Assembly (NCBI RefSeq): GCF_965363235.1 | Contig: NC_134842.1 | Coordinates: 33,976,757 to 34,040,756 of the forward strand | Direction of reading: 5' to 3' | Length of the DNA stretch: 64,000 bases | Source of the DNA: Mytilus galloprovincialis | Taxonomy: Eukaryota | In this document: positions 1 through 64,000 of the stretch, in pieces | Numbering within the stretch: the first letter of the stretch is position 1 | Layout: each line of letters starts with the position of its first letter | The notes under the pieces: generated by a model | What the model saw: only the letters and a program-made list of their open reading frames with translations | The model's database searches: none | What the model was told of the DNA's origin: nothing | Program-made: the position numbers and the translations under genes

Positions 1-3000
1 AAATGTGATTGTCAAATTAAAGATGTTATGCAATTCCCGATGCCATAATTCACTCACCTGCTAAAACGAATGACAGAGAATTACTTTATTATTTGATAAA
101 TCAGGTGAACAGTGTGGCCAATTAACAGCAATTCTGTAGTGTGTATTAATGCTTTTTCACCAAAATACTTGTTATAAATTATAGTACAAGTTATAAGTAA
201 ATTTTCGGCAAATTTTGTACAAATTGTAACTAATTTTGTACAGGCACTTTTTGCACAAATTACAATTTGTACGATATCCAAATATAAATTAGAATTTGTA
301 CAATTTTTTTTATAATATCAGTATTCTATAATATCTATTTAAATAATGAAAAAAGAAATAGTAAAGATTTAAGATGAAATGAAGAGAAAAGAAACATAAA
401 ATGTTCAATGTGGAACGAGGAAAAACACTGAAACCACAGGCATCGACAATGAAAGGGAAGACAAAAGGACGAATAGCAAACCAAAGACTCACAAAAAAGG
501 AACCGAACAAAGACATCAAAATGAAAGCAAATGGCAATTCAAAGAAAGTATAATAATGCACATAATGCTTTATAGTCAAAATACTACGTTTACTATCGGA
601 GGGTCACAATTTCAACAGATATGTCACAGAACTGTTGAGACAAGATATCAAAATGTTTAGCCAAACAATCTATATCCTCATCTATGAAAGAACAAATGAC
701 TTATTGTTTTAGACAAAACCCATCTGGTTTCAAGGAACGCTTTGGTTTAACTTCTATCCAAGTACTTTTAACGTCCAACATGCGACTTCAATGATTTTAC
801 AGAAGTACATGATGTTGTTACATGTATCACCTGACATGACAAACTGGAACAATCTATTGAAATGAATCACAGAAGTCACGTGTTTTATGTCGGGTGATCT
901 TGTAAACAAACTCGAAAATTGTCACATACATTGGCCACACTTTATACTGGTGAACTTCTCATGATAATTGAATTTGAATATTTTCAAAATTTCAAAATAT
1001 CGTTCAATCAATGTCTATAAAGCAGGGACACGTCGCTTTCAGTGATAACTTGTAATGAGAATCTCAATTATATCTTTATACCAGCAGCATGGTTCCGGTC
1101 AAATTGGTGTTAACCCGATAGAGAGTAACATGTTTTGGCTTGACAGATACCTGTGAATACTGATAATCAGTTGGCGGTACAAGTACAGAGGTCAGTACAA
1201 AAAAAAAGATTAATTTCGTATTTGGATCCTTTGTGTTATCCTGTTCGATCTAATATCGTAAAACGTCTATACAATTTTACACTCTTTCAGTGTTTAATCG
1301 AAACAAAGGAATGTCCAAACGAAACCTGGAATATTCTAAACCTAATGAAGAGTGGTGGCAATTTTCCTAAGCATAAAGATTTCTTTTCTTGTGGTGCTCC
1401 AAATGTATGATTTGCCTGTACAGCAAAATGTTGGTTTCGGGAGGCACTGTTATGGAAACTGGTGCGGCGGATAAGTATGTCAGGATGTTTATTCTAAATG
1501 AAGTATTACAGACACACTACAAAAACAGAAGGTACATTAGCTGTAATTTATGCGCGTGACATGGATATAGTCTACGATATTGTGGCCAACGCCGAAAACA
1601 ACGAAAGGCACGATAGATTCTTGGAAAATTCTGTAAAATGGACCTTGAAAGCACAACATGCTTTGGTTCCACATTTCTATCACAAACTTAATTGCACACG
1701 ATCCTGGATCACCTTCTATGGCGTTGTTTTGTACAAAAAAAGCTGCTACCATGTTGACATGTGTTACACAATTTAGCACTATGTTGATGACGCTTCTCAA
1801 CAGGAAATTATGTAAAAAAATAACTTTATATTTATTTATGAAATGCACATATATACCCCTGGGGGTTGAAGGCATAATATACAATACAGTACAATATACA
1901 CAATGGAAAAATTAACATATTAAACATCATATATAAAGTGGTAAATCATACGGACTTATATACAAAAATGTATGTGTCTGCGGTATTGGGGAAAGAAGTT
2001 AACTTGTTAATCGTTTGCACGGACAATCAAAGACTGACATCAATGCTTATTATATCCAAACAGAAATTCCAATTTGTAGAACAATGAAAGACGAGGTTGA
2101 TGAGATACGAAGGCGTAAGAGAAAGCTTTTTGCAGAAGGATTTAGAAAGAACACTAACCAAAAAATATCTTATATTTTGACAAAGATTTCTTGTACTTTA
2201 TATTGTGTTTGAATTAATATGCACATAAATGGAACGCCCTGCTGGGCATATGAACTATACATGCACTAGGTTTATTCAAATGTTTAGTTCGTCTTCCTGA
2301 ACAGTCGGATCATTTTTATGATTAGGTATAAGAAGATGTAGTATGAGTGCCAATGAGAAAACTCTCCATCCAAGTCATAATTTGTATTTTTTAAAAGAAA
2401 AACCATCATACGTACGGTCTTCAACACGGAGCCTTGTCTCACACCGAACAGTAAGCTAAATGGCCTCTAAAATTACTAGTGTAAAACCATTCAAACGCGG
2501 AAACCAACGGTCTAATCTATATAACGAGAAACGAGAAACATTTTATGAACCACATTAACAAACGTTGGTATTTCAAGAGAAAAAAAAATGCATCAAAATT
2601 CTACATGCTTTAGTCGTTTTGTGAGTTGAATAATCGCAAATGTAGTTAAATAGGCGTTAATAATATACGAATCAAATAATGATGATTTAACAGATCTAGA
2701 TAATTCTATCATGTTTGAATCGCCAACATGATTTTTTTTAACTGCTAGTTACAAAACCGAAAACATGAGATGGAAATCTGTCAACTAAAGTTAGAAATTT
2801 GGTAATGGGATATCGTTCTGAGTTGTGCACACATTATGACAAAATGGAATTAATCTTCCGCCTCTATATTGCATAATGGAAAATCTTTTTTATTTTGGTT
2901 GATATTTGGCGATTGAACTTCACAGCTACTATTTTACGGTATATATATATGATGAAACCCCTATAATTTGGTTATTGTTCTATTATTAGTATTTCACCCT

Positions 3001-5265
3001 CCCATTAGACAGTTTTATACTTGACAAAAGTAAATAAATCTGAAAATGTTCCCTCACATATCGCTGATATAAGAGGGGAGGCAATAGGGGGTCCGTTAAA
3101 CAGTTAACAACAAATGTAAAAATGCCCCCCCCCCCCTTCTTATGAGCAGGGTGAAATAGGCGACCAAAATTAATGTATTTTCTGTTAGTTTTTAACTTAA
3201 ATCCGTATTTATAATATTGATATAATTCTTATCAGAGAGTTTTCCAAAATATATTGTGATTTTCGTACTAGAACCTTCATTGTCGTTTTTTAAATAAAGT
3301 TTTTGATTTTCTTAAACATGAGAAAAATTCAATTTGGATAGTACAATTTTGAGGCGAATAGCCCCCACTTAATTTATAATTGAAGCACATCATTTGAAAC
3401 AAGTTAAGCTTGAAACACATAGTTTAGGCTGTGAAGACGGCACCGCAGGAAATAAATAGTAAATTCCACTTGTATCTCACAGTGACACTGAGAAGTTCGT
3501 CCCAGGCGAGACAAAAAGCACTGTAAAACTCACATTTGAAATAATAATGTATGTAAAACATTGTGACGCATATATATACTTGTATCCGGTTGTGAAATCC
3601 CCAGTTTCTATTTTTAGCCTTTACTCTATTTCTTTCGATTGCACCACTCTAACAGTCAGCAAATCTCAATAAACATTTAATTAATTCGAGATTTGATAAG
3701 ACTGTATTCTTCGTGCAGCTCATTGAAAAGGTAAGGTTTAGTAACTATAATATATCCTATGGCTTTTTGCTAGTTTCTCATCTTATTGATTAAATATACA
3801 CAAGTATACATTATTAGATAAATAACCTATCGATACTAGATAAAATATTCATTGAAGATTAGCACACTAGTTGATTGAAAAGTTACAGATATATATATAT
3901 ATATATAGTATGTAATTGAAATGTACATGTTCGCTGTAATTTTTTCTTCAATAAACCTCTTATAGCGTACATGTATTTCGATATTGTTATGGGCGTAATT
4001 GTTTGTTATATATAATGTAAAGGCCCAGGGTGGTTTGCAATGAATGGATTTGCTAAAAATGTGCAGAGTAAATGCTGATTGAAAAAAAATGTGCAGAAAA
4101 TGTAAAGGAATGAAACATTAGAACATTACTTAAATTCTTTGATCATGCCTGAACATGACCACGGGTACACATGTCTGTCTAATTAAGGTAAAAACAACAT
4201 ACACGTATGCTATTCAGTTAATATCGTAATCTTATTTACTATACATCTACTATTTATTTTCCATTTATGTTAAACAGGTGCGTGCACTGTATCTTTAAGT
4301 TTTAAATCGATGCAGAACCAACACAACTTCCTCGTTTAAACAGTGTGAAAAATGTGAAATCTGAAAGTACTTTAAATGTAAGCTATTAAACACTTGAGTG
4401 GTTATGAACACGTATATTAATACATTTATATTGATCTAATTGTTTGGCTTGTATCCAACCAACACACCTAGGGTAAAGCCAATACCGTCAGCATTTTTTT
4501 TTTTATCCAGGTAAGAATATTAAATTTGTCGGTCATTCCTATATTTAGATCTTGTTTTTAAGTTTCAAGCAGTAAATTGAATAAATAAGGTAAGTAAAAT
4601 ATTATAACCATGATAAATGAAGATGTAGGTAAAGATTTATTCAGGTACAATATTATACAAATTTAAATACGTACGTAAGACAAGTATAAACCGTATTATT
4701 GTAGATTTACGACGTGTCTTTGTATTTACTTAATTTTTGCTGAATGTAATATTCAACCAACTTGTTATGATACACACTATCGATGAGACGACATTTTGTG
4801 TTGTGCAATAACTTTTCATTTTATTGAAAATCTCACATTTTGATAAATGCACTTTTAAACACGCCACTCGTATTAAGTCATCCTTACTAAATGGGTTCTA
4901 AAGACACGTTTTCCTTTCTTCAATTGAATATTTTATTTCCTCATATGCGACAACCAATCAATGCACATACATGAAACAGTGAGAATTCCTAACAAACCTT
5001 CAATTTCACAAATCCAATAACTATTTTAAATCACTTCCTCCAAATGTGATTTTGCACAAACATGCATGAACTATCTGTCACTGGACGATAAGTAAACATC
5101 AATCAAGCAATCTTAACGGGATTTGGATTTACTTTGCTGATAATCTTAATTGTGGATTTGAGGGAAAATATCACTAATTGCAATTGAGGCTTAACAGGTT
5201 AAGAAATTTTCTTAATACCGGATTGTTGTATACGAGATTGGTCCATTGGTAGGTGGATGGTTTCA

Positions 5266-5276
5266 GGGGGGGGGGG
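5266..5276. repeat. G11 homopolymer 250 bp upstream of the MVP ATG. The paired C-rich tract ccccctcccccccc is at 5370-5383. A third C12 tract is at 3125-3136.
   Basis: Seen directly. The G-rich context ggtaggtggatggtttcaggggggggggg has four or more GG runs, so G-quadruplex potential. Confidence 0.8.
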
Positions 5277-5490
5277 TCTATCTAGTAACTTATTTTGTGC
5301 TTGGAAAACTGTCTTTTCCAAAGTTGCCATACCTTACTATACATCGTACGGTTTGGCGTTTCTACCAATCCCCCTCCCCCCCCAAAAAAAACATAATAAA
5401 AATTAAAAATAAACTTTATGAAATTATTAATTACTGCTCAGAAGTTAACAAGACTTCGAGAATTTTAAATCAACAATTTAAAATGAACTT

Positions 5491-5525
5491 TTATTATTTC
5501 AGAGCTAAACAGACCCTCATCCACC
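5491..5525 (+). promoter_or_regulatory. MVP: Candidate 3' splice site for a spliced 5'UTR (ttattatttcag|agc at 5491-5502), followed by a short 5'UTR and the Kozak ATG
   Basis: Polypyrimidine tract plus CAG 24 nt upstream of the start codon. This implies an upstream non-coding first exon. One candidate donor is aaaag|gtaaggttt at ~3731. Unverified. Confidence 0.3.
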
Positions 5526-5662
5526 ATGTCGACATCAAGACGGGGAGACGAATCAATATACAGAATCCCTCCTTATTTTTACCTCCATGTTCTAGACCAG
5601 AACCTCAATGTAACAAGACTTGAAATTGGTCCACAGACATTTGTCAGACAAGACAATGAAAA
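5526..5662 (+). CDS. MVP: MVP exon 1 (coding part): [45 protein letters not shown] + K split (phase 2 end)
   Basis: ATG at 5526 in a strong Kozak context (ccaccATGt). It is the first ATG after an in-frame TGA at 5484. Matches human MVP residues [36 protein letters not shown]. Donor gtaagt at 5663. Confidence 0.8.
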
Positions 5663-6049
5663 GTAAGTATAACTATACCCTATTTATTCCCGTTAGTAGA
5701 ATGTCTGCCTAGATAAATTTTCTGGTGCATATCCTCCTCACACTATTCCATCAGAATAAATATCTCAAAAAGAAAATAAAAAAGTTTTATGGATTTTTTT
5801 TACACCAAAAGTCAGAGTACACTTGAAGTGAAAATTACCCAATGTTGTATGAAACTATTTATTTTTAGAGTATCATAGAATTAACAACTAAAGATACTAG
5901 TAACACGTTTTGGAATGGCAAGATTTTCTTGCATTTCATTTGTCAGATAGGCCAGACCATGTTCAACCAGATATTAATCTGACAGGATATATTCTTAAAA
6001 GTCAATACCGTAATAAGCGGATACAAATATTGCGCATTGATATTTACAG

Positions 6050-6245
6050 AGTGGTATATGGACCAGAGCGTATGATCACAGTGCCCCCAAGGCATTATTG
6101 TATCGTAGAAAACCCTGTACTAAAGGACAAAGAATGTAAAGTTGTCTTTGACGAAAGTGGACAGGCCAAACTTGTACATGCTGACCAGGAGATTAGATTG
6201 GCACAGGATCCTTTCCCACTGTACCCCGGGGAAATACTGAAACAG
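6050..6245 (+). CDS. MVP: MVP exon 2: (K)[65 protein letters not shown]
   Basis: Acceptor tatttacag|a at 6049/6050 completes the split AAA codon. Matches human [23 protein letters not shown]...[23 protein letters not shown]. Donor gtatga at 6246. Confidence 0.88.
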
Positions 6246-6555
6246 GTATGATATTTGTGGCTATAGGTTCAAGTTTTGATATAACAATTAACAGAACAAA
6301 GGAGTTACAATAATTAAAGTCGAAAATATATGAGTTGTTTTGATTTCAGCTTTTGGGCACGATTTCCCAGTAAACAGTTATTTTGAGCATTTAGCCAGTA
6401 AATCCAGTAATATATAAGTAATCAGGGATAATAATTTAATTTTTCCAATAATACATGATGCAGTTAAGGGAAAAATGTTATATTGATCACTTATTGACTT
6501 TCAATGATATAACATCCACGGATGACTTATTCGTTGTAACCCATAAAAGGCAGTG

Positions 6556-7140
6556 ACCGATTTGCTTTTTCTCCTTTTAAGTGTTGGTTACTGGTCTTAA
6601 CCATCCCTTTTGTCAGTGGTAGCAGATAATTTAATTCCCTCCCTTGTTATTTGAAGGTTGTAGCTCCCTTAAAAGCAGTTGATTTGATTTTTTCCATTTA
6701 ATTGATGTTTATTGGTTTCAACAGTCCCCTGACAGTGGTAGCTACATATTTGATTTCCTCCCTCTTTGCTTGAAGGTTGAAGCTGTTCTATAAGCAACTG
6801 ATTTGATTTGACCCTCCAAGTGTTGTTAATTGGTTGTAACCCTCCCTTAACTGTAGTAGCACCTGATTTAGTTATCTCCTTATTTGTTTGTTGTAGCCCT
6901 GCCCTGACTGTAGTTGCCACTGGTTTCGGCATCTTCTTTTTTGTTTATTGGTTGTTAAAAGTTTTAGGAGCTAATTTAATTTCCTTCCTTGTTGATGATA
7001 AGTATACCACCGTTAAAAATGGTAGCATTTTATTTGATTTTTACCATTGTGAATTAAAGGTGGAAACCCTTGATATTAGTAGCAGCCGATTTGAATTTCT
7101 CATTTGTTCATATGTTCTTAGGTTGTAACCTCCCTGAAAG
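6556..7140. repeat. Intronic minisatellite (about 60-bp half-units / 120-bp dimers, ~9-10 units). The last unit supplies the 3' splice site and first ~8 codons of MVP exon 3
   Basis: Recurrent motif ggttgtaaccctccct.aa..gtggtagca....tttgatttcctcccttgtt..ttgaaggttgtagc. The terminal copy ttaggttgtaacctccctgaaagtggtagcagccaa is the exon-3 acceptor plus [10 protein letters not shown]. Confidence 0.7.
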
Positions 7141-7472
7141 TGGTAGCAGCCAACTCAGCTCTTCGGCTCAGAGCTATTCTAGACTTTGAAGATGACGATG
7201 AGGAAAAGAGAACAGCTGGGGATGAGTGGCTATTTGAAGGACCAGGAACATATATCCCAAGGAAAGAGGTTGTTATTGAGGAGACTGTCAGAGCCACAGT
7301 CATTAGACCTAACCAGGCCATTAGACTGAGGGCTAGGAAGGAGACTATTGATAGACAAGGTGTTGCTAGGGTAACTGGTGAGGAATGGCTGGTGAAGAAG
7401 ACCGGAGCTTATCTCCCAGGAGCCTATGAAGAAGTTGTAGATGTTGTCAACGCCTATGTTCTAACAGATAAG
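7122..7472 (+). CDS. MVP: MVP exon 3: [117 protein letters not shown]
   Basis: In-frame TAG at 7119-7121 is the AG of acceptor ttcttag|gtt. Matches human [26 protein letters not shown]...[19 protein letters not shown]...RVTGEEWLV...VILTEK. Donor gtaaat at 7473. Confidence 0.88.
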
Positions 7473-7812
7473 GTAAATATAGTTCCAATCAGTGGAATGA
7501 CAATAAAAAGAAGATAAATTGATCTTTGATCTATTGGTGCATATTTCATATTTCTTTTGTTGATGTGATCGTTTGAATTTTCGTATTTAAAAAATATTTT
7601 GCATGTGTATTTAAATTTGCGGAGGAATAAATAGATGATAAACTAGTACACCATAAAAACGTTATATAAAATAGAGAAAGAAACTGTAGCATAATAGGAA
7701 CAAACAATTAAATATTTCTTAGAGTTATCTGGTCATATTAATCACCTTTCAAATACTAGTAATGTACAACGTAATTAGACAAGACATTATCATCTAATTT
7801 GTTATCGTGCAG

Positions 7813-7938
7813 AAAGCCCTCCATATGATATCATTGAGAACATTTAAAGACGACTTTGGTGTAACAAGAAAGAATGGAGAGGAATGGTTGATCAAAATGA
7901 CAGACACAGAAACACACATACCTAATGTGTATGAAGAG
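7813..7938 (+). CDS. MVP: MVP exon 4: KALHMISLRTFKDDFGVTRKNGEEWLIKMTDTETHIPNVYEE
   Basis: Acceptor tcgtgcag|aaa. Matches human [42 protein letters not shown]. Donor gtatgt at 7939. Confidence 0.88.
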
Positions 7939-8250
7939 GTATGTACTGATGTAACAGGGAATGAAATATGGAATAAACACTTATTGTTTTCCCTTTATGA
8001 ATAAAAGAAAAACGTTTCTGGGGAACACATCTTCACTTTGATTTCTTAAAATCCTTTCCTTACTTCCTTTCTATTTCACTTTTATTCAACAAAATATGAT
8101 TCTGACTCAGTGCAGTTCATACTCATGCACTCTTCCGAGTTTCATTTTACAAGTTATGAAAATATTCAATTTGAGTACAGCTCAGATTCGCTTAATTTCT
8201 GGTCAGAAGAAGTACCGATTGAGTCAAATAGAGTTCTGATCAGATTATAT

Positions 8251-8320
8251 GGAAATTCAATTGAATTGAGCAGAAGAGCTGAGTTGGCTGCTACCACTTG
8301 AATGCTCAATTCAATTCATT
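8251..8320. repeat. Small hairpin whose loop carries a perfect 27-nt inverted copy of the exon-3 5' end (8274-8300 = reverse complement of 7138-7164). It is flanked by a 14-bp stem (attcaattgaattgagca / tgctcaattcaatt).
   Basis: Seen directly. It explains the shared peptide [10 protein letters not shown] in track ORFs 7118-7321(-) and 8110-8301(+). Confidence 0.8.
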
Positions 8321-8513
8321 TTACTGGACAAGAAAAAAAAATCAAGCAAGTCTTTTCTACATTTGGTTTTCCGTTGAATACCTCAAATAAGTGATGCCCA
8401 AAACAGGTCAATCCACAGTCTTCATACTAAGCAATAGACCAATACTTAAGTAATTGCCATTGTTTTTATACGACCGCAAAATTTGAAAAATTTTTCGTCG
8501 TATATTGCTATCA

Positions 8514-8542
8514 CGTCGTCGTCGTCGTCGTCGTCGTCGTCC
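8514..8542. repeat. (CGT)9 microsatellite at the 5' end of element copy A. Shorter (CGT)n at 11083-11098 and 22875-22905 in copies B and C.
   Basis: Seen directly. It generates the poly-Arg run in the spurious ORF 8408-8623(-). Confidence 0.9.
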
Positions 8543-8555
8543 GAATACTTTTAGT

Positions 8556-9165
8556 TTTCGCACTCTAACTTGAGTAAAAGTGAATAGAAATCTATGAAAT
8601 TTTAACACAAGGTTTATGACCACAAAAGGAAGGTTGGGATTGATTTTGGGAGTTTTGGTCCCAACATTTTAGGAATTAGGGGCCAAAAAGGGCCCAAATA
8701 AGCATTTTCTTGGTTTTCGCACTATAACTTTAGTTTAAGTTAATAGAAATCTATGAAATTTTGACACAAGGTTTATGACCACAAAAGAAAGGTTGGTATT
8801 GATTTTGGGAGTTTTGGTTCCAACAGTTTAGGAATTAGGGGCCAAAAAAGGGCCCAAATAAGCATTATTCTTGGTTTTCGCACAATAACTTTAGTTTAAG
8901 TAAATAGAAATCAATGAAATTTAAACACAATGTTTATGACCACAAAAGGAAGGTTGGTATTGATTTTGGGAGTTTAGGTCCCAACAGTTTAGGAATTAGG
9001 GGCCAAAAAGGGACCCAAATAAGCATTTTTCTTGGTTTTCGCACCATAACTTTAGTATAAGTAAATAGAAATCTATGAAATTTAAACACAAGGTTTATGA
9101 CCATAAAAGGAAGGTTGGTATTGATTTTGGGAGTTTTGGTCCCAACAGTTTAGGAATAAAGGGCC
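8556..9165. repeat. Satellite, ~160-163-bp unit x ~3.7 (ttttcgcac.ataactt.agt.taagt.aatagaaatctatgaaatttaaacacaaggtttatgaccacaaaaggaaggttgg.attgattttgggagttttggtcccaacagtttaggaattaggggccaaaaagggcccaaataagcatt...)
   Basis: Unit starts at 8556, 8719, 8879 and 9042. The same satellite is at 11125-11400 (copy B) and 22935-23215 (copy C), and an inverted fragment at 22665-22715. Confidence 0.85.
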
Positions 9166-9712
9166 CAAAGGGTCCAAAATTAAACTTTGTTTGATTTCAT
9201 CAAAAATTGAATAATTGGGGTTCTTTGATATGCCGAATCTAACTGTGTATGTAGATTCTTAATTTTTGGTCCCGTTTTCAAATTGGTCTACATTAAGGTC
9301 CAAAGGGTCCAAAATTAAACTTAGTTTGATTTTAACAAAAATTGAATCCTTGGGGTTCTTTGATATGCTGAATCTAAAAATGTACTTAATTTTTTTATTA
9401 TTGGCCCAGTTTTCAAGTTGGTCCAAATCGGGGTCCAAAATTAAACTTTGTTTGATTTCATCAAAAATTGAATAATTGGGGTTCTTTGATATGCCAAATC
9501 TAACTGTGTATGTAGATTCTTAATTTTTGGTCCCGTTTTAAAATTGGTCTACATTAAAGTCCAAAGGGTCCAAAATTAAACTAAGTATGATTTTAACAAA
9601 AATTGAATTCTTGGGCCTCTTTGATATGCTGAATCTAAACATGTACTAAGATTTTTGATTATGGGCCCAGTTTTCAAGTTGGTCCAAATCAGGATCCAAA
9701 ATTATTATATTA
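9164..9712. repeat. Satellite, ~133-bp unit x ~4 (ggtccaaaattaaactttgtttgatttcatcaaaaattgaataattggggttctttgatatgc.gaatctaa...ttggtc.acatt.aggtccaaagg)
   Basis: Periodicity 9164/9298/9432/9566. Also present at 11405-11690 and 11880-12120 in copy B, and 23200-23960 in copy C. Confidence 0.85.
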
Positions 9713-9713
9713 A

Positions 9714-9930
9714 GTATTGTGCAATAGCAAGAAATTTTCAATTGCACAGTATTCAGCAATAGCAAGAAATCTTCAATTGCACAGTATTGTGCAATAGCAA
9801 GAAATCTTCAATTGCACAGTATTGTGCAATAGCAAATATTTTCAATTGCACAGTATTGCACAATAGCAAGAAATATCTAATTGCACAATATTGTGCAATA
9901 GCAAGAAATTCCAATTGGATTTCAATTGGA
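9714..9930. repeat. 35-bp tandem repeat x ~6 in which every unit is itself a hairpin (tattgTGTGCAATagcaagaaat.ttcaATTGCACAg)
   Basis: Seen directly. 8-bp complementary arms tgtgcaat/attgcaca within each unit. The same array is at 11693-11880 in copy B. Confidence 0.85.
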
Positions 9931-10597
9931 GTTATCTTTCTTTGTCCAGAATAGTAGTTGAATCAACTTAAATCATTGTTTTATACAATATACAATGTAT
10001 ATTCACTTTTACTACCAACTGATAGATTAAAACAATCTTTACCATTCAGTGATAGCAAGCACTTTTTTTACATTTTAATATTTTATGATGTATTTAAATG
10101 AGTAGTTATTGTTGCAAACTTCATTAGAAATTTGAATTGAGATCAGTTTTGAAATAAGGGAAAGGGGGATGTGAAAAAAAAATTGGGGGGTCAATTTTTT
10201 TCATTTCAGATTTCATAAATAAAAAGAAAATTTCTTCAAACATTTTTTTGAGAGGATTAATATTCAACAGCATAGTGAATTGCTCAAAGGCAAAAAAAAA
10301 TTTTTTAAGTTCATTAGACCACATTCATTCTGTGTCAGAAACCTATGCTGTGTCAACTATTTAATCACAGTCCAAATTTAGATCTGAATCCAGCTTGAAT
10401 GTTGTGTCCATACTTGCCCCAACCGTTCAGGGTTCAACCTCTGCGGTCGTATAAAGCTGCGCCCTGCGGAGCATCTGGTTGAAACTTAACGCCTACTGAA
10501 AAGAAATGTTAATGGTGCGATGGTTGAAAAACAGTTTCCAAGTTTTCTAATTGACCACAAAGACATTTTTTGTAATATACTTACGGTTTGATTTCAG

Positions 10598-10708
10598 GTT
10601 GTTGGAGTCGTCAACATCACCACACTTACCACAAGACAATATTGTATCATTCTTGACCCTTCCGATGAACATGGCAGACTACAACTGGGTAGAAAGAAAT
10701 TAGTTAAG
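10598..10708 (+). CDS. MVP: MVP exon 5: [37 protein letters not shown]
   Basis: Acceptor gatttcag|gtt; donor aag|gtaaat. Matches human [37 protein letters not shown]. Not in the ORF track because it lacks an ATG and is short. Confidence 0.85.
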
Positions 10709-11042
10709 GTAAATACAATGTTAGATGAATTAGCATAGATAATATTCTGTATAACTAAGTTTCATCAATGTATGCTATTGCATAGTATATAACACGTTAA
10801 TATTAATAAATTGGCATGCAACATGTTTATGTCAATAAAGTATTTTGAACCGTGACGAAAACGCCCTGTTATTATGTCATATGTACGGTGTATTTCTTAT
10901 TGCACCATCTCTAAAAGAATACTTAGTAATTGGCCGTTTGAACTTTCAAAATCTAAAGAATCATGGGTAATTTCATTGTTCGTACCCCAAAATGAAAATA
11001 ACGTCACGTCATTGGTTGATTTCCATTGTTTATAATATTTTT

Positions 11043-12708
11043 ATACGACCGCAAACGGTAGTATATTGGTATATGACGTTGGCGTCGTCGTCGTCGTCCG
11101 AAGACACATCGGTTTTCGCACTATAACTTTATTTTAAGTGAATAGAAATCTACGAAATTTAAAAACAAGGTTTATGACCACAAAAGGAAGGTTTGGATTG
11201 ATTTTGGGAGTTTTGGTCCTAACAGTTTAGGAATTAGGGGCCAAAAAAGGGCCCAAAATAAGCATTTTTCTTGGTTTTCGCACAATAACTTTAGTATAAG
11301 TAAATAGAAATCAATGAAATTTAAACACAAGGTTTATGACCACAAAAGGAAGGTTTGGATGGATTTTGGGAGTTTTGGTCCCAACAGTTTAGGAATTAGG
11401 GGGTCCAAAGGGTCCAAAATTAAACTTTGTTTGATTTTATCAAAAATTGAATAATTGGTTTTCTTTGATATGCCGAATCTAACCGTGTATGTAGATTCTT
11501 AATTTTTGGTCCTGTTTTAAAATTGGTCTACATTAAGGTCCAAAGGGTCCAAAATTAAACTTGATTTTAACAAAAAATTAATTCTTGGGGTTCTTTGATA
11601 TGCTGAATCTAACATGTACTTAGATTTTTGATTATGGGCCCAGTTTTCAAGTTGGTACAAATCGGGGTCCAAAATTATTATATTAAGTATTGTTCAATAG
11701 CAAGAAATTTTCAATTGCACAGTATTGCGCAATAGCAAGAATTCTTCAATTTGCACAGTATTGTGCAATAGCAAGAAATATCTAATTGCACAATATTGCA
11801 CAATAGCAAGAAATTTTCAATTGCACAGTTTTGAGCAATAGCAAGAAATATTCAATTGCACAGTATTGTCCCGTTTTCAAATTGGTCTACATTAAGGTTC
11901 AAAGGGTCAAAAATTAAACTTTGAAAAAAATTGAATATATGGGGTTCTTCAATATGCTGAATCTAACCATGTATTTAGATTTTTAATATTTGCGCCCGGT
12001 TATCAAATTGGTCCACTTTGAGGTTTAAAGGGTCTAAAATTGAACATTATTTACTTTTATCAAAATTGAATTCTTGGGGTTCTATGATATGCTGAATCTA
12101 ACCATGTATTTAGATATTGGACCATAATAGGTAAATGTCCAATTTAGAATTTTTAAGTTTTTAAGTTCAAGTTCTTAGACCACATTCATTCTGTGTCAGA
12201 AACCTATGCTGTGTCAACTATTTAATCACAATCCAAATTCAGAGCTGTATCAAGCTTAAATGTTGTGTCCATACTTGCCCCAACTGTTCATGGTTAGACC
12301 TCTGCGGTCGTATGAAGCTGCGCCCTGCGGAGCATCTGGTTGATATTTTGGCCCGGTTATCAAATTGGTCCACATTGAGGTCTAAAGGGTCCAAAATTGA
12401 ACTTTATTTGATTTCATCAAAAATTGAATTCTTGGGGTTCTTTGATATGCTGAATCTAACCATGTATTTGTATTTTGGATATTGGACCATAATAGGTAAA
12501 TGTCCAATTTAGAATTTTTAAGTTTTTAAGTTCAAGTTCTTAGACCACATTCATTCTGTGTCAGAAACCTATGTTGTGTCAACTATTAAATCACAATCCA
12601 AATTCTGAGCTGTATCAAGCTTGAATGTTGAGTCCATACTTGCCCCAACTGTTCAGTGTTCGACCTCTGCGGTCGTATAAAGCTGCGCCCTGCGGAGCAT
12701 CTGGTTAA
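11043..12708 (+). mobile_element. Helitron/Helentron-like element copy B (in MVP intron 5) with a tandemly duplicated 3' terminal module (two complete 3' ends ending at ~12341 and ~12708)
   Basis: Same 5' terminus TATACGACCGCAAACGG plus (CGT)n. The 3' end ...ctctgcggtcgtat.aagctgcgccctgcggagcatctggtt occurs twice ~367 bp apart, each preceded by the same ~330-bp 3' module (gaccacattcattctgtgtcagaaacctatg.tgtgtcaactatt.aatcaca.tccaaatt...). Confidence 0.6.
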
Positions 12709-12978
12709 CCAATCACGAAGTTTTGGCGTACACTTTTGAAAATATTACCCAGGATGCATTAGATTCTGAAACGGCGAATTGTCAATTAACAAGTCCGCGT
12801 TCAGATCAGCATCTTTACATTGTGTATTTTACAAAAGACATTCTTTTTCCTCAATGTCAAGGCAACTCAACAGCTGAAAGCTGATCTTTAACTTAACTTT
12901 AACGTTATCATCGAGGGCATCTTTCTTAATTCCCCGAGTATATAATTATTCTTATTTTATATAATTGTATTTTTATAG

Positions 12979-13104
12979 GGTGAGTGTTCCTTCTTTTTGT
13001 TACCTGGAGAACGATTTGAGAGAGGTATCCAGAATGTCTATGTACTAGGAGAAGATGAAGGTGTTATTCTACGAGCCACAGAATCATTCATTGATAAAGC
13101 TGCT
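12979..13104 (+). CDS. MVP: MVP exon 6: [42 protein letters not shown]
   Basis: Acceptor ttttatag|ggt; donor gct|gtgagt. Matches human [39 protein letters not shown]. Confidence 0.85.
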
Positions 13105-13705
13105 GTGAGTTGAACTGTGAACACTATTAAGTATTGATATCACGTGTTTCTTCTTTTTGTGATATGATTGGTTGTCCATACTATAAAACAAAACTTTAAC
13201 CAAATGATTAACGACCATTAAAAGTGAACACAGAAAATTGCATATTCTTGTCACCACGCTTCGTAATGTAAAGCCTGAATGAATGCTAAAGTGTTTATTC
13301 TCAAACGTTACAAGTTACTGTGGATTCATTATTTTCGTGGATACCAATTTTCGTGGTTTGAGGAAAACTTGCATATTCGTGGATATTTAATTTCGTGGTT
13401 TTGACAAAGTATGCATATATTCCTTTAGAAAATTTGCAATTCGTTGAATATTTAAATTCGTGGTTTCCCGGTACCCACAAAATCGACGAAAATTGGTATC
13501 CAACGAATAATAATGAATCCACGTTAGTAGTTATTCTGGGAACAGTCAACACTTTCATTAGTGATGAATGTTAAAATAAGTTTTGAACAGTTTGTCAATT
13601 ATTTCTGATATTGTGTGTCTGATATAAAATCCAAATGTTAATTGATATGTTTCGTTTATTTTGTTTCCCATTATGTATTTCTATTGATATTTTTTCTGTT
13701 TCCAG

Positions 13706-13855
13706 AAGGTAGAACGAAAACCAGGGGATAAATGGATGATTCGGGGACCAGCCGAATACGTTCCTCCTGTGGAGGTAGAGGTGACAATGAAGAGAACTGC
13801 ACTACCACTAGATGAAAATGAGGGTATCTATGTCAGATGTATTAAAACTGGAAAG
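13706..13855 (+). CDS. MVP: MVP exon 7: [50 protein letters not shown]
   Basis: Acceptor tttccag|aag; donor aag|gtatgt. Matches human [50 protein letters not shown]. Confidence 0.88.
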
Positions 13856-14113
13856 GTATGTCATACAGTTTCTATGTTCCACAAATAATCATATACATGT
13901 GTATTTTATGTGTATTTTTCTTAAAGATGTCAGTCAGTTGATAGTCTCATATTATGTAATGAAGTTCTATCAAACATCTATGTGTATAAAGCAAAATCAT
14001 TTAAGACATCAAATGTTATTTTCGGTGGTCTATAAGAATATAACTGAATAGAACTGTGAATTGAGCATATATATTTGTTTCCTTGTGATATCAAATATAA
14101 ATACACATTTTAG

Positions 14114-14355
14114 GTCAGAGCTGTAACTGGAGAGACCTACATGTTAAATCAGGATGAGGAACTATGGGCTAAAGAACTTTCTCCTGCAGTCGAGACTCTC
14201 CTTGCTGAGGCTAAAAACCCACAGGCCTTTGGTGAGAGAGGACCAAAACCAGGAAGTGAGGCTTCTAAACCACGTGACAAAACACGTGTGATCACTTTCC
14301 GAGTTCCACACAATGCTGCTGTACAGATTTACGATTATAAAGAAAAGAAAGCAAG
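14114..14355 (+). CDS. MVP: MVP exon 8: [80 protein letters not shown] + R split (phase 2 end)
   Basis: Acceptor attttag|gtc; donor ag|gtatat. Matches human [30 protein letters not shown]...[28 protein letters not shown]. Confidence 0.88.
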
Positions 14356-14595
14356 GTATATTTATAAAATTTAATAAAGTTAATAATTTAGTAAGATTCA
14401 ATGTAAGCATTAATTTTTATGTTTAGAATTGATAATGTCATCATAATACTGTTCTTGTACCTAACTTCAATTCGTGAAAGAGATTTGATTAGTAGTAGTC
14501 TGTTTATTTGAGCAATTCAATGTCTTAACAAGATCCTGATATGTAAATCATGTGATAAAATTTTAAGTTATCTTTATTTTTGCTTTTCTTAACAG

Positions 14596-14938
14596 GGTTG
14601 TTTTTGGTCCCGAGTTGGTTTTATTAGGTCCTGATGAACAATTCACGAAGCTTAGCCTTTCTGGTGGCAAACCAAAGAAAAACAATGTCATTAAATCTTT
14701 ATGTCTGTTTCTGGGGCCGGACTTCAGTACTGACATCATTACTGTAGAAACATCTGACCATGCAAGACTGTCATTACAGCTGTCGTACAACTGGCACTTT
14801 GAAATTGAAAGTAAAGAGGATAAAGTAGAGGCTGCTAAGATTTTCAGTGTACCAGATTTCATTGGAGATGCCTGCAAGGCTATAGCTTCCAGAGTCAGAG
14901 GTGCCGTAGCACAAGTACAGTTTGATGACTTCCATAAG
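14596..14938 (+). CDS. MVP: MVP exon 9: (R)[114 protein letters not shown]
   Basis: Acceptor ttaacag|g completes the AGG codon. Matches human [27 protein letters not shown]...[35 protein letters not shown]...[32 protein letters not shown]. Donor gtaagc at 14939. Confidence 0.9.
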
Positions 14939-15251
14939 GTAAGCATTATCTTTATACAGCAAATGGTCTGGTTTTAGGAATATTAAATTCGAGTGAGGGC
15001 ATACGAAACCTGAAACATTTCCCTAAATGCATGATGAGTGTAAAACTTTATCAAAATTGGTGTGTCCGAAGCGCTTTTTATGCCCCGCCTTTTTGAGTTA
15101 TGTCCCTTTATAACATTACATGCTAGCGGGGACATCATCTGTGTCCCTATGGACATATTCCCCATTTATCTTGATTGACCTCCATCATAAAAAACGTAAG
15201 AGCCTTTAAAATCCAATGTCATCTAAAAAGGAATACATTCTTTTGTTTTAG

Positions 15252-15463
15252 AATTCTGCAAGAATCATCAGATCTTCAGTATTTGGTTTTGACGAGAAAG
15301 GAAAAGTTCGAGGAGCTTTTAGATTCCCACAGAACAACTTGGTATTCACCAGTATTGATATTCAATCTGTTGAACCTGTAGATCAGAGAACAAGAGATGC
15401 CTTACAGAAATCTGTACAACTAGCCATTGAAATCACAACAAACTCACAGGAAGCTACTGCAAG
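15252..15463 (+). CDS. MVP: MVP exon 10: [70 protein letters not shown] + R split (phase 2 end)
   Basis: Acceptor ttgttttag|aat; donor ag|gtgagt. Matches human NSARIIRTAVFGFET...[34 protein letters not shown]. Confidence 0.88.
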
Positions 15464-16092
15464 GTGAGTAACTCAATAGAAATATGTAAAGCTAGCCATT
15501 GAATGCACATTTTACTCACGGGAAGCCGCTGAAAGGTAGGTTAGTTTGTCAACTTTTGTAATTAGTCACGACAAACTGAAGCTGAACCATATTCGATCGA
15601 TACAATCCTAGACATTTTCTAGGTGTAGTACACTACTGTTGCCTTGGAATTGATTCAGAAGTACATCATACATGTGTTAATGAATGTTGCACGCCTGCTA
15701 GATCTAATTGATCTTCAGAAGTAATATTGTTTAACCGTTGTGGACTGTACTAGAAGATATACAAAATTTATACTCGTACCAACATGGTTAGTGACACATA
15801 GACATATTGGGTATAAATGGCTCTGAACCAACAATATGTGGTCCAGATCATAAATGTCAGAAGTCGGAATAAACTGTTTACAGAGCGTGCAAATTTGGAA
15901 AAACAATATCCATAGAAACAATATTTTCTGAATAATTAACTTATCTGAAAACGTTTAATGTTGAAGATCTGATTTTGATGAATATTAAGTCTATACCAAA
16001 AAAAAATGAATATTATACCAATTCGTGTTTATACTTATTGTATAGTTGAAGCATGAACTATTATGTGTCTGAATGCCTTCAAATGGTTATGT

Positions 16093-16678
16093 CAAAGGAG
16101 TAGGTCCGGTAAGGACCGATTTTGGCCTCAAATTTCAGTTTCATCTGACGAAAGATTTTGACCACTTTTTAAACACTTAAGTGTTTATTTCATATGATGC
16201 AATTAATTTATGTGAAAGATTTTAACTTATTAAGTCATTAAAAACGATCCGATTCTGGCTCAAATATGAGAAATCTACCAAATATGCGAAAAATTGTCAC
16301 TTTTCAGATGGTTTTTGTCAAAAACGAAAGTGGCCGCATCCGTGTTCATCCTCAATCTTTATATATGTTATGTATTATCATTAAATACAACTTCCATTTC
16401 AATATTTTGGATGAACACGAATGCGGCCACTTTCATTTTACACGGAAACCGTCTAAAATTTAACTAAAATGCTGGAATTGTGAAGATTTCAGTAATTTAG
16501 CATGAATTAATGGTGCTAGTTCTCAATATATGTGCATTGTATTGTCATTAAGAGCCCATATTTATGTAGCAGAACCTTTCTACTATCCAATAAATGACTA
16601 AAAGTTTACATTTTAACAATTTTGTAAAACTGCTATATTTTGGGGCCAAAAAGGGGTCTTACTGGACCTACTCCTTTG
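16093..16678 (+). mobile_element. 586-bp MITE, copy 1 (inside MVP intron 10). ~35-bp imperfect TIRs caaaggagtaggtccggtaaggacc...ggtcttactggacctactcctttg. It also has an internal 26-bp-arm palindrome (gaaagtggccgcatccgtgttcatcc ... ggatgaacacgaatgcggccactttc).
   Basis: Terminal inverted repeats and the internal palindrome seen directly. No credible coding capacity. Second copy at 19701-20286 in opposite orientation. Confidence 0.75.
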
Positions 16679-16890
16679 ATGAGAAACGTAATATGTATAT
16701 TACATAACCAAATGAACTTATACCGAATAGTTTTATGTGGAAACTCTTCTTAGCCAGAAAGAACATTTTTTATCATGACCTCTGTCTGTTAAGACTGATG
16801 GATACAATTTTAATTCATACTTTTGCATTATGTTATTTGATGAAGATTTAATTCATAACTATTACTCTAAGTTTTCTTTTTAAATCTTAG

Positions 16891-17134
16891 ACATGAAGCA
16901 GAAAGATTAGAACAGGAAGCTAAAGGAAGATTAGAGAGACAGAAGATTTCAGATGAAGCAGAAGCCGAAAAATCCAGGAGACAGTTGTTGGAATTACAGG
17001 CAAACAGTGCTGCAGTAGAAAGTACTGGTCAGGCTAAAGCAGAGGCACAGTCCCGAGCTGAAGCTTCTAGGATTGAGGGTGAGGCAGCTGTAGACCAGGC
17101 CAAACTGAAATCACAGGCAATGAAAATTGAATCA
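16891..17134 (+). CDS. MVP: MVP exon 11: (R)[81 protein letters not shown]
   Basis: Acceptor aaatcttag|a completes the AGA codon; donor tca|gtaagt. Matches human [81 protein letters not shown]. Confidence 0.88.
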
Positions 17135-17519
17135 GTAAGTAGCATGGTTCATGTAAATTTTTACTGGAATTTGATGGCATAAGTGGTTAATAGGTGATTT
17201 GCTAAATCATTCAGATTTGACAACTTCATTGTTTAATTGTGTTTGATGTAGTTGTGAAGAATAGCCCACACACAAACTTAAATTTAAATCATTTCAGTTT
17301 AAAGTCGAGTTTATAATGGTGCTGGTTCCAAGTTTGTATATGTACCATTTTCTGTTTTGGCACAGTCCTTTTATTATCTGAAATTCTCTTTTGGGTGATC
17401 ATAAGAACCTTCGATTCATGTTACAACAAAACTACATGCTATCTATTCATTGAACTCAACAAAGCTGACAAGTTTTATTATTAATGATAACGTTAGTACA
17501 ATATAAAATCTTATTTTAG

Positions 17520-17861
17520 GAATCTGAATTGGAAAGACTTACACAAGCAAGAGAGGCAGAACTAGCATATGTCCGAGAACAAGATGAAATAGAACTAAGC
17601 AAATCTAGGGAAATGTCAAGCATTGAAACCACCAAATTCAAGAACATGGTGGACGCAATTGGAGCAAATACATTGGCAACCATGGCGTCGGCTGGACCAG
17701 ACCAACAGGTCCGTATGTTGCAGTCCCTGGGCCTGAAATCCACCTTAATCACGGACGGTAGCACACCTATTAATCTGTTTAATACAGCTAATGGATTGAT
17801 TGGAGGTATGATGCCAGCAAAGAGGCGAAATCGGAATGACGACGATGATTGTTATGAATAA
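17520..17861 (+). CDS. MVP: MVP exon 12 (terminal, includes TAA stop): [113 protein letters not shown]
   Basis: Acceptor cttattttag|gaa. Matches human EAELQRVQ...[58 protein letters not shown]. Stop TAA at 17859-17861. The C-terminal tail after NTANGLIGG is short and lineage-specific, so a further small intron at ggtatg (17807) cannot be excluded. Confidence 0.8.
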
Positions 17862-17863
17862 AT
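17858..17863 (+). promoter_or_regulatory. Candidate polyadenylation signal AATAAA overlapping the MVP stop codon (tgAATAAAtat). Alternative downstream signals at ~18386-18395 (aaataaataa).
   Basis: AATAAA hexamer seen in sequence. Usage cannot be known without transcript data. Confidence 0.3.
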
Positions 17864-19700
17864 ATTGGAATGTGCTTTTCTTATTAACATTAGTAATTTT
17901 GTGAAGAAAGTATTTTGTTTTGTAAAATTTATCATTTGAATATATTACATGTTATTGATACTAACATTATAAACAATTTGAACATGACATGGTATATCTT
18001 TGTTATATTTATTTATAACTGATGACATTGTATAATTTATAAACTTTGAAACGATGTGTGATAGAGGCGGGCTGATTTGTGTATTGTTTAGATGAGAAGG
18101 GGATAGTGTCAGAGAGTATGATGTTTTTTATATTTCAAAAAGTGATAGATATGTATGTTTTGTATATTTGATAGGTCTTTTTGTTACCTGGTCTTAACGT
18201 GTTAGGTCTATGGTCACTTTTATACGCTAATTTATCAAAATATTTAGTATATGTGCAATACATTTTTTTTGTATTTTAATAGTTTTCTTTATCACAACAT
18301 TGTTTGTTACTCATTTTTCTGAGATTTCAGAGATCAATTTCCATGAGTTATGTTTGTATATGTTATTTTACAATTAAATGTTTATAAATAAATAATCTTG
18401 ACTTGTGTTTCACTGGCATGGATCTCCCTTCCAATAGAACTCTGAGTATTCGGAACATTCTCCACGAGGGTCGTATTGACACAAAATGCACAAGAAAACA
18501 TTATCATAACATATTAATAATGACAAGAAATACCGTGAAATCGTACAAAATTTATAGAATAGTTTATGAAATTATTATTGAAATATATCTTACGTACAAT
18601 AATTAGGTCATACCACTCCAGTGACAAATTGAAATGAACGGGGCGTCAACAAGTTGTAGTAACATTCATGATATCAAATCTAATGCACCAGATGAGTATT
18701 TAGTCAATTAATGTCTCATTAGCAATGCTCGAAGCCAAAATATTTGAAAGTCAAAAACTAATACAGACGTTGAAAAGCCGATAAAACAAAAACAAAAAGG
18801 ACCAAAAAGTAAAGCCAAACCCGGAAAAGGAATCAGAGCTCGGTATAACCAGAAACAAGCATGAACGAATAACATACTAGTAATAATCTATAATCTAGAG
18901 TTGCTATCCCTAGTTAAATGTACTAAATAAACCATTACGAAGGAACGGTAGGTAATGTTGAAAACCCTCTGCGAATGACAGTTCACCAAAAGTGTTATCA
19001 AATAAAGTTAAGCGCAAAATTGTATGCAACATTGGCTTTTGTGTGGGTCATGTTCGCTTGATTAATTTATTTTTAACTTGTTTGTTGCTTGCTCAACGTG
19101 CAAGAAGAAACTAATTATTTTGTAAACGAAACGCGTGTCTTGCTTACTAATGTTTAATCCTGGTATCTATGATGTATTGAGTTTAGATACAACCTTTGGG
19201 TCGATGCCACTGCTGGTGGAGGTTTTTTCACCGATGGTATCACCAGCCCAGTAGTTAGCACTTTAGTGTTGACATGAATTATCATTGGTATGGTCCCAAT
19301 TATAAATTAACGGTTTACAAAACTTTTTTTCCTCAGGAATAGATTACCTTGGCTTTATTTGGCAAAACCTTTCGGAATTGTGGGTGACCAATGCTCTTCG
19401 ACTTTAACCTTATTTGGCCTTTTTTACTGTGTTGATTCGAGCGTCACGTGCACTGAAAATGCGCGTCTGGCGTACAAATTTTAATTCTGGTACGTATGAT
19501 GAGTTTATTCAATACCAATTTGTTATTTTTAGAGAAGTATTGATATATTCTTCTTCGTTCAAGTTCTTATGATTTTTTTTATTCGGACTTGCATGTTTAA
19601 TTGGGAAACAATTATTTGAGGAAAGCGTAATCAAAACAGCTTAAAATACAGTTAAGTAAAATCTTATATAATCTAATAAAAAAATGCCATGCTCACTAAA

Positions 19701-20286
19701 CAAAGGAGTAGGTTCAGTAAGACCCCTTTTTGGCCCCAAAATGTAGCAGTTTTACAAAATTGTTAAAATGTAAACCTTTAGTTATTTATTGGACAGTAGA
19801 ATGCTTCTGCTACATAAATATGGGCTGTTTTTGACAATACAATGCACATATATCCGGTACTAGCACCATTAAGTCATGTTAAATTACTGAAATCCTAATA
19901 ATTCTAGCATTTTAGTTAAATTTTAGACGGTTTTCGTGTAAAACGAAAGTGGCCGCATTCGTGTTCATCCTTGATATTGAAATGTAATTTGTATTTTATG
20001 ATAATACATAACATATATAAAGGTTGAGGATGAACACGGATGCGACCACTTTCATTTTTACCAAAAACCATCTGAAAAGTGACATTTTTCGGCATATTAG
20101 GTAGATTTTTCATATTTGAGCTTGAATCGGATCGTTTTTAATGACTAAATCTGTTAAAATCTTTCACACAAACTAATTAATTCAAATAAAATAGACACTT
20201 AAGTGTTTAAAAAGTGGTCAAAATCTTTCGTCAGATGAACCTGAAATTTGAGGCCAAAATCGGTCCTTACCGGACCTAATCCTTTT
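19701..20286 (-). mobile_element. 586-bp MITE, copy 2, inverted relative to copy 1, located ~1.8 kb downstream of the MVP stop codon
   Basis: Reverse complement of 16093-16678 along its whole length (~90% identity). Track ORFs 16266-16463(+) and 19916-20113(-) translate to near-identical peptides, which gives the pair away. Confidence 0.75.
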
Positions 20287-20825
20287 AAAGTCAACCATTC
20301 ATGTATAAATATGTACATAAATATGTTTAACCCCGCCGCGTTTTTGCGCCTGTCCCAAGTCAGGAGCCTCTGGCCTTTGTTAGTCTTGTATTATTTTAAA
20401 TTTTAGTTTCTTGTGTTCAATTTTGGAGTTTAGTATGGCGTTCATTATCACTGAACTAGTATATATAATGTATTTGTTTAGGGGCCATCTGAAGGACGCC
20501 TCCGGGTGCGGGAATTTCTCGCTGCATTGAAGACCTGTTGGTGACCTTCTGCTGTTGTCAGTTCTATGGTCGGGTTGTTGTCTCTTTGACACATTCCCCA
20601 TTTCAATTTTATGGATAGATACTTCAAATTAATCATACATGTATTTTGATTGTTCAAGTTGAGTTTGTCTTTTTCACAGTTAGAATTAAAGTTTTAATGG
20701 GGTTCAATGCCACGTACAATCGAATCTCGTCCCAACTTCTTATTGAGAAACTGTTGACACAGAGATATATCTTTTTTGTAATTTTGGTTGTTTAATGCAA
20801 ATATTTAATCCAATCGACAATATTT

Positions 20826-22200
20826 AAACATGTGAACTAGGCTAAACATTCAAAGTCAATGACCCATTACTTATTGTGCAGGACCAAATAACTTCTTTGG
20901 AAATGAGGAATGCCAATGCTTATTAAACTGTATACCAAATACCGTTGACTTATCATTAGTGGTGCCTTTTACACTAACCAAAACACAAACTTTAAATTGT
21001 AAACAATGAACAAGTCAAAGAATCATGATGGAGGGATTGTGCCATATAATCTCCACGAAAAAGAGACTTGCAAATGCTAATACCGAATATCATCGACTTA
21101 ACATAATTGGTTCCCCGTAACTACAATCCCGTCCCATTTCCCTCAAATATGACTTATTAAATTAGACTTATCACCGGGTTCATATTTACATGAGCAATAT
21201 GATTGTTGCCACATGTGAAGTAGGATCTGCTCACCCTTCCGGAGCACCTGAGATTACACCCAGTTTTTGGTCGGGTTCGTATTGCTCAGTCTTTTGTTTT
21301 CTATGTTGTGTTTTGTGTACTGTTGTTTGTCTTTTTGACCCATGGCGTTGTCCGCTTATTTTAGACTTATTAGTTTGAGTGTCCATTTGTTATCTTTCGC
21401 CTCTCCCTTAAGGAAGCTATTAAACCAAGAGTTCCAAATGGTGAAGTTGAAATCATCCCTTCGTAAATTTTACGGACGCCATCACGAGTTGGTTGACCGT
21501 TATGGAATAACCGTTTCACAAATGATATCGGATATGTTCCTTACGTCGTAACTACAATCCCCTTCCCTTTCATGAATATGACCTACCGAATTAGACTATT
21601 TACCGGATTTGTAATCACATAAGCAACACGACGGGTGCCACATGTGGAGCAGGATCTGCTTACCCTCCCGGAGCACCTGAGATCACCCCTAGTTTTTGGT
21701 GGGGTTCGTGTTGTTTATTCTTTAGTTTTCTATGTTGTGTCGTGTGTACTATTGTTTTTCTGTTTGTCTTTTTCATTTTTAGCCATGGCATTGTCAGTTT
21801 GTTTTAGATTTATGAGTTTGACTGTCCCTTTGGTATCTTTCGTCCCTCTTTTAAACTGATTTAATCACAAACTTTAACGAGTAAACTATGCAAAACATTC
21901 AAAGTCAATCAACCATGACTTAGGGGCGGAGCCAAATAATCTCCATGGAAATGAGATGTGCCAATACTAATGCATTAATTTACATACCAAATATCATTAA
22001 CCTACCACTAGCGATTCCTCTCAAACAGACCTAATCACAACCTAATACGTTTCAAAAGTTTCAAAGTCCATATGCCATCACTGATTGGGTGGGGTAAAAA
22101 ACTCCATGGCAATGAAATGTGTAAATGCTAATACAACTGCATACCAATGCATGCATATACACTAAACGTAGTCCTTTGTGCAGATTGACATTCATATTAT
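20826..22200. repeat. Three dispersed copies (20826-20950, 21885-21995, 22060-22150) of a ~110-bp repeat (aaacattcaaagtcaat.a.ccat.act.a...ccaaataa.ctcc.tgg.aatgag.a.tg.caatgct.at...ataccaaat)
   Basis: Seen by eye. These flank the ~440-bp duplicated repeat. Confidence 0.5.
21110..21870. repeat. Two tandem, diverged (~80%) copies of a ~440-bp interspersed repeat (gtaactacaatccc.tccc.tt...acatgtg.ag.aggatctgct.accct.ccggagcacctgagat.acccc.agtttttggt.gggttcgt.ttg...)
   Basis: Copy 1 ~21113-21548, copy 2 ~21549-21865. The weak ggttcg motif could hint at a SINE origin, but there are no convincing A/B boxes. Confidence 0.55.
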
Positions 22201-22285
22201 GTCGAAAACGTAGAAAATATTTCATTCATCGACGACTTTGACTGATAATGAACCCGTTTTTTATGCTAGTACTGAGGAACTGACT

Positions 22286-22665
22286 ACTGGGCCGGTATAA
22301 CCTTCGGGGACTAACAGGTGGTAATAATTAACGGTACAAATTTTACTGCACCAGATGCGTATTTCGAAGACACAGTGGTTTTCGCACGACGACGACGATG
22401 ACGACGCCAACGTCATACCAATATACGACCGCACACAATTTGCATAAAAACAAGTGCAAACATCTTTAAGATAAATTATAATTGGTGTCAACTGGTTCAA
22501 AAGTTAAACAGTTAAATATATATTATTCTGTTCCAAAGTTTGTAGGACGACCTCGAGCATCGGTGGAGACATTAATTGTCGAAATACGCATCTGGTGCAG
22601 TAAAATTTGTACCGTTAATTATTACCACCTGTTAGTCCCCGAAGGTTATACCGGCCCAGTAGACC
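22286..22665. repeat. Inverted-repeat structure immediately upstream of element copy C. Arms of ~95 bp (22286-22378 vs 22565-22660) enclose an inverted fragment of the element's 5' end (22370-22434 = reverse complement of gcggtcgtatat..ggtatgac..ggcgtcgtc).
   Basis: Seen directly. Track ORFs 22261-22500(-) and 22482-22772(+) share the peptide EIRIWCSKICTVNYYHLLVPEGYTGPV because they read the two arms. Confidence 0.75.
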
Positions 22666-22852
22666 AACACTCCCAAAATCAATCCCAACCTTCCTTTTGT
22701 GGTCATAAACCTTGTGTCTCTAAAAGAATACTTGGTAATTGGACGTTTCAAAATCTAAAGAATCATGGGTAATTTCATTGTTCGTACCCCAAAATGAAAA
22801 TAACGTCACGTCATTGGTTGATTTCCATTGTTTATGACATTTTATACGACCG

Positions 22853-24177
22853 CAAACGGTCGTATAATATTGGTATGACTTTGGCGTCGTCATCGTCGTC
22901 GTCGTCGTCCGAAGACACATCGGTTTTCGCACTATAACTTGAGTTTAAGTGAATAGAAATCTGTGAAATTTAAACACAAGGTTTATGACCACAAAAGGAA
23001 GGTTGGGATTGATTTTAGGAGTTTTGGTCCCAACAGTTTAGGAATAAGGGGCCAAAAAGGGCCCAAATAAGCATTTTTCTTGTTTTTCGCACAATTACTT
23101 TAGTATAAGTTAATAGAAATCTATGAAATTTTAACACAAGGTTTATGACCACAAAATGAAGGTTTGGTTTTATTTTGGGAGTTTTGGTCCCATCGAATTA
23201 GAGGCCAAAAGGGTCCAAAATTAAACTTTGTTTGGTTTCATCAAAAAATGTATTATTGGGGTTCTTCGATATGCCAAATCTTACCGTGTATTCAGATTCT
23301 TAATTTCTGGTCCTGTTTTCAAATTGGTCTACATTAAGGTCCAAAGGGTCCAAAATTAAACTCAGCTTGATTTTAACAAAAATTGAATTCTTGGGGTTCT
23401 TTGATATGCTGAATCTAAACATGTACTAAGATTTTTGATTATGGGCCCAGTTTTCAAGTTGGTTTAAATCGGGGTCCAAAATTAAACTTTGTTTGATTTC
23501 AACAAAAATTGAATCATTGGGGTTCTTTGATATGCTGAATCTAAACATGTATTAAGATTTTTGCTTATAGACCCAGTTTTCAAGTTGGTCCAAATCGGGG
23601 TCCAAAATTAAACTTTGTTTGATTTCAACATTAATTGAATCCTTGGGGTTCTTTGATATGCTGAATCTAAAAATGTATTTATATTTTTTATTATAGTCCC
23701 AGTTTTCAAGTTGGTCCAAATCGGGGTCCTTAATTAAACTTTGTTTGATTTCAACCAAAAATGAATATATGGGGTTCCTTGATATATGCTGAATCTAACC
23801 ATGTATTTATATTTTTGATATTTTGGCCCGGTTATCAAATTGGTCCACATTGAGGTCTAAAGGGTCCAAAATAGAACTTTATTTGATTTCATCAAAAATT
23901 GAATTCATTGGGTTCTTTGATATGGTGAAACCATATATCTAGATTTTGGATATTGGACCATAATAGGTAAATGTCCAATTTAAAATGTTTAAGTTTTTAA
24001 GTTTAAGTTCTTAGACCACATTCATTCTGTGTCAGAAACCTATGTTGTGTCAACTATTTAATCACAATCCAAATTCAGAGCTGTATCAAGCTTGAATGTT
24101 GTGTCCATACTTGCCCCAACTGTTCAGGGTTCCACCTCTGCAGTCGTATAAAGCTGTGTCCTGCAGAGCATCTGGTT
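22853..24177 (+). mobile_element. Helitron/Helentron-like element copy C (downstream of MVP), same termini and internal satellites as A and B. Its 3' end shows CpG-to-TpG/CpA changes relative to A and B.
   Basis: 5' end ttttatacgaccgcaaacggtcg plus (CGT)n. 3' end ctctgcagtcgtataaagctgtgtcctgcagagcatctggtt, versus ctctgcggtcgtataaagctgcgccctgcggagcatctggtt in A and B. Confidence 0.6.
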
Positions 24178-24688
24178 ATTTACATAGTATTGTCTATAGT
24201 ATCTTCTTCTGCTATGTACTTGGAAAGAATATAAGATATTGCTACCAAATGATCGATGCAAGCTCATTCCTAAAATAGTCATATACCTAAAACTACCGAT
24301 AAAATAGTGTTTTAAAATGCACAACTTCTACCGAGTTTACATAAGTTATAACGTGTAACTGTATCCACAATGGTCGGCTTACTAATCATGGTCAGTCCAT
24401 ACAAAGGAAGATTCCCATTGCAAATAGTGGTTAGGCCATAGTTGTTTTTTTATTTGTTTTGCGTCCGCGTGCGGGTAGGTTTTCTGCCAATTTGTGTCAA
24501 AAACAAACACAAACTTTTTTTTGTTCGTCAGTAGAAAATCCGTATTTTCCGGGTTTTTCCAGCCGTGTTTTTGTGTATTCTTATACTCAAATCTATTTTG
24601 CGCTTTAAATAACAAGTACGCTCCTTATTTAAAGCGTTTAAGCGATCTTGACTTCGATACATGTGAAAGCAGAAATGGCCAGTATAGG

Positions 24689-25136
24689 CCCAAGACCACA
24701 ATTAATGACCCCGCTTTTCGTTGTTCACGAATATAGTTCCCTTTAATTATAGTGTATTTTTTCTTTATTTTTTTTTCTTTCCCTTTCTCATTCATTTCTT
24801 AGCTTTTCTGGGGTGGAAATGAAAGAAGAGAGCTGAAATAAACTTCTGGATGGTTTATTTTAACTGATTTTAATAAGGAAAGAGTGATTAGGCCAGGTGC
24901 AAAAAGGTTATATTTACACTTTTCGGAACATCTCTTGACTTGCCTATAGGGGTATGGATGTGTATTGGCCAAATTTGTATGATGTAAAGATGCAATTTTT
25001 CTGAAAATTGCATATATTTTTGGACTTGTACTGTACATTACACACACAAAAAATTAGACAAAAAGAATAGGCAATTTTTTTTTAATGCGACAAAACGTTA
25101 TAAAGAAATGATAGAGGAATTAATTGTGGTCTCGGG
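24689..25136. mobile_element. First copy of the 448-bp MITE-like element. Its left TIR is exactly the left boundary of the macrosatellite array.
   Basis: Unique sequence ...gaaatggccagtatagg | cccaagaccacaattaatg. The 14 bp to its left (tggccagtatagg) resembles the in-array junction tggcccctaatagg. Confidence 0.65.
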
Positions 25137-26436
25137 CCTAAGAGGTGCATTTCAGCAAATTTTGAATTTATACTTTGACAACTTCTCTGAATGATCTATT
25201 GGTATTGATTTGTCAAACTATATGAGAAGAAATGATTTCCACTTTTATTTGATAGAAATTTGTAAAAAAAGTCACTTTTCAGCTGATATGCCCAAAAAGT
25301 AGCTTTTTCACTTTTTTCAATATTTTTGCAAAAGCAGTATCCTTAATTTTTCTCTGACATTTTTTTTCTGATATTTATTTGTGTTTGTGGTATTTATTTC
25401 ATGTGTTTTACTCATTTGTGAACTCTGAACACAAAGAAAAGTGGATAAAAGCATTAAAAGAGTGCAAAATGTGCTGTTTTAATAGTCTAGGTCTAACGGT
25501 CCGTACGAAGCAAGTGAAATATGAAGTTCTATGCACTTAAAAATTTTATTTCTTTAAACAGATTGCACTGAATCTATATCAAAAGCACTTATTACTGGTT
25601 GTTTAAACTTGTCTGTTTCACAGAATACCTTTATTTTCTTCTGTTGGATGGCTGGTGGTTAAAATTTTGGCATTTTAAGACTGAAATTTCATGCAGATTT
25701 TAAACAGTAAATTGAAAAAACTTTGCATCAGACCATACTGTCTACATATATAGTTAAAAGCAACAGTCTTGTAACATCCAGGCTTCATATTTGATCATAT
25801 CTCAGCAAGGATTTGAGCAAAAAGAAGCATATTTCCATCTCCAATATCATTTATATGCAATTTAATATGGAAATATAGGGAACGGCCCAAATTGACAACT
25901 TGTTATTTTAAGCTTGACATTGCTTAAGACCATGTAAAACTCATGTGTTATGCTCTTTGAAACTTATATTTACATCAAAAGAACATTTATGATATGTAAA
26001 ATGTTTTGTTTTAACTTAACAACTTCAGAAAATTGTTGTAAGTGGAAAATATTACATTTCATATAAGGCCTCACTTCATTTGAAAACCTCTATTTTTTGG
26101 CATAGGCACATATAAAATTAACTTTTGTCAAATTTTTATAAGTCTCATACATTAAGTATGCTATCATGTACTTTGAATAGCTAATATATTATCCATTGAG
26201 ACATTAAAAAGTGCAATTTGGTGTTTTTTGGGGATTTTTGAAGCCAAAATTTGAAAGTTGAAATTGTTCTATTTCAACGTCACAATTCAGCAACCAAAGT
26301 TGAGATATAAAAAATGCCACATTTTCTATAATATATATCATATGGCTTTGAAACTTTGTAAACTGACTCATAATACACTAAGCTTAACTCATGCCAAGTT
26401 TTATTGGAATTGGTCAAGTTTTTGGCCCCTAATAGG

Positions 26437-26884
26437 CCCAAGACCACAATTAATGACCCCGCTTTTCGTTGTTCACGAATATAGTTCCCTTTAATTATAG
26501 TGTATTTTTTCTTTATTTTTTTTTCTTTCCCTTTCTCATTCATTTCTTAGCTTTTCTGGGGTGGAAATGAAAGAAGAGAGCTGAAATAAACTTCTGGATG
26601 GTTTATTTTAACTGATTTTAATAAGGAAAGAGTGATTAGGCCAGGTGCAAAAAGGTTATATTTACACTTTTCGGAACATCTCTTGACTTGCCTATAGGGG
26701 TATGGATGTGTATTGGCCAAATTTGTATGATGTAAAGATGCAATTTTTCTGAAAATTGCATATATTTTTGGACTTGTACTGTACATTACACACACAAAAA
26801 ATTAGACAAAAAGAATAGGCAATTTTTTTTTAATGCGACAAAACGTTATAAAGAAATGATAGAGGAATTAATTGTGGTCTCGGG
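26437..26884. mobile_element. 448-bp MITE-like insertion inside the macrosatellite unit (representative copy). 18-bp TIRs CCCAAGACCACAATTAAT / ATTAATTGTGGTCTCGGG, flanked by a 9-bp TSD CCTAATAGG / CCTAAGAGG. Present in 19 units, with starts at 24689, 26437, 28185, 29933, 31681, 33429, 37761, 39509, 42549, 45589, 47338, 49086, 50834, 52582, 55621, 57369, 59118, 60866 and 62615.
   Basis: Five units (empty sites at 35169-35177, 36461-36469, 41249-41257, 44289-44297, 54321-54329) lack exactly this 448 bp plus one TSD copy. That accounts precisely for the 457-bp difference (1748 vs 1291). Confidence 0.7.
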
Positions 26885-29800
26885 CCTAAGAGGTGCATTT
26901 CAGCAAATTTTGAATTTATACTTTGACAACTTCTCTGAATGATCTATTGGTATTGATTTGTCAAACTATATGAGAAGAAATGATTTCCACTTTTATTTGA
27001 TAGAAATTTGTAAAAAAAGTCACTTTTCAGCTGATATGCCCAAAAAGTAGCTTTTTCACTTTTTTCAATATTTTTGCAAAAGCAGTATCCTTAATTTTTC
27101 TCTGACATTTTTTTTCTGATATTTATTTGTGTTTGTGGTATTTATTTCATGTGTTTTACTCATTTGTGAACTCTGAACACAAAGAAAAGTGGATAAAAGC
27201 ATTAAAAGAGTGCAAAATGTGCTGTTTTAATAGTCTAGGTCTAACGGTCCGTACGAAGCAAGTGAAATATGAAGTTCTATGCACTTAAAAATTTTATTTC
27301 TTTAAACAGATTGCACTGAATCTATATCAAAAGCACTTATTACTGGTTGTTTAAACTTGTCTGTTTCACAGAATACCTTTATTTTCTTCTGTTGGATGGC
27401 TGGTGGTTAAAATTTTGGCATTTTAAGACTGAAATTTCATGCAGATTTTAAACAGTAAATTGAAAAAACTTTGCATCAGACCATACTGTCTACATATATA
27501 GTTAAAAGCAACAGTCTTGTAACATCCAGGCTTCATATTTGATCATATCTCAGCAAGGATTTGAGCAAAAAGAAGCATATTTCCATCTCCAATATCATTT
27601 ATATGCAATTTAATATGGAAATATAGGGAACGGCCCAAATTGACAACTTGTTATTTTAAGCTTGACATTGCTTAAGACCATGTAAAACTCATGTGTTATG
27701 CTCTTTGAAACTTATATTTACATCAAAAGAACATTTATGATATGTAAAATGTTTTGTTTTAACTTAACAACTTCAGAAAATTGTTGTAAGTGGAAAATAT
27801 TACATTTCATATAAGGCCTCACTTCATTTGAAAACCTCTATTTTTTGGCATAGGCACATATAAAATTAACTTTTGTCAAATTTTTATAAGTCTCATACAT
27901 TAAGTATGCTATCATGTACTTTGAATAGCTAATATATTATCCATTGAGACATTAAAAAGTGCAATTTGGTGTTTTTTGGGGATTTTTGAAGCCAAAATTT
28001 GAAAGTTGAAATTGTTCTATTTCAACGTCACAATTCAGCAACCAAAGTTGAGATATAAAAAATGCCACATTTTCTATAATATATATCATATGGCTTTGAA
28101 ACTTTGTAAACTGACTCATAATACACTAAGCTTAACTCATGCCAAGTTTTATTGGAATTGGTCAAGTTTTTGGCCCCTAATAGGCCCAAGACCACAATTA
28201 ATGACCCCGCTTTTCGTTGTTCACGAATATAGTTCCCTTTAATTATAGTGTATTTTTTCTTTATTTTTTTTTCTTTCCCTTTCTCATTCATTTCTTAGCT
28301 TTTCTGGGGTGGAAATGAAAGAAGAGAGCTGAAATAAACTTCTGGATGGTTTATTTTAACTGATTTTAATAAGGAAAGAGTGATTAGGCCAGGTGCAAAA
28401 AGGTTATATTTACACTTTTCGGAACATCTCTTGACTTGCCTATAGGGGTATGGATGTGTATTGGCCAAATTTGTATGATGTAAAGATGCAATTTTTCTGA
28501 AAATTGCATATATTTTTGGACTTGTACTGTACATTACACACACAAAAAATTAGACAAAAAGAATAGGCAATTTTTTTTTAATGCGACAAAACGTTATAAA
28601 GAAATGATAGAGGAATTAATTGTGGTCTCGGGCCTAAGAGGTGCATTTCAGCAAATTTTGAATTTATACTTTGACAACTTCTCTGAATGATCTATTGGTA
28701 TTGATTTGTCAAACTATATGAGAAGAAATGATTTCCACTTTTATTTGATAGAAATTTGTAAAAAAAGTCACTTTTCAGCTGATATGCCCAAAAAGTAGCT
28801 TTTTCACTTTTTTCAATATTTTTGCAAAAGCAGTATCCTTAATTTTTCTCTGACATTTTTTTTCTGATATTTATTTGTGTTTGTGGTATTTATTTCATGT
28901 GTTTTACTCATTTGTGAACTCTGAACACAAAGAAAAGTGGATAAAAGCATTAAAAGAGTGCAAAATGTGCTGTTTTAATAGTCTAGGTCTAACGGTCCGT
29001 ACGAAGCAAGTGAAATATGAAGTTCTATGCACTTAAAAATTTTATTTCTTTAAACAGATTGCACTGAATCTATATCAAAAGCACTTATTACTGGTTGTTT
29101 AAACTTGTCTGTTTCACAGAATACCTTTATTTTCTTCTGTTGGATGGCTGGTGGTTAAAATTTTGGCATTTTAAGACTGAAATTTCATGCAGATTTTAAA
29201 CAGTAAATTGAAAAAACTTTGCATCAGACCATACTGTCTACATATATAGTTAAAAGCAACAGTCTTGTAACATCCAGGCTTCATATTTGATCATATCTCA
29301 GCAAGGATTTGAGCAAAAAGAAGCATATTTCCATCTCCAATATCATTTATATGCAATTTAATATGGAAATATAGGGAACGGCCCAAATTGACAACTTGTT
29401 ATTTTAAGCTTGACATTGCTTAAGACCATGTAAAACTCATGTGTTATGCTCTTTGAAACTTATATTTACATCAAAAGAACATTTATGATATGTAAAATGT
29501 TTTGTTTTAACTTAACAACTTCAGAAAATTGTTGTAAGTGGAAAATATTACATTTCATATAAGGCCTCACTTCATTTGAAAACCTCTATTTTTTGGCATA
29601 GGCACATATAAAATTAACTTTTGTCAAATTTTTATAAGTCTCATACATTAAGTATGCTATCATGTACTTTGAATAGCTAATATATTATCCATTGAGACAT
29701 TAAAAAGTGCAATTTGGTGTTTTTTGGGGATTTTTGAAGCCAAAATTTGAAAGTTGAAATTGTTCTATTTCAACGTCACAATTCAGCAACCAAAGTTGAG

Positions 29801-32800
29801 ATATAAAAAATGCCACATTTTCTATAATATATATCATATGGCTTTGAAACTTTGTAAACTGACTCATAATACACTAAGCTTAACTCATGCCAAGTTTTAT
29901 TGGAATTGGTCAAGTTTTTGGCCCCTAATAGGCCCAAGACCACAATTAATGACCCCGCTTTTCGTTGTTCACGAATATAGTTCCCTTTAATTATAGTGTA
30001 TTTTTTCTTTATTTTTTTTTCTTTCCCTTTCTCATTCATTTCTTAGCTTTTCTGGGGTGGAAATGAAAGAAGAGAGCTGAAATAAACTTCTGGATGGTTT
30101 ATTTTAACTGATTTTAATAAGGAAAGAGTGATTAGGCCAGGTGCAAAAAGGTTATATTTACACTTTTCGGAACATCTCTTGACTTGCCTATAGGGGTATG
30201 GATGTGTATTGGCCAAATTTGTATGATGTAAAGATGCAATTTTTCTGAAAATTGCATATATTTTTGGACTTGTACTGTACATTACACACACAAAAAATTA
30301 GACAAAAAGAATAGGCAATTTTTTTTTAATGCGACAAAACGTTATAAAGAAATGATAGAGGAATTAATTGTGGTCTCGGGCCTAAGAGGTGCATTTCAGC
30401 AAATTTTGAATTTATACTTTGACAACTTCTCTGAATGATCTATTGGTATTGATTTGTCAAACTATATGAGAAGAAATGATTTCCACTTTTATTTGATAGA
30501 AATTTGTAAAAAAAGTCACTTTTCAGCTGATATGCCCAAAAAGTAGCTTTTTCACTTTTTTCAATATTTTTGCAAAAGCAGTATCCTTAATTTTTCTCTG
30601 ACATTTTTTTTCTGATATTTATTTGTGTTTGTGGTATTTATTTCATGTGTTTTACTCATTTGTGAACTCTGAACACAAAGAAAAGTGGATAAAAGCATTA
30701 AAAGAGTGCAAAATGTGCTGTTTTAATAGTCTAGGTCTAACGGTCCGTACGAAGCAAGTGAAATATGAAGTTCTATGCACTTAAAAATTTTATTTCTTTA
30801 AACAGATTGCACTGAATCTATATCAAAAGCACTTATTACTGGTTGTTTAAACTTGTCTGTTTCACAGAATACCTTTATTTTCTTCTGTTGGATGGCTGGT
30901 GGTTAAAATTTTGGCATTTTAAGACTGAAATTTCATGCAGATTTTAAACAGTAAATTGAAAAAACTTTGCATCAGACCATACTGTCTACATATATAGTTA
31001 AAAGCAACAGTCTTGTAACATCCAGGCTTCATATTTGATCATATCTCAGCAAGGATTTGAGCAAAAAGAAGCATATTTCCATCTCCAATATCATTTATAT
31101 GCAATTTAATATGGAAATATAGGGAACGGCCCAAATTGACAACTTGTTATTTTAAGCTTGACATTGCTTAAGACCATGTAAAACTCATGTGTTATGCTCT
31201 TTGAAACTTATATTTACATCAAAAGAACATTTATGATATGTAAAATGTTTTGTTTTAACTTAACAACTTCAGAAAATTGTTGTAAGTGGAAAATATTACA
31301 TTTCATATAAGGCCTCACTTCATTTGAAAACCTCTATTTTTTGGCATAGGCACATATAAAATTAACTTTTGTCAAATTTTTATAAGTCTCATACATTAAG
31401 TATGCTATCATGTACTTTGAATAGCTAATATATTATCCATTGAGACATTAAAAAGTGCAATTTGGTGTTTTTTGGGGATTTTTGAAGCCAAAATTTGAAA
31501 GTTGAAATTGTTCTATTTCAACGTCACAATTCAGCAACCAAAGTTGAGATATAAAAAATGCCACATTTTCTATAATATATATCATATGGCTTTGAAACTT
31601 TGTAAACTGACTCATAATACACTAAGCTTAACTCATGCCAAGTTTTATTGGAATTGGTCAAGTTTTTGGCCCCTAATAGGCCCAAGACCACAATTAATGA
31701 CCCCGCTTTTCGTTGTTCACGAATATAGTTCCCTTTAATTATAGTGTATTTTTTCTTTATTTTTTTTTCTTTCCCTTTCTCATTCATTTCTTAGCTTTTC
31801 TGGGGTGGAAATGAAAGAAGAGAGCTGAAATAAACTTCTGGATGGTTTATTTTAACTGATTTTAATAAGGAAAGAGTGATTAGGCCAGGTGCAAAAAGGT
31901 TATATTTACACTTTTCGGAACATCTCTTGACTTGCCTATAGGGGTATGGATGTGTATTGGCCAAATTTGTATGATGTAAAGATGCAATTTTTCTGAAAAT
32001 TGCATATATTTTTGGACTTGTACTGTACATTACACACACAAAAAATTAGACAAAAAGAATAGGCAATTTTTTTTTAATGCGACAAAACGTTATAAAGAAA
32101 TGATAGAGGAATTAATTGTGGTCTCGGGCCTAAGAGGTGCATTTCAGCAAATTTTGAATTTATACTTTGACAACTTCTCTGAATGATCTATTGGTATTGA
32201 TTTGTCAAACTATATGAGAAGAAATGATTTCCACTTTTATTTGATAGAAATTTGTAAAAAAAGTCACTTTTCAGCTGATATGCCCAAAAAGTAGCTTTTT
32301 CACTTTTTTCAATATTTTTGCAAAAGCAGTATCCTTAATTTTTCTCTGACATTTTTTTTCTGATATTTATTTGTGTTTGTGGTATTTATTTCATGTGTTT
32401 TACTCATTTGTGAACTCTGAACACAAAGAAAAGTGGATAAAAGCATTAAAAGAGTGCAAAATGTGCTGTTTTAATAGTCTAGGTCTAACGGTCCGTACGA
32501 AGCAAGTGAAATATGAAGTTCTATGCACTTAAAAATTTTATTTCTTTAAACAGATTGCACTGAATCTATATCAAAAGCACTTATTACTGGTTGTTTAAAC
32601 TTGTCTGTTTCACAGAATACCTTTATTTTCTTCTGTTGGATGGCTGGTGGTTAAAATTTTGGCATTTTAAGACTGAAATTTCATGCAGATTTTAAACAGT
32701 AAATTGAAAAAACTTTGCATCAGACCATACTGTCTACATATATAGTTAAAAGCAACAGTCTTGTAACATCCAGGCTTCATATTTGATCATATCTCAGCAA

Positions 32801-35800
32801 GGATTTGAGCAAAAAGAAGCATATTTCCATCTCCAATATCATTTATATGCAATTTAATATGGAAATATAGGGAACGGCCCAAATTGACAACTTGTTATTT
32901 TAAGCTTGACATTGCTTAAGACCATGTAAAACTCATGTGTTATGCTCTTTGAAACTTATATTTACATCAAAAGAACATTTATGATATGTAAAATGTTTTG
33001 TTTTAACTTAACAACTTCAGAAAATTGTTGTAAGTGGAAAATATTACATTTCATATAAGGCCTCACTTCATTTGAAAACCTCTATTTTTTGGCATAGGCA
33101 CATATAAAATTAACTTTTGTCAAATTTTTATAAGTCTCATACATTAAGTATGCTATCATGTACTTTGAATAGCTAATATATTATCCATTGAGACATTAAA
33201 AAGTGCAATTTGGTGTTTTTTGGGGATTTTTGAAGCCAAAATTTGAAAGTTGAAATTGTTCTATTTCAACGTCACAATTCAGCAACCAAAGTTGAGATAT
33301 AAAAAATGCCACATTTTCTATAATATATATCATATGGCTTTGAAACTTTGTAAACTGACTCATAATACACTAAGCTTAACTCATGCCAAGTTTTATTGGA
33401 ATTGGTCAAGTTTTTGGCCCCTAATAGGCCCAAGACCACAATTAATGACCCCGCTTTTCGTTGTTCACGAATATAGTTCCCTTTAATTATAGTGTATTTT
33501 TTCTTTATTTTTTTTTCTTTCCCTTTCTCATTCATTTCTTAGCTTTTCTGGGGTGGAAATGAAAGAAGAGAGCTGAAATAAACTTCTGGATGGTTTATTT
33601 TAACTGATTTTAATAAGGAAAGAGTGATTAGGCCAGGTGCAAAAAGGTTATATTTACACTTTTCGGAACATCTCTTGACTTGCCTATAGGGGTATGGATG
33701 TGTATTGGCCAAATTTGTATGATGTAAAGATGCAATTTTTCTGAAAATTGCATATATTTTTGGACTTGTACTGTACATTACACACACAAAAAATTAGACA
33801 AAAAGAATAGGCAATTTTTTTTTAATGCGACAAAACGTTATAAAGAAATGATAGAGGAATTAATTGTGGTCTCGGGCCTAAGAGGTGCATTTCAGCAAAT
33901 TTTGAATTTATACTTTGACAACTTCTCTGAATGATCTATTGGTATTGATTTGTCAAACTATATGAGAAGAAATGATTTCCACTTTTATTTGATAGAAATT
34001 TGTAAAAAAAAGTCACTTTTCAGCTGATATGCCCAAAAAGTAGCTTTTTCACTTTTTTCAATATTTTTGCAAAAGCAGTATCCTTAATTTTTCTCTGACA
34101 TTTTTTTTCTGATATTTATTTGTGTTTGTGGTATTTATTTCATGTGTTTTACTCATTTGTGAACTCTGAACACAAAGAAAAGTGGATAAAAGCATTAAAA
34201 GAGTGCAAAATGTGCTGTTTTAATAGTCTAGGTCTAACGGTCCGTACGAAGCAAGTGAAATATGAAGTTCTATGCACTTAAAAATTTTATTTCTTTAAAC
34301 AGATTGCACTGAATCTATATCAAAAGCACTTATTACTGGTTGTTTAAACTTGTCTGTTTCACAGAATACCTTTATTTTCTTCTGTTGGATGGCTGGTGGT
34401 TAAAATTTTGGCATTTTAAGACTGAAATTTCATGCAGATTTTAAACAGTAAATTGAAAAAACTTTGCATCAGACCATACTGTCTACATATATAGTTAAAA
34501 GCAACAGTCTTGTAACATCCAGGCTTCATATTTGATCATATCTCAGCAAGGATTTGAGCAAAAAGAAGCATATTTCCATCTCCAATATCATTTATATGCA
34601 ATTTAATATGGAAATATAGGGAACGGCCCAAATTGACAACTTGTTATTTTAAGCTTGACATTGCTTAAGACCATGTAAAACTCATGTGTTATGCTCTTTG
34701 AAACTTATATTTACATCAAAAGAACATTTATGATATGTAAAATGTTTTGTTTTAACTTAACAACTTCAGAAAATTGTTGTAAGTGGAAAATATTACATTT
34801 CATATAAGGCCTCACTTCATTTGAAAACCTCTATTTTTTGGCATAGGCACATATAAAATTAACTTTTGTCAAATTTTTATAAGTCTCATACATTAAGTAT
34901 GCTATCATGTACTTTGAATAGCTAATATATTATCCATTGAGACATTAAAAAGTGCAATTTGGTGTTTTTTGGGGATTTTTGAAGCCAAAATTTGAAAGTT
35001 GAAATTGTTCTATTTCAACGTCACAATTCAGCAACCAAAGTTGAGATATAAAAAATGCCACATTTTCTATAATATATATCATATGGCTTTGAAACTTTGT
35101 AAACTGACTCATAATACACTAAGCTTAACTCATGCCAAGTTTTATTGGAATTGGTCAAGTTTTTGGCCCCTAATAGGTGCATTTCAGCAAATTTTGAATT
35201 TATACTTTGACAACTTCTCTGAATGATCTATTGGTATTGATTTGTCAAACTATATGAGAAGAAATGATTTCCACTTTTATTTGATAGAAATTTGTAAAAA
35301 AAAGTCACTTTTCAGCTGATATGCCCAAAAAGTAGCTTTTTCACTTTTTTCAATATTTTTGCAAAAGCAGTATCCTTAATTTTTCTCTGACATTTTTTTT
35401 CTGATATTTATTTGTGTTTGTGGTATTTATTTCATGTGTTTTACTCATTTGTGAACTCTGAACACAAAGAAAAGTGGATAAAAGCATTAAAAGAGTGCAA
35501 AATGTGCTGTTTTAATAGTCTAGGTCTAACGGTCCGTACGAAGCAAGTGAAATATGAAGTTCTATGCACTTAAAAATTTTATTTCTTTAAACAGATTGCA
35601 CTGAATCTATATCAAAAGCACTTATTACTGGTTGTTTAAACTTGTCTGTTTCACAGAATACCTTTATTTTCTTCTGTTGGATGGCTGGTGGTTAAAATTT
35701 TGGCATTTTAAGACTGAAATTTCATGCAGATTTTAAACAGTAAATTGAAAAAACTTTGCATCAGACCATACTGTCTACATATATAGTTAAAAGCAACAGT

Positions 35801-38800
35801 CTTGTAACATCCAGGCTTCATATTTGATCATATCTCAGCAAGGATTTGAGCAAAAAGAAGCATATTTCCATCTCCAATATCATTTATATGCAATTTAATA
35901 TGGAAATATAGGGAACGGCCCAAATTGACAACTTGTTATTTTAAGCTTGACATTGCTTAAGACCATGTAAAACTCATGTGTTATGCTCTTTGAAACTTAT
36001 ATTTACATCAAAAGAACATTTATGATATGTAAAATGTTTTGTTTTAACTTAACAACTTCAGAAAATTGTTGTAAGTGGAAAATATTACATTTCATATAAG
36101 GCCTCACTTCATTTGAAAACCTCTATTTTTTGGCATAGGCACATATAAAATTAACTTTTGTCAAATTTTTATAAGTCTCATACATTAAGTATGCTATCAT
36201 GTACTTTGAATAGCTAATATATTATCCATTGAGACATTAAAAAGTGCAATTTGGTGTTTTTTGGGGATTTTTGAAGCCAAAATTTGAAAGTTGAAATTGT
36301 TCTATTTCAACGTCACAATTCAGCAACCAAAGTTGAGATATAAAAAATGCCACATTTTCTATAATATATATCATATGGCTTTGAAACTTTGTAAACTGAC
36401 TCATAATACACTAAGCTTAACTCATGCCAAGTTTTATTGGAATTGGTCAAGTTTTTGGCCCCTAATAGGTGCATTTCAGCAAATTTTGAATTTATACTTT
36501 GACAACTTCTCTGAATGATCTATTGGTATTGATTTGTCAAACTATATGAGAAGAAATGATTTCCACTTTTATTTGATAGAAATTTGTAAAAAAAGTCACT
36601 TTTCAGCTGATATGCCCAAAAAGTAGCTTTTTCACTTTTTTCAATATTTTTGCAAAAGCAGTATCCTTAATTTTTCTCTGACATTTTTTTTCTGATATTT
36701 ATTTGTGTTTGTGGTATTTATTTCATGTGTTTTACTCATTTGTGAACTCTGAACACAAAGAAAAGTGGATAAAAGCATTAAAAGAGTGCAAAATGTGCTG
36801 TTTTAATAGTCTAGGTCTAACGGTCCGTACGAAGCAAGTGAAATATGAAGTTCTATGCACTTAAAAATTTTATTTCTTTAAACAGATTGCACTGAATCTA
36901 TATCAAAAGCACTTATTACTGGTTGTTTAAACTTGTCTGTTTCACAGAATACCTTTATTTTCTTCTGTTGGATGGCTGGTGGTTAAAATTTTGGCATTTT
37001 AAGACTGAAATTTCATGCAGATTTTAAACAGTAAATTGAAAAAACTTTGCATCAGACCATACTGTCTACATATATAGTTAAAAGCAACAGTCTTGTAACA
37101 TCCAGGCTTCATATTTGATCATATCTCAGCAAGGATTTGAGCAAAAAGAAGCATATTTCCATCTCCAATATCATTTATATGCAATTTAATATGGAAATAT
37201 AGGGAACGGCCCAAATTGACAACTTGTTATTTTAAGCTTGACATTGCTTAAGACCATGTAAAACTCATGTGTTATGCTCTTTGAAACTTATATTTACATC
37301 AAAAGAACATTTATGATATGTAAAATGTTTTGTTTTAACTTAACAACTTCAGAAAATTGTTGTAAGTGGAAAATATTACATTTCATATAAGGCCTCACTT
37401 CATTTGAAAACCTCTATTTTTTGGCATAGGCACATATAAAATTAACTTTTGTCAAATTTTTATAAGTCTCATACATTAAGTATGCTATCATGTACTTTGA
37501 ATAGCTAATATATTATCCATTGAGACATTAAAAAGTGCAATTTGGTGTTTTTTGGGGATTTTTGAAGCCAAAATTTGAAAGTTGAAATTGTTCTATTTCA
37601 ACGTCACAATTCAGCAACCAAAGTTGAGATATAAAAAATGCCACATTTTCTATAATATATATCATATGGCTTTGAAACTTTGTAAACTGACTCATAATAC
37701 ACTAAGCTTAACTCATGCCAAGTTTTATTGGAATTGGTCAAGTTTTTGGCCCCTAATAGGCCCAAGACCACAATTAATGACCCCGCTTTTCGTTGTTCAC
37801 GAATATAGTTCCCTTTAATTATAGTGTATTTTTTCTTTATTTTTTTTTCTTTCCCTTTCTCATTCATTTCTTAGCTTTTCTGGGGTGGAAATGAAAGAAG
37901 AGAGCTGAAATAAACTTCTGGATGGTTTATTTTAACTGATTTTAATAAGGAAAGAGTGATTAGGCCAGGTGCAAAAAGGTTATATTTACACTTTTCGGAA
38001 CATCTCTTGACTTGCCTATAGGGGTATGGATGTGTATTGGCCAAATTTGTATGATGTAAAGATGCAATTTTTCTGAAAATTGCATATATTTTTGGACTTG
38101 TACTGTACATTACACACACAAAAAATTAGACAAAAAGAATAGGCAATTTTTTTTTAATGCGACAAAACGTTATAAAGAAATGATAGAGGAATTAATTGTG
38201 GTCTCGGGCCTAAGAGGTGCATTTCAGCAAATTTTGAATTTATACTTTGACAACTTCTCTGAATGATCTATTGGTATTGATTTGTCAAACTATATGAGAA
38301 GAAATGATTTCCACTTTTATTTGATAGAAATTTGTAAAAAAAGTCACTTTTCAGCTGATATGCCCAAAAAGTAGCTTTTTCACTTTTTTCAATATTTTTG
38401 CAAAAGCAGTATCCTTAATTTTTCTCTGACATTTTTTTTCTGATATTTATTTGTGTTTGTGGTATTTATTTCATGTGTTTTACTCATTTGTGAACTCTGA
38501 ACACAAAGAAAAGTGGATAAAAGCATTAAAAGAGTGCAAAATGTGCTGTTTTAATAGTCTAGGTCTAACGGTCCGTACGAAGCAAGTGAAATATGAAGTT
38601 CTATGCACTTAAAAATTTTATTTCTTTAAACAGATTGCACTGAATCTATATCAAAAGCACTTATTACTGGTTGTTTAAACTTGTCTGTTTCACAGAATAC
38701 CTTTATTTTCTTCTGTTGGATGGCTGGTGGTTAAAATTTTGGCATTTTAAGACTGAAATTTCATGCAGATTTTAAACAGTAAATTGAAAAAACTTTGCAT

Positions 38801-41800
38801 CAGACCATACTGTCTACATATATAGTTAAAAGCAACAGTCTTGTAACATCCAGGCTTCATATTTGATCATATCTCAGCAAGGATTTGAGCAAAAAGAAGC
38901 ATATTTCCATCTCCAATATCATTTATATGCAATTTAATATGGAAATATAGGGAACGGCCCAAATTGACAACTTGTTATTTTAAGCTTGACATTGCTTAAG
39001 ACCATGTAAAACTCATGTGTTATGCTCTTTGAAACTTATATTTACATCAAAAGAACATTTATGATATGTAAAATGTTTTGTTTTAACTTAACAACTTCAG
39101 AAAATTGTTGTAAGTGGAAAATATTACATTTCATATAAGGCCTCACTTCATTTGAAAACCTCTATTTTTTGGCATAGGCACATATAAAATTAACTTTTGT
39201 CAAATTTTTATAAGTCTCATACATTAAGTATGCTATCATGTACTTTGAATAGCTAATATATTATCCATTGAGACATTAAAAAGTGCAATTTGGTGTTTTT
39301 TGGGGATTTTTGAAGCCAAAATTTGAAAGTTGAAATTGTTCTATTTCAACGTCACAATTCAGCAACCAAAGTTGAGATATAAAAAATGCCACATTTTCTA
39401 TAATATATATCATATGGCTTTGAAACTTTGTAAACTGACTCATAATACACTAAGCTTAACTCATGCCAAGTTTTATTGGAATTGGTCAAGTTTTTGGCCC
39501 CTAATAGGCCCAAGACCACAATTAATGACCCCGCTTTTCGTTGTTCACGAATATAGTTCCCTTTAATTATAGTGTATTTTTTCTTTATTTTTTTTTCTTT
39601 CCCTTTCTCATTCATTTCTTAGCTTTTCTGGGGTGGAAATGAAAGAAGAGAGCTGAAATAAACTTCTGGATGGTTTATTTTAACTGATTTTAATAAGGAA
39701 AGAGTGATTAGGCCAGGTGCAAAAAGGTTATATTTACACTTTTCGGAACATCTCTTGACTTGCCTATAGGGGTATGGATGTGTATTGGCCAAATTTGTAT
39801 GATGTAAAGATGCAATTTTTCTGAAAATTGCATATATTTTTGGACTTGTACTGTACATTACACACACAAAAAATTAGACAAAAAGAATAGGCAATTTTTT
39901 TTTAATGCGACAAAACGTTATAAAGAAATGATAGAGGAATTAATTGTGGTCTCGGGCCTAAGAGGTGCATTTCAGCAAATTTTGAATTTATACTTTGACA
40001 ACTTCTCTGAATGATCTATTGGTATTGATTTGTCAAACTATATGAGAAGAAATGATTTCCACTTTTATTTGATAGAAATTTGTAAAAAAAGTCACTTTTC
40101 AGCTGATATGCCCAAAAAGTAGCTTTTTCACTTTTTTCAATATTTTTGCAAAAGCAGTATCCTTAATTTTTCTCTGACATTTTTTTTCTGATATTTATTT
40201 GTGTTTGTGGTATTTATTTCATGTGTTTTACTCATTTGTGAACTCTGAACACAAAGAAAAGTGGATAAAAGCATTAAAAGAGTGCAAAATGTGCTGTTTT
40301 AATAGTCTAGGTCTAACGGTCAGTACGAAGCAAGTGAAATATGAAGTTCTATGCACTTAAAAATTTTATTTCTTTAAACAGATTGCACTGAATCTATATC
40401 AAAAGCACTTATTACTGGTTGTTTAAACTTGTCTGTTTCACAGAATACCTTTATTTTCTTCTGTTGGATGGCTGGTGGTTAAAATTTTGGCATTTTAAGA
40501 CTGAAATTTCATGCAGATTTTAAACAGTAAATTGAAAAAAACTTTGCATCAGACCATACTGTCTACATATATAGTTAAAAGCAACAGTCTTGTAACATCC
40601 AGGCTTCATATTTGATCATATCTCAGCAAGGATTTGAGCAAAAAGAAGCATATTTCCATCTCCAATATCATTTATATGCAATTTAATATGGAAATATAGG
40701 GAACGGCCCAAATTGACAACTTGTTATTTTAAGCTTGACATTGCTTAAGACCATGTAAAACTCATGTGTTATGCTCTTTGAAACTTATATTTACATCAAA
40801 AGAACATTTATGATATGTAAAATGTTTTGTTTTAACTTAACAACTTCAGAAAATTGTTGTAAGTGGAAAATATTACATTTCATATAAGGCCTCACTTCAT
40901 TTGAAAACCTCTATTTTTTGGCATAGGCACATATAAAATTAACTTTTGTCAAATTTTTATAAGTCTCATACATTAAGTATGCTATCATGTACTTTGAATA
41001 GCTAATATATTATCCATTGAGACATTAAAAAGTGCAATTTGGTGTTTTTTGGGGATTTTTGAAGCCAAAATTTGAAAGTTGAAATTGTTCTATTTCAACG
41101 TCACAATTCAGCAACCAAAGTTGAGATATAAAAAATGCCACATTTTCTATAATATATATCATATGGCTTTGAAACTTTGTAAACTGACTCATAATACACT
41201 AAGCTTAACTCATGCCAAGTTTTATTGGAATTGGTCAAGTTTTTGGCCCCTAATAGGTGCATTTCAGCAAATTTTGAATTTATACTTTGACAACTTCTCT
41301 GAATGATCTATTGGTATTGATTTGTCAAACTATATGAGAAGAAATGATTTCCACTTTTATTTGATAGAAATTTGTAAAAAAAGTCACTTTTCAGCTGATA
41401 TGCCCAAAAAGTAGCTTTTTCACTTTTTTCAATATTTTTGCAAAAGCAGTATCCTTAATTTTTCTCTGACATTTTTTTTCTGATATTTATTTGTGTTTGT
41501 GGTATTTATTTCATGTGTTTTACTCATTTGTGAACTCTGAACACAAAGAAAAGTGGATAAAAGCATTAAAAGAGTGCAAAATGTGCTGTTTTAATAGTCT
41601 AGGTCTAACGGTCCGTACGAAGCAAGTGAAATATGAAGTTCTATGCACTTAAAAATTTTATTTCTTTAAACAGATTGCACTGAATCTATATCAAAAGCAC
41701 TTATTACTGGTTGTTTAAACTTGTCTGTTTCACAGAATACCTTTATTTTCTTCTGTTGGATGGCTGGTGGTTAAAATTTTGGCATTTTAAGACTGAAATT

Positions 41801-44800
41801 TCATGCAGATTTTAAACAGTAAATTGAAAAAACTTTGCATCAGACCATACTGTCTACATATATAGTTAAAAGCAACAGTCTTGTAACATCCAGGCTTCAT
41901 ATTTGATCATATCTCAGCAAGGATTTGAGCAAAAAGAAGCATATTTCCATCTCCAATATCATTTATATGCAATTTAATATGGAAATATAGGGAACGGCCC
42001 AAATTGACAACTTGTTATTTTAAGCTTGACATTGCTTAAGACCATGTAAAACTCATGTGTTATGCTCTTTGAAACTTATATTTACATCAAAAGAACATTT
42101 ATGATATGTAAAATGTTTTGTTTTAACTTAACAACTTCAGAAAATTGTTGTAAGTGGAAAATATTACATTTCATATAAGGCCTCACTTCATTTGAAAACC
42201 TCTATTTTTTGGCATAGGCACATATAAAATTAACTTTTGTCAAATTTTTATAAGTCTCATACATTAAGTATGCTATCATGTACTTTGAATAGCTAATATA
42301 TTATCCATTGAGACATTAAAAAGTGCAATTTGGTGTTTTTTGGGGATTTTTGAAGCCAAAATTTGAAAGTTGAAATTGTTCTATTTCAACGTCACAATTC
42401 AGCAACCAAAGTTGAGATATAAAAAATGCCACATTTTCTATAATATATATCATATGGCTTTGAAACTTTGTAAACTGACTCATAATACACTAAGCTTAAC
42501 TCATGCCAAGTTTTATTGGAATTGGTCAAGTTTTTGGCCCCTAATAGGCCCAAGACCACAATTAATGACCCCGCTTTTCGTTGTTCACGAATATAGTTCC
42601 CTTTAATTATAGTGTATTTTTTCTTTATTTTTTTTTTCTTTCCCTTTCTCATTCATTTCTTAGCTTTTCTGGGGTGGAAATGAAAGAAGAGAGCTGAAAT
42701 AAACTTCTGGATGGTTTATTTTAACTGATTTTAATAAGGAAAGAGTGATTAGGCCAGGTGCAAAAAGGTTATATTTACACTTTTCGGAACATCTCTTGAC
42801 TTGCCTATAGGGGTATGGATGTGTATTGGCCAAATTTGTATGATGTAAAGATGCAATTTTTCTGAAAATTGCATATATTTTTGGACTTGTACTGTACATT
42901 ACACACACAAAAAATTAGACAAAAAGAATAGGCAATTTTTTTTTAATGCGACAAAACGTTATAAAGAAATGATAGAGGAATTAATTGTGGTCTCGGGCCT
43001 AAGAGGTGCATTTCAGCAAATTTTGAATTTATACTTTGACAACTTCTCTGAATGATCTATTGGTATTGATTTGTCAAACTATATGAGAAGAAATGATTTC
43101 CACTTTTATTTGATAGAAATTTGTAAAAAAAGTCACTTTTCAGCTGATATGCCCAAAAAGTAGCTTTTTCACTTTTTTCAATATTTTTGCAAAAGCAGTA
43201 TCCTTAATTTTTCTCTGACATTTTTTTTCTGATATTTATTTGTGTTTGTGGTATTTATTTCATGTGTTTTACTCATTTGTGAACTCTGAACACAAAGAAA
43301 AGTGGATAAAAGCATTAAAAGAGTGCAAAATGTGCTGTTTTAATAGTCTAGGTCTAACGGTCCGTACGAAGCAAGTGAAATATGAAGTTCTATGCACTTA
43401 AAAATTTTATTTCTTTAAACAGATTGCACTGAATCTATATCAAAAGCACTTATTACTGGTTGTTTAAACTTGTCTGTTTCACAGAATACCTTTATTTTCT
43501 TCTGTTGGATGGCTGGTGGTTAAAATTTTGGCATTTTAAGACTGAAATTTCATGCAGATTTTAAACAGTAAATTGAAAAAACTTTGCATCAGACCATACT
43601 GTCTACATATATAGTTAAAAGCAACAGTCTTGTAACATCCAGGCTTCATATTTGATCATATCTCAGCAAGGATTTGAGCAAAAAGAAGCATATTTCCATC
43701 TCCAATATCATTTATATGCAATTTAATATGGAAATATAGGGAACGGCCCAAATTGACAACTTGTTATTTTAAGCTTGACATTGCTTAAGACCATGTAAAA
43801 CTCATGTGTTATGCTCTTTGAAACTTATATTTACATCAAAAGAACATTTATGATATGTAAAATGTTTTGTTTTAACTTAACAACTTCAGAAAATTGTTGT
43901 AAGTGGAAAATATTACATTTCATATAAGGCCTCACTTCATTTGAAAACCTCTATTTTTTGGCATAGGCACATATAAAATTAACTTTTGTCAAATTTTTAT
44001 AAGTCTCATACATTAAGTATGCTATCATGTACTTTGAATAGCTAATATATTATCCATTGAGACATTAAAAAGTGCAATTTGGTGTTTTTTGGGGATTTTT
44101 GAAGCCAAAATTTGAAAGTTGAAATTGTTCTATTTCAACGTCACAATTCAGCAACCAAAGTTGAGATATAAAAAATGCCACATTTTCTATAATATATATC
44201 ATATGGCTTTGAAACTTTGTAAACTGACTCATAATACACTAAGCTTAACTCATGCCAAGTTTTATTGGAATTGGTCAAGTTTTTGGCCCCTAATAGGTGC
44301 ATTTCAGCAAATTTTGAATTTATACTTTGACAACTTCTCTGAATGATCTATTGGTATTGATTTGTCAAACTATATGAGAAGAAATGATTTCCACTTTTAT
44401 TTGATAGAAATTTGTAAAAAAAGTCACTTTTCAGCTGATATGCCCAAAAAGTAGCTTTTTCACTTTTTTCAATATTTTTGCAAAAGCAGTATCCTTAATT
44501 TTTCTCTGACATTTTTTTTCTGATATTTATTTGTGTTTGTGGTATTTATTTCATGTGTTTTACTCATTTGTGAACTCTGAACACAAAGAAAAGTGGATAA
44601 AAGCATTAAAAGAGTGCAAAATGTGCTGTTTTAATAGTCTAGGTCTAACGGTCCGTACGAAGCAAGTGAAATATGAAGTTCTATGCACTTAAAAATTTTA
44701 TTTCTTTAAACAGATTGCACTGAATCTATATCAAAAGCACTTATTACTGGTTGTTTAAACTTGTCTGTTTCACAGAATACCTTTATTTTCTTCTGTTGGA

Positions 44801-47800
44801 TGGCTGGTGGTTAAAATTTTGGCATTTTAAGACTGAAATTTCATGCAGATTTTAAACAGTAAATTGAAAAAACTTTGCATCAGACCATACTGTCTACATA
44901 TATAGTTAAAAGCAACAGTCTTGTAACATCCAGGCTTCATATTTGATCATATCTCAGCAAGGATTTGAGCAAAAAGAAGCATATTTCCATCTCCAATATC
45001 ATTTATATGCAATTTAATATGGAAATATAGGGAACGGCCCAAATTGACAACTTGTTATTTTAAGCTTGACATTGCTTAAGACCATGTAAAACTCATGTGT
45101 TATGCTCTTTGAAACTTATATTTACATCAAAAGAACATTTATGATATGTAAAATGTTTTGTTTTAACTTAACAACTTCAGAAAATTGTTGTAAGTGGAAA
45201 ATATTACATTTCATATAAGGCCTCACTTCATTTGAAAACCTCTATTTTTTGGCATAGGCACATATAAAATTAACTTTTGTCAAATTTTTATAAGTCTCAT
45301 ACATTAAGTATGCTATCATGTACTTTGAATAGCTAATATATTATCCATTGAGACATTAAAAAGTGCAATTTGGTGTTTTTTGGGGATTTTTGAAGCCAAA
45401 ATTTGAAAGTTGAAATTGTTCTATTTCAACGTCACAATTCAGCAACCAAAGTTGAGATATAAAAAATGCCACATTTTCTATAATATATATCATATGGCTT
45501 TGAAACTTTGTAAACTGACTCATAATACACTAAGCTTAACTCATGCCAAGTTTTATTGGAATTGGTCAAGTTTTTGGCCCCTAATAGGCCCAAGACCACA
45601 ATTAATGACCCCGCTTTTCGTTGTTCACGAATATAGTTCCCTTTAATTATAGTGTATTTTTTCTTTATTTTTTTTTCTTTCCCTTTCTCATTCATTTCTT
45701 AGCTTTTCTGGGGTGGAAATGAAAGAAGAGAGCTGAAATAAACTTCTGGATGGTTTATTTTAACTGATTTTAATAAGGAAAGAGTGATTAGGCCAGGTGC
45801 AAAAAGGTTATATTTACACTTTTCGGAACATCTCTTGACTTGCCTATAGGGGTATGGATGTGTATTGGCCAAATTTGTATGATGTAAAGATGCAATTTTT
45901 CTGAAAATTGCATATATTTTTGGACTTGTACTGTACATTACACACACAAAAAATTAGACAAAAAGAATAGGCAATTTTTTTTTAATGCGACAAAACGTTA
46001 TAAAGAAATGATAGAGGAATTAATTGTGGTCTCGGGCCTAAGAGGTGCATTTCAGCAAATTTTGAATTTATACTTTGACAACTTCTCTGAATGATCTATT
46101 GGTATTGATTTGTCAAACTATATGAGAAGAAATGATTTCCACTTTTATTTGATAGAAATTTGTAAAAAAAAGTCACTTTTCAGCTGATATGCCCAAAAAG
46201 TAGCTTTTTCACTTTTTTCAATATTTTTGCAAAAGCAGTATCCTTAATTTTTCTCTGACATTTTTTTTCTGATATTTATTTGTGTTTGTGGTATTTATTT
46301 CATGTGTTTTACTCATTTGTGAACTCTGAACACAAAGAAAAGTGGATAAAAGCATTAAAAGAGTGCAAAATGTGCTGTTTTAATAGTCTAGGTCTAACGG
46401 TCCGTACGAAGCAAGTGAAATATGAAGTTCTATGCACTTAAAAATTTTATTTCTTTAAACAGATTGCACTGAATCTATATCAAAAGCACTTATTACTGGT
46501 TGTTTAAACTTGTCTGTTTCACAGAATACCTTTATTTTCTTCTGTTGGATGGCTGGTGGTTAAAATTTTGGCATTTTAAGACTGAAATTTCATGCAGATT
46601 TTAAACAGTAAATTGAAAAAACTTTGCATCAGACCATACTGTCTACATATATAGTTAAAAGCAACAGTCTTGTAACATCCAGGCTTCATATTTGATCATA
46701 TCTCAGCAAGGATTTGAGCAAAAAGAAGCATATTTCCATCTCCAATATCATTTATATGCAATTTAATATGGAAATATAGGGAACGGCCCAAATTGACAAC
46801 TTGTTATTTTAAGCTTGACATTGCTTAAGACCATGTAAAACTCATGTGTTATGCTCTTTGAAACTTATATTTACATCAAAAGAACATTTATGATATGTAA
46901 AATGTTTTGTTTTAACTTAACAACTTCAGAAAATTGTTGTAAGTGGAAAATATTACATTTCATATAAGGCCTCACTTCATTTGAAAACCTCTATTTTTTG
47001 GCATAGGCACATATAAAATTAACTTTTGTCAAATTTTTATAAGTCTCATACATTAAGTATGCTATCATGTACTTTGAATAGCTAATATATTATCCATTGA
47101 GACATTAAAAAGTGCAATTTGGTGTTTTTTGGGGATTTTTGAAGCCAAAATTTGAAAGTTGAAATTGTTCTATTTCAACGTCACAATTCAGCAACCAAAG
47201 TTGAGATATAAAAAATGCCACATTTTCTATAATATATATCATATGGCTTTGAAACTTTGTAAACTGACTCATAATACACTAAGCTTAACTCATGCCAAGT
47301 TTTATTGGAATTGGTCAAGTTTTTGGCCCCTAATAGGCCCAAGACCACAATTAATGACCCCGCTTTTCGTTGTTCACGAATATAGTTCCCTTTAATTATA
47401 GTGTATTTTTTCTTTATTTTTTTTTCTTTCCCTTTCTCATTCATTTCTTAGCTTTTCTGGGGTGGAAATGAAAGAAGAGAGCTGAAATAAACTTCTGGAT
47501 GGTTTATTTTAACTGATTTTAATAAGGAAAGAGTGATTAGGCCAGGTGCAAAAAGGTTATATTTACACTTTTCGGAACATCTCTTGACTTGCCTATAGGG
47601 GTATGGATGTGTATTGGCCAAATTTGTATGATGTAAAGATGCAATTTTTCTGAAAATTGCATATATTTTTGGACTTGTACTGTACATTACACACACAAAA
47701 AATTAGACAAAAAGAATAGGCAATTTTTTTTTAATGCGACAAAACGTTATAAAGAAATGATAGAGGAATTAATTGTGGTCTCGGGCCTAAGAGGTGCATT

Positions 47801-50800
47801 TCAGCAAATTTTGAATTTATACTTTGACAACTTCTCTGAATGATCTATTGGTATTGATTTGTCAAACTATATGAGAAGAAATGATTTCCACTTTTATTTG
47901 ATAGAAATTTGTAAAAAAAGTCACTTTTCAGCTGATATGCCCAAAAAGTAGCTTTTTCACTTTTTTCAATATTTTTGCAAAAGCAGTATCCTTAATTTTT
48001 CTCTGACATTTTTTTTCTGATATTTATTTGTGTTTGTGGTATTTATTTCATGTGTTTTACTCATTTGTGAACTCTGAACACAAAGAAAAGTGGATAAAAG
48101 CATTAAAAGAGTGCAAAATGTGCTGTTTTAATAGTCTAGGTCTAACGGTCCGTACGAAGCAAGTGAAATATGAAGTTCTATGCACTTAAAAATTTTATTT
48201 CTTTAAACAGATTGCACTGAATCTATATCAAAAGCACTTATTACTGGTTGTTTAAACTTGTCTGTTTCACAGAATACCTTTATTTTCTTCTGTTGGATGG
48301 CTGGTGGTTAAAATTTTGGCATTTTAAGACTGAAATTTCATGCAGATTTTAAACAGTAAATTGAAAAAACTTTGCATCAGACCATACTGTCTACATATAT
48401 AGTTAAAAGCAACAGTCTTGTAACATCCAGGCTTCATATTTGATCATATCTCAGCAAGGATTTGAGCAAAAAGAAGCATATTTCCATCTCCAATATCATT
48501 TATATGCAATTTAATATGGAAATATAGGGAACGGCCCAAATTGACAACTTGTTATTTTAAGCTTGACATTGCTTAAGACCATGTAAAACTCATGTGTTAT
48601 GCTCTTTGAAACTTATATTTACATCAAAAGAACATTTATGATATGTAAAATGTTTTGTTTTAACTTAACAACTTCAGAAAATTGTTGTAAGTGGAAAATA
48701 TTACATTTCATATAAGGCCTCACTTCATTCGAAAACCTCTATTTTTTGGCATAGGCACATATAAAATTAACTTTTGTCAAATTTTTATAAGTCTCATACA
48801 TTAAGTATGCTATCATGTACTTTGAATAGCTAATATATTATCCATTGAGACATTAAAAAGTGCAATTTGGTGTTTTTTGGGGATTTTTGAAGCCAAAATT
48901 TGAAAGTTGAAATTGTTCTATTTCAACGTCACAATTCAGCAACCAAAGTTGAGATATAAAAAATGCCACATTTTCTATAATATATATCATATGGCTTTGA
49001 AACTTTGTAAACTGACTCATAATACACTAAGCTTAACTCATGCCAAGTTTTATTGGAATTGGTCAAGTTTTTGGCCCCTAATAGGCCCAAGACCACAATT
49101 AATGACCCCGCTTTTCGTTGTTCACGAATATAGTTCCCTTTAATTATAGTGTATTTTTTCTTTATTTTTTTTTCTTTCCCTTTCTCATTCATTTCTTAGC
49201 TTTTCTGGGGTGGAAATGAAAGAAGAGAGCTGAAATAAACTTCTGGATGGTTTATTTTAACTGATTTTAATAAGGAAAGAGTGATTAGGCCAGGTGCAAA
49301 AAGGTTATATTTACACTTTTCGGAACATCTCTTGACTTGCCTATAGGGGTATGGATGTGTATTGGCCAAATTTGTATGATGTAAAGATGCAATTTTTCTG
49401 AAAATTGCATATATTTTTGGACTTGTACTGTACATTACACACACAAAAAATTAGACAAAAAGAATAGGCAATTTTTTTTTAATGCGACAAAACGTTATAA
49501 AGAAATGATAGAGGAATTAATTGTGGTCTCGGGCCTAAGAGGTGCATTTCAGCAAATTTTGAATTTATACTTTGACAACTTCTCTGAATGATCTATTGGT
49601 ATTGATTTGTCAAACTATATGAGAAGAAATGATTTCCACTTTTATTTGATAGAAATTTGTAAAAAAAGTCACTTTTCAGCTGATATGCCCAAAAAGTAGC
49701 TTTTTCACTTTTTTCAATATTTTTGCAAAAGCAGTATCCTTAATTTTTCTCTGACATTTTTTTTCTGATATTTATTTGTGTTTGTGGTATTTATTTCATG
49801 TGTTTTACTCATTTGTGAACTCTGAACACAAAGAAAAGTGGATAAAAGCATTAAAAGAGTGCAAAATGTGCTGTTTTAATAGTCTAGGTCTAACGGTCCG
49901 TACGAAGCAAGTGAAATATGAAGTTCTATGCACTTAAAAATTTTATTTCTTTAAACAGATTGCACTGAATCTATATCAAAAGCACTTATTACTGGTTGTT
50001 TAAACTTGTCTGTTTCACAGAATACCTTTATTTTCTTCTGTTGGATGGCTGGTGGTTAAAATTTTGGCATTTTAAGACTGAAATTTCATGCAGATTTTAA
50101 ACAGTAAATTGAAAAAACTTTGCATCAGACCATACTGTCTACATATATAGTTAAAAGCAACAGTCTTGTAACATCCAGGCTTCATATTTGATCATATCTC
50201 AGCAAGGATTTGAGCAAAAAGAAGCATATTTCCATCTCCAATATCATTTATATGCAATTTAATATGGAAATATAGGGAACGGCCCAAATTGACAACTTGT
50301 TATTTTAAGCTTGACATTGCTTAAGACCATGTAAAACTCATGTGTTATGCTCTTTGAAACTTATATTTACATCAAAAGAACATTTATGATATGTAAAATG
50401 TTTTGTTTTAACTTAACAACTTCAGAAAATTGTTGTAAGTGGAAAATATTACATTTCATATAAGGCCTCACTTCATTTGAAAACCTCTATTTTTTGGCAT
50501 AGGCACATATAAAATTAACTTTTGTCAAATTTTTATAAGTCTCATACATTAAGTATGCTATCATGTACTTTGAATAGCTAATATATTATCCATTGAGACA
50601 TTAAAAAGTGCAATTTGGTGTTTTTTGGGGATTTTTGAAGCCAAAATTTGAAAGTTGAAATTGTTCTATTTCAACGTCACAATTCAGCAACCAAAGTTGA
50701 GATATAAAAAATGCCACATTTTCTATAATATATATCATATGGCTTTGAAACTTTGTAAACTGACTCATAATACACTAAGCTTAACTCATGCCAAGTTTTA

Positions 50801-53800
50801 TTGGAATTGGTCAAGTTTTTGGCCCCTAATAGGCCCAAGACCACAATTAATGACCCCGCTTTTCGTTGTTCACGAATATAGTTCCCTTTAATTATAGTGT
50901 ATTTTTTCTTTATTTTTTTTTCTTTCCCTTTCTCATTCATTTCTTAGCTTTTCTGGGGTGGAAATGAAAGAAGAGAGCTGAAATAAACTTCTGGATGGTT
51001 TATTTTAACTGATTTTAATAAGGAAAGAGTGATTAGGCCAGGTGCAAAAAGGTTATATTTACACTTTTCGGAACATCTCTTGACTTGCCTATAGGGGTAT
51101 GGATGTGTATTGGCCAAATTTGTATGATGTAAAGATGCAATTTTTCTGAAAATTGCATATATTTTTGGACTTGTACTGTACATTACACACACAAAAAATT
51201 AGACAAAAAGAATTGGCAATTTTTTTTTAATGCGACAAAACGTTATAAAGAAATGATAGAGGAATTAATTGTGGTCTCGGGCCTAAGAGGTGCATTTCAG
51301 CAAATTTTGAATTTATACTTTGACAACTTCTCTGAATGATCTATTGGTATTGATTTGTCAAACTATATGAGAAGAAATGATTTCCACTTTTATTTGATAG
51401 AAATTTGTAAAAAAAGTCACTTTTCAGCTGATATGCCCAAAAAGTAGCTTTTTCACTTTTTTCAATATTTTTGCAAAAGCAGTATCCTTAATTTTTCTCT
51501 GACATTTTTTTTCTGATATTTATTTGTGTTTGTGGTATTTATTTCATGTGTTTTACTCATTTGTGAACTCTGAACACAAAGAAAAGTGGATAAAAGCATT
51601 AAAAGAGTGCAAAATGTGCTGTTTTAATAGTCTAGGTCTAACGGTCCGTACGAAGCAAGTGAAATATGAAGTTCTATGCACTTAAAAATTTTATTTCTTT
51701 AAACAGATTGCACTGAATCTATATCAAAAGCACTTATTACTGGTTGTTTAAACTTGTCTGTTTCACAGAATACCTTTATTTTCTTCTGTTGGATGGCTGG
51801 TGGTTAAAATTTTGGCATTTTAAGACTGAAATTTCATGCAGATTTTAAACAGTAAATTGAAAAAACTTTGCATCAGACCATACTGTCTACATATATAGTT
51901 AAAAGCAACAGTCTTGTAACATCCAGGCTTCATATTTGATCATATCTCAGCAAGGATTTGAGCAAAAAGAAGCATATTTCCATCTCCAATATCATTTATA
52001 TGCAATTTAATATGGAAATATAGGGAACGGCCCAAATTGACAACTTGTTATTTTAAGCTTGACATTGCTTAAGACCATGTAAAACTCATGTGTTATGCTC
52101 TTTGAAACTTATATTTACATCAAAAGAACATTTATGATATGTAAAATGTTTTGTTTTAACTTAACAACTTCAGAAAATTGTTGTAAGTGGAAAATATTAC
52201 ATTTCATATAAGGCCTCACTTCATTTGAAAACCTCTATTTTTTGGCATAGGCACATATAAAATTAACTTTTGTCAAATTTTTATAAGTCTCATACATTAA
52301 GTATGCTATCATGTACTTTGAATAGCTAATATATTATCCATTGAGACATTAAAAAGTGCAATTTGGTGTTTTTTGGGGATTTTTGAAGCCAAAATTTGAA
52401 AGTTGAAATTGTTCTATTTCAACGTCACAATTCAGCAACCAAAGTTGAGATATAAAAAATGCCACATTTTCTATAATATATATCATATGGCTTTGAAACT
52501 TTGTAAACTGACTCATAATACACTAAGCTTAACTCATGCCAAGTTTTATTGGAATTGGTCAAGTTTTTGGCCCCTAATAGGCCCAAGACCACAATTAATG
52601 ACCCCGCTTTTCGTTGTTCACGAATATAGTTCCCTTTAATTATAGTGTATTTTTTCTTTATTTTTTTTTCTTTCCCTTTCTCATTCATTTCTTAGCTTTT
52701 CTGGGGTGGAAATGAAAGAAGAGAGCTGAAATAAACTTCTGGATGGTTTATTTTAACTGATTTTAATAAGGAAAGAGTGATTAGGCCAGGTGCAAAAAGG
52801 TTATATTTACACTTTTCGGAACATCTCTTGACTTGCCTATAGGGGTATGGATGTGTATTGGCCAAATTTGTATGATGTAAAGATGCAATTTTTCTGAAAA
52901 TTGCATATATTTTTGGACTTGTACTGTACATTACACACACAAAAAATTAGACAAAAAGAATTGGCAATTTTTTTTTAATGCGACAAAACGTTATAAAGAA
53001 ATGATAGAGGAATTAATTGTGGTCTCGGGCCTAAGAGGTGCATTTCAGCAAATTTTGAATTTATACTTTGACAACTTCTCTGAATGATCTATTGGTATTG
53101 ATTTGTCAAACTATATGAGAAGAAATGATTTCCACTTTTATTTGATAGAAATTTGTAAAAAAAGTCACTTTTCAGCTGATATGCCCAAAAAGTAGCTTTT
53201 TCACTTTTTTCAATATTTTTGCAAAAGCAGTATCCTTAATTTTTCTCTGACATTTTTTTTCTGATATTTATTTGTGTTTGTGGTATTTATTTCATGTGTT
53301 TTACTCATTTGTGAACTCTGAACACAAAGAAAAGTGGATAAAAGCATTAAAAGAGTGCAAAATGTGCTGTTTTAATAGTCTAGGTCTAACGGTCCGTACG
53401 AAGCAAGTGAAATATGAAGTTCTATGCACTTAAAAATTTTATTTCTTTAAACAGATTGCACTGAATCTATATCAAAAGCACTTATTACTGGTTGTTTAAA
53501 CTTGTCTGTTTCACAGAATACCTTTATTTTCTTCTGTTGGATGGCTGGTGGTTAAAATTTTGGCATTTTAAGACTGAAATTTCATGCAGATTTTAAACAG
53601 TAAATTGAAAAAACTTTGCATCAGACCATACTGTCTACATATATAGTTAAAAGCAACAGTCTTGTAACATCCAGGCTTCATATTTGATCATATCTCAGCA
53701 AGGATTTGAGCAAAAAGAAGCATATTTCCATCTCCAATATCATTTATATGCAATTTAATATGGAAATATAGGGAACGGCCCAAATTGACAACTTGTTATT

Positions 53801-56800
53801 TTAAGCTTGACATTGCTTAAGACCATGTAAAACTCATGTGTTATGCTCTTTGAAACTTATATTTACATCAAAAGAACATTTATGATATGTAAAATGTTTT
53901 GTTTTAACTTAACAACTTCAGAAAATTGTTGTAAGTGGAAAATATTACATTTCATATAAGGCCTCACTTCATTTGAAAACCTCTATTTTTTGGCATAGGC
54001 ACATATAAAATTAACTTTTGTCAAATTTTTATAAGTCTCATACATTAAGTATGCTATCATGTACTTTGAATAGCTAATATATTATCCATTGAGACATTAA
54101 AAAGTGCAATTTGGTGTTTTTTGGGGATTTTTGAAGCCAAAATTTGAAAGTTGAAATTGTTCTATTTCAACGTCACAATTCAGCAACCAAAGTTGAGATA
54201 TAAAAAATGCCACATTTTCTATAATATATATCATATGGCTTTGAAACTTTGTAAACTGACTCATAATACACTAAGCTTAACTCATGCCAAGTTTTATTGG
54301 AATTGGTCAAGTTTTTGGCCCCTAAGAGGTGCATTTCAGCAAATTTTGAATTTATACTTTGACAACTTCTCTGAATGATCTATTGGTATTGATTTGTCAA
54401 ACTATATGAGAAGAAATGATTTCCACTTTTATTTGATAGAAATTTGTAAAAAAAGTCACTTTTCAGCTGATATGCCCAAAAAGTAGCTTTTTCACTTTTT
54501 TCAATATTTTTGCAAAAGCAGTATCCTTAATTTTTCTCTGACATTTTTTTTCTGATATTTATTTGTGTTTGTGGTATTTATTTCATGTGTTTTACTCATT
54601 TGTGAACTCTGAACACAAAGAAAAGTGGATAAAAGCATTAAAAGAGTGCAAAATGTGCTGTTTTAATAGTCTAGGTCTAACGGTCCGTACGAAGCAAGTG
54701 AAATATGAAGTTCTATGCACTTAAAAATTTTATTTCTTTAAACAGATTGCACTGAATCTATATCAAAAGCACTTATTACTGGTTGTTTAAACTTGTCTGT
54801 TTCACAGAATACCTTTATTTTCTTCTGTTGGATGGCTGGTGGTTAAAATTTTGGCATTTTAAGACTGAAATTTCATGCAGATTTTAAACAGTAAATTGAA
54901 AAAACTTTGCATCAGACCATACTGTCTACATATATAGTTAAAAGCAACAGTCTTGTAACATCCAGGCTTCATATTTGATCATATCTCAGCAAGGATTTGA
55001 GCAAAAAGAAGCATATTTCCATCTCCAATATCATTTATATGCAATTTAATATGGAAATATAGGGAACGGCCCAAATTGACAACTTGTTATTTTAAGCTTG
55101 ACATTGCTTAAGACCATGTAAAACTCATGTGTTATGCTCTTTGAAACTTATATTTACATCAAAAGAACATTTATGATATGTAAAATGTTTTGTTTTAACT
55201 TAACAACTTCAGAAAATTGTTGTAAGTGGAAAATATTACATTTCATATAAGGCCTCACTTCATTTGAAAACCTCTATTTTTTGGCATAGGCACATATAAA
55301 ATTAACTTTTGTCAAATTTTTATAAGTCTCATACATTAAGTATGCTATCATGTACTTTGAATAGCTAATATATTATCCATTGAGACATTAAAAAGTGCAA
55401 TTTGGTGTTTTTTGGGGATTTTTGAAGCCAAAATTTGAAAGTTGAAATTGTTCTATTTCAACGTCACAATTCAGCAACCAAAGTTGAGATATAAAAAATG
55501 CCACATTTTCTATAATATATATCATATGGCTTTGAAACTTTGTAAACTGACTCATAATACACTAAGCTTAACTCATGCCAAGTTTTATTGGAATTGGTCA
55601 AGTTTTTGGCCCCTAATAGGCCCAAGACCACAATTAATGACCCCGCTTTTCGTTGTTCACGAATATAGTTCCCTTTAATTATAGTGTATTTTTTCTTTAT
55701 TTTTTTTTCTTTCCCTTTCTCATTCATTTCTTAGCTTTTCTGGGGTGGAAATGAAAGAAGAGAGCTGAAATAAACTTCTGGATGGTTTATTTTAACTGAT
55801 TTTAATAAGGAAAGAGTGATTAGGCCAGGTGCAAAAAGGTTATATTTACACTTTTCGGAACATCTCTTGACTTGCCTATAGGGGTATGGATGTGTATTGG
55901 CCAAATTTGTATGATGTAAAGATGCAATTTTTCTGAAAATTGCATATATTTTTGGACTTGTACTGTACATTACACACACAAAAAATTAGACAAAAAGAAT
56001 AGGCAATTTTTTTTTAATGCGACAAAACGTTATAAAGAAATGATAGAGGAATTAATTGTGGTCTCGGGCCTAAGAGGTGCATTTCAGCAAATTTTGAATT
56101 TATACTTTGACAACTTCTCTGAATGATCTATTGGTATTGATTTGTCAAACTATATGAGAAGAAATGATTTCCACTTTTATTTGATAGAAATTTGTAAAAA
56201 AAGTCACTTTTCAGCTGATATGCCCAAAAAGTAGCTTTTTCACTTTTTTCAATATTTTTGCAAAAGCAGTATCCTTAATTTTTCTCTGACATTTTTTTTC
56301 TGATATTTATTTGTGTTTGTGGTATTTATTTCATGTGTTTTACTCATTTGTGAACTCTGAACACAAAGAAAAGTGGATAAAAGCATTAAAAGAGTGCAAA
56401 ATGTGCTGTTTTAATAGTCTAGGTCTAACGGTCCGTACGAAGCAAGTGAAATATGAAGTTCTATGCACTTAAAAATTTTATTTCTTTAAACAGATTGCAC
56501 TGAATCTATATCAAAAGCACTTATTACTGGTTGTTTAAACTTGTCTGTTTCACAGAATACCTTTATTTTCTTCTGTTGGATGGCTGGTGGTTAAAATTTT
56601 GGCATTTTAAGACTGAAATTTCATGCAGATTTTAAACAGTAAATTGAAAAAACTTTGCATCAGACCATACTGTCTACATATATAGTTAAAAGCAACAGTC
56701 TTGTAACATCCAGGCTTCATATTTGATCATATCTCAGCAAGGATTTGAGCAAAAAGAAGCATATTTCCATCTCCAATATCATTTATATGCAATTTAATAT

Positions 56801-59800
56801 GGAAATATAGGGAACGGCCCAAATTGACAACTTGTTATTTTAAGCTTGACATTGCTTAAGACCATGTAAAACTCATGTGTTATGCTCTTTGAAACTTATA
56901 TTTACATCAAAAGAACATTTATGATATGTAAAATGTTTTGTTTTAACTTAACAACTTCAGAAAATTGTTGTAAGTGGAAAATATTACATTTCATATAAGG
57001 CCTCACTTCATTTGAAAACCTCTATTTTTTGGCATAGGCACATATAAAATTAACTTTTGTCAAATTTTTATAAGTCTCATACATTAAGTATGCTATCATG
57101 TACTTTGAATAGCTAATATATTATCCATTGAGACATTAAAAAGTGCAATTTGGTGTTTTTTGGGGATTTTTGAAGCCAAAATTTGAAAGTTGAAATTGTT
57201 CTATTTCAACGTCACAATTCAGCAACCAAAGTTGAGATATAAAAAATGCCACATTTTCTATAATATATATCATATGGCTTTGAAACTTTGTAAACTGACT
57301 CATAATACACTAAGCTTAACTCATGCCAAGTTTTATTGGAATTGGTCAAGTTTTTGGCCCCTAATAGGCCCAAGACCACAATTAATGACCCCGCTTTTCG
57401 TTGTTCACGAATATAGTTCCCTTTAATTATAGTGTATTTTTTCTTTATTTTTTTTTCTTTCCCTTTCTCATTCATTTCTTAGCTTTTCTGGGGTGGAAAT
57501 GAAAGAAGAGAGCTGAAATAAACTTCTGGATGGTTTATTTTAACTGATTTTAATAAGGAAAGAGTGATTAGGCCAGGTGCAAAAAGGTTATATTTACACT
57601 TTTCGGAACATCTCTTGACTTGCCTATAGGGGTATGGATGTGTATTGGCCAAATTTGTATGATGTAAAGATGCAATTTTTCTGAAAATTGCATATATTTT
57701 TGGACTTGTACTGTACATTACACACACAAAAAATTAGACAAAAAGAATAGGCAATTTTTTTTTAATGCGACAAAACGTTATAAAGAAATGATAGAGGAAT
57801 TAATTGTGGTCTCGGGCCTAAGAGGTGCATTTCAGCAAATTTTGAATTTATACTTTGACAACTTCTCTGAATGATCTATTGGTATTGATTTGTCAAACTA
57901 TATGAGAAGAAATGATTTCCACTTTTATTTGATAGAAATTTGTAAAAAAAGTCACTTTTCAGCTGATATGCCCAAAAAGTAGCTTTTTCACTTTTTTCAA
58001 TATTTTTGCAAAAGCAGTATCCTTAATTTTTCTCTGACATTTTTTTTCTGATATTTATTTGTGTTTGTGGTATTTATTTCATGTGTTTTACTCATTTGTG
58101 AACTCTGAACACAAAGAAAAGTGGATAAAAGCATTAAAAGAGTGCAAAATGTGCTGTTTTAATAGTCTAGGTCTAACGGTCAGTACGAAGCAAGTGAAAT
58201 ATGAAGTTCTATGCACTTAAAAATTTTATTTCTTTAAACAGATTGCACTGAATCTATATCAAAAGCACTTATTACTGGTTGTTTAAACTTGTCTGTTTCA
58301 CAGAATACCTTTATTTTCTTCTGTTGGATGGCTGGTGGTTAAAATTTTGGCATTTTAAGACTGAAATTTCATGCAGATTTTAAACAGTAAATTGAAAAAA
58401 ACTTTGCATCAGACCATACTGTCTACATATATAGTTAAAAGCAACAGTCTTGTAACATCCAGGCTTCATATTTGATCATATCTCAGCAAGGATTTGAGCA
58501 AAAAGAAGCATATTTCCATCTCCAATATCATTTATATGCAATTTAATATGGAAATATAGGGAACGGCCCAAATTGACAACTTGTTATTTTAAGCTTGACA
58601 TTGCTTAAGACCATGTAAAACTCATGTGTTATGCTCTTTGAAACTTATATTTACATCAAAAGAACATTTATGATATGTAAAATGTTTTGTTTTAACTTAA
58701 CAACTTCAGAAAATTGTTGTAAGTGGAAAATATTACATTTCATATAAGGCCTCACTTCATTTGAAAACCTCTATTTTTTGGCATAGGCACATATAAAATT
58801 AACTTTTGTCAAATTTTTATAAGTCTCATACATTAAGTATGCTATCATGTACTTTGAATAGCTAATATATTATCCATTGAGACATTAAAAAGTGCAATTT
58901 GGTGTTTTTTGGGGATTTTTGAAGCCAAAATTTGAAAGTTGAAATTGTTCTATTTCAACGTCACAATTCAGCAACCAAAGTTGAGATATAAAAAATGCCA
59001 CATTTTCTATAATATATATCATATGGCTTTGAAACTTTGTAAACTGACTCATAATACACTAAGCTTAACTCATGCCAAGTTTTATTGGAATTGGTCAAGT
59101 TTTTGGCCCCTAATAGGCCCAAGACCACAATTAATGACCCCGCTTTTCGTTGTTCACGAATATAGTTCCCTTTAATTATAGTGTATTTTTTCTTTATTTT
59201 TTTTTCTTTCCCTTTCTCATTCATTTCTTAGCTTTTCTGGGGTGGAAATGAAAGAAGAGAGCTGAAATAAACTTCTGGATGGTTTATTTTAACTGATTTT
59301 AATAAGGAAAGAGTGATTAGGCCAGGTGCAAAAAGGTTATATTTACACTTTTCGGAACATCTCTTGACTTGCCTATAGGGGTATGGATGTGTATTGGCCA
59401 AATTTGTATGATGTAAAGATGCAATTTTTCTGAAAATTGCATATATTTTTGGACTTGTACTGTACATTACACACACAAAAAATTAGACAAAAAGAATAGG
59501 CAATTTTTTTTTAATGCGACAAAACGTTATAAAGAAATGATAGAGGAATTAATTGTGGTCTCGGGCCTAAGAGGTGCATTTCAGCAAATTTTGAATTTAT
59601 ACTTTGACAACTTCTCTGAATGATCTATTGGTATTGATTTGTCAAACTATATGAGAAGAAATGATTTCCACTTTTATTTGATAGAAATTTGTAAAAAAAG
59701 TCACTTTTCAGCTGATATGCCCAAAAAGTAGCTTTTTCACTTTTTTCAATATTTTTGCAAAAGCAGTATCCTTAATTTTTCTCTGACATTTTTTTTCTGA

Positions 59801-62800
59801 TATTTATTTGTGTTTGTGGTATTTATTTCATGTGTTTTACTCATTTGTGAACTCTGAACACAAAGAAAAGTGGATAAAAGCATTAAAAGAGTGCAAAATG
59901 TGCTGTTTTAATAGTCTAGGTCTAACGGTCCGTACGAAGCAAGTGAAATATGAAGTTCTATGCACTTAAAAATTTTATTTCTTTAAACAGATTGCACTGA
60001 ATCTATATCAAAAGCACTTATTACTGGTTGTTTAAACTTGTCTGTTTCACAGAATACCTTTATTTTCTTCTGTTGGATGGCTGGTGGTTAAAATTTTGGC
60101 ATTTTAAGACTGAAATTTCATGCAGATTTTAAACAGTAAATTGAAAAAACTTTGCATCAGACCATACTGTCTACATATATAGTTAAAAGCAACAGTCTTG
60201 TAACATCCAGGCTTCATATTTGATCATATCTCAGCAAGGATTTGAGCAAAAAGAAGCATATTTCCATCTCCAATATCATTTATATGCAATTTAATATGGA
60301 AATATAGGGAACGGCCCAAATTGACAACTTGTTATTTTAAGCTTGACATTGCTTAAGACCATGTAAAACTCATGTGTTATGCTCTTTGAAACTTATATTT
60401 ACATCAAAAGAACATTTATGATATGTAAAATGTTTTGTTTTAACTTAACAACTTCAGAAAATTGTTGTAAGTGGAAAATATTACATTTCATATAAGGCCT
60501 CACTTCATTTGAAAACCTCTATTTTTTGGCATAGGCACATATAAAATTAACTTTTGTCAAATTTTTATAAGTCTCATACATTAAGTATGCTATCATGTAC
60601 TTTGAATAGCTAATATATTATCCATTGAGACATTAAAAAGTGCAATTTGGTGTTTTTTGGGGATTTTTGAAGCCAAAATTTGAAAGTTGAAATTGTTCTA
60701 TTTCAACGTCACAATTCAGCAACCAAAGTTGAGATATAAAAAATGCCACATTTTCTATAATATATATCATATGGCTTTGAAACTTTGTAAACTGACTCAT
60801 AATACACTAAGCTTAACTCATGCCAAGTTTTATTGGAATTGGTCAAGTTTTTGGCCCCTAATAGGCCCAAGACCACAATTAATGACCCCGCTTTTCGTTG
60901 TTCACGAATATAGTTCCCTTTAATTATAGTGTATTTTTTCTTTATTTTTTTTTCTTTCCCTTTCTCATTCATTTCTTAGCTTTTCTGGGGTGGAAATGAA
61001 AGAAGAGAGCTGAAATAAACTTCTGGATGGTTTATTTTAACTGATTTTAATAAGGAAAGAGTGATTAGGCCAGGTGCAAAAAGGTTATATTTACACTTTT
61101 CGGAACATCTCTTGACTTGCCTATAGGGGTATGGATGTGTATTGGCCAAATTTGTATGATGTAAAGATGCAATTTTTCTGAAAATTGCATATATTTTTGG
61201 ACTTGTACTGTACATTACACACACAAAAAATTAGACAAAAAGAATAGGCAATTTTTTTTTAATGCGACAAAACGTTATAAAGAAATGATAGAGGAATTAA
61301 TTGTGGTCTCGGGCCTAAGAGGTGCATTTCAGCAAATTTTGAATTTATACTTTGACAACTTCTCTGAATGATCTATTGGTATTGATTTGTCAAACTATAT
61401 GAGAAGAAATGATTTCCACTTTTATTTGATAGAAATTTGTAAAAAAAGTCACTTTTCAGCTGATATGCCCAAAAAGTAGCTTTTTCACTTTTTTCAATAT
61501 TTTTGCAAAAGCAGTATCCTTAATTTTTCTCTGACATTTTTTTTCTGATATTTATTTGTGTTTGTGGTATTTATTTCATGTGTTTTACTCATTTGTGAAC
61601 TCTGAACACAAAGAAAAGTGGATAAAAGCATTAAAAGAGTGCAAAATGTGCTGTTTTAATAGTCTAGGTCTAACGGTCAGTACGAAGCAAGTGAAATATG
61701 AAGTTCTATGCACTTAAAAATTTTATTTCTTTAAACAGATTGCACTGAATCTATATCAAAAGCACTTATTACTGGTTGTTTAAACTTGTCTGTTTCACAG
61801 AATACCTTTATTTTCTTCTGTTGGATGGCTGGTGGTTAAAATTTTGGCATTTTAAGACTGAAATTTCATGCAGATTTTAAACAGTAAATTGAAAAAAACT
61901 TTGCATCAGACCATACTGTCTACATATATAGTTAAAAGCAACAGTCTTGTAACATCCAGGCTTCATATTTGATCATATCTCAGCAAGGATTTGAGCAAAA
62001 AGAAGCATATTTCCATCTCCAATATCATTTATATGCAATTTAATATGGAAATATAGGGAACGGCCCAAATTGACAACTTGTTATTTTAAGCTTGACATTG
62101 CTTAAGACCATGTAAAACTCATGTGTTATGCTCTTTGAAACTTATATTTACATCAAAAGAACATTTATGATATGTAAAATGTTTTGTTTTAACTTAACAA
62201 CTTCAGAAAATTGTTGTAAGTGGAAAATATTACATTTCATATAAGGCCTCACTTCATTTGAAAACCTCTATTTTTTGGCATAGGCACATATAAAATTAAC
62301 TTTTGTCAAATTTTTATAAGTCTCATACATTAAGTATGCTATCATGTACTTTGAATAGCTAATATATTATCCATTGAGACATTAAAAAGTGCAATTTGGT
62401 GTTTTTTGGGGATTTTTGAAGCCAAAATTTGAAAGTTGAAATTGTTCTATTTCAACGTCACAATTCAGCAACCAAAGTTGAGATATAAAAAATGCCACAT
62501 TTTCTATAATATATATCATATGGCTTTGAAACTTTGTAAACTGACTCATAATACACTAAGCTTAACTCATGCCAAGTTTTATTGGAATTGGTCAAGTTTT
62601 TGGCCCCTAATAGGCCCAAGACCACAATTAATGACCCCGCTTTTCGTTGTTCACGAATATAGTTCCCTTTAATTATAGTGTATTTTTTCTTTATTTTTTT
62701 TTCTTTCCCTTTCTCATTCATTTCTTAGCTTTTCTGGGGTGGAAATGAAAGAAGAGAGCTGAAATAAACTTCTGGATGGTTTATTTTAACTGATTTTAAT

Positions 62801-64000
62801 AAGGAAAGAGTGATTAGGCCAGGTGCAAAAAGGTTATATTTACACTTTTCGGAACATCTCTTGACTTGCCTATAGGGGTATGGATGTGTATTGGCCAAAT
62901 TTGTATGATGTAAAGATGCAATTTTTCTGAAAATTGCATATATTTTTGGACTTGTACTGTACATTACACACACAAAAAATTAGACAAAAAGAATAGGCAA
63001 TTTTTTTTTAATGCGACAAAACGTTATAAAGAAATGATAGAGGAATTAATTGTGGTCTCGGGCCTAAGAGGTGCATTTCAGCAAATTTTGAATTTATACT
63101 TTGACAACTTCTCTGAATGATCTATTGGTATTGATTTGTCAAACTATATGAGAAGAAATGATTTCCACTTTTATTTGATAGAAATTTGTAAAAAAAAGTC
63201 ACTTTTCAGCTGATATGCCCAAAAAGTAGCTTTTTCACTTTTTTCAATATTTTTGCAAAAGCAGTATCCTTAATTTTTCTCTGACATTTTTTTTCTGATA
63301 TTTATTTGTGTTTGTGGTATTTATTTCATGTGTTTTACTCATTTGTGAACTCTGAACACAAAGAAAAGTGGATAAAGCATTAAAAGAGTGCAAAATGTGC
63401 TGTTTTAATAGTCTAGGTCTAACGGTCCGTACGAAGCAAGTGAAATATGAAGTTCTATGCACTTAAAAATTTTATTTCTTTAAACAGATTGCACTGAATC
63501 TATATCAAAAGCACTTATTACTGGTTGTTTAAACTTGTCTGTTTCACAGAATACCTTTATTTTCTTCTGTTGGATGGCTGGTGGTTAAAATTTTGGCATT
63601 TTAAGACTGAAATTTCATGCAGATTTTAAACAGTAAATTGAAAAAACTTTGCATCAGACCATACTGTCTACATATATAGTTAAAAGCAACAGTCTTGTAA
63701 CATCCAGGCTTCATATTTGATCATATCTCAGCAAGGATTTGAGCAAAAAGAAGCATATTTCCATCTCCAATATCATTTATATGCAATTTAATATGGAAAT
63801 ATAGGGAACGGCCCAAATTGACAACTTGTTATTTTAAGCTTGACATTGCTTAAGACCATGTAAAACTCATGTGTTATGCTCTTTGAAACTTATATTTACA
63901 TCAAAAGAACATTTATGATATGTAAAATGTTTTGTTTTAACTTAACAACTTCAGAAAATTGTTGTAAGTGGAAAATATTACATTTCATATAAGGCCTCAC

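What the first reader, a model, noticed from the sequence alone, without database searches (positions are those of the whole stretch)
6556..7166. An intronic minisatellite runs into, and provides, the exon-3 splice acceptor and first codons
The ~585-bp array in intron 2 is built of ~60-bp units containing gtggtagca and ggttgtaaccctccc motifs. Its final unit is ttcttaggttgtaacctccctgaaagtggtagcagccaactcagc, which is the 3' splice site (tag at 7119-7121) and codons [12 protein letters not shown] of exon 3. Upstream units such as ttggttgtaaccctcccttaactgtagtagcacc are about 75% identical to it. Either the minisatellite arose by repeated duplication of the intron/exon junction, or the exon start was exonised from the satellite. 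Both possibilities create multiple cryptic acceptor-like sequences upstream of the real one.
Basis: seen in the sequence. Interest (0 to 1): 0.55.

Follow-up and report, generated by a model that had tools for sequence, protein, structure and literature searches.

The report
Decayed splice-junction minisatellite in vault gene
A stretch of about ten worn-down tandem copies of one intron/exon boundary sits just upstream of the real boundary in a major vault protein gene; it is a real example of a rare but already described kind of repeat ("mirage"), most likely a harmless by-product of DNA slippage.

Summary
Window 6559-7151 holds 10 head-to-tail units of 51-69 bp. The last unit (7088-7151) is the authentic junction: 34 nt of intron ending in TAG, plus the first 30 nt of coding exon 3 of a major vault protein (MVP) gene. 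A profile built only from the upstream units finds this held-out junction unit full length (E 3.7e-6). It is the only held-out hit with E below 1 in 64 kb. A profile of the exon-like halves alone has its best window hit exactly at 7122-7150.

The direction of origin is settled. The exon's first codons align without gaps to vertebrate MVP, and the same phase-0 intron position occurs in distant relatives with short, repeat-free introns. So the array was copied from the junction. The exon was not born from the satellite.

All upstream copies are dead. None keeps a YAG acceptor, and all run into stop codons. Relatives about 85% identical in the exon carry a 2-unit version or none.

This matches "mirages", the boundary-spanning minisatellites of amphioxus genes; the human F7 IVS7 VNTR is the 5'-site counterpart. 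A second, 2-unit boundary duplication sits at a donor site of the same gene (15406-15549).

Verdict: a new member of a known kind, of modest interest.

The parts
5526..17861 (+). Major vault protein (MVP) gene. ATG at 5526, stop at 17859-17861, at least 12 coding exons.
   Evidence: tblastn with human MVP written from memory gives collinear hits for residues 4-850 at 5547-17804. The start codon and exon 1/2 borders were read. The last ORF runs 17529-17861. Pfam Vault_2 and Vault match exons 2 and 3.
6050..6245 (+). Coding exon 2. It ends ...[12 protein letters not shown], followed by the donor CAG|gtatga.
   Evidence: Sequence read. Pfam Vault_2 E 1.8e-26. Blastn to exon 2 of relatives.
6246..7121 (+). 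Intron 2, phase 0, 876 nt. The 5' third (6246-6525) is unique AT-rich sequence. The 3' two thirds are the array.
   Evidence: The homologous intron is 392-393 nt in relatives L003, L006 and L007.
6526..6558 (+). Possible remnant of a further unit (U0): ATTCGTTGTAACCC...GCAGTGACC.
   Evidence: 13/14 match to U5 ATTGGTTGTAACCC (family D7). Only 3.9 bits against the profile, reached by 3 of 200 shuffles. Fails leave-one-out (E 6.4).
6559..7087 (+). Nine intronic pseudo-junction units: U1 6559-6627, U2 6628-6680, U3 6681-6746, U4 6747-6799, U5 6800-6864, U6 6865-6921, U7 6922-6972, U8 6973-7030, U9 7031-7087. Each has a T-rich spacer (GATTTGATTTCCTCCCTTGTT...) followed by an exon-like part (GGTTGTAAC...GTGGTAGCAGC). 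Two subtypes exist: A (U1, U3, U5) and B (U2, U4, U8). In the 5' part they form dimers of about 119 bp.
   Evidence: U7 is too degenerate to be detected on its own.
7088..7151 (+). Junction unit U10, the source copy. It comprises the last 34 nt of the intron and the first 30 nt of exon 3 ([10 protein letters not shown]). The intronic part holds a likely branch point CTCAT with A at 7102, a pyrimidine tract, and TAG at 7119-7121.
   Evidence: As a held-out unit it hits the profile of the other units full length (E 3.7e-6) and scores best of all units in leave-one-out. The exon half alone is the top hit in the window. The branch point is inferred from the sequence only.
7122..7472 (+). Coding exon 3, 117 codons, equivalent to MVP residues 108-224 of vertebrates. 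Donor AAG|gtaaat.
   Evidence: PDB phmmer E 4.8e-61. Pfam Vault E 2.4e-37. 431 homologues, several named major vault protein.
15406..15549 (+). Second, independent boundary duplication in the same gene. It consists of two 72-bp units spanning the donor of exon 15252-15463. The real donor is CAAG|GTGAGT at 15463/15464. The pseudo-donor is AAAG|GTAGGT at 15535/15536.
   Evidence: Blastn of exons against the masked gene, E 3.8e-7. 78% identity over 60 nt at spacing 72. Sequence read. Absent from relatives L026, L005, L030 and L010.

Best explanation
This is an old, decayed 'mirage': a minisatellite made by tandem duplication of a roughly 60-bp segment that straddled the 3' splice site of MVP intron 2. 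The segment held about 30 nt of intron end and about 30 nt of exon start.

Inferred history: the first duplication placed a second junction copy upstream of the real one. Further slippage or unequal exchange, partly in dimers of about 119 bp, expanded it to about 10 units. The 3'-most unit stayed under selection as real coding sequence with the real branch point, pyrimidine tract and TAG, so it still resembles the ancestral sequence. The upstream copies drifted, lost their acceptor YAG and acquired stop codons.

The array now simply lengthens the intron, 876 nt against about 392 nt in relatives. It most likely has no function. Splicing uses the last unit because it alone has an intact 3' splice site next to a real exon.

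Shown here: the array, its extension into the exon, the direction of copying, and the decay of the copies. Inferred: the slippage mechanism, neutrality, and correct splicing in this species.
For: Array and junction membership:
- Held-out profile hit on 7089-7150, E 3.7e-6, the only such hit in 64 kb.
- Leave-one-out tests.
- The profile of exon-like halves alone gives its top hit at 7122-7150.

Direction of copying:
- Gapless alignment of the exon start to vertebrate MVP 109-224.
- The same phase-0 intron position in L005 and L016-L019, with no repeats.
- The intron-unit profile recognises MVP coding sequence in the cDNA-like relative L011 and in L001.

Junction unit closest to the consensus of the others: best leave-one-out score, 23.4 bits.

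Decay: no YAG at any homologous position, and stops within 22 codons in every unit.

Copy number differs between lineages:
- Relatives L002-L009 have a 2-unit version at 59-60 bp spacing.
- L001 has none detectable.

Not a dispersed element: no other copy in the window. No Rfam or Pfam signal in the array.

Precedent: amphioxus 'mirages' are described in the same terms in PMC3087553 and PMC3902484. The human F7 IVS7 VNTR is described in PMC1557585.
Against: - No transcript data exist for this species, so silence of the pseudo-acceptors and correct use of 7121/7122 rest on homology alone.
- The intronic half of the junction unit is not significant on its own (the half5 profile has no hit there). 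That the original duplicated segment began near 7088 therefore rests on the full-length alignment and the head-to-tail register.
- Units are far more diverged (55-74%) than published mirages (81-100% in BflGb6).
- U7 and U0 fail on their own.
- Whether the 2-unit version in relatives is inherited or arose independently cannot be decided, because the introns are otherwise unalignable (third-codon-position identity is only 0.59-0.62).
Confidence: 0.85

Rival explanations
1. The exon start was recruited (exonised) from a pre-existing intronic satellite, so the first 10 codons are satellite-derived.
For: Similarity alone is symmetric and cannot give a direction.
Against: The 10 codons are orthologous to MVP residues conserved from vertebrates to distant invertebrate-like relatives, with no gap. 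The intron position Q|xVTxLK is shared by relatives without any array. The consensus of the intronic units matches MVP coding DNA of other species.
Confidence: 0.02
2. Chance resemblance of T-rich, low-complexity intron sequence to the exon start.
For: Optimal global alignment of shuffled 60-mers of this composition already gives 56 +/- 4% identity, with a maximum of 66%. Several unit pairs lie in that range. TRF misses most of the array.
Against: Profile E-values of 3.7e-6 (whole unit) and 2.9e-4 (exon half) over 128 kb of search space, with no false hit below E=1. The conserved blocks are GGTTGTAAC and GTGGTAGCAGC, not pyrimidine runs. Spacing is regular at 57-61 and 118-121 bp.
Confidence: 0.02
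3. The array is functional. As a cluster of decoy 3' splice sites or repeated binding sites for a splicing factor, it tunes the efficiency or timing of intron-2 removal and thereby MVP output, for example through NMD-targeted isoforms from AAG pseudo-acceptors.
For: Four units keep an AG with a good pyrimidine tract (pyrimidine fraction 0.60-0.85), and all resulting isoforms would carry premature stops. A junction copy also persists in a lineage separated by heavy synonymous divergence.
Against: The units are decaying at roughly neutral levels, and U7 is almost gone. Copy number ranges from 1 to 10 among relatives, and L001 lacks the array. In amphioxus, mirages are reported not to disturb splicing. 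No transcript evidence is available.
Confidence: 0.07
4. Assembly artefact: a short repeat mis-expanded by the assembler.
For: Ebner et al. noted a mis-assembled mirage in the amphioxus draft genome.
Against: The units differ from each other by 26-45% and carry many indels. They are therefore distinct sequences that no assembler would generate from one copy. Independent contigs of relatives show the same type of structure.
Confidence: 0.02

Closest known systems
[quoted passage not shown] Examples are Adh3 (Canestro et al. 2002, cited in PMC3087553), globins BflGb6 and BflGb9 (PMC3087553), and PGBD5 and troponin C (PMC3902484).
   Same: Head-to-tail units of minisatellite size. Each comprises the 3' end of an intron plus the 5' part of the next exon, and the authentic junction is the terminal unit. 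BflGb6 is the same arrangement at an acceptor. Some but not all copies keep AG. Copy number differs between haplotypes or lineages. The same gene can carry duplications at both 5' and 3' boundaries; here a second one lies at 15406-15549.
   Different: The units here are much more diverged (55-74% against 81-100% in BflGb6) and show an A/B dimer substructure, so this is an old, eroding example. The host gene is MVP. The organism is not identified and may not be a cephalochordate. No RT-PCR or polymorphism data are available.
Human F7 intron 7 37-bp VNTR, whose first unit spans the exon 7/IVS7 boundary (PMC1557585).
   Same: A minisatellite whose terminal unit is a real splice junction, so silent pseudo-splice sites line up beside the real one. 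The 72-bp duplication at 15406-15549 is the direct counterpart, with a real donor followed by a pseudo-donor.
   Different: F7 concerns the 5' splice site, with pseudo-sites identical in sequence and shown experimentally to be functional but not chosen. The main array here concerns the 3' splice site, and its pseudo-sites are mutated.
Internal gene duplications that span splice sites, and intron creation by tandem duplication (Rogers model; Zhuo et al. 2007; Gao & Lynch 2009; all cited in PMC3087553).
   Same: The same mutational class: a small tandem duplication inside a gene that includes a splice signal.
   Different: Those models concern the birth of new introns or alternative exons. Here no new intron or exon is demonstrated, and the copies were absorbed into the existing intron.
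Tandem (NAGNAG-type) alternative acceptors.
   Same: More than one acceptor-like site upstream of one exon.
   Different: NAGNAG sites lie 3 nt apart and both are used. Here the sites lie 57-69 nt apart within whole duplicated junction units, and none keeps YAG.

Membership tests
Mirage (boundary-spanning minisatellite) | Tandem, head-to-tail repeat with minisatellite-size units (published range 10-160 bp). | tested here: met
   10 contiguous units of 51-69 bp at 6559-7151. Spacings are 57-61 and 118-121 bp.
Mirage (boundary-spanning minisatellite) | The repeat unit contains both intronic and exonic sequence of one exon/intron boundary, and the authentic boundary is one of the units. | tested here: met
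   Held-out junction unit 7089-7150 matches the profile full length (E 3.7e-6). The exon half alone is the best hit in the window. The intron half is aligned but not significant on its own.
Mirage (boundary-spanning minisatellite) | Many but not all copies retain the AG/GT splice dinucleotide. | tested here: met
   AG is retained in U2, U4 and U9, and in U8 with a 1-nt shift. It is lost in U1, U3, U5, U6 and U7. All retained sites are AAG.
Mirage (boundary-spanning minisatellite) | Regular splicing is not disturbed (shown by RT-PCR in amphioxus). | not testable with these tools
   Only indirect evidence. Transcript-like ORFs of relatives (P0007, P0010, L011-L015, L037) join ...LKQ to VVTPLK.
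Mirage (boundary-spanning minisatellite) | Length instability or polymorphism of the cluster. | not testable with these tools
   No population data. Between lineages the copy number is about 10 (window), 2 (L002-L009) and 1 (L001).
Mirage (boundary-spanning minisatellite) | High identity between units through concerted evolution (81-100% in BflGb6). | tested here: not met
   55-74% identity between units. I take this as a matter of age, not of kind, because the PGBD5 repeats are also described as imperfect.
Exonised repeat (exon sequence derived from a repeat) | The exonic segment is absent from orthologues that lack the repeat. | tested here: not met
   The 10 codons are present and aligned in vertebrate MVP and in all relatives sampled, with or without the array.
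Dispersed repeat or transposable-element-derived satellite | Copies of the unit occur at other, unrelated loci. | tested here: inconclusive
   No copy elsewhere in the 64-kb window or in 44 fetched loci, apart from MVP exon-3 junctions. The rest of this genome could not be searched.

The most novel reading that the evidence does not exclude
Boundary-spanning minisatellites may be a recurrent source of change in gene structure at this very junction, outside cephalochordates. A junction copy exists in at least two lineages separated by near-saturated synonymous divergence. It may have arisen independently, since L009's upstream copy shares GTAGT with its own exon rather than the GTTGT of the window.

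A further relative (L010) has the intron shifted 18 nt into the region covered by the repeat unit, with what looks like the dead original donor (AGGTGCTCAAATAGgt) left inside the intron. If these observations are linked, the locus would be a natural series illustrating the 'mirage' route to intron sliding or gain proposed by Ebner et al.
Probability: 0.12. Interest if true: 0.6.

Novelty: new member of a known kind. Interest (0 to 1): 0.3.

Why it matters
The finding is a clean, statistically supported case of a minisatellite born from a splice junction, and the direction of origin can be proved from orthologues. In the papers found here, such structures are described for amphioxus genes and for human F7. 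They are invoked as raw material for new introns, intron sliding and cryptic splicing.

An old example with decayed pseudo-acceptors shows the usual fate: the copies are absorbed into the intron and the upstream splice signals are lost. A second boundary duplication in the same gene hints that the phenomenon may be common in this genome.

For annotation, such arrays are traps for splice-site predictors and for aligners of short exonic reads. The finding does not change what is known about MVP or about splicing.

Tried and rejected
- TRF alone under-reports the array, finding 2.1 copies. Profiles were needed.
- Extending the array upstream of 6559 gave only a 3.9-bit remnant at 6526-6542. Nothing was found in 6246-6525 or downstream in 7152-7900.
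- A profile of the intronic half of the unit alone is too T-rich and short to be significant anywhere.
- Aligning the window intron to the introns of relatives, to decide whether the first duplication is shared, gave no significant matches. Pairwise unit identities cannot resolve orthology either, because the null is already 56%.
- RNA gene or structured RNA: no Rfam hit at gathering score in the window, and only sub-threshold noise in 6200-7200. No tRNAs.
- Coding potential of the array: the 87-aa (minus strand) and 106-aa (plus strand) ORFs have no Pfam match.
- Species identification failed. The best protein relatives are unnamed metagenome or Logan fragments at no more than 97% amino-acid and about 85% nucleotide identity. 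From memory only, the composite (CGT)n plus ~160-bp repeat elements in neighbouring introns resemble bivalve repeat-carrying elements. This was not tested.
- The original mirage paper (PMC117041) is not held, so its content is cited second-hand from PMC3087553.
Only the resulting alignments are relied on, together.

Full report
**Context.** The window carries a major vault protein (MVP) gene on the + strand, from ATG 5526 to the stop at 17861.
- tblastn with human MVP gives collinear hits for residues 4-850.
- Exon 2 (6050-6245) matches Pfam Vault_2 and exon 3 (7122-7472) matches Pfam Vault.
- Exon 3 hits solved MVP structures at E 4.8e-61, with residues 2-117 aligned gaplessly to residues 109-224.
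- Intron 2 is 6246-7121, phase 0...GEILKQ|gtatga ... ttcttag|[12 protein letters not shown].

**Is the array there?** Yes, but it is degenerate.
- TRF reports only 6833-6950 (period 57, 2.1 copies).
- Seed-extension finds direct-repeat families spaced 57-58 and 118-121 bp from 6568 to 7151.
- I cut 11 candidate units (U0 6500-6558 through U10 7088-7151). MAFFT aligns them over their full length, giving the consensus GATTTGATTTTCTCC..TTGTTTATTGGTTGTAAC....TTAAAAGT.GTAGCA.CT.

**Non-circular tests.**
- A profile built from U0-U9 only finds the held-out U10 at 7089-7150, covering model positions 2-58, at 23.4 bits and E 3.7e-6. Outside the array, nothing in the 64 kb scores below E=1 on either strand.
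- In leave-one-out, U10 has the best score of all units. U2, U3, U4 and U5 are clearly significant. U1, U6, U8 and U9 are weaker (E 0.01-0.19). U7 and U0 fail.
- A profile of only the exon-homologous halves of U0-U9 has its best hit in the whole window exactly at the exon start, 7122-7150 (E 2.9e-4).
- The resemblance is therefore carried by GGTTGTAAC...GTGGTAGCAGC and not by pyrimidine runs.
- The repeat register stops at 7151. Nothing downstream (7152-7900) or upstream of 6526 matches.

**Internal structure of the array.**
- Units fall into an A type (U1, U3, U5; 71-74% alike) and a B type (U2, U4, U8; 71-72% alike). The two types alternate as dimers of about 119 bp in the 5' part.
- Whole-unit identities are 55-74%. 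Shuffled sequences of this composition already align at 56 +/- 4%. The profile statistics, not the pairwise identities, are therefore the evidence.

**Direction of origin.** The ten codons inside the repeat are ancient MVP codons.
- They align without gaps to vertebrate MVP.
- Transcript-like ORFs from relatives read GEVLKQ|VVTPLKV (P0007) and EEVKV|VVTPLRV (P0010).
- Intron-less cDNA-like contigs (L011-L015, L037) show the same joined sequence.
- Distant relatives with short introns of 55-60 nt (L016-L019), and L005, have the intron at exactly this phase-0 position with no repeat.
- The profile made solely from the intronic units recognises the exon start of other species, including the intron-less L011 (433-463, E 3e-4).
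- The intronic units are thus copies of the junction, and exonisation from a satellite is excluded.
- U10 is the unit closest to the consensus of the others. This fits a conserved source surrounded by independently drifting copies.

**State of the copies.**
- At the position homologous to the acceptor, U2, U4 and U9 have AAG|G, and U8 has AAG shifted by one base.
- U1, U3, U5 and U7 have TG. U6 has TT. U0 has TC.
- None keeps the YAG of the real site.
- Read in the exon frame, every pseudo-exon meets a stop within 22 codons.
- The last unit holds a plausible branch point (CTCAT, A at 7102, 19 nt from the AG) and the first AG after it is the real one. This is inferred from the sequence only.

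**Relatives.**
- Contigs encoding exon 3 at 95-97% amino-acid identity are about 85% identical in nucleotides. Third-codon-position identity is 0.59-0.62, so they come from other species and the introns are unalignable.
- In the L002-L009 group the intron is only 392-393 nt. It ends with exactly one extra junction copy 59-60 bp upstream of the real one. In L003, AAAGTGGTAGCAGC occurs twice at spacing 59. In L009 there is a 15/16 match at spacing 60.
- L001 shows no detectable copy.
- The junction duplication therefore exists in at least two lineages, and the expansion to about 10 units is specific to the window's lineage among those sampled.
- Whether the first duplication is shared or recurrent cannot be decided. 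L009's copy is closest to its own junction (77%), which fits either independent origin or gene conversion.

**Comparison with what is known.**
- The structure matches the published description of 'mirages'. [quoted passage not shown] They are known from amphioxus Adh3, globins, PGBD5 and troponin C. They are reported not to disturb splicing, to retain AG/GT in many but not all units, and to vary in copy number (PMC3087553; PMC3902484).
- The human F7 IVS7 37-bp VNTR is the 5'-splice-site analogue (PMC1557585).
- Against the defining features, the tandem arrangement, the boundary-spanning unit and the partial retention of AG are met. Undisturbed splicing and length instability are untestable here. 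High inter-unit identity is not met, which I read as age.
- I therefore file this as a new, eroded member of a known kind.

**Further observations.**
- Comparing every MVP exon with the masked remainder of the gene revealed a second boundary duplication. The last 58 nt of exon 15252-15463, its donor and 13 nt of intron are repeated once in tandem at a 72-bp period (78% identity). This creates a pseudo-donor at 15535/15536. Relatives that have this intron lack the copy.
- In relative L010 the intron homologous to intron 2 lies 18 nt further 3' (LK|VV instead of Q|xV). A 14/15 copy of the ancestral exon-2 end followed by gt lies inside that intron. This is suggestive of boundary duplication in intron sliding but is unproven.

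**Verdict.** The most likely reading is a functionless, slippage-born junction minisatellite whose upstream splice signals have decayed (confidence about 0.85). A regulatory decoy role is not excluded, but nothing here supports it.

Noticed in passing
window 15406-15549: Second 'mirage' in the same MVP gene. A 72-bp tandem duplication spans the donor of exon 15252-15463 (78% identity over 60 nt). The real donor is CAAG|GTGAGT at 15463/15464 and the pseudo-donor is AAAG|GTAGGT at 15535/15536. Read-through from the real donor meets TGA at once. Relatives with this intron (L026, L005, L030, L010) lack the copy.
   Followed up: yes
L010 9630-10010: In this relative (81% amino-acid identity) the homologous intron is shifted 18 nt (6 codons) downstream: ...LKQAVAPLK|gtgagc...cacag|VVVAN. 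Inside the intron, 101 nt from the exon copy, lies AGGTGCTCAAATAGG followed by tttat. This is a 14/15 match to the ancestral exon-2 end plus donor, and may be a relic of the old 5' splice site.
   Followed up: partly
window 25300-64000: About 24 head-to-tail copies of a 1748-bp unit, running to the end of the window. About six copies are a 1291-bp deletion variant. Periods were inferred from the spacing of TRF rows. There is no ORF above 90 aa, no Rfam family and no tRNA, so this looks like a long-monomer satellite.
   Followed up: partly
window 8514-9930, 11083-12706, 22885-24013: Three copies of a composite repeat-bearing element. Two lie within MVP introns and the third lies downstream of the gene. 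Each has a (CGT)n microsatellite, then about 161-bp tandem repeats (x3.8), then 126-135-bp repeats (x3.9), then 35-bp repeats (x5.9). From memory only, this resembles tandem-repeat-carrying mobile elements of bivalve molluscs.
   Followed up: no
L005 397-1011 (protein P0004): In this relative (83% identity) the ORF runs straight from exon 3 into the next exon (...AYVLTEK|NALHLRATRTF...). The intron that follows exon 3 in the window (from 7473) is therefore absent there.
   Followed up: no
window 6559-6864: The 5' part of the array is organised as A+B dimers of about 119 bp. 6611-6690 and 6730-6809 are 75% identical. This implies that expansion went on by duplication of already diverged unit pairs.
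   Followed up: partly

Follow-up and report, generated by a model that had tools for sequence, protein, structure and literature searches.

The window, by which we mean the whole 64,000-nucleotide stretch of DNA analysed here, is AT-rich (31.5% G+C) and carries on its + strand a multi-exon gene for the major vault protein (MVP). The exons were located by tblastn with an approximate human MVP query; the aligned exons extend from 5547 to 17804. Borders of the first five coding exons were set by GT-AG dinucleotides and an open frame:

5526-5662, + strand: MVP coding exon 1 (GT-AG borders, open frame).
6050-6245, + strand: MVP coding exon 2 (GT-AG borders, open frame).
7122-7472, + strand: MVP exon 3, 351 nt and in frame, its start set by homology.
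7813-7938, + strand: MVP exon 4, 126 nt (GT-AG borders, open frame).
7939-10597, + strand: MVP intron 4, host of the hairpin described below, delimited by the exon borders.
10598-10708, + strand: MVP coding exon 5 (GT-AG borders, open frame).

The acceptor AG of exon 3 occupies 7120-7121, and the beginning of the exon at 7122 is fixed by homology of its VVTSLKVV... segment to other MVPs. Exon 3 alone and exons 3 and 4 together are multiples of three; their sum of 477 nt, given in a preliminary description of this DNA, is borne out (351 + 126 nt). The closest named protein is the MVP of Patella vulgata, at 76% identity, and the best protein matches to an N-terminal MVP query reach at most 83%. 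Intron positions in MVP vary among orthologues: one distant relative (contig L014) lacks the window's intron 2, so that its exons 2 and 3 are contiguous (L014 426-769), and an extra intron follows the G153 codon in both L014 and Patella (L003 12759-13860), splitting what is exon 3 in the window. On MVP intron structures in bivalves, nothing was found in the literature.

Intron 4 contains an inverted copy of a short coding segment of exon 3. The 27-mer AAGTGGTAGCAGCCAACTCAGCTCTTC is found at 7138-7164 on the + strand and at 8273-8299 on the - strand, the two being exact reverse complements. There is no further copy in the 64-kb window with up to three mismatches, and at the same tolerance no 27-mer match at all appeared in shuffled sequences (0/100): an exact 27-nt copy cannot be the work of chance. 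The inverted match grows to 33 nt at 97% identity (7138-7170 against 8267-8299), its lone mismatch being G7165 opposite A8272. The elements of this arrangement are:

7138-7170, + strand: source and target segment in MVP exon 3, exon nt +17 to +49, codons K117-R128.
8253-8272, + strand: left palindrome arm, with its perfect part at 8259-8272 (AATTGAATTGAGCA) and an imperfect extension to 8253.
8273-8299, + strand: antisense block, a putative templated insertion, exact reverse complement of 7138-7164.
8300-8302, + strand: GAA, the presumed original triloop, from the sequence and the fold of the reconstructed empty site.
8303-8322, + strand: right palindrome arm, with its perfect part at 8303-8316 (TGCTCAATTCAATT) and an imperfect extension to 8322.

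The antisense copy announced in the preliminary description thus exists and is exact, one nucleotide away from the position given there (8273-8299, not 8274-8300), and it does lie within the loop of a hairpin in intron 4. Its target had been misread: it is not made of two intron-adjacent nucleotides and the opening 25 nt of exon 3; the exact 27 nt cover exon positions +17 to +43 and are wholly coding. With the acceptor AG at 7120-7121, the pairing partner of the block is exon nt +17 to +49, not the intron/exon boundary.

Homology to the exon ends sharply on both sides: 53% and 59% of shuffles score as well as the alignments of the flanks. No homology continues past 33 nt, as it would if a longer inverted duplication had decayed here. 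The block is unique in the window and falls outside the neighbouring transposon-like element: the hairpin stands some 175 nt upstream of this satellite-bearing unit, which starts near 8497. An origin from a MITE or another repeat family is unsupported, as neither block nor arms have further copies in the window.

The 14-bp complementary arms reported earlier were found as described, with a perfect core at 8259-8272 and 8303-8316; taken over 8253-8272 and 8303-8322, the arms are 20 nt long and 90% complementary. Six nucleotides, TGAGCA at 8267-8272, are shared: they end the left arm and are at the same time part of the 33-nt match, which puts the local hairpin and the long-range duplex in competition for them. 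When 8273-8299 is removed, what is left is AAATTCAATTGAATTGAGCA-GAA-TGCTCAATTCAATTCATTTT, a perfect 14-bp stem with a GAA triloop; the exon patch thus occupies the very tip of a small palindrome. GAA also opens the insert (8273-8275), and the patch is therefore flanked by a 3-nt direct repeat. As DNA, the reconstructed empty site folds at -14.1 kcal/mol (z -5.5), and 0 of 200 shuffles fold as well; the present local hairpin, taken alone as RNA, has -23.3 kcal/mol and z -2.3.

The start of exon 3 takes part in a second set of repeats, upstream of it:

~6500-7121, + strand: degenerate minisatellite in the 3' half of intron 2, unit 57-59/118 nt.

Its last unit is made of the true 3' splice site and the first ~30 nt of exon 3, which makes the array a series of decayed copies of pseudo-acceptor and exon start. 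The 5' junction of the exon has thus been duplicated a second time, in tandem and in a lineage-specific manner: the array is absent from intron 2 of the relative L009. Tandem duplication of the same junction in this lineage only points to a locally duplication-prone template and favours a mutational reading of the block. The units hold exact cores of 9-11 nt that are complementary to the antisense block, and the block pairs with them at down to -32 kcal/mol, compared with about -62 to -63 for the exon site. A derivation of the block from this minisatellite was considered and rejected, because the units lack AACTCAGCTCTTC and have only the 9-11-nt cores in common with it. The fallback offered in the preliminary description, an inert inverted minisatellite fragment, is accordingly half right: an inert fragment is close to what the anatomy suggests, and its source is the exon, not the minisatellite.

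Several other repeats occupy the window. A giant tandem array with a period of ~1748 nt spans 24684-64000 in at least 22 units that are ~99.9% identical; it was missed by TRF, whose maximum period was 500, and has no Rfam matches and no ORF of 110 aa or more. It accounts for the 68% of the window that lies in intra-window repeats. The repeat scan also delimited three copies of a composite element, in which tandem arrays of ~161, 130 and 35 nt come after a (CGT)n microsatellite:

8497-9917: composite element copy in intron 4.
11077-11869: composite element copy in intron 5.
22378-23929: composite element copy downstream of MVP.

Such satellite-bearing copies would point to a mollusc, possibly a bivalve, and we take the element to resemble the Helitron-like or MITE elements that carry satellites in bivalves. 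Besides the feature in intron 4, the window has just one isolated, short and near-perfect inverted pair (13320-13354 and 13486-13522; 37 nt, 95%, 132 nt apart). This pair is in a later MVP intron, overlapping with a 42-nt tandem repeat, and may represent the two ends of a small foldback or MITE-like element.

For comparison with relatives, contigs were collected from metagenomes and Logan assemblies by a protein search with the exon-3 ORF. Six of them (L005, L006, L007, L009, L010, L011) represent one species, L008 and L013 stand apart, L014 and L015 are more distant, and L003 is Patella. Intron 4 is complete in L005, L014 and L003, and partial in L009, L010 and L013. Three compact or intronless MVP loci of unrelated organisms (L001, L002, L004) were uninformative and set aside. 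One JGI contig (L012, 1-1164, 3300042710) was examined as a candidate inverted duplication of exon 3 and discarded: it joins ~100%-identical segments of the L005 species' MVP locus in alternating orientation, the layout of a chimera made in assembly or amplification, with no genomic inversion behind it.

At the DNA level, exon 3 of the relatives is ~85% identical to that of the window, and the introns are unalignable. Exact reverse-complement matches of at least 10 nt to the contig's own exon-3 start were listed in full for Patella and for the contigs with a conserved exon-3 anchor (L005-L011, L013). Patella has none, and the anchored contigs gave a single 10-nt chance match, in L008. In a looser repeat scan of L005, L008, L009 and L010, an inverted partner of the exon-3 start was not among the five longest. 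In an RNAduplex search that tolerates G-U pairs, the window scores z -7.1, and L005, L014 and Patella each score ~0. The exon arm is conserved, as coding sequence, and the intron arm is present only in the window.

The preliminary description had held that want of conservation, joined to want of back-splicing or alternative exon-3 usage, would speak for an inert fragment; the first half of this is what the relatives return, with no counterpart in any that has a readable intron 4. As far as these contigs tell, the comparison shows a block restricted to the window's lineage and not ancient. The relatives are distant and their introns unalignable, and absence from them is compatible with an element that is young and nonetheless selected.

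The exon side of the match has its own pattern of conservation. A run of 22 nt, TGAAAGTGGTAGCAGCCAACTC (7135-7156), is identical in the window and in three lineages that differ at ~15% of exon-3 positions; it exceeds every other such run in exon 3 and takes in four-fold degenerate sites. The segment may be a splicing enhancer. As proof of constraint at the RNA level the run was not retained: six identical codons are not significant by a rough estimate (p ~0.2).

In RNA folds of 7100-8330, the interval singled out in the preliminary description, the predicted exon-intron duplex dominates. It appears in the MFE structure as well as in the centroid, and the partition function gives it a pair probability of ~1.0, leaving ~0 to the local hairpin; its 33 bp are worth about -62 to -63 kcal/mol by prediction. 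Thermodynamically, the modelled long-range pairing is convincing, and the MVP pre-mRNA can, on these folds, form a 33-bp duplex between exon 3 and intron 4. The pairing proposed earlier with the exon-3 acceptor region is hence very strong in silico, and its target lies inside the exon, 16 nt 3' of the acceptor.

With a duplex probability near 1, an influence on RNA processing is plausible even for an unselected block. If there is any, the duplex would be expected to act as generic nuclear dsRNA and not as a canonical bracket for back-splicing. By masking the conserved 5' end of exon 3, it could slow or reduce definition of the exon; it could also be a substrate of ADAR.

We consider it probable that the feature is a lineage-specific templated insertion, produced by a template-switch mutation at the tip of a palindrome. 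Before the event, intron 4 of MVP would have held a small palindrome with a 14-bp perfect stem and a GAA triloop. At the tip of this hairpin, in the course of replication or break repair, a growing strand ending in ...TGAGCAGAA would have paired with the near-identical TGAGCCGAA, which lies 1.1 kb away on the other strand of exon 3; it would then have copied ~24-27 nt from the exon and returned to its original template. The outcome would be an inverted exon patch right at the palindrome apex. An empty allele, present now or formerly, is predicted to read AATTGAATTGAGCAGAATGCTCAATTCAATT. Equally compatible with the sequence is an alternative course, in which a 33-nt insert came first and the right arm was made by snap-back synthesis. 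The donor distance of 1.1 kb exceeds that of classical short-range template switches, which span tens to hundreds of bases.

At the left junction, intronic TGAGCAGAA and the exon reverse complement TGAGCCGAA agree at 8/9 positions (TGAGCaGAA in the intron, TGAGCcGAA in the reverse complement of the exon); at the right junction there is no microhomology. Priming from an imperfect 8/9 microhomology predicts that the lone mismatch of the 33-nt match falls exactly at the junction, as it does, and we infer that it marks an imperfect primer site and not later decay. The direction of copying is shown by two observations: the exon codes for residues conserved to human and Patella, and the copy carries the exon states specific to the window (CTCAGCTCTTC, where three other lineages have CTCTGC(C/T)CT(A/C)C). 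The exon is the donor.

Template switching is documented to yield reverse-complement repeats and perfect hairpins (PMC8794818; PMC7954356; PMC10710096), and short templated inverted insertions of ~5-34 bp arise at breaks via microhomology, some of them from distant sites (PMC11724301). Two metagenome scans, the first with the 27-mer and the second with the two arms separated by a 1-31-nt gap, the form expected of an empty site, gave 0 matches each. No DNA of the same or a sister species came up.

The patch is most likely young and not under selection, and our verdict from the letters of this locus and its relatives is that the block would be an ordinary mutational product with a potential cis effect. 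As a counterpoint, a perfect 27-nt antisense segment that a hairpin loop presents to the best-conserved part of exon 3 also resembles a designed regulator.

A rival proposal, in line with the preliminary description, is that a selected long-range RNA-RNA pairing regulates MVP splicing: the loop-displayed block would capture the 5' end of exon 3 and either weaken definition of this exon, with in-frame skipping of its 117 codons, or draw the exon-4 donor towards the exon-3 acceptor, giving a 477-nt circle. We hold this to be unlikely. In its favour are the predicted duplex itself (33 bp, -62 kcal/mol, probability ~1), the frame-preserving lengths of exon 3 and of exons 3 and 4, and the overlap of the target with the longest fully conserved run of the exon (7135-7156), where an enhancer may lie. 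The weaker complementarity of the block to intron-2 units upstream of the acceptor (9-11-nt cores, to -32 kcal/mol) adds to these. As for length, 30-40-nt repeats suffice for circularisation in human reporters (PMC4201285), and the 33 bp found here, at -62 kcal/mol, are within this range of stable complementarity.

Against it stands geometry. The published circularisation model requires repeats in both flanking introns (PMC4201285), and by that definition the upstream arm (7138-7170) is misplaced, being exonic. Because this arm starts 16 nt 3' of the acceptor and within exon 3, it forms a stem that fails to bracket both splice sites; the acceptor stays outside the looped segment, which weakens the earlier suggestion that the stem brings the exon-4 donor and the exon-3 acceptor together. 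Furthermore, no relative shows conservation or covariation: neither conservation of both arms nor compensatory substitution, by which long-range splicing structures are recognised, is seen, and the conserved codon run is statistically weak by our own estimate (p ~0.2).

A second proposal would make the block an editing complement: the exon-intron duplex recruits ADAR to exon-3 adenosines before intron 4 is removed. Eight adenosines are present in the exonic strand of the duplex, at 7138, 7139, 7145, 7148, 7152, 7153, 7157 and 7170; candidate sites would recode K117, N122 and R128, and V119, A120 and S123 would be silent. A helix of 33 bp with one G.A mismatch is within the range bound by ADARs. 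Near-perfect duplexes, on the other hand, lead to promiscuous and not to site-selective editing. Pairing between an exon and a complement in a downstream intron is the standard architecture of recoding sites (PMC3479170), and exon 3 and intron 4 are so arranged, except that the complement sits one intron beyond the adjacent intron 3. Known functional editing sites are conserved along with their complement, whereas this block is lineage-specific and its complementarity is not conserved with the exon across species. We regard this reading as quite unlikely.

Individually, then, regulatory roles are unlikely, and two further readings are very improbable. An intronic small-RNA gene (a miRNA-like, siRNA or snoRNA-like precursor targeting MVP mRNA) could draw on the 27-nt antisense content, which is piRNA-sized, and on a local hairpin of -23.3 kcal/mol (z -2.3); it is rejected, as Rfam has no credible match and the geometry is not that of a precursor. 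The antisense part is in a 30-nt loop and not in a stem, the stem has only 14-20 AU-rich bp, unlike a pre-miRNA, and C/D boxes are in no sensible arrangement, all this despite template switching being a documented route to new miRNA hairpins (PMC10710096). Rfam at gathering thresholds gave 0 matches over the whole window (miRNA, snoRNA, vault RNA and other families), and on 7950-8520, with E allowed up to 10, noise only (all E above 4). The other reading, an assembly or sequencing artefact in which exon sequence came into the intron through a chimeric read or a polishing error, can point to inverted chimeras in public assemblies such as contig L012, but a short patch precisely at a palindrome apex with a microhomology junction is a biological signature atypical of assemblers, and the sequence around the block is unique and continuous.

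Returning to the template switch, as it stands the importance of the case is small: one more short inverted templated insertion. It is an unusually legible one, with an exonic donor, an acceptor site at a palindrome apex and a microhomology junction. It also offers a natural case in which a single mutational event would create a 33-bp exon-intron helix, thought to be raw material for editing complements and long-range splicing structures. If a block-dependent change in MVP transcripts were shown, the case would supply a dated origin for a structure of this kind.

The most far-reaching version combines birth and function: a very young cis-antisense 'selector' that arose in a single template switch. 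Its 27-nt exon-3 complement, exposed in the hairpin loop, would seize the conserved 5' end of exon 3 in the nascent MVP transcript and measurably alter MVP RNA processing in this lineage. Its routes would be exon-3 skipping, exon 3-4 back-splicing aided by the intron-2 repeats, or A-to-I recoding at K117, N122 or R128. We judge this joint claim, with all its routes taken together, improbable; if true, it would be a long-range regulatory RNA structure or editing complement caught in the act of originating.

Known systems help to place the locus. The GluA2 Q/R and R/G complements (PMC3479170) likewise join a coding exon to an element of a downstream intron by pairing before splicing; here the intron is non-adjacent, the duplex is almost perfect and cross-species conservation is missing. 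With the Dscam1 docking and selector sequences and with ATE1 R1-R5 (PMC12962786, PMC7797038), our case shares intramolecular pairing at kilobase range near a 3' splice site, whereas those structures have deep conservation, compensatory changes and linked alternative exons, and this one has no conservation and no evident alternative exon.

Closer in form are intronic repeats of the ZKSCAN1/HIPK3 type (Liang & Wilusz 2014, PMC4201285), which show the same short (~30-40 nt), near-perfect inverted complementarity, spanning a downstream donor and coming near an upstream acceptor. The upstream arm in MVP is within the exon, in contrast, and the stem takes up part of the sequence that would make the circle.

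Template-switch mutations differ from the present feature in three respects: the donor here is farther off (1.1 kb), the second junction is without microhomology, and the ancestral empty site is reconstructed, not observed. In other respects the likeness is close: a nearby reverse-complement copy with sharp switch points, microhomology at one junction (8/9), a hairpin-forming palindrome, and a new perfect RNA/DNA helix made in one step. The size of the block, 24-33 nt, likewise falls inside the range of 5-34 bp reported for insertions at break sites in yeast (PMC11724301).

What the first reader, a model, noticed from the sequence alone, without database searches (positions are those of the whole stretch)
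8467..12708. Satellite-carrying Helitron/Helentron-like non-autonomous elements in two consecutive MVP introns and again downstream (22853-24177)
Three copies share a 5' end TATACGACCGCA plus (CGT)n. They share a subterminal inverse TGCGGTCGTATA and a conserved tail ending ...gagcatctggtt. Internally they carry the same three satellite families (163 bp, ~133 bp, and 35-bp hairpin units). Copy B has two complete 3' ends in tandem (12341 and 12708), each with its own ~330-bp 3' module. Helitron-type rolling-circle elements are known to generate tandem 3' ends by termination read-through, and this family to carry satellite arrays, so these look like vehicles for spreading satellites into genes. 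Copies B and C also share ~125 bp of identical 5' flanking sequence (10910-11035 vs 22716-22845). So either the true 5' terminus lies further upstream or they inserted into the same pre-existing repeat.
Basis: partly seen in the sequence, partly recalled or inferred. Interest (0 to 1): 0.62.

Follow-up and report, generated by a model that had tools for sequence, protein, structure and literature searches.

The report
Satellite-carrying non-autonomous Helentron (HINE) copies
Three copies of a small, non-coding rolling-circle-type transposon (a HINE) that carries short satellite-like repeat arrays sit in two introns of the major vault protein gene and just downstream of it; this kind of element is already well described in bivalves and flies, so the finding is real but ordinary.

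Summary
Three same-strand copies (A 8467-10480, B 11042-12706, C 22843-24177) share a 12-nt 5' motif, its inverse 27 nt from the 3' end, and an identical tail ending CATCTGGTT. The order of parts matches the published definition of HINEs, the non-autonomous Helentrons (DINE-1, Pearl, MgE, DTC84, Cg_HINE). That order is 5' subTIR, complementary inverted repeat (IR), (CGT)n, tandem-repeat arrays, 3' subTIR, short palindrome. There is no target-site duplication, no terminal TIR and no coding capacity. A and B lie in consecutive MVP introns.

Corrections:
- Copy C lacks the 35-bp array.
- B ends at 12706, not 12708.
- The B/C shared flank is about 97% identical, with an indel.

New points:
- B's two 3' modules are 94% identical, no closer than copies at other loci. 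Their junction falls exactly at the terminus, so the duplication is as old as the insertion and linked to transposition.
- The shared ~130-bp upstream module (L0) has traces in A, and a diverged inverted copy follows B. The true 5' boundary stays unresolved.

No Rep/helicase partner is in the window and no exact empty site was found. Novelty is low; this is probably the Mytilus MgE-type family.

The parts
8441..8466 (+). Copy A: remnant of the upstream L0 module (AATACTTAAGTAATTG + CCATTG + T-run)
   Evidence: The 16-mer matches L0 positions 10-25 with one indel; 4 of 2000 shuffles reach the score. ATTgCCATTG plus the T-run aligns with the inner end of L0 in B and C.
8467..8478 (+). Copy A 5' subTIR TATACGACCGCA
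8496..8504 (+). Copy A IR (CGTCGTATA), complementary to the 5' subTIR; the two form a hairpin
   Evidence: -9.2 kcal/mol, z -3.8
8514..8541 (+). Copy A (CGT)9 microsatellite
8554..9169 (+). Copy A 161-163-bp tandem repeat, 3.8 units
   Evidence: 92% matches
9165..9704 (+). Copy A ~130-bp tandem repeat (261-bp higher-order unit x2.1)
9713..9917 (+). Copy A 35-bp hairpin-type tandem repeat, 5.9 units
9918..10295 (+). Copy A unique spacer, absent from B and C
   Evidence: no other match in the window
10296..10480 (+). Copy A right flank: 3' subTIR 10442-10453, palindrome 10456-10472, terminus ...CATCTGGTT at 10480
10908..11041 (+). L0 module upstream of copy B; starts TCTCTAAAAG and ends in a T-run
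11042..11110 (+). Copy B left flank: 5' subTIR 11042-11053, IR 11056-11065, (CGT)5 11083-11097
11111..11402 (+). Copy B 162-bp tandem repeat, 1.8 units
11402..11677 (+). Copy B ~130-bp tandem repeat, about 2 units
11686..11869 (+). Copy B 35-bp tandem repeat, 5.2 units
11977..12341 (+). Copy B first 365-bp 3' module: variant 130-bp unit plus right flank; 3' subTIR 12303-12314 (1 mismatch), palindrome 12317-12333, first terminus at 12341
12342..12706 (+). Copy B second 365-bp 3' module: 3' subTIR 12668-12679, palindrome 12682-12698, outer terminus at 12706
   Evidence: 94.1% identical to the first module
12707..12808 (-). Diverged inverted copy of L0 (L0') immediately 3' of copy B
   Evidence: score 45 against shuffles 18.1 +/- 2.5. 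I1: 62 nt, 71% complementary.: alignment.
22717..22842 (+). L0 module upstream of copy C
22843..22921 (+). Copy C left flank: 5' subTIR 22843-22854, IR 22857-22866 (perfect 10-bp hairpin), imperfect (CGT)n 22885-22908
   Evidence: -11.4 kcal/mol, z -6.0
22922..23205 (+). Copy C 163-bp tandem repeat, about 1.7 units
23211..23929 (+). Copy C ~126-130-bp tandem repeat, about 5.7 units; there is no 35-bp array
23990..24177 (+). Copy C right flank: 3' subTIR 24139-24150 (1 mismatch), palindrome 24153-24169 with CpG-to-TpG/CpA changes, terminus at 24177

Best explanation
A, B and C are copies of one family of HINEs. HINEs (Helentron-associated interspersed elements) are the non-coding, non-autonomous derivatives of Helentron / Helitron2-type rolling-circle transposons.

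**Shown here (structure).**
- Each copy has a left flank made of a 12-nt subTIR, a complementary IR that forms a hairpin, and a (CGT)n microsatellite.
- The centre holds two or three different tandem-repeat arrays, always in the same orientation.
- The right flank of about 185 bp ends with the inverse subTIR, a short palindrome, and ATCTGGTT.

**Inferred from what is established for Helitron/Helentron transposition.**
- A Rep/helicase protein encoded elsewhere in the genome recognises the two ends. It nicks at the 5' end, peels off one strand up to the 3' terminator (subTIR plus palindrome), and pastes it into T-rich DNA without duplicating the target.
- The internal arrays then grow and shrink by slippage or unequal exchange. 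This would explain 3.8, 1.8 and 1.7 units of the 163-bp repeat, 2 to 6 units of the 130-bp repeat, and presence or absence of the 35-bp array. The elements thereby seed satellite-like arrays in euchromatin and introns.

**B's double 3' end.** It is an old duplication of the last 365 bp whose junction is exactly the element terminus. It most likely arose during transposition or at insertion, by terminator bypass with re-copying or by a 5'-truncated tandem copy. Later unequal crossing-over is less likely.

**The ~130-bp L0 module.** It lies upstream of B and C, with a deleted version upstream of A. It is either a co-mobilised 5' leader or the arm of another repeat into which the family inserts. 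This point is unresolved.
For: **Motif statistics.** The 12-mer occurs 8 times against 0.02 expected. The 17-nt tail occurs 4 times against 0 expected.

**5' hairpins.** Stabilities are -6.4 to -11.4 kcal/mol, with z from -2.6 to -6.0.

**Repeats and ends.** The microsatellite and three tandem-repeat families are. The homology of four 3' ends stops at one base.

**Outside copies.** L001 ends ...CATCTGGTT|A and is 93-95% identical. L002 is a diverged relative, 79-84% identical, and ends ...CACCTGGTT|T.

**Negative features expected of a HINE.** There is no consistent TSD and no terminal TIR. Only four ORFs of 120 aa or more exist in the window (two are MVP-exon reading frames, none lies in the elements), and only MVP domains appeared among the ORF segments sent to Pfam. 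There is no tRNA or Rfam match.

**Published definition.** It matches point for point: 11-13-nt subTIR, IR 1-22 nt away, microsatellite in the left flank, central tandem repeats, 3' subTIR plus palindrome, T-rich/TT target, no TSD (PMC4067079 and PMC7492417).

**Related species.** A related MVP contig (L003) has introns of 472 and 313 nt where the window has 2658 and 2270 nt. The elements account for most of the excess.

**B's duplication.** B1-B2 identity is 94.1%, against B2-C 94.5% and B2-L001 95.1%.
Against: - No exact empty site was found, because the introns of L003 do not align. T|T insertion is therefore not shown.
- No autonomous Helentron is in the window or in any searched collection.
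- The 3' palindrome is only 3+3 bp with a mismatch and is no more stable than shuffles in copy A (z -0.66). It is also poorly kept in L002.
- All three copies have related sequence upstream of the 5' subTIR. Published HINEs have the subTIR 2-4 nt from the 5' end, so this is atypical.
- There are only three to five copies, so the termini rest on a small sample.
Confidence: 0.85

Rival explanations
1. The mobile unit is a TIR-bounded foldback or MITE-like repeat (arms L0 and L0'). It carries the HINE-like core as a nested passenger and moves by cut-and-paste. The subTIR structure would then be a relic of one ancestral insertion.
For: - B is bracketed by L0 (10908-11041) and a diverged inverted copy (12707-12808).
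- L0 accompanies B and C, and in deleted form A.
- L0 B-C identity (96.8%) equals left-flank identity (97.0%).
- Oyster HINEs are reported to sit inside other TEs, which may then drive their spread (PMC7492417).
Against: - C, A, L001 and L002 have no inverted L0 after the terminus.
- All five independent 3' ends stop at ...C(A/C)(T/C)CTGGTT rather than at an L0' end.
- L0 against L0' is only about 71-75% matched, while L0_B against L0_C is 97%. The right arm therefore looks much older than the left.
- No TSD is seen at the L0 start against the 3' flank.
Confidence: 0.08
2. The element is a canonical Helitron-type non-autonomous element (5' TC, 3' CTRR, A|T target) rather than a Helentron/Helitron2-type one.
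For: - If the two final T are host bases, the element ends in CTGG, which fits CTRR, with a hairpin 6 nt upstream.
- The L0 start is TCTCT..., preceded by A in copy B.
- Oyster HINEs are filed in Repbase as 'Helitron-N'.
Against: - The TT after CTGG is conserved in all six ends, including the internal B1 end and two outside contigs, so it belongs to the element.
- C's L0 is preceded by G, not A.
- At the subTIR the 5' end is T-run plus TA, not TC.
- SubTIR plus IR plus microsatellite is the Helentron/HINE signature, not the canonical Helitron one (PMC4067079).
Confidence: 0.05
3. The copies arose by local segmental duplication and recombination of a satellite-containing segment, not by transposition.
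For: - B and C lie 11.8 kb apart in the same orientation and share 130 bp of upstream sequence.
- The region upstream of C holds inverted duplicates of C's own parts.
Against: - The flanks diverge immediately beyond L0 and beyond the terminus.
- The same terminus occurs on unrelated contigs L001 and L002.
- A lies in a different intron with different flanks.
- The copies are 5-9% diverged and differ in array make-up.
Confidence: 0.02

Closest known systems
Cg_HINE elements of Crassostrea gigas (Vojvoda Zeljko et al. 2020, PMC7492417)
   Same: - The module order is the same: 11-12-nt 5' subTIR, 7-12-nt complementary IR 1-12 nt away, a short eroded microsatellite ending the left flank, satellite-like arrays of about 160-180 bp in fixed orientation, and a right flank of about 60 bp with the 3' subTIR plus palindrome.
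- Both have T-rich insertion sites and no TSD.
- Copies occur in non-coding parts of genes.
- Some oyster elements carry two unrelated arrays, and some are inserted in other TEs.
   Different: - Here up to three arrays (163, ~130/261, 35 bp) sit in one element.
- The microsatellite is a trinucleotide.
- The conserved right flank is about 185 bp.
- In copy A the IR lies 17 nt from the subTIR.
- No sequence similarity was found between the 163-bp and 130-bp units and the oyster monomers CgiSat01a/b (taken here to be Cg170/HindIII), 08 and 09.
- The subTIR sequences could not be compared, because Table S2 is illegible in the held copy.
MgE with satellites Mg1, Mg2 and Mg3 in HSP70 introns of Mytilus galloprovincialis (Kourtidis et al. 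2006); Pearl (Gaffney et al. 2003); DTC84 (PMC3879986)
   Same: - These are bivalve elements that carry satellites, sit in introns, and are listed as DINE-1-like/HINE.
- From my own memory of the 2006 abstract, not checked here, the three monomers are 169, 260 and 70 bp. That resembles the periods found here: 161-163, 261 and 69-71 (2 x 35).
   Different: - The 2006 paper and its sequences are not held, so identity is untested.
- PMC3879986 states that MgE lacks the microsatellite segment, whereas all three copies here have (CGT)n.
- The source organism of the window was not identified with these tools.
DINE-1 / HINE families of Drosophila, mite and mosquito (Thomas et al. 2014, PMC4067079)
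   Same: - Both have subTIRs, an IR next to the 5' subTIR, a microsatellite, central repeats, a 3' stem-loop 8-35 nt from the end, T strings at the boundaries, and no coding capacity.
- The 3' subTIR here is itself part of a small palindrome (CGACC...GGTCG; 7 bp in L002), as in the palindromic subTIRs of the mite families.
   Different: - There is no sequence relationship.
- The 3' subTIR here ends 27 nt from the end, against 38-60 nt in the mite.
- Related sequence of about 130 bp lies upstream of the 5' subTIR here, whereas published subTIRs lie 2-4 nt from the terminus.
Foldback or TIR elements that carry tandem repeats (for example Tetris of Drosophila virilis, cited in PMC7492417)
   Same: Copy B is bracketed by inverted L0 and L0' arms of about 100-130 nt, with tandem repeats between them.
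   Different: - The arms are only about 71-75% matched and are present on both sides in one of three copies.
- The conserved ends of the family are the subTIR and CATCTGGTT, not the arms.

Membership tests
HINE (non-autonomous Helentron / Helitron2 type) | Short (11-15 nt) inverted repeats, with the 3' one subterminal | tested here: met
   TATACGACCGCA and TGCGGTCGTATA are present in A, B (twice) and C with 0-1 mismatch. The 3' copy ends 27 nt before the terminus (I15/I17).
HINE (non-autonomous Helentron / Helitron2 type) | IR complementary to the 5' subTIR a few nt downstream (DINE-1 / Cg_HINE type) | tested here: met
   The hairpin is TATACGACCG-CAAA-CGGTCGTATA in C. It has one mismatch in B and a 17-nt spacer in A. 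z is -2.6 to -6.0.
HINE (non-autonomous Helentron / Helitron2 type) | Microsatellite at the end of the left flank, followed by central tandem repeats in fixed orientation | tested here: met
   (CGT)5-9 is followed by arrays of 163 bp, ~130 bp and (in A and B) 35 bp, all on the + strand.
HINE (non-autonomous Helentron / Helitron2 type) | Short palindrome or stem-loop 8-35 nt from the 3' terminus | tested here: inconclusive
   GCTGCGC-CCT-GCGGAGC lies 8 nt from the end. It is only 3+3 bp with a mismatch and is not more stable than shuffles in A (z -0.66). A second hairpin, CGACC/GGTCG, overlaps the subTIR (z -3.07 in B2) and is extended to 7 bp in L002.
HINE (non-autonomous Helentron / Helitron2 type) | No target-site duplication | tested here: met
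   The longest identical flank k-mers are 2-4 nt and are not consistent between copies, under either 5' boundary.
HINE (non-autonomous Helentron / Helitron2 type) | Insertion between T and T in T-rich DNA, shown by empty sites | not testable with these tools
   T-runs precede the subTIR and every end is ...GGTT. No alignable empty site exists: L003's introns are too diverged and the host genome is not in the collections.
HINE (non-autonomous Helentron / Helitron2 type) | 5' subTIR 2-4 nt from the 5' terminus | tested here: inconclusive
   B and C share about 130 bp upstream of the subTIR, A keeps two pieces of it, and B has an inverted copy after its 3' end. The 5' terminus cannot be fixed with three copies.
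HINE (non-autonomous Helentron / Helitron2 type) | No coding capacity; an autonomous Helentron (Rep/helicase, often with endonuclease) has the same ends | not testable with these tools
   No coding capacity is met: no ORF of 120 aa or more lies in the elements, and only MVP domains appeared among the submitted ORF segments. The partner is not in the window and the collections gave nothing. A Helentron-type sequence from Mytilus galloprovincialis is listed in PMC4067079 supplementary file 8.
Canonical Helitron (non-autonomous) | 5' TC, 3' CTRR, hairpin about 10 nt upstream, insertion between A and T | tested here: not met
   The conserved end is ...CTGGTT in six ends. The 5' end at the subTIR is T-run plus TA. 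At the L0 start, TC is preceded by A in B but by G in C.
TIR MITE (cut-and-paste) | Terminal inverted repeats at both extremities plus a TSD | tested here: not met
   The 3' extremity (GCATCTGGTT) has no complement at the 5' end, and there is no TSD. Only B has flanking inverted L0/L0' arms, about 71% matched.
MgE / Mg1-Mg3 of Mytilus galloprovincialis | Sequence identity to the deposited MgE and satellite monomers | not testable with these tools
   The paper is not held and no sequence is available. The resemblance of monomer lengths rests on memory only. The reported lack of a microsatellite in MgE differs from what is seen here.
Cg170/HindIII (BIV160-type) bivalve satellite | Monomer sequence similarity | tested here: not met
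   The 163-bp and 130-bp units scored no better than shuffles against CgiSat01a, 01b, 08 and 09 (sequences from PMC8268682 Data S1). I equate CgiSat01a/b with Cg170/HindIII from my own knowledge; the held file does not say so.

The most novel reading that the evidence does not exclude
The ~130-bp L0 module is not accidental flank. There are two possible readings.

- **Co-mobilised leader.** This HINE subfamily has recruited the arm of a foldback/MITE-like repeat as a new 5' leader that is copied with it.
- **Targeted insertion.** The family inserts preferentially at the centre of that palindromic repeat. In B the junctions are ...CATTGGTT|...|AACCAATC, the symmetry centre. That would fit an HUH nuclease acting on single-stranded hairpin loops.

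Either reading would be an unusual 5'-end or target behaviour for a Helentron-type element.
Probability: 0.25. Interest if true: 0.45.

Novelty: already known. Interest (0 to 1): 0.2.

Why it matters
The result matters little beyond annotation. It is a clear example of how HINEs plant short satellite-like arrays inside genes: about 3.8 kb of the two MVP introns is element DNA. The same element can carry three different arrays whose copy numbers differ between insertions.

Two details could interest transposon specialists if a genome-wide survey bears them out. One is the old, terminus-precise duplication of the 3' module. The other is the L0 leader or target association.

These loci should be masked as repeats in gene models and variant calls.

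Tried and rejected
**Searches for more copies.**
- The 3' tail pattern found one contig in metagenome contigs (L001) and none in genome contigs or viral contigs.
- A 5' pattern found none in genome or viral contigs.
- A protein-word search with the translated 3' module gave one diverged relative (L002).
- The translated L0 plus left flank gave nothing.
- Exact look-ups of two window ORFs were not on record, so the host genome is not in the collections.

**Empty site.** L003 is an MVP contig from a related species. It shows short introns, but they do not align with the window.

**Copy C inside a reverse-oriented 163-bp unit.** I tested this because it would have proved that L0 belongs to the insert. 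The 5' side is such a unit (54/56 identical), but the 3' flank scores no better than shuffles. I rejected the idea as unproven.

**Literature.**
- String searches for the terminal motifs gave only chance primer hits.
- A search for 'ApaI satellite' with Mytilus returned nothing.
- A search for Mg1/Mg2/Mg3 gave nothing relevant.
- Kourtidis 2006 is not held.
- The oyster subTIR table is illegible.

**Other element classes.**
- A relationship to Cg170 is rejected.
- A SINE or retroposon reading is rejected: no tRNA, no Rfam hit, and none of the ends read has a poly-A tail.
- A recent unequal crossover or an assembly artefact for B's duplication is rejected, because the two modules differ at 21 of 357 aligned sites.

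**Limit of the Pfam scan.** It covered only a hand-picked subset of stop-to-stop segments of 55 aa or more from 1-28 kb, plus one unit of the long array. It is not an exhaustive six-frame search.

Full report
**1. The observation**

I read 8200-13000 and 22500-24500 directly.

- The 12-mer TATACGACCGCA, allowing one mismatch, occurs eight times in the 64-kb window against 0.02 expected from shuffles. Three hits are on the + strand at 8467, 11042 and 22843. Four are on the - strand at 10442, 12303, 12668 and 24139. One extra + strand hit is at 22422.
- The tail CTGCGGAGCATCTGGTT, allowing up to two mismatches, occurs four times against none expected, ending at 10480, 12341, 12706 and 24177.
- A four-way alignment shows that homology stops at exactly the same base, after ...CATCTGGTT.
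- Tandem Repeats Finder reports (CGT)9, arrays of 161-163 bp, about 130 bp (with a 261-bp higher-order period) and 35 bp. It also reports a 365-bp unit repeated twice at 11986-12706.
- A BLAST of copy A against the window finds no other copies apart from two short fragments upstream of C.

The copies are therefore A 8467-10480, B 11042-12706 and C 22843-24177, all on the + strand.

Four details of the finding need correcting.
- The 35-bp units are in A and B only, not in C.
- B ends at 12706, not 12708.
- C starts at 22843, not 22853.
- The upstream module shared by B and C is 96.8% identical with 8 gap columns, not identical.

**2. Gene context**

The exons at 10598-10708 and from 12979 translate to major vault protein sequence. 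A 79-aa query from them hits Vault-domain proteins at E = 2e-32. ORF segments across 5.5-17.9 kb carry the Pfam domains Vault, Vault_2/3/4 and MVP_shoulder. The gene runs on the + strand from about 5526 to the stop after 17858.

- A lies in the intron 7940-10597.
- B lies in the next intron, 10709-12978.
- C lies about 5 kb downstream of the gene.

A 952-nt contig from another, more distant organism (L003) carries the same three exon pieces (86-100% identical). Its introns are 472 and 313 nt, against 2658 and 2270 nt here. The elements account for most of that excess. However, the introns themselves do not align, so L003 is not an exact empty site.

**3. Anatomy**

Each copy begins, after a run of 3-5 T, with the 12-nt motif.
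- 4 nt (B, C) or 17 nt (A) further on comes a complementary stretch. The two form a hairpin of -6.4 to -11.4 kcal/mol, with z from -2.6 to -6.0.
- Then come (CGT)5-9 and a short spacer.
- The arrays follow, always in the same order and orientation: 163-bp units (3.8, 1.8 and 1.7 copies), ~130-bp units (about 4, 2 and 5.7 copies), and in A and B five to six 35-bp units that each hold a 7-nt inverted repeat.
- A then has a 378-bp unique stretch. B and C instead have variant 130-bp units.

All copies end with a conserved right flank of about 185 bp, 91-95% identical between copies. Its last 39 nt are TGCGGTCGTATA-AA-GCTGCGCCCTGCGGAGC-ATCTGGTT.

The 163-bp and 130-bp units are distantly related to each other: score 81 against shuffles of 47 +/- 7.

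Copy C shows CpG-to-TpG/CpA changes in its last 40 nt. A belongs to a more divergent subfamily than B and C. Left-flank identity is 84-86% for A against B or C, and 97% for B against C.

**4. What it is**

The published definition of HINEs, the non-autonomous Helentrons, lists these features (Thomas et al. 2014, PMC4067079; Vojvoda Zeljko et al. 2020, PMC7492417):
- subTIRs of 11-13 nt
- an IR complementary to the 5' subTIR, 1-22 nt away
- a short microsatellite ending the left flank
- central tandem repeats
- a 3' subTIR followed by a short palindrome 8-35 nt from the end
- strings of T at the boundaries and insertion at TT
- no TSD and no coding capacity

Every feature that the sequence can show is present. 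There is no consistent flank duplication under either possible 5' boundary. The 3' extremity has no complement at the 5' end. The only ORFs of 120 aa or more lie outside the elements; two are MVP-exon reading frames and two lie in other frames. No tRNA or Rfam family is found.

The weakest hallmark is the terminal palindrome. It is 3+3 bp with a mismatch and is not more stable than shuffles in A. A second small hairpin, CGACC/GGTCG, overlaps the 3' subTIR. It is lengthened to 7 bp in the diverged relative L002, which recalls the palindromic subTIRs of mite HINEs.

Two outside contigs carry the same end.
- L001 is from a marine metagenome. It is 93-95% identical and ends ...CATCTGGTT|A.
- L002 is 79-84% identical and ends ...CACCTGGTT|T.

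This is therefore a dispersed family with a fixed 3' terminus, not a local duplication.

The mechanism is inferred from what is established for Helitron-type elements and is not shown here. A Rep/helicase supplied in trans would carry out rolling-circle 'peel and paste', initiating at the 5' end and terminating at the 3' subTIR and palindrome.

**5. The double 3' end of B**

The two 365-bp modules are 94.1% identical. That is no closer than B2 to C (94.5%) or B2 to L001 (95.1%). The duplication is therefore about as old as the copies themselves. It is neither a recent unequal exchange nor an assembly artefact.

The junction reads ...CATCTGGTT|GATATTTTGGCCCGG. The right-hand side is internal sequence that in C is preceded by TTTTT, so the breakpoint coincides with the element terminus to within the two T. 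A breakpoint at that exact base points to the transposition machinery. The candidates are terminator bypass followed by re-copying of the last 365 bp, or a 5'-truncated copy laid down in tandem.

The published remark on tandem Helitrons describes inner copies truncated at the 3' end. That is not the arrangement here.

**6. The upstream module L0**

- B and C share 126-134 bp directly upstream of the subTIR, starting at T|CTCTAAAAG. This module is as similar between B and C (96.8%) as the left flank is (97.0%).
- A keeps the inner 10 nt (ATTgCCATTG) next to its T-run. Immediately before that it has a 16-mer that matches L0 positions 10-25 with one indel; 4 of 2000 shuffles reach that score. A therefore looks like L0 with about 90 nt deleted.
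- The 100 nt that follow B's 3' end are a diverged inverted copy of L0, beginning at AACCAATCACG opposite ...CGTCATTGGTT. The score is 45 against shuffles of 18.1 +/- 2.5, and 62 nt are 71% complementary.
- No such inverted copy follows A, C, L001 or L002.

Two readings remain.
- L0 is copied together with the core. This is favoured by its presence at all three copies and by its equal divergence.
- L0 is the arm of a separate foldback/MITE-like repeat into which the family inserts. This is favoured by B's inverted arm. It also fits the oyster report that HINEs often sit in other TEs, which may then drive their spread.

Three copies cannot decide between them.

**7. Comparison with known elements, and novelty**

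The closest described relatives in kind are the Cg_HINE elements of the Pacific oyster, Pearl, DTC84 and MgE of bivalves, and DINE-1 of Drosophila.

MgE was found with three satellites in HSP70 introns of Mytilus galloprovincialis. From my memory of that abstract, the monomers are 169, 260 and 70 bp, close to the 161-163, 261 and 69-71 bp periods here. One secondary source says MgE lacks a microsatellite. Identity with MgE is therefore likely but untested.

The 163-bp unit is not related to the oyster monomers I took to be Cg170/HindIII.

No autonomous partner is in the window. A Helentron-type sequence from M. galloprovincialis is listed in the supplement of Thomas et al..

The kind of element, its satellite cargo and its presence in introns are all already described. 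I rate the finding real, correctly interpreted in the main, and of low novelty.

Noticed in passing
window 24684-64000: A tandem array of at least 39 kb made of 1748/1749-bp units runs to the end of the window. Six of the 23 complete units are a 1291/1292-bp deletion variant. Units are 99.8-100% identical and GC is 30%. The ORF segments of the unit have no Pfam match, and the period is too long for TRF. The array starts about 500 bp after copy C. It could be a very young macrosatellite or an assembly artefact.
   Followed up: partly
window 22284-22717: A perfect 84-nt inverted repeat (22284-22367 / 22579-22662) has 211 nt between its arms. The interior holds an inverted copy of copy C's own left flank and microsatellite (22386-22424, 97% complementary to 22867-22905). 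Next to it, 22662-22717 is the reverse complement of C's first 163-bp unit (54/56 identical) and abuts L0 of C. This is a local inverted rearrangement or nest of element pieces.
   Followed up: partly
window 16094-16676 (-) and 19694-20285 (+): Two inverted copies of another interspersed repeat of about 590 bp bracket the 3' end of the MVP gene. Both are about 87% identical to L002 1182-1775, so the family is shared with the organism that carries the diverged HINE relative.
   Followed up: no
L001 518-1496: The metagenome contig that carries the element's 3' part continues into unrelated sequence. The contig has only 1.8x coverage (contig name), so it may be a chimeric assembly. Its 3' flank should be used with caution.
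   Followed up: no
window 10990-11017 and 22791-22818 (inside L0): L0 contains ACGTCACGTCATTGGTT. Its end, CATTGGTT, resembles the element's own terminus, CATCTGGTT. In B the inverted arm starts exactly opposite this motif. This may be chance or a clue to target choice.
   Followed up: no
window 8554-9704: The 163-bp and ~130-bp repeat units of the element are distantly similar in the same orientation: score 81 against shuffles of 47 +/- 7. The arrays may share an origin.
   Followed up: partly

Follow-up and report, generated by a model that had tools for sequence, protein, structure and literature searches.

The last two coding exons of the MVP gene in Mytilus galloprovincialis are bracketed by two oppositely oriented copies of a 586-bp element with terminal inverted repeats (TIRs). 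Most probably (we put the probability at roughly 80%), one short, non-autonomous TIR family inserted here twice, in separate events that are old, and the inverted layout of the copies is a by-product of transposon accumulation, most likely neutral. They occur in a stretch of 64,000 nt of contig NC_134842.1, hereafter called the window, in which position 1 is the first nucleotide. The features of concern, by position in the window, are the following:

15252–15463, plus strand: MVP coding exon 10 (donor GTGAGT at 15464)
16093–16678, plus strand: copy 1 (TIR element of 586 bp, located inside intron 10 of MVP)
16093–16132, plus strand: 5′ TIR of copy 1 (partner at 16639–16678)
16326–16434, plus strand: internal palindrome of copy 1 (arms 16326–16351 and 16409–16434, 25/26 match)
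16639–16678, plus strand: 3′ TIR of copy 1 (inverted-repeat search, blastn)
16891–17134, plus strand: MVP coding exon 11 (ends ...KIES; the C-terminal helical region begins here)
17520–17861, plus strand: coding part of MVP exon 12 (stop codon TAA at 17859–17861)
17857–19680, plus strand: six candidate poly(A) signals, AATAAA/ATTAAA (17857, 18373, 18387, 18926, 19001 and 19675)
19701–20286, minus strand: copy 2 of the 586-bp TIR element, downstream of MVP
19945–20053, minus strand: internal palindrome of copy 2 (arms 19945–19970 and 20028–20053)

A preliminary description, made from the letters alone, had called the gene MVP, and this was confirmed: the translation of exons 10–12 matches residues 594–851 of human MVP (PDB; E = 3.4e-95), and the Pfam family MVP_shoulder is found in the exon translation (E = 2.9e-11). 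The best named protein matches are flatworm MVPs (69–76%). The exon map also agrees with the proposed location of copy 1 in intron 10 and of the pair around the last two coding exons. Copy 1 begins 629 nt past the donor of exon 10 and stops 212 nt short of exon 11; copy 2 begins 1,839 nt past the MVP stop codon. All six candidate poly(A) signals are located upstream of copy 2, the last one just 21 nt before it; with so many of them ahead of it, copy 2 may lie outside the MVP mRNA, and the bracketing of the 3′UTR by the pair, as first described, is conjectural. Pfam searches of eight ORFs located at 18–23 kb identified no neighbouring gene beside copy 2.

Direct comparison of copies 1 and 2 over 586 ungapped positions gave 54 mismatches (90.8% identity). 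With blastn, 16093–16679 aligned to 20285–19701 without gaps (90.9% over 585 nt), and an inverted-repeat search returned arms of 590 nt (16094–16683 and 19696–20285) that are 91% complementary and 3012 nt apart. The coordinates, the 586-bp length and the ~90% identity originally given for the copies are thus upheld by direct count and blastn. The longest perfect runs between them measure 45, 38 and 32 nt. The arms are inverted, as in the ~3.6-kb stem-loop first envisaged, but the size needs correction: 3.6 kb separates the starts of the two copies, 3,022 nt make up the loop, and the entire inverted structure spans 4,194 nt. When the copies were aligned together with 100 nt of flank, similarity broke off abruptly, the two boundaries being ...CCTACTCCTTTG and approximately (C)AAAGGAGTAGG. 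A probe of 21 nt from the TIR, allowing three mismatches at most, matched copies 1 and 2 only, where 0 matches are expected (100 shuffles).

The close spacing of the copies (3 kb), their exactly equal length and the lack of indels could be read as a local inverted duplication, by which one copy derived from the other through local rearrangement and not through transposition. We hold this origin to be extremely improbable, as homology stops at the element ends, and other full-length copies elsewhere are likewise 584–586 nt long. Moreover, copy 2 is ~96% identical to copies from two unrelated loci in other assemblies (96.1% with L004 and 96.6% with L003) as opposed to only 90.8% with copy 1, which argues that the arms are separate insertions. 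The two copies in the window are thus not the nearest relatives of one another and, given that copy 2 is closer to L003 and L004, the arms have not been homogenised.

The element belongs to a dispersed family. A search with its 73-aa pseudo-ORF yielded 31 protein clusters with 67 members (ENA ERZ6864376, NCBI GCA_014845185.1). Eleven more copies, at unrelated loci, were recovered from other public assemblies (L002–L010, L020 and L021), and one was found in a marine metagenome (L013); the flanks are unrelated among the 12 further copies examined. Family copies are ~83–97% identical to one another and are found in and near genes; the remaining full-length ones measure 584–586 nt and have also kept the TIRs. 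Identity with the family consensus is 94.2% for copy 1 and 94.9% for copy 2, and copy 1 shares 87–91% with most other copies (84–85% with L006 and L010). In the JGI metagenomes, a 29-nt TIR pattern gave no matches and a 20-nt core pattern gave nine: L013 is a real copy, and the other eight are chance 20-mers. The TIR sequence has no match in the searchable literature, and the MITE-like family is apparently undescribed so far. Probing the retrieved loci with the TIR recovered the same family only, and no autonomous partner was found among them.

Under the preferred reading of two separate insertions, the family would have moved by cut-and-paste transposition with the transposase supplied in trans, and the two copies would have landed in opposite orientations, one in MVP intron 10 and the other ~1.8 kb downstream of the gene, the pair presumably having no selected role. 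A striking 4.2-kb inverted structure at the 3′ end of a gene would thereby be explicable by two unrelated insertions.

Each copy has TIRs of ~40 nt (in copy 1, 41-nt arms, 85% complementary, in the inverted-repeat search), and the element termini read CAAAGGAGTAGGTCCGGTAAGG. The outermost base is weakly conserved, with a 5′ C in five of 10 ends and a 3′ G in four of 12; the adjoining AAAGGAGTAGG differs in this respect. An internal palindrome with 26-bp arms had been reported for each copy and is indeed there, with 25 of 26 positions matching in copy 1 and equivalent arms in copy 2. In copy 1, the 26-nt arms are nested in an imperfect palindrome at 16270–16490 (95-nt arms, 71%), and the palindrome of copy 2 is nested in a longer imperfect one as well (75-nt arms, 75%). 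Predicted self-folding of the element as ssDNA reaches -99.6 kcal/mol versus -50.1±4.9 kcal/mol for shuffled sequences (z = -10.2), and as RNA, -194 versus -114±7 kcal/mol. The element is A+T-rich and internal tandem repeats are absent. Its sole ORF (73 aa, spanning the palindrome) contains no Pfam domain, and none is recorded among the precomputed Pfam domains of the 31 clusters of homologues. Rfam and tRNA searches of positions 1–27000 of the window produced no matches.

The term MITE, used for the element from the outset, fits a non-coding sequence of 586 nt (the size criterion being under about 800 bp) with ~40-nt TIRs, no protein domain, a strong capacity for self-folding and dispersed copies; what does not fit is the lack of a target-site duplication (TSD), which the preliminary description had proposed to determine. 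At k = 2–10 and offsets of ±12 nt at the ends, no TSD rose above a control of mismatched 5′ and 3′ flanks in six full-length copies, and none was seen by eye in L020 and L021. A perfect 3-mer occurs at the canonical ends in one of six copies, while about four of six would be expected for a 3-bp TSD at ~6% divergence. These eight full-length copies differ by 5–10% from the consensus. With a sample this small, a short, eroded TSD is conceivable. As no TSD was found in them, the evidence supports a MITE by structure only, with no superfamily assignable. The TSD models hAT (8 bp), TA, TTAA and 3-bp were each rejected at the observed ends. The element's 5′-CAAAG end presumably fits the hAT-like YARNG pattern, and the 8-bp TSD that hAT elements would leave is absent. 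A Helitron/Helentron-type origin was considered on account of the missing TSD and ruled out by the long, terminal, symmetric TIRs and the lack of a T/T flank signature. The joined flanks of every copy were compared with all retrieved DNA, in which no empty site was found; all that the comparison detected was a different repeat family in the vicinity of copy 2, L009 and L010.

The absence of TSDs from eight full-length copies could also signify that this TIR repeat is not a classical cut-and-paste MITE and spreads without target duplication, or always into a palindromic CAAA/TTTG-like (CAAA|TTTG) site. In the palindromic-site variant, the apparent outer TIR bases would be target sequence. The weakly conserved outermost base next to AAAGGAGTAGG also speaks in favour of such spreading. 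We nevertheless consider such spreading unlikely: just eight divergent copies were examined, the comparison included no empty site, and long symmetric TIRs are typically carried by transposase-mobilised elements. If true, TSD-free or palindrome-only insertion would mean that integration follows a chemistry unusual among the TIR elements of eukaryotes, and the missing TSDs would matter more if upheld genome-wide.

The orthologous region in a related taxon is available in MVP contig L001, in which the vault-repeat Pfam families are present and which is 99% identical in protein and 81–91% identical in DNA. Its intron 10 measures ~262 bp and is without copy 1. This absence falls within a larger indel of 1,022 bp (window 15808–16829), so that L001 offers no precise empty site. 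Exons 11–12 have the same orientation in L001 as in the window.

In human introns and 3′UTRs, inverted Alu pairs (IRAlus) form long dsRNA and are associated with ADAR hyper-editing and nuclear retention. The MVP pair resembles them in that a dispersed, non-autonomous element is represented by two diverged copies, oppositely oriented and no more than a few kb from one gene, which could, by prediction, form a long imperfect duplex. By analogy, the two copies could pair in read-through MVP pre-mRNA into a ~550-bp duplex with exons 11–12 looped out, and the 3′ end would become open to editing by ADAR, processing by Dicer or retention in the nucleus, as with inverted Alu pairs in human 3′UTRs. The predicted duplex is very favourable (-836 kcal/mol for the cofold of both arms, with 546 inter-arm pairs), the arms share uninterrupted matches of 45, 38 and 32 bp, and both are found on one strand within 4.2 kb. 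We judge this scenario improbable all the same. Unlike in IRAlus, copy 2 comes after six poly(A) signals, which makes co-transcription of the arms hypothetical. Unlike an Alu, each arm is itself a hairpin and is predicted to self-fold during transcription (-194 and -165 kcal/mol as RNA, together -359 versus -836 for the cofold). Nor is the pair conserved in the related taxon, copy 1 being missing from L001 intron 10. The transitions among the arm mismatches comprise 13 that are G·U-compatible and 13 that are incompatible, that is, they do not lean towards G·U pairs, and the identity between the arms is that of the family background, the arms being no closer to one another than random family members are. 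Canonical back-splicing could not use the pair, because copy 2 lies past the terminal exon. If dsRNA did arise from the pair, in a housekeeping gene, it would be a natural IRAlu-like case outside vertebrates. A bolder proposal, namely that the family inserts without a TSD or only at a palindromic CAAA|TTTG-type site, with MVP read-through into a ~550-bp dsRNA subject to editing or dicing as its second reading, appears distinctly improbable.

At the DNA level, the arms (586 nt, 91% identity) might form a cruciform or fold-back or undergo recombination, so that the 3′ end of MVP would be inverted or lost and structural polymorphism would ensue. [quoted passage not shown] In duplex DNA, however, inverted-repeat instability drops ~40-fold as the spacer is lengthened from 12 to 20 bp and declines exponentially with divergence (PMC10164571). 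The yeast repeats used in these palindrome-fragility models (Lobachev laboratory; PMC10164571) have arms of several hundred bp and a divergence comparable to ours, but with its 3-kb spacer the MVP pair lies beyond what is unstable in duplex DNA and would matter only in long ssDNA, e.g., during resection or replication stress. A spacer of 3,022 nt and 9% divergence place the pair in the range of inverted repeats that are stable in duplex DNA (PMC10164571), and cruciform-driven instability is therefore disfavoured. Considering also the shared orientation of exons 11–12 in L001 and the lack of homogenisation of the arms by gene conversion, rearrangement of the MVP 3′ end through the pair is very improbable. 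Recombination, dsRNA or siRNA formation, editing and an influence on 3′-end processing, all suggested when the pair was first noticed, consequently find no support, given L001 without copy 1, the even G·U count, the background-level arm identity, and a spacer and divergence in the stable range. The inverted arrangement is ordinary for a repeat-rich animal genome and bears no sign of function; we infer that the pair is neutral.

Like the MITEs of other animals, including those in bivalve TE surveys (e.g., PMC10294476), the element is short, A+T-rich and non-coding, with ~40-nt TIRs, strong hairpin potential and dispersed copies in and near genes (here, ~83–97% identical). It differs from them in that no TSD was found, so that hAT, Tc1/mariner, PIF and the like are not assignable. 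Bivalves also harbour tandem-repeat-containing MITE-like or Helitron-related elements, such as pearl, MgE and DTC84. Unlike these, the 586-bp element has no internal tandem repeats, long symmetric TIRs and no T/T insertion-site signature. Their general look is shared by the composite tandem-repeat elements inside other MVP introns (8554–9917 and 11111–11869). The sequence strings of the neighbouring tandem-repeat units have no match in the searchable literature. The locus as a whole is dense in repeats, with other dispersed ones adjoining copy 2 and a tandem array of 39 kb located downstream. Copies 1 and 2 have a 7-nt sequence, AATGGTT, in common in their 5′ flanks; since every other copy lacks it, we treat the match as a coincidence.

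The gene in and near which the two 586-bp copies lie is that for the major vault protein (MVP): translated conceptually, its exons 10-12 yield a product that aligns with residues 594-851 of human MVP (E=3.4e-95) and has a Pfam MVP_shoulder match. The gene has 12 coding exons on the + strand (~5.49 to 17.86 kb, stop-to-stop translation), 11 of which were seen in that translation; the twelfth is placed between 10.7 and 13.7 kb, as the missing stretch of MVP sequence suggests. The features at its 3′ end are as follows.

15252-15463, +, MVP exon 10 (donor GTGAGT)
15464-16890, +, MVP intron 10, which holds copy 1
16093-16678, +, copy 1
16326-16351 / 16409-16434, 26-nt arms of the internal palindrome of copy 1 (25/26 match)
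16891-17134, +, MVP exon 11
17520-17861, +, coding part of MVP exon 12 (stop TAA 17859-17861)
19701-20286, -, copy 2
19945-19970 / 20028-20053, 26-nt arms of the internal palindrome of copy 2

Intron 10 encloses all of copy 1, with 629 nt between donor and copy and 212 nt between copy and acceptor, and copy 2 starts 1,839 nt past the stop codon; the pair thus flanks the last two coding exons. Six AATAAA/ATTAAA signals (17857, 18373, 18387, 18926, 19001 and 19675) separate the stop codon from copy 2, so copy 2 may fall outside the MVP transcript, and the pair may or may not bracket the 3′UTR, as had been proposed. The first hexamer, AATAAA at 17857-17862, overlaps the stop codon (gAATAAAt) and, if used, would yield a nearly UTR-less MVP mRNA. 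No Pfam domains were found in eight ORFs at 18-23 kb, and no neighbour gene was recognised beside copy 2. Within intron 10, the 3′ end of exon 10 is duplicated in degenerate form (60 nt, 78%) at 15478-15537, together with a GT donor-like site. This duplicate lies 72 nt downstream of the original and has an in-frame stop. The duplicate also occurs in L001, a related-taxon contig with the MVP orthologue, and is therefore old.

Three approaches agree on the inverted pair. A repeat search of the window returned inverted arms at 16094-16683 and 19696-20285 (590 nt, 91% complementary, 3,012 nt apart); copy 1 has a single blastn match in the window, 20285-19701, without gaps (90.9%); and direct counting gave 54 mismatches over 586 positions (26 transitions, 28 transversions), i.e., 90.8% identity. 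When the copies are aligned with 100-nt flanks, the likeness stops sharply, with ...CCTACTCCTTTG as one boundary and (C)AAAGGAGTAGG as the opposite one. A 21-nt terminus probe (up to three mismatches) matches these elements only, with none expected in shuffles. The ~3.6 kb given for the stem-loop in the preliminary description fits the start-to-start spacing, not the size of the structure, which has a loop of 3,022 nt and measures 4,194 nt in all.

The element is A+T-rich and non-coding, with terminal inverted repeats (TIRs) of ~40 nt in each copy (41-nt arms, 85%, in copy 1; inverted-repeat entry I4), and the 26-nt palindromes sit within a longer imperfect palindrome in either copy (entries I2 and I3). 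Its sole ORF (73 aa, across the palindrome) has no Pfam match, and Rfam and tRNA searches of window 1-27000 gave no matches. As single-stranded DNA it folds at -99.6 kcal/mol (shuffled: -50.1±4.9; z=-10.2), as RNA at -194 kcal/mol (shuffled: -114±7).

Using this pseudo-ORF as a query, we retrieved 31 protein clusters with 67 member sequences; ENA assembly ERZ6864376 supplied nearly all of them and NCBI GCA_014845185.1 one. The retrieved contigs (L002-L010, L020, L021) carry eleven more copies, and one other, from a marine metagenome (L013), turned up when JGI/ENA metagenome contigs were scanned by pattern. All have unrelated flanks, which identifies the element as a dispersed repeat family. 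Six of them (L004, L006, L008, L009, L020, L021) are full-length, making eight with the two in the window, which are 94.2% (copy 1) and 94.9% (copy 2) identical to the family consensus. The L006 copy (3139-3578) has an insertion of ~440 bp mid-element, probably a nested element. Searches of the accessible literature returned no match to the TIR sequence, so that, judged by literature, the family may be undescribed.

Target-site duplications (TSDs) were sought in six full-length copies, at lengths of 2 to 10 and boundary offsets up to ±12, each 5′ flank being matched with another copy's 3′ flank as a control. The true pairing never rose above this control, and the full-length L020 and L021 copies have no TSD either. 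At the canonical ends, one copy of six has a perfect 3-mer (copy 2, TTT/TTT), where a 3-bp TSD should be intact in about two thirds of copies at ~6% divergence from consensus; in this small sample of eight, that counts against a conventional TSD. The outermost base is weakly conserved (5′ C in 5/10 ends, 3′ G in 4/12), and the adjoining AAAGGAGTAGG is nearly invariant. The label "MITE" thus holds by structure only (586 nt, TIRs, non-coding, dispersed), a likeness that is no evidence of function.

Copy 2 is closer to copies at unrelated loci in other assemblies (96.1% to L004, 96.6% to L003) than to copy 1 (90.8%); for copy 1, identity to most other copies is 87-91%. Together with the lack of flank homology, this shows that the arms derive from different source copies and that gene conversion has not homogenised them since. 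The pair would thus have formed by two mutually independent insertions of one MITE-like family, probably neutral and of an apparently undescribed family; we put the probability of this reading at roughly 0.8.

A local inverted duplication is disfavoured by homology that ends at the element ends and by the closeness of copy 2 to L003 and L004.

In L001, the MVP exons are 99% identical in protein and 81-91% in DNA to those of the window, but intron 10 (~262 nt) lacks the element; the pair is therefore not conserved. Relative to L001 (2911-2915), the window has an extra block of 1,022 bp (15808-16829), in which the element is accompanied by 285 + 151 bp that look unique; the difference stems either from a nested insertion or from a deletion in the L001 lineage.

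If both arms came to lie in one MVP RNA, its 3′ end could form dsRNA, and dsRNA/siRNA formation, editing and altered 3′-end processing had been proposed. The predicted inter-arm duplex (546 pairs; longest perfect runs 45, 38 and 32 bp) reaches -836 kcal/mol versus -359 for the two self-folds together, the sole point favouring a function. Against it, the six poly(A) signals precede copy 2, each arm can self-fold once transcribed, the pair is not conserved, and arm-to-arm identity is at family background. Moreover, the transitions divide into 13 G·U-compatible and 13 incompatible, which implies that complementarity is not under selection. Back-splicing driven by intron pairing would be unable to use the pair, since copy 2 lies past the terminal exon. 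Inverted Alu pairs in human genes are arranged in a similar way, a resemblance that is no evidence of function here. Taken together, a dsRNA-forming 3′ end and an unusual, TSD-less integration mode of this family are very improbable. The copies, their palindromes and the MVP context of the earlier interpretation stand, and the evidence goes against a functional role of the pair.

Nor does the pair appear recombinogenic, as had been suggested. According to a study on yeast (PMC10164571), lengthening the spacer from 12 to 20 bp lowers the instability of inverted repeats in duplex DNA ~40-fold, and greater divergence lowers it exponentially; repeats that are divergent and far apart become dangerous only in long single-stranded DNA. 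The present arms, 3 kb apart and 9% diverged, should normally be stable at the DNA level.

Other repeats surround the copies. Adjoining copy 2, 20320-20610 belongs to another family, also present near the copies in L009 (~805-885) and L010 (1318-1620) at 77-86% identity; as orientation and distance are inconsistent, the two families probably just occur together where repeats are dense. A separate dispersed repeat occurs twice, tandem-like, at 21116-21405 and 21410-21853, and is 93-95% identical to L002 822-1094 and 2807-2925, next to that contig's family copy; its ORFs, with the motif ...GAPEITPSFW...CC..., had no Pfam match. From 24684 to the window end at 64000 there is a very large tandem array of ~1,748-bp units with shorter ~1,292-bp units interspersed (copies 99.9% identical, G+C uniformly 0.30, ORFs short and anonymous). 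Its first 2.3 kb had no Rfam match; the array may be a macrosatellite or else result from an assembly artefact. Consecutive MVP introns contain two copies of a composite element (8554-9917 and 11111-11869), each consisting of three successive tandem arrays with ~161-bp, 126-135-bp and 35-bp units; 11986-12706 and 23211-23929 were grouped with them. These look like tandem-repeat-containing mobile elements, and related 126/252-bp arrays recur downstream of MVP.

Follow-up and report, generated by a model that had tools for sequence, protein, structure and literature searches.

A satellite-scale tandem array in Mytilus galloprovincialis as a probable multimer of a non-autonomous KolobokP DNA transposon

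KolobokP is a lineage of Kolobok DNA transposons that is especially rich in bivalves, including Mytilus, and its proteins have been placed in Kolobok by the published phylogeny (Kojima & Bao 2022, Mob DNA, PMC9587614). Termini of the form 5'-RR...YY-3' were described there for Kolobok and KolobokP, together with solo copies of the terminal direct repeat (LTDR), multimers of the structure (LTDR-INT)n-LTDR, in which INT is the internal region, non-autonomous families, and models of unequal crossover; the same paper proposed that unequal exchange is possibly induced by the homing-type nuclease of the family. At INT-INT junctions, deletions of a few base pairs were reported at either INT tip ("3 or 4 bp" in the main statement), and excision footprints were reported to have 1-5 bp removed on one side. 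The lineage is composite-like: two LTDRs of about 450 bp (or about 660 bp), each with short inverted repeats of its own (11-20 bp), enclose an INT, and a target site duplication of 3-5 bp is expected at the outermost ends of a monomer, a multimer or a solo LTDR. For KolobokP-1_MyCo (4848 bp, LTDR 449), Table S1 of that paper gives a target site duplication (TSD) of 4 and a terminal inverted repeat (TIR) of 20.

We analysed a window of 64,000 nucleotides from Mytilus galloprovincialis (contig NC_134842.1, positions 33,976,757 to 34,040,756 of the forward strand), which is AT-rich and carries a tandem array extending to its right end. We consider it highly probable that this array is a tandem multimer of a non-autonomous KolobokP transposon. 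The locus and its relatives share with the published KolobokP elements the solo LTDRs, the multimers with shared LTDRs, the losses of a few base pairs at INT-INT junctions and the existence of non-autonomous families. The parameters listed in Table S1 for KolobokP-1_MyCo, KolobokP-4_MyGa and KolobokP-6_MyEd agree with those derived here: LTDRs of about 450 bp, each bearing 20-bp inverted repeats and RR...YY ends, and, from the related copies, TSDs of 4 bp. The locus differs in having a 1296-bp non-coding INT that was not found among the published consensus sequences, judged from the machine-read supplement, in losing 5 bp rather than "3 or 4 bp" at the INT-INT junctions, and in its size: the examples spelled out in PMC9587614 contain 2-4 INTs, whereas this multimer has no fewer than 24 and exceeds 39 kb, which is the scale of a satellite. 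It is the non-autonomous member with this INT, referred to below as INT B, that is new, and the multimer is unusually long, while the process has already been described; the idea that the family architecture itself is undescribed was dropped, as it is already present in Kojima & Bao 2022.

Several other systems are similar in part. The tandem arrays of hobo (16 copies) and Bari1 (McGurk & Barbash, Genome Res 2018, PMC5932611) are also made of DNA transposons, grow by unequal exchange and have edges at element ends; however, their dimers come mainly from double insertion at a preferred site and consist of whole elements placed head to tail, whereas adjacent units in the present array have a terminal direct repeat in common, which makes unequal exchange part of the architecture itself. 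Arrays of TRIM and Cassandra elements (for bivalve TRIMs, PMC6934838) have the arrangement LTR-int-LTR-int-LTR, with shared direct terminal repeats and solo repeats, but the present family uses no reverse transcription, has 20-bp inverted repeats and GG...CC rather than TG...CA ends, and has an autonomous partner with a DDD/E transposase. An LTR retrotransposon, TRIM or other retro-transposed element was rejected on the GG...CC ends and the DDD/E transposase partner, and no TGG-type primer-binding site was found after either repeat in either orientation. In bacterial composite and IS26-type pseudo-compound transposons, cargo also lies between direct small mobile units able to move alone, and circular "translocatable unit" models have been proposed both for them and for KolobokP; in contrast, the present system is eukaryotic, its transposase belongs to the cargo and not to the flanking repeat, and the cargo in the window is non-coding. 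Finally, satellite-carrying MITEs and Helentron derivatives of bivalves (PMC7492417) also link mobile elements with tandem repeats, but those repeats are short (about 130-170 bp) and lie inside the element, whereas here the terminal repeat and the internal region together constitute the repeat unit.

Unique DNA passes into the array at 24688|24689, where the sequence reads ...GAAATGGCCAGTATAGG|CCCAAGACCACAATTAAT: the unique part stops at 24686-24688, and the array opens with the terminal inverted repeat of an element of about 450 bp. The string CCCAAGACCACAATTAAT has 19 occurrences on the + strand between 24689 and the window end, with about 0.1 expected by chance, and its inverted partner, with one mismatch, has 19 occurrences on the - strand, each time downstream and spaced 448-449 bp from it. 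If the phase of the boundary within the 1748-bp unit were random, it would fall within 2 bp on either side of one of the element ends about 0.6% of the time; thus, the coincidence of the boundary with an element end is real, as the original prediction had stated. In the 24.7 kb to the left of the array (window positions 1-24688), no element- or unit-like sequence was found. On the right, the array reaches the window end at 64000, and its right end lies beyond the window.

The layout, anchored on the flanks, is that of an (LTDR-INT)n multimer at 24687..64000 (+), with 19 LTDRs and 24 INTs over 39.3 kb, the last INT being cut by the window end. As the window ends inside the array, these numbers are lower bounds (at least 24 INTs and at least 19 LTDRs). 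The period is 1748/1749 bp where an LTDR is present and 1291/1292 bp at the five places where it is absent, and LTDR-containing and LTDR-less units follow each other in an irregular order. Comparison within the array yields 5 variable columns out of 1293 among the INT copies and 2 out of 449 among the LTDR copies, the units being about 99.9% identical to one another.

Some rare variants recur in units that are next or nearly next to each other. The INTs at 33886 and 35178 both have an additional A, a T variant is common to the LTDRs at 50834 and 52582, and the INTs at 57826 and 61323 carry two linked changes, which are also found at 39966. The corresponding clusters span window positions 33877-36460, 50834-53029 and 57817-62614. 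Such sharing of rare variants between neighbouring units weakly suggests local duplication steps.

The first, outermost LTDR occupies 24687..25138 (+) and is 452 bp long; it was identified by its similarity to the LTDRs of KolobokP-1_MyCo and KolobokP-4_MyGa. It corresponds to what had been described as a 448-bp element, extended by the terminal GG and CC. In independent copies elsewhere, GG always precedes CCC and CC always follows GGG; therefore, we take the element to start at 24687 and to be 452 bp long, with inverted repeats of 20 nt. The left inverted repeat, GGCCCAAGACCACAATTAAT (24687..24706, +), constitutes the array boundary, and the right one, GGCCCGAGACCACAATTAAT as read on the - strand (25119..25138, -), matches it in 19 of 20 positions. 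The GG...CC ends agree with the 5'-RR...YY-3' termini of Kolobok and KolobokP, and, as in KolobokP, the 452-bp repeat is present in direct copies, 19 in number, that alternate with INT. When reverse-complemented, the window LTDR is about 92% identical to the LTDR consensus of KolobokP-1_MyCo and 91% identical to the KolobokP-4_MyGa consensus, both compared with machine-read supplement text containing some reading errors; the published consensus orientation is opposite to that of the window LTDR. Its identity to the LTDRs of six of the fetched loci (L015, L017, L018, L021, L022, L023) is 81-96%. The window LTDR is a member of the KolobokP-1_MyCo / -4_MyGa / -6_MyEd group.

No record was found in exact-protein look-ups of window ORFs lying within the element or spanning the boundary, and metagenome contigs, when scanned for the two inverted repeats at the MITE spacing, gave no match. 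A scan of the same type of contigs for a single repeat yielded 14 loci, of which only one (L004) is related, and a protein search with the ORF inside the LTDR hit two contigs only.

The ends of L004 are the right and left ends of LTDR copies with 92% identity, adjoined by CCTAAGAGG and CTAATAGG, and its interior of 3.95 kb is unrelated to INT B. This interior encodes a 667-aa protein matching the Pfam family PF20700, "Mutator-like transposase" (E 5e-65; L004:1000-3003, -; homologues P0121-P0208), and a 154-aa protein with a zf-His_Me_endon match and weak similarity to I-PpoI. Homologues of the L004 proteins are annotated in Mytilus edulis and M. coruscus, and both transposase and nuclease motifs are present in the KolobokP alignments of PMC9587614. 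The LTDR-INT-LTDR structure with the PF20700 transposase and a zf-His_Me_endon ORF was observed in L004, L015-L018, L023 and L024; in L017, L018, L023 and L024, from Mytilus edulis and M. coruscus, two complete direct LTDR copies surround the coding region. LTDRs of the window's type flank the transposase and the zf-His_Me_endon ORF in L004, L017, L018, L023 and L024. The same build is seen in sister families, namely L019 (55% identical), L020 (a third family) and L025 from Pinctada, the latter with its own direct repeats of about 450 bp and both ORFs; one more locus, L022, is a solo LTDR.

Within a single copy, the paired LTDRs are 97-100% identical, and those of different loci 80-92% (L017, L018, L019, L025); the pair may be copied anew from a single template, or it may become homogenised once inserted. 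L020 (1-13371), a contig whose name carries the ending "_c", consists of exactly three 4.45-kb units of an autonomous KolobokP with 99.9% identity; it could be a trimer in circular form or a chromosomal multimer that was collapsed.

The class of the transposase deserves a comment, as Pfam and the source annotations label the L004-type proteins "Mutator-like transposase" (PF20700), the literature labels them Kolobok, and the TSDs are of 4 bp, which makes the name a trap. A literature search on "PF20700" returned nothing. Based on the published phylogeny (PMC9587614) and the 4-bp TSD, the family is Kolobok rather than Mutator. A MULE was rejected despite the PF20700 name: the TSDs are of 4 bp, not 8-11 bp, and the long terminal repeats are direct. 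For annotation, this means that the Pfam label points to the wrong superfamily.

The first internal region, INT B, is an AT-rich segment of 1296 bp (25139..26434, +) that starts with TAAGAGG and ends with CCTAATA. It has no ORF of 90 aa or longer; being non-coding, it makes the window copy non-autonomous. A sensitive alignment of INT B with the autonomous INTs and all fetched loci showed no homology beyond the junction motif, except for the B copies in L015 and L021; hence its origin by simple deletion from the autonomous INTs sampled here was discarded. It is also not among the consensus sequences of the PMC9587614 supplement, although absence from that machine-read text is weak evidence. Outside the window, INT B is found as INT(B)-LTDR-INT(B) in an independent assembly (L021) and as LTDR-B-LTDR in L015, with 95-97% identity to the window; an LTDR-B-LTDR monomer at another locus was not found among the fetched loci. 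In L015 (3628-5484), INT B is joined via an LTDR to a transposase-bearing INT, the LTDR being of the autonomous type over its whole length; this contig may be a genuine multimer in which autonomous and non-autonomous units are mixed, or, as it comes from short reads, a chimera, and no conclusion drawn here depends on it.

Every array-internal LTDR is flanked by CCTAATAGG on the left and by CCTAAGAGG on the right, two 9-mers that match in 8 of 9 positions. At the five junctions without an LTDR, a single 9-mer is present, in the T form at four of them and in the G form at one. The T-type junctions, with CCTAATAGG, are at 35169..35177 (+), 36461-36469, 41249-41257 and 44289-44297, and in each of them the right INT is without its first 5 nt (CCTAATA+GG); in the G-type junction, with CCTAAGAGG, at 54321..54329 (+), the left INT is without its last 5 nt (CC+TAAGAGG). 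Each joint is therefore of 1296 + 1296 - 5 bp, the loss being from the right INT tip in four of the five cases and from the left one in the remaining case. A multimer with 24 INTs, five INT-INT junctions and 5 bp lost at each of them agrees with the KolobokP architecture, and in their sequence the five junctions fit the published footprints of LTDR excision and the INT-INT pattern. They could also be products of slippage from one 9-nt repeat to the other, which needs no transposase and gives the same outcome as LTDR excision.

Taken by itself, the array resembles a MITE with a 9-bp TSD accompanied by empty sites. However, the 9-mer is a near-palindrome, so that an inverted repeat may be mistaken for a direct repeat, and both its variants occur at the "empty" sites, calling for caution over the 9-bp TSD. 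The flanks of copies elsewhere are informative in this respect. The outer 4-bp flanks match in L022 (TGTT/TGTT), L018 (TTTT/TTTT), L023 (ATAA/ATAA) and the Pinctada locus L025 (TACT/TACT), whereas L017 has AAGT with a degenerate terminus. Thus, the TSD of the family is 4 bp long and lies directly outside GG...CC. The interpretation of CCTAATAGG and CCTAAGAGG as a Mutator-type 9-bp TSD was rejected, since the outer flanks of solo and monomer copies show 4 bp. The same 9-mers recur at the unrelated transposase-bearing internal region, at other loci and in sister families, and three Mytilus families have kept ..CTAATA|GG and CC|TAAGAG.. at their inner junctions though the adjoining interior sequence differs. 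The 9-mers belong to the module junctions of the element itself and are no target duplication.

In the window, the first LTDR is preceded by TATA and followed by TAAG. The TATA at 24683..24686, in the unique flank abutting the LTDR (..CAGTATA|GGCCC; flank ..GGCCAGTATA), is the predicted left copy of the 4-bp TSD of the multimer and is visible on the left flank only, the right end of the array being beyond 64000. There, we predict a terminal LTDR, ending in ...GGTCTCGGGCC / ...ATTAATTGTGGTCTCGGGCC, followed by a matching TATA.

The original prediction further noted that the 14 bp preceding the array resemble the sequence preceding the in-array elements. The two strings, TGGCCAGTATAGG and TGGCCCCTAATAGG, are indeed alike, agreeing in 10 of 14 columns with one gap, but only ATAGG is contiguous, and the likeness does not exceed chance. 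Among pseudo-flanks taken from the non-array part of the window, 2.2% match or beat the observed right-anchored alignment score; the GG of ATAGG belongs to the inverted repeat, and among pseudo-flanks that likewise end in GG, 9.4% reach the observed score. The resemblance is within chance, and no microhomology mechanism is needed or indicated.

These observations bear on the alternatives to a KolobokP multimer. One could suppose, as was done originally, that a 448-bp MITE with a 9-bp TSD had inserted into a unit of a pre-existing 1.29-kb satellite and had been homogenised through it, the array edge being formed by aberrant transposition or by microhomology-mediated duplication. This would account for the uniform CCTAATAGG / CCTAAGAGG flanks (8/9) of all internal elements, for the five element-less units with a single 9-mer, and for the ATAGG common to the left flank and the in-array flank. 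We regard it as very unlikely: the same 9-mers surround an unrelated transposase-bearing region at other loci and in sister families, so the flanking repeat is not a site-specific TSD of the family length, which is 4 bp with GG...CC ends; TAAGAGG, the right flank that is seen, is not what a 4-bp insertion into CCTAATAGG would yield; single junctions of both the T and the G type exist; the flank resemblance is within chance; and the element itself is a published LTDR. The edge-forming routes suggested with it, through aberrant transposition or repair at the TIR or through microhomology at a TSD-like sequence, fall on the same points, namely 9-mers that are module junctions, a 4-bp TSD and a flank microhomology that is not significant. 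The broader claim of a transposon-driven origin of the satellite is supported: there is a causal link between the two, the array being a product of the transposon. A different possibility is that B is native host sequence around which two LTDR or MITE insertions occurred independently, with subsequent non-allelic recombination producing the array. Although tandem duplications between direct repeats classically arise in this way, and the array would again begin with an element end, the first LTDR would then need the same 4-mer on both sides, instead of TATA and TAAG; moreover, B has the same terminal heptamers as the autonomous INT, and B with its LTDRs is 95-97% identical in other assemblies, whereas LTDRs elsewhere differ by 8-19%. 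We find this scarcely credible.

The remaining alternatives concern the edge and the assembly rather than the element. The multimer could be older and once have extended further leftward, the junction of flank and TIR being secondary, formed when a transposase cut at an internal LTDR end was joined to upstream DNA (adjacent deletion or alternative transposition). Such an event leaves the flank joined to a TIR with no partner of the TSD in sight, and the INT-INT junctions show that LTDR ends inside multimers are evidently cut; still, an extra event would be needed where ordinary insertion gives the same left junction, and no LTDR or INT remnants are seen in the 24.7 kb to the left, making it improbable in our view. 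Inflation or mis-joining of a shorter repeat during assembly might be suspected from the near-identity of the units and from several of their few differences being single-base changes in homopolymer length. Yet the irregular order of units with and without LTDRs and the unit-specific substitutions are unlike collapse or expansion, and B-LTDR-B joints are present in independent assemblies, so that an artefact seems extremely unlikely.

Returning to the KolobokP multimer, LTDRs of this kind, with identical junction motifs, adjoin an INT with the transposase and the His-Me nuclease at other mussel loci. In a multimer of such an element, the array has its edge by construction, as the transposon end at which it starts is simply the margin of the element. 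In other words, the left boundary lies where the leftmost LTDR, with its outer end, meets an ordinary insertion site. The following history would be consistent with the structure. A transposase acting in trans would have inserted an LTDR-B-LTDR monomer or a short multimer at a TATA, 6.8 kb downstream of the major vault protein gene. The number would then have risen to at least 24 copies by unequal exchange, at first between direct LTDRs and afterwards between entire units, as the architecture, the near-identity and the local sharing of variants suggest; since the units are about 99.9% identical, this rise was probably recent. Five internal LTDRs may have been lost later by excision, with 5 bp taken from one INT tip, leaving CCTAATAGG or CCTAAGAGG. 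By analogy with the published proposal, the homing-type nuclease of the family, acting in trans, could induce the unequal exchange here as well.

The locus is an example of a near-undiverged DNA transposon reaching satellite scale (at least 24 units, more than 39 kb, about 99.9% identity) via shared terminal direct repeats, and it indicates that non-coding KolobokP derivatives multimerise too; what is known about the mechanism is unchanged by the array. For annotation, long-period "satellites" of bivalves with an embedded "MITE" may be KolobokP multimers, and a quasi-palindromic junction can mimic a 9-bp TSD.

The semi-palindromic 9-mer CCTAAKAGG is present at every LTDR/INT and INT/INT junction and consists of the INT tips and the terminal GG/CC of the LTDR; examples are at window positions 26428-26436, 25137-25145 and 35169-35177, and it is also seen in L004, L017, L018 and L020. 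It resembles the I-PpoI core, CTCTTAAGG, which makes it a candidate site for the His-Me nuclease. That CCTAAKAGG is recognised by the I-PpoI-like His-Me nuclease, and that cutting in trans at each module junction drives the expansion of the array, is a speculative suggestion to which we give only a small chance. If it were true, a homing endonuclease would be acting as a satellite-making engine.

As for the neighbourhood, exon-like ORFs of the major vault protein gene, with PF01505-type matches, are located at 5910-17861 (+), the array beginning 6.8 kb downstream of the last of them. The segment 24179-24686 is unique in the window, and the one before it, 23000-24178, is a copy of another repeat that carries a satellite. 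Three copies of this different repeat are present at window positions 8514-12706 and 23000-24178, with internal tandem repeats of about 161, 130 and 35 bp, and each of them ends in ..GTTCTTAGACCACATTCATTCTGTGTCAGA; one such copy ends about 510 bp before the array. In its organisation this repeat looks like the satellite-carrying mobile elements known from bivalves.

What the first reader, a model, noticed from the sequence alone, without database searches (positions are those of the whole stretch)
24689..64000. Macrosatellite of at least 39 kb (>=22.5 units of ~1.75 kb), essentially identical, 6.8 kb downstream of MVP
A 1748-bp unit repeated head-to-tail at near-100% identity for the entire remaining 39 kb of the window, still continuing at the edge, is extraordinary for a gene-adjacent region. 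Units differ only by homopolymer length (1748 vs 1749), a handful of point variants and the presence or absence of a 457-bp segment. Such identity implies very recent amplification or ongoing homogenisation (unequal crossing-over, gene conversion, or rolling-circle replication). The unit has no credible coding capacity (only low-complexity 75-87-aa ORFs on both strands). Its function, if any, is more likely structural or epigenetic (heterochromatin or boundary, in the manner of D4Z4/DXZ4 macrosatellites) or transcriptional (lncRNA).
Basis: seen in the sequence. Interest (0 to 1): 0.78.

Follow-up and report, generated by a model that had tools for sequence, protein, structure and literature searches.

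The report
Transposon-derived 1.75-kb macrosatellite in mussel
The 39-kb block of near-identical 1.75-kb repeats downstream of the mussel MVP gene is real, but it is a tandemly amplified, non-coding relative of a DNA transposon rather than a unique structure, and the same repeat occurs in tandem in other mussel DNA samples.

Summary
From 24685 to the window edge there are 24 head-to-tail units: 19 long (1748/1749 bp) and 5 short (1291/1292 bp). They are 99.91% identical, with only 8 variable sites.

The interpretation needs revising. The window is a Mytilus genome. Each unit has two parts:
- a 452-bp module bounded by 20-nt terminal inverted repeats (GGCCCAAGACCACAATTAAT)
- a 1296-bp non-coding segment

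The "457-bp present/absent segment" is this module plus 5 nt.

In four M. edulis and M. coruscus loci and several metagenome contigs, two direct copies of the module flank a 3.95-kb segment. That segment encodes a Mutator-like transposase and a His-Me-finger protein. The composite has 4-bp target-site duplications.

The window's array starts exactly at a module's outer end. Ten metagenome contigs are circular permutations of the same 1.75-kb unit (about 93-96% identity), so the tandem arrangement is independent of this assembly.

Most likely mechanism: unequal recombination between the direct modules of a non-autonomous element, followed by continued homogenisation. No RNA gene, ORF homologue or Pfam domain was found. 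A D4Z4-like function is untested.

This is a new member of a known kind, transposon-derived satellite DNA, which is common in bivalves. Interest is moderate.

The parts
24687..64000 (.). Tandem array of 24 units (19 long, 5 short), cut by the window edge. Each long unit is a 452-bp module plus a 1296-bp internal segment.
   Evidence: period 1748/1749 and 1291/1292, 99.91% mean pairwise identity.
24683..24686 (.). TATA immediately left of the first module. Candidate 4-bp target-site duplication, with GGGCC|TATA predicted at the unseen right end.
   Evidence: for the sequence. By analogy with the clean 4-bp duplications of related composites: TTTT in L012 and ATAA in L023. Inference, not verified.
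24687..25138 (+). First copy of the 452-bp module. It is repeated at the start of every long unit, for example 26435-26886.
   Evidence: The module's borders are breakpoints in independent contexts: the array's left edge, the short units, and both the inner and outer junctions of the L005, L011, L012 and L023 composites.
24687..24706 (+). Left terminal inverted repeat of the module, GGCCCAAGACCACAATTAAT.
   Evidence: The motif gives 38 matches in the window against 0.01 expected.
25119..25138 (-). Right terminal inverted repeat of the module (GGCCCGAGACCACAATTAAT on the minus strand).
25139..26434 (.). First copy of the 1296-bp non-coding internal segment (TAAGAGG...CCCCTAATA).
   Evidence: No ORF homologue, Pfam, Rfam or tRNA hit. 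No internal sub-repeats. It is 96.3% identical over 1291 bp to L009, where it sits between two modules next to the transposase segment.
35174..37756 (.). Short units 7 and 8 (1292 and 1291 bp). The module is absent and the junction is CCCCTAA|TAGG.
41254..42544 (.). Short unit 11 (1291 bp), junction CCCCTAA|TAGG.
44294..45584 (.). Short unit 13 (1291 bp), junction CCCCTAA|TAGG.
54326..55616 (.). Short unit 19 (1291 bp), junction CCCCTAA|GAGG.
17529..17861 (+). Context: ORF holding the last coding exon of MVP, which ends 6.8 kb upstream of the array.
   Evidence: The exon is 98% identical in amino acids to M. edulis MVP CAG2185675.1.

Best explanation
The array is a transposon-derived macrosatellite in a Mytilus genome.

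**The unit.** Its unit is the repeating part of a non-autonomous DNA transposon. It consists of a 452-bp module bounded by 20-nt terminal inverted repeats, followed by a 1.3-kb non-coding internal segment.

**The transposon family.** In autonomous-looking members, two copies of the module in direct orientation flank a 3.95-kb segment. That segment encodes a Mutator-like transposase and a His-Me-finger protein. The whole composite inserts with a 4-bp target-site duplication.

**How the array formed (inferred).** Because the two modules are direct repeats, they behave like LTRs. Unequal recombination between them turns module-core-module into (module-core)n-module. Once the 1.75-kb homology exists, unequal sister-chromatid exchange and gene conversion expand and homogenise the array.

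**Short units (inferred).** The five short units arose by loss of the module. The loss occurred through recombination, or excision followed by microhomology repair, between the imperfect 12-13-nt direct repeats at its two borders (GGCCCCTAATAGG and GGGCC-TAAGAGG). Local duplication of the short units followed.

**Function.** There is no sign of a cellular function. It is most likely selfish or neutral DNA.

**Shown versus inferred.** Shown: the anatomy, the transposon relationship, the tandem state in other samples, and the identity gradient. Inferred: the recombination steps.
For: **Anatomy**
- The array has 24 units at 99.91% identity.
- The module has 20-nt terminal inverted repeats.

**Link to a transposon**
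- The module flanks a Mutator-like transposase (PF20700, E 5e-65) and a His-Me protein (PF05551) on both sides, in the same orientation. This holds in L005 and in four genome loci: L011 and L023 (M. edulis), L012 and L024 (M. coruscus).
- The two modules of one composite are 99.8% (L012) and 97.3% (L011) identical.
- Clean 4-bp target-site duplications were found: TTTT (L012) and ATAA (L023).

**Array boundaries**
- The window's array begins exactly at a module's outer end. L017 does the same with a different flank. The chance of a boundary falling within +/-3 bp of that end is about 0.3%.

**The core elsewhere**
- The window's core is present at 96.3% identity in L009, between two modules and next to the transposase segment.
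- The 45-60 nt of the core next to each module are weakly similar to the same positions of the transposase-bearing segment (9/2000 and 18/2000 shuffles reach the observed score).

**Tandem state in other samples**
- Ten metagenome contigs are circular permutations of the whole unit.
- Terminal overlaps give a period of 1747/1748: L015 and L016 (1888 = 1747+141), L014 and L022.
- L013 and L020 run past one unit with non-identical overlap.

**Concerted evolution**
- Cores are 92-96% identical and modules 87-97% identical between the window and other samples, against 99.9% within the array.

**Published mechanism**
- Unequal or non-allelic recombination between repeated parts of transposons generating tandem arrays is described in the literature (PMC12628747).
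Against: - The right end of the array lies beyond the window, so the prediction that it ends in a module is unverified.
- L009, which links core, module and transposase segment, is a short-read metagenome contig that crosses a 460-bp repeat. It could be chimeric.
- The similarity between the core edges and the transposase-segment edges is weak.
- No solo modules and no simple module-core-module single copy were seen. About 85 kb of Mytilus flanks contained none.
- Rolling-circle or circular-DNA routes give the same final structure and cannot be separated from unequal exchange with these data.
- The 4-bp target-site duplication rests on two clean cases.
- Copy number in the window depends on the assembly.
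Confidence: 0.7

Rival explanations
1. Locus-specific functional macrosatellite in the manner of D4Z4/DXZ4. The array acts as a heterochromatin or boundary element, or as a lncRNA source, next to MVP.
For: The unit is kb-scale, very homogeneous and close to a gene. The unit length and junctions are conserved at about 93-96% identity across Mytilus samples.
Against: - No ORF, RNA family or domain was found in the unit.
- Substitutions in the only gene-caller ORF are nearly all non-synonymous.
- Conservation is fairly even along the unit, with no sharply conserved block.
- The unit is built from a transposon module.
- The same unit sits next to a different flank in L017.
- Chromatin state and transcription cannot be tested here.
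Confidence: 0.08
2. Amplification through a circular intermediate. A 1.75-kb circle (module plus core) pops out by recombination between two modules, or is made by the transposase. It is then copied by rolling-circle replication and re-integrates as a concatemer. Composites of the form module-X-module are then cut out of such concatemers.
For: - Units 1-5 are identical.
- Four metagenome contigs close on themselves with a 1747/1748 period. That fits circles as well as arrays.
- The terminal modules of composites are nearly identical (99.8% in L012), as expected if they are cut from a homogeneous concatemer.
- Rolling-circle routes to satellites are discussed in PMC12628747.
Against: - Variants shared by neighbouring units (17/18, 6/7, 7/8) and two-unit periodicities (3040, 3497) look like stepwise unequal exchange.
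- L013 and L020 show adjacent units differing by 3.5% and 15%, which a fresh concatemer would not show.
- There is no direct evidence of circles.
Confidence: 0.13
3. Assembly artefact. The locus really holds one or a few units and the assembler over-expanded it.
For: Near-identical repeats are hard to assemble. Four of the eight variable sites are homopolymer lengths, which are typical read errors.
Against: - The irregular order of long and short units and the linked variants (C820A with +A1033 in units 10, 21, 23) are not what a looped assembly gives.
- Independent short-read assemblies from at least nine ENA assemblies recover the same unit as tandem or circular contigs.
Confidence: 0.05
4. 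A pre-existing 1.29-kb satellite into which a Tourist-like (PIF/Harbinger) MITE inserted once and then spread by homogenisation. Under this reading the short units are the ancestral form.
For: The 457-bp segment is flanked by TAA...TAA. It has GGCC-type inverted ends like mPing. Short unit 19 looks like a clean empty site, CCCC-TAA-GAGG. Tourist MITEs excise precisely and have extended target preference (PMC2836001 and PMC4561436).
Against: - The array starts with the module, not with core sequence.
- The same 'TAA' and 'GAGG' flanks recur in unrelated composites, so they are internal sequence and not duplications.
- Outer duplications are 4 bp, TTTT and ATAA, not TWA.
- The partner transposase is Mutator-like, not PIF/Harbinger.
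- Module-core alternation is found in every other sample.
Confidence: 0.04

Closest known systems
Tandem arrays of LTR/TRIM retroelements that share one LTR between neighbours (e.g. Cassandra arrays, PMC7215508; mechanism in PMC12628747, Fig. 2g)
   Same: Two direct terminal repeats flank an internal region. Unequal recombination between them gives (repeat-internal)n-repeat, which is then expanded and homogenised. The array edge coincides with the outer end of a terminal repeat.
   Different: Here the terminal repeats are 452-bp modules, each bounded by 20-nt inverted repeats. The autonomous relative encodes a DDE Mutator-like transposase, not reverse transcriptase. The target-site duplication is 4 bp. 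No PBS or PPT was looked for, and none is expected.
Transposon-related satellite DNAs of bivalves (oyster satellitomes, PMC11136912; Helentron-borne Cg170, PMC7492417; DTC84 MITE of Donax, PMC3879986)
   Same: These are bivalve tandem repeats whose monomers derive from, or travel with, mobile elements. Monomers up to 8.6 kb are reported. Arrays are scattered in gene-rich regions.
   Different: Most of those cases are roughly 160-bp central repeats of Helitron/Helentron elements or MITEs. Here the monomer is a whole terminal module plus the internal segment of a transposon from a Mutator-like-transposase family.
Human macrosatellites D4Z4 and DXZ4
   Same: kb-scale unit, tens of copies, high identity between units, and a location next to genes.
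   Different: There is no embedded ORF (D4Z4 carries DUX4). The origin is a transposon. The unit occurs in more than one genomic context. No chromatin or transcription data are available.
Tourist-like MITEs such as mPing (PIF/Harbinger)
   Same: About 450 bp, non-coding, with GGCC... inverted ends. TAA lies next to the ends inside the array, and the element can be cleanly absent.
   Different: The target-site-duplication test fails (4 bp at the outer ends). The TAA flanks are conserved internal sequence. The associated transposase is Mutator-like.
Mutator-like elements (MULEs)
   Same: Related autonomous copies encode a PF20700 Mutator-like transposase. MULEs are present in all molluscs surveyed (PMC10294476).
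   Different: Classical MULEs have long inverted terminal repeats and 8-11-bp target-site duplications (from general knowledge). Here the inverted repeat is 20 nt, the long terminal repeats are direct, and the duplication is 4 bp. The window itself holds no transposase.
Bacterial composite transposons (IS-cargo-IS)
   Same: Two copies of a small element bounded by inverted repeats bracket a segment, and the outermost ends mobilise the whole.
   Different: Here the flanking modules are non-coding and the transposase lies in the bracketed segment. The host is a eukaryote.

Membership tests
Macrosatellite (descriptive class) | Head-to-tail repeats with a unit of about 1 kb or more, in many copies at one locus | tested here: met
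   24 units of 1.29-1.75 kb over 39.3 kb.
Macrosatellite of the D4Z4/DXZ4 type | An embedded conserved ORF or a conserved functional block in each unit | tested here: not met
   No homologue, Pfam or Rfam hit. Substitutions in the called ORF are non-synonymous and conservation is even along the unit.
Macrosatellite of the D4Z4/DXZ4 type | Heterochromatin marks, CTCF binding or regulated transcription, and copy-number polymorphism | not testable with these tools
   This needs methylation, ChIP, RNA-seq and population long-read data.
Transposon-derived satellite DNA | The monomer contains a recognisable part of a mobile element, with that element's termini | tested here: met
   The 452-bp module has 20-nt inverted ends. 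The same module forms the ends of transposase-bearing composites in M. edulis and M. coruscus.
Transposon-derived satellite DNA | The array boundary coincides with an element terminus | tested here: met
   The left edge is at 24687 in the window, and a second left edge is seen in L017. The right edge is not visible.
Transposon-derived satellite DNA | Concerted evolution: units more alike within an array than between genomes | tested here: met
   99.91% within the array. Against other Mytilus samples, cores are 92-96% and modules 87-97% identical.
Tourist-like MITE (PIF/Harbinger) | 3-bp TWA target-site duplication | tested here: not met
   The outer duplications of the composites are 4 bp (TTTT, ATAA). 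The TAA next to the module recurs with its neighbours in unrelated composites, so it is internal sequence.
Tourist-like MITE (PIF/Harbinger) | Autonomous partner with a PIF/Harbinger transposase plus a Myb-like ORF1 | tested here: not met
   The partner ORFs are a Mutator-like transposase (PF20700) and a His-Me zinc-loop protein (PF05551).
Mutator-like elements | Mutator-type DDE transposase | tested here: met
   PF20700 at E 5e-65, nearly full length, in L005. Homologues at 87% identity and at 96% (over 69% of the query) exist in M. edulis and M. coruscus. None is in the window.
Mutator-like elements | 8-11-bp target-site duplication and long terminal inverted repeats (general knowledge of the superfamily) | tested here: not met
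   4-bp duplications in two clean cases. The inverted repeat is only about 20-22 nt. The 450-bp terminal repeats are direct.
LTR/TRIM retroelement arrays | Reverse-transcription origin (RT/integrase relatives, PBS/PPT) | tested here: not met
   The autonomous relatives encode a DDE transposase and no RT. PBS and PPT were not searched for specifically. The resemblance is in how the array forms, not in ancestry.
Tandem non-coding RNA gene cluster (5S, snRNA, SL RNA, tRNA) | A known RNA gene in each unit | tested here: not met
   Rfam at E<=1 found nothing in 20000-28200. No tRNA was found in the window.

The most novel reading that the evidence does not exclude
This may be a DNA-transposon family that alternates between two states. 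In the dispersed state it is a composite whose two ends are LTR-like direct copies of a small module bounded by inverted repeats. In the array state it is a homogenised tandem array of module plus internal segment.

Under this reading the array, or a circle derived from it, is itself the donor. The transposase cuts new module-X-module copies out of it, using the outer inverted repeats of successive modules. That would explain three observations:
- the near-identity of the two modules of each composite
- the swapping of module types on the same core
- the array abutting a transposase-bearing unit in L009

In short, it would be a satellite that transposes, driven by a Mutator-like transposase with an atypical 4-bp target-site duplication.
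Probability: 0.2. Interest if true: 0.65.

Novelty: new member of a known kind. Interest (0 to 1): 0.4.

Why it matters
How satellite DNA is born from mobile elements is mostly reconstructed from decayed remains. In this one genus all the stages are still sequence-intact:
- an apparently intact transposase-bearing composite
- a non-autonomous relative
- a highly homogenised 39-kb-plus array
- less homogeneous arrays elsewhere

That makes the steps directly testable: recombination between terminal modules, module loss, module swapping and possible circular intermediates.

There are also practical consequences. The array is an assembly and annotation hazard next to MVP. The module and core should be added to mussel repeat libraries.

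It does not by itself indicate a new cellular function.

Tried and rejected
1. **Tourist/PIF-Harbinger MITE with a TAA duplication.** This was my first reading, based on the GGCC ends and TAA flanks. I rejected it after finding the outer junctions of the composites (4-bp duplications) and the Mutator-like partner.
2. **9-bp (MULE-like) duplication CCTAA(T/G)AGG.** It fits the window, but the same 9-mers recur in L005, L011 and L012, so they are internal sequence.
3. **MITE inserted into an older 1.29-kb satellite.** Rejected because the array starts with the module and module-core alternation is universal.
4. **Coding or RNA function.** Searches found nothing: no exact ORF matches, no homologues, no Pfam hit above threshold, no Rfam or tRNA hit.
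5. **Remnants of the transposase or His-Me protein in the unit or upstream.** tblastn was negative.
6. **Sub-repeat structure in the core, or core homology to the 3.95-kb segment.** None by blastn. Only weak edge similarity was found.
7. **Copies of the unit or module in window 1-24684.** None.
8. **TIR 20-mer scans.** The viral contig scan found none. The bacterial genome scan found 3 single hits, against about 2 expected by chance from 596 Gb (my arithmetic), so these are noise.
9. **Literature search for the PIF target consensus.** Nothing was found, so that recollection is not used as evidence.
10. **Exact look-up of the window's junction ORF.** It is not on record. Its 1-aa variant from L009 was found and opened the metagenome contigs.

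Full report
**1. Observation**

Distances between repeated 20-mers are dominated by four values: 1748 (20,639 k-mers), 1749 (8,102), 1291 (4,409) and 1292 (1,940). They begin at 24684 and are still running at the window edge. Anchors inside the unit give 24 copies.

Cutting at the conserved ...GGCCCCTAA end gives 19 long units (1748/1749 bp, the last truncated at 64000). It also gives 5 short units (1291/1292 bp) at 35174, 36466, 41254, 44294 and 54326.

A MAFFT alignment shows only 8 variable sites and 99.91% mean pairwise identity. Units 1-5 are identical. Some variants are shared by neighbouring units (A386T in units 17/18, +A581 in 6/7). Others are shared by non-neighbours (C820A together with +A1033 in units 10, 21 and 23).

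MVP exons lie on the + strand and the last one ends at 17861, 6.8 kb upstream of the array.

**2. Organism**

The window's MVP exons are 95-100% identical in amino acids to M. edulis MVP CAG2185675.1. The window is a Mytilus genome. The species was not determined.

**3. Anatomy of the unit**

The 457-bp segment that distinguishes long from short units carries 20-nt terminal inverted repeats. They read GGCCCAAGACCACAATTAAT on the left and its complement, with one mismatch, on the right. The motif occurs 38 times in the window against 0.01 expected, always at these positions.

The array's left edge coincides with the left end of the first such module.

Short units read CCCC-TAA-GAGG (unit 19) or CCCC-TAA-TAGG (units 7, 8, 11, 13). 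Both are what recombination at different points gives within the imperfect direct repeats that border the module, GGCCCCTAATAGG and GGGCC-TAAGAGG.

Evidence that the rest of the unit (about 1.3 kb) is non-coding:
- No internal sub-repeats.
- No Rfam family and no tRNA.
- No ORF with an exact match or a homologue among 5.8 billion proteins.
- No Pfam domain above threshold.

No copy of the unit or the module lies in the first 24.7 kb of the window.

**4. The module belongs to a transposon**

A scan of metagenome contigs for the 20-mer found one contig, L005. It starts with the last 133 bp of the module region and ends with its first 121 bp, in the same orientation.

The 3.95 kb between them encodes a 667-aa Mutator-like transposase (PF20700, E 5e-65) and a 154-aa His-Me-finger zinc-loop protein (PF05551). 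This transposase is 87% identical to an M. edulis protein and 96% identical (over 69% of the query) to an M. coruscus protein.

In four genome loci the transposase segment is flanked on both sides by the module in direct orientation. The loci are L011 and L023 (M. edulis) and L012 and L024 (M. coruscus). In L023 and L024 one or both flanking modules are internally deleted or truncated. The flanks of L011 and L012 are unrelated.

Outer junctions:

| Locus | Outer junction | Reading |
|---|---|---|
| L012 | TTTT / TTTT | clean 4-bp target-site duplication |
| L023 | ATAA / ATAA | clean 4-bp target-site duplication |
| L011 | AAGT / AAGT | compatible, if its degenerate left tip is allowed for |

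The two modules of one composite are 99.8% (L012) and 97.3% (L011) identical.

So the family's canonical form is module-X-module. It is mobilised through the outermost inverted repeats, and the modules act as LTR-like direct terminal repeats.

The short sequences next to the module inside the window's array (TAATA on the left, TAAGAGG on the right) are the same as in the transposase-bearing composites. The next 45-60 nt are weakly similar as well (9/2000 and 18/2000 shuffles reach the observed score). This fits a non-autonomous derivative whose interior was replaced.

**5. The same unit elsewhere**

L009, a 5.5-kb metagenome contig, holds four parts in order:
- a partial module
- the window's core, full length at 96.3% identity
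- a full module
- the transposase segment

A 50-aa ORF spanning the junction from core end to module start is called in L009. Its 90% cluster sits on 11 ENA contigs: L009 itself and ten of 1.7-2.2 kb. Those ten are circular permutations of the whole 1.75-kb unit, at about 93-96% identity to the window.

| Contig | Length (bp) | Evidence for tandem or circular state |
|---|---|---|
| L015, L016 | 1888 | Exact 141-bp terminal overlap (k = 141), period 1747 |
| L014 | 2031 | 284-bp terminal overlap, period 1747 |
| L022 | 1803 | 55-bp terminal overlap, period 1748 |
| L013 | 2036 | Runs past one unit; overlap differs by 3.5% over 289 nt |
| L020 | 2175 | Runs past one unit; overlap differs by 15% over 426 nt |

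The tandem (or circular) state is therefore independent of the window's assembly.

L017 begins with 28 nt of unrelated flank and then a module start. This is a second left boundary in a different context.

**6. Evolution**

- **Cores.** The cores of most metagenome contigs are 98-99.8% identical to each other and 95-96% identical to the window. L020 is 90-92% identical to all others.
- **Module types.** Modules fall into distinct types:
  - one shared by the window, L022, L017 and L020
  - one in L013-L016 and L021, 84-88% identical to the first
  - types that flank the transposase segments
- **Module exchange.** Nearly identical cores carry different module types, so modules are exchanged between elements.
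- **Concerted evolution.** Identity is 99.9% within the array, while cores are 92-96% and modules 87-97% identical to other samples. The repeat family is older than the array's uniformity suggests.
- **No coding constraint.** In the one ORF that gene callers pick, 3-5 nucleotide differences give 3-4 amino-acid changes, so it is not under coding constraint.

**7. Mechanism**

The best-supported mechanism is unequal recombination between the direct modules of a non-autonomous module-core-module element. This gives (module-core)n-module. Unequal sister-chromatid exchange and conversion follow, now supported by 1.75 kb of homology.

This is the route described for LTR-sharing tandem retroelements and for non-allelic recombination between paralogous transposon copies (PMC12628747). 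Neighbour-shared variants and two-unit periodicities (3040 and 3497) fit stepwise exchange. Module loss explains the short units.

Rolling-circle or circular-DNA amplification gives the same final structure and cannot be excluded.

No evidence bears on a chromatin or RNA function.

**8. Comparison with known systems**

- The array works like LTR/TRIM tandem arrays, but it is not a retroelement.
- It belongs to the broad, well-documented class of transposon-related bivalve satellites. Monomers in that class reach 8.6 kb, and most oyster satDNAs are transposon-related.
- The module fails the tests for a Tourist/PIF-Harbinger MITE.
- The family shares only the transposase domain with classical MULEs. 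The target-site duplication is 4 bp, the inverted repeats are short, and the terminal modules are direct.
- Whether the family is already in Repbase or Dfam could not be checked.

**9. Verdict**

It is a new member of a known kind and of moderate interest.

The most novel reading not excluded is that the array or a circular form serves as the donor for new composite copies.

**10. Limits**

- The right end of the array is outside the window.
- L009 may be chimeric across the module.
- The target-site-duplication length rests on two clean cases.
- Genome-wide copy number and locations in Mytilus could not be surveyed.
- Copy number here depends on the assembly.

Noticed in passing
window 8518-10481, 10927-12707 and 22729-24178: Three copies of a composite repeat carrying internal tandem repeats of about 161, 126-135 and 35 bp. 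Two lie in an MVP intron and one lies 0.5 kb upstream of the array. They look like a tandem-repeat-bearing mobile element of the kind described in bivalves. Some monomers contain a GGGCCC site.
   Followed up: partly
window 16094-16683 and 19696-20285: A 590-nt inverted repeat, 91% complementary, brackets the last two MVP coding exons and the 3' end of the gene. It is probably two copies of a dispersed element in opposite orientation. Such an arrangement could promote inversion or hairpin formation.
   Followed up: no
window 22284-22367 and 22579-22662: A perfect 84-nt inverted repeat with a 211-nt spacer.
   Followed up: no
window 15406-15465 and 15478-15537: A 60-nt stretch overlapping the end of an MVP exon is followed 72 nt downstream (start to start) by a 78%-identical copy. 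This may be a decayed exon duplicate.
   Followed up: no
L005 402-866 and 1000-3003; L009, L010, L011, L012, L023, L024: The gene pair of a Mutator-like transposase (PF20700, 667 aa, intact) and a His-Me-finger zinc-loop protein (PF05551) is conserved in M. edulis, M. coruscus and several metagenomes. More distant relatives occur in Haliotis, Pinctada, Mizuhopecten, Lottia and annelids/nemerteans. The role of the His-Me protein is unknown.
   Followed up: partly
L013-L022, L009, L011, L012 (identity matrices): Nearly identical cores (about 99%) are joined to module types that differ by about 13%. The module next to the transposase segment in L009 is of the transposase-flanking type. Modules therefore appear to be swapped between elements.
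   Followed up: partly
L024 around 13423-13435; L021 1910-1963; L018 1-74: Three irregular junctions were seen:
- In L024 the left module is preceded by GTAAGA, an inner-type junction. This suggests a further unit to its left, and its right module is truncated.
- In L021 module nt ~32 is joined to core nt ~975.
- In L018 the first 74 nt differ from the unit.
   Followed up: no
window 24669-24684 versus 25148-25156: The unique left flank GCAGAAATG is complementary to CATTTCAGC at the start of the core. This extends the module's inverted repeat to 38 nt at 79% (I1). L005 does not share it, so it may be chance.
   Followed up: partly
window 24601-24636: A perfect 12-nt palindrome arm pair (CGCTTTAAATAA / TTATTTAAAGCG) lies 50 nt upstream of the array start (I18).
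   Followed up: no
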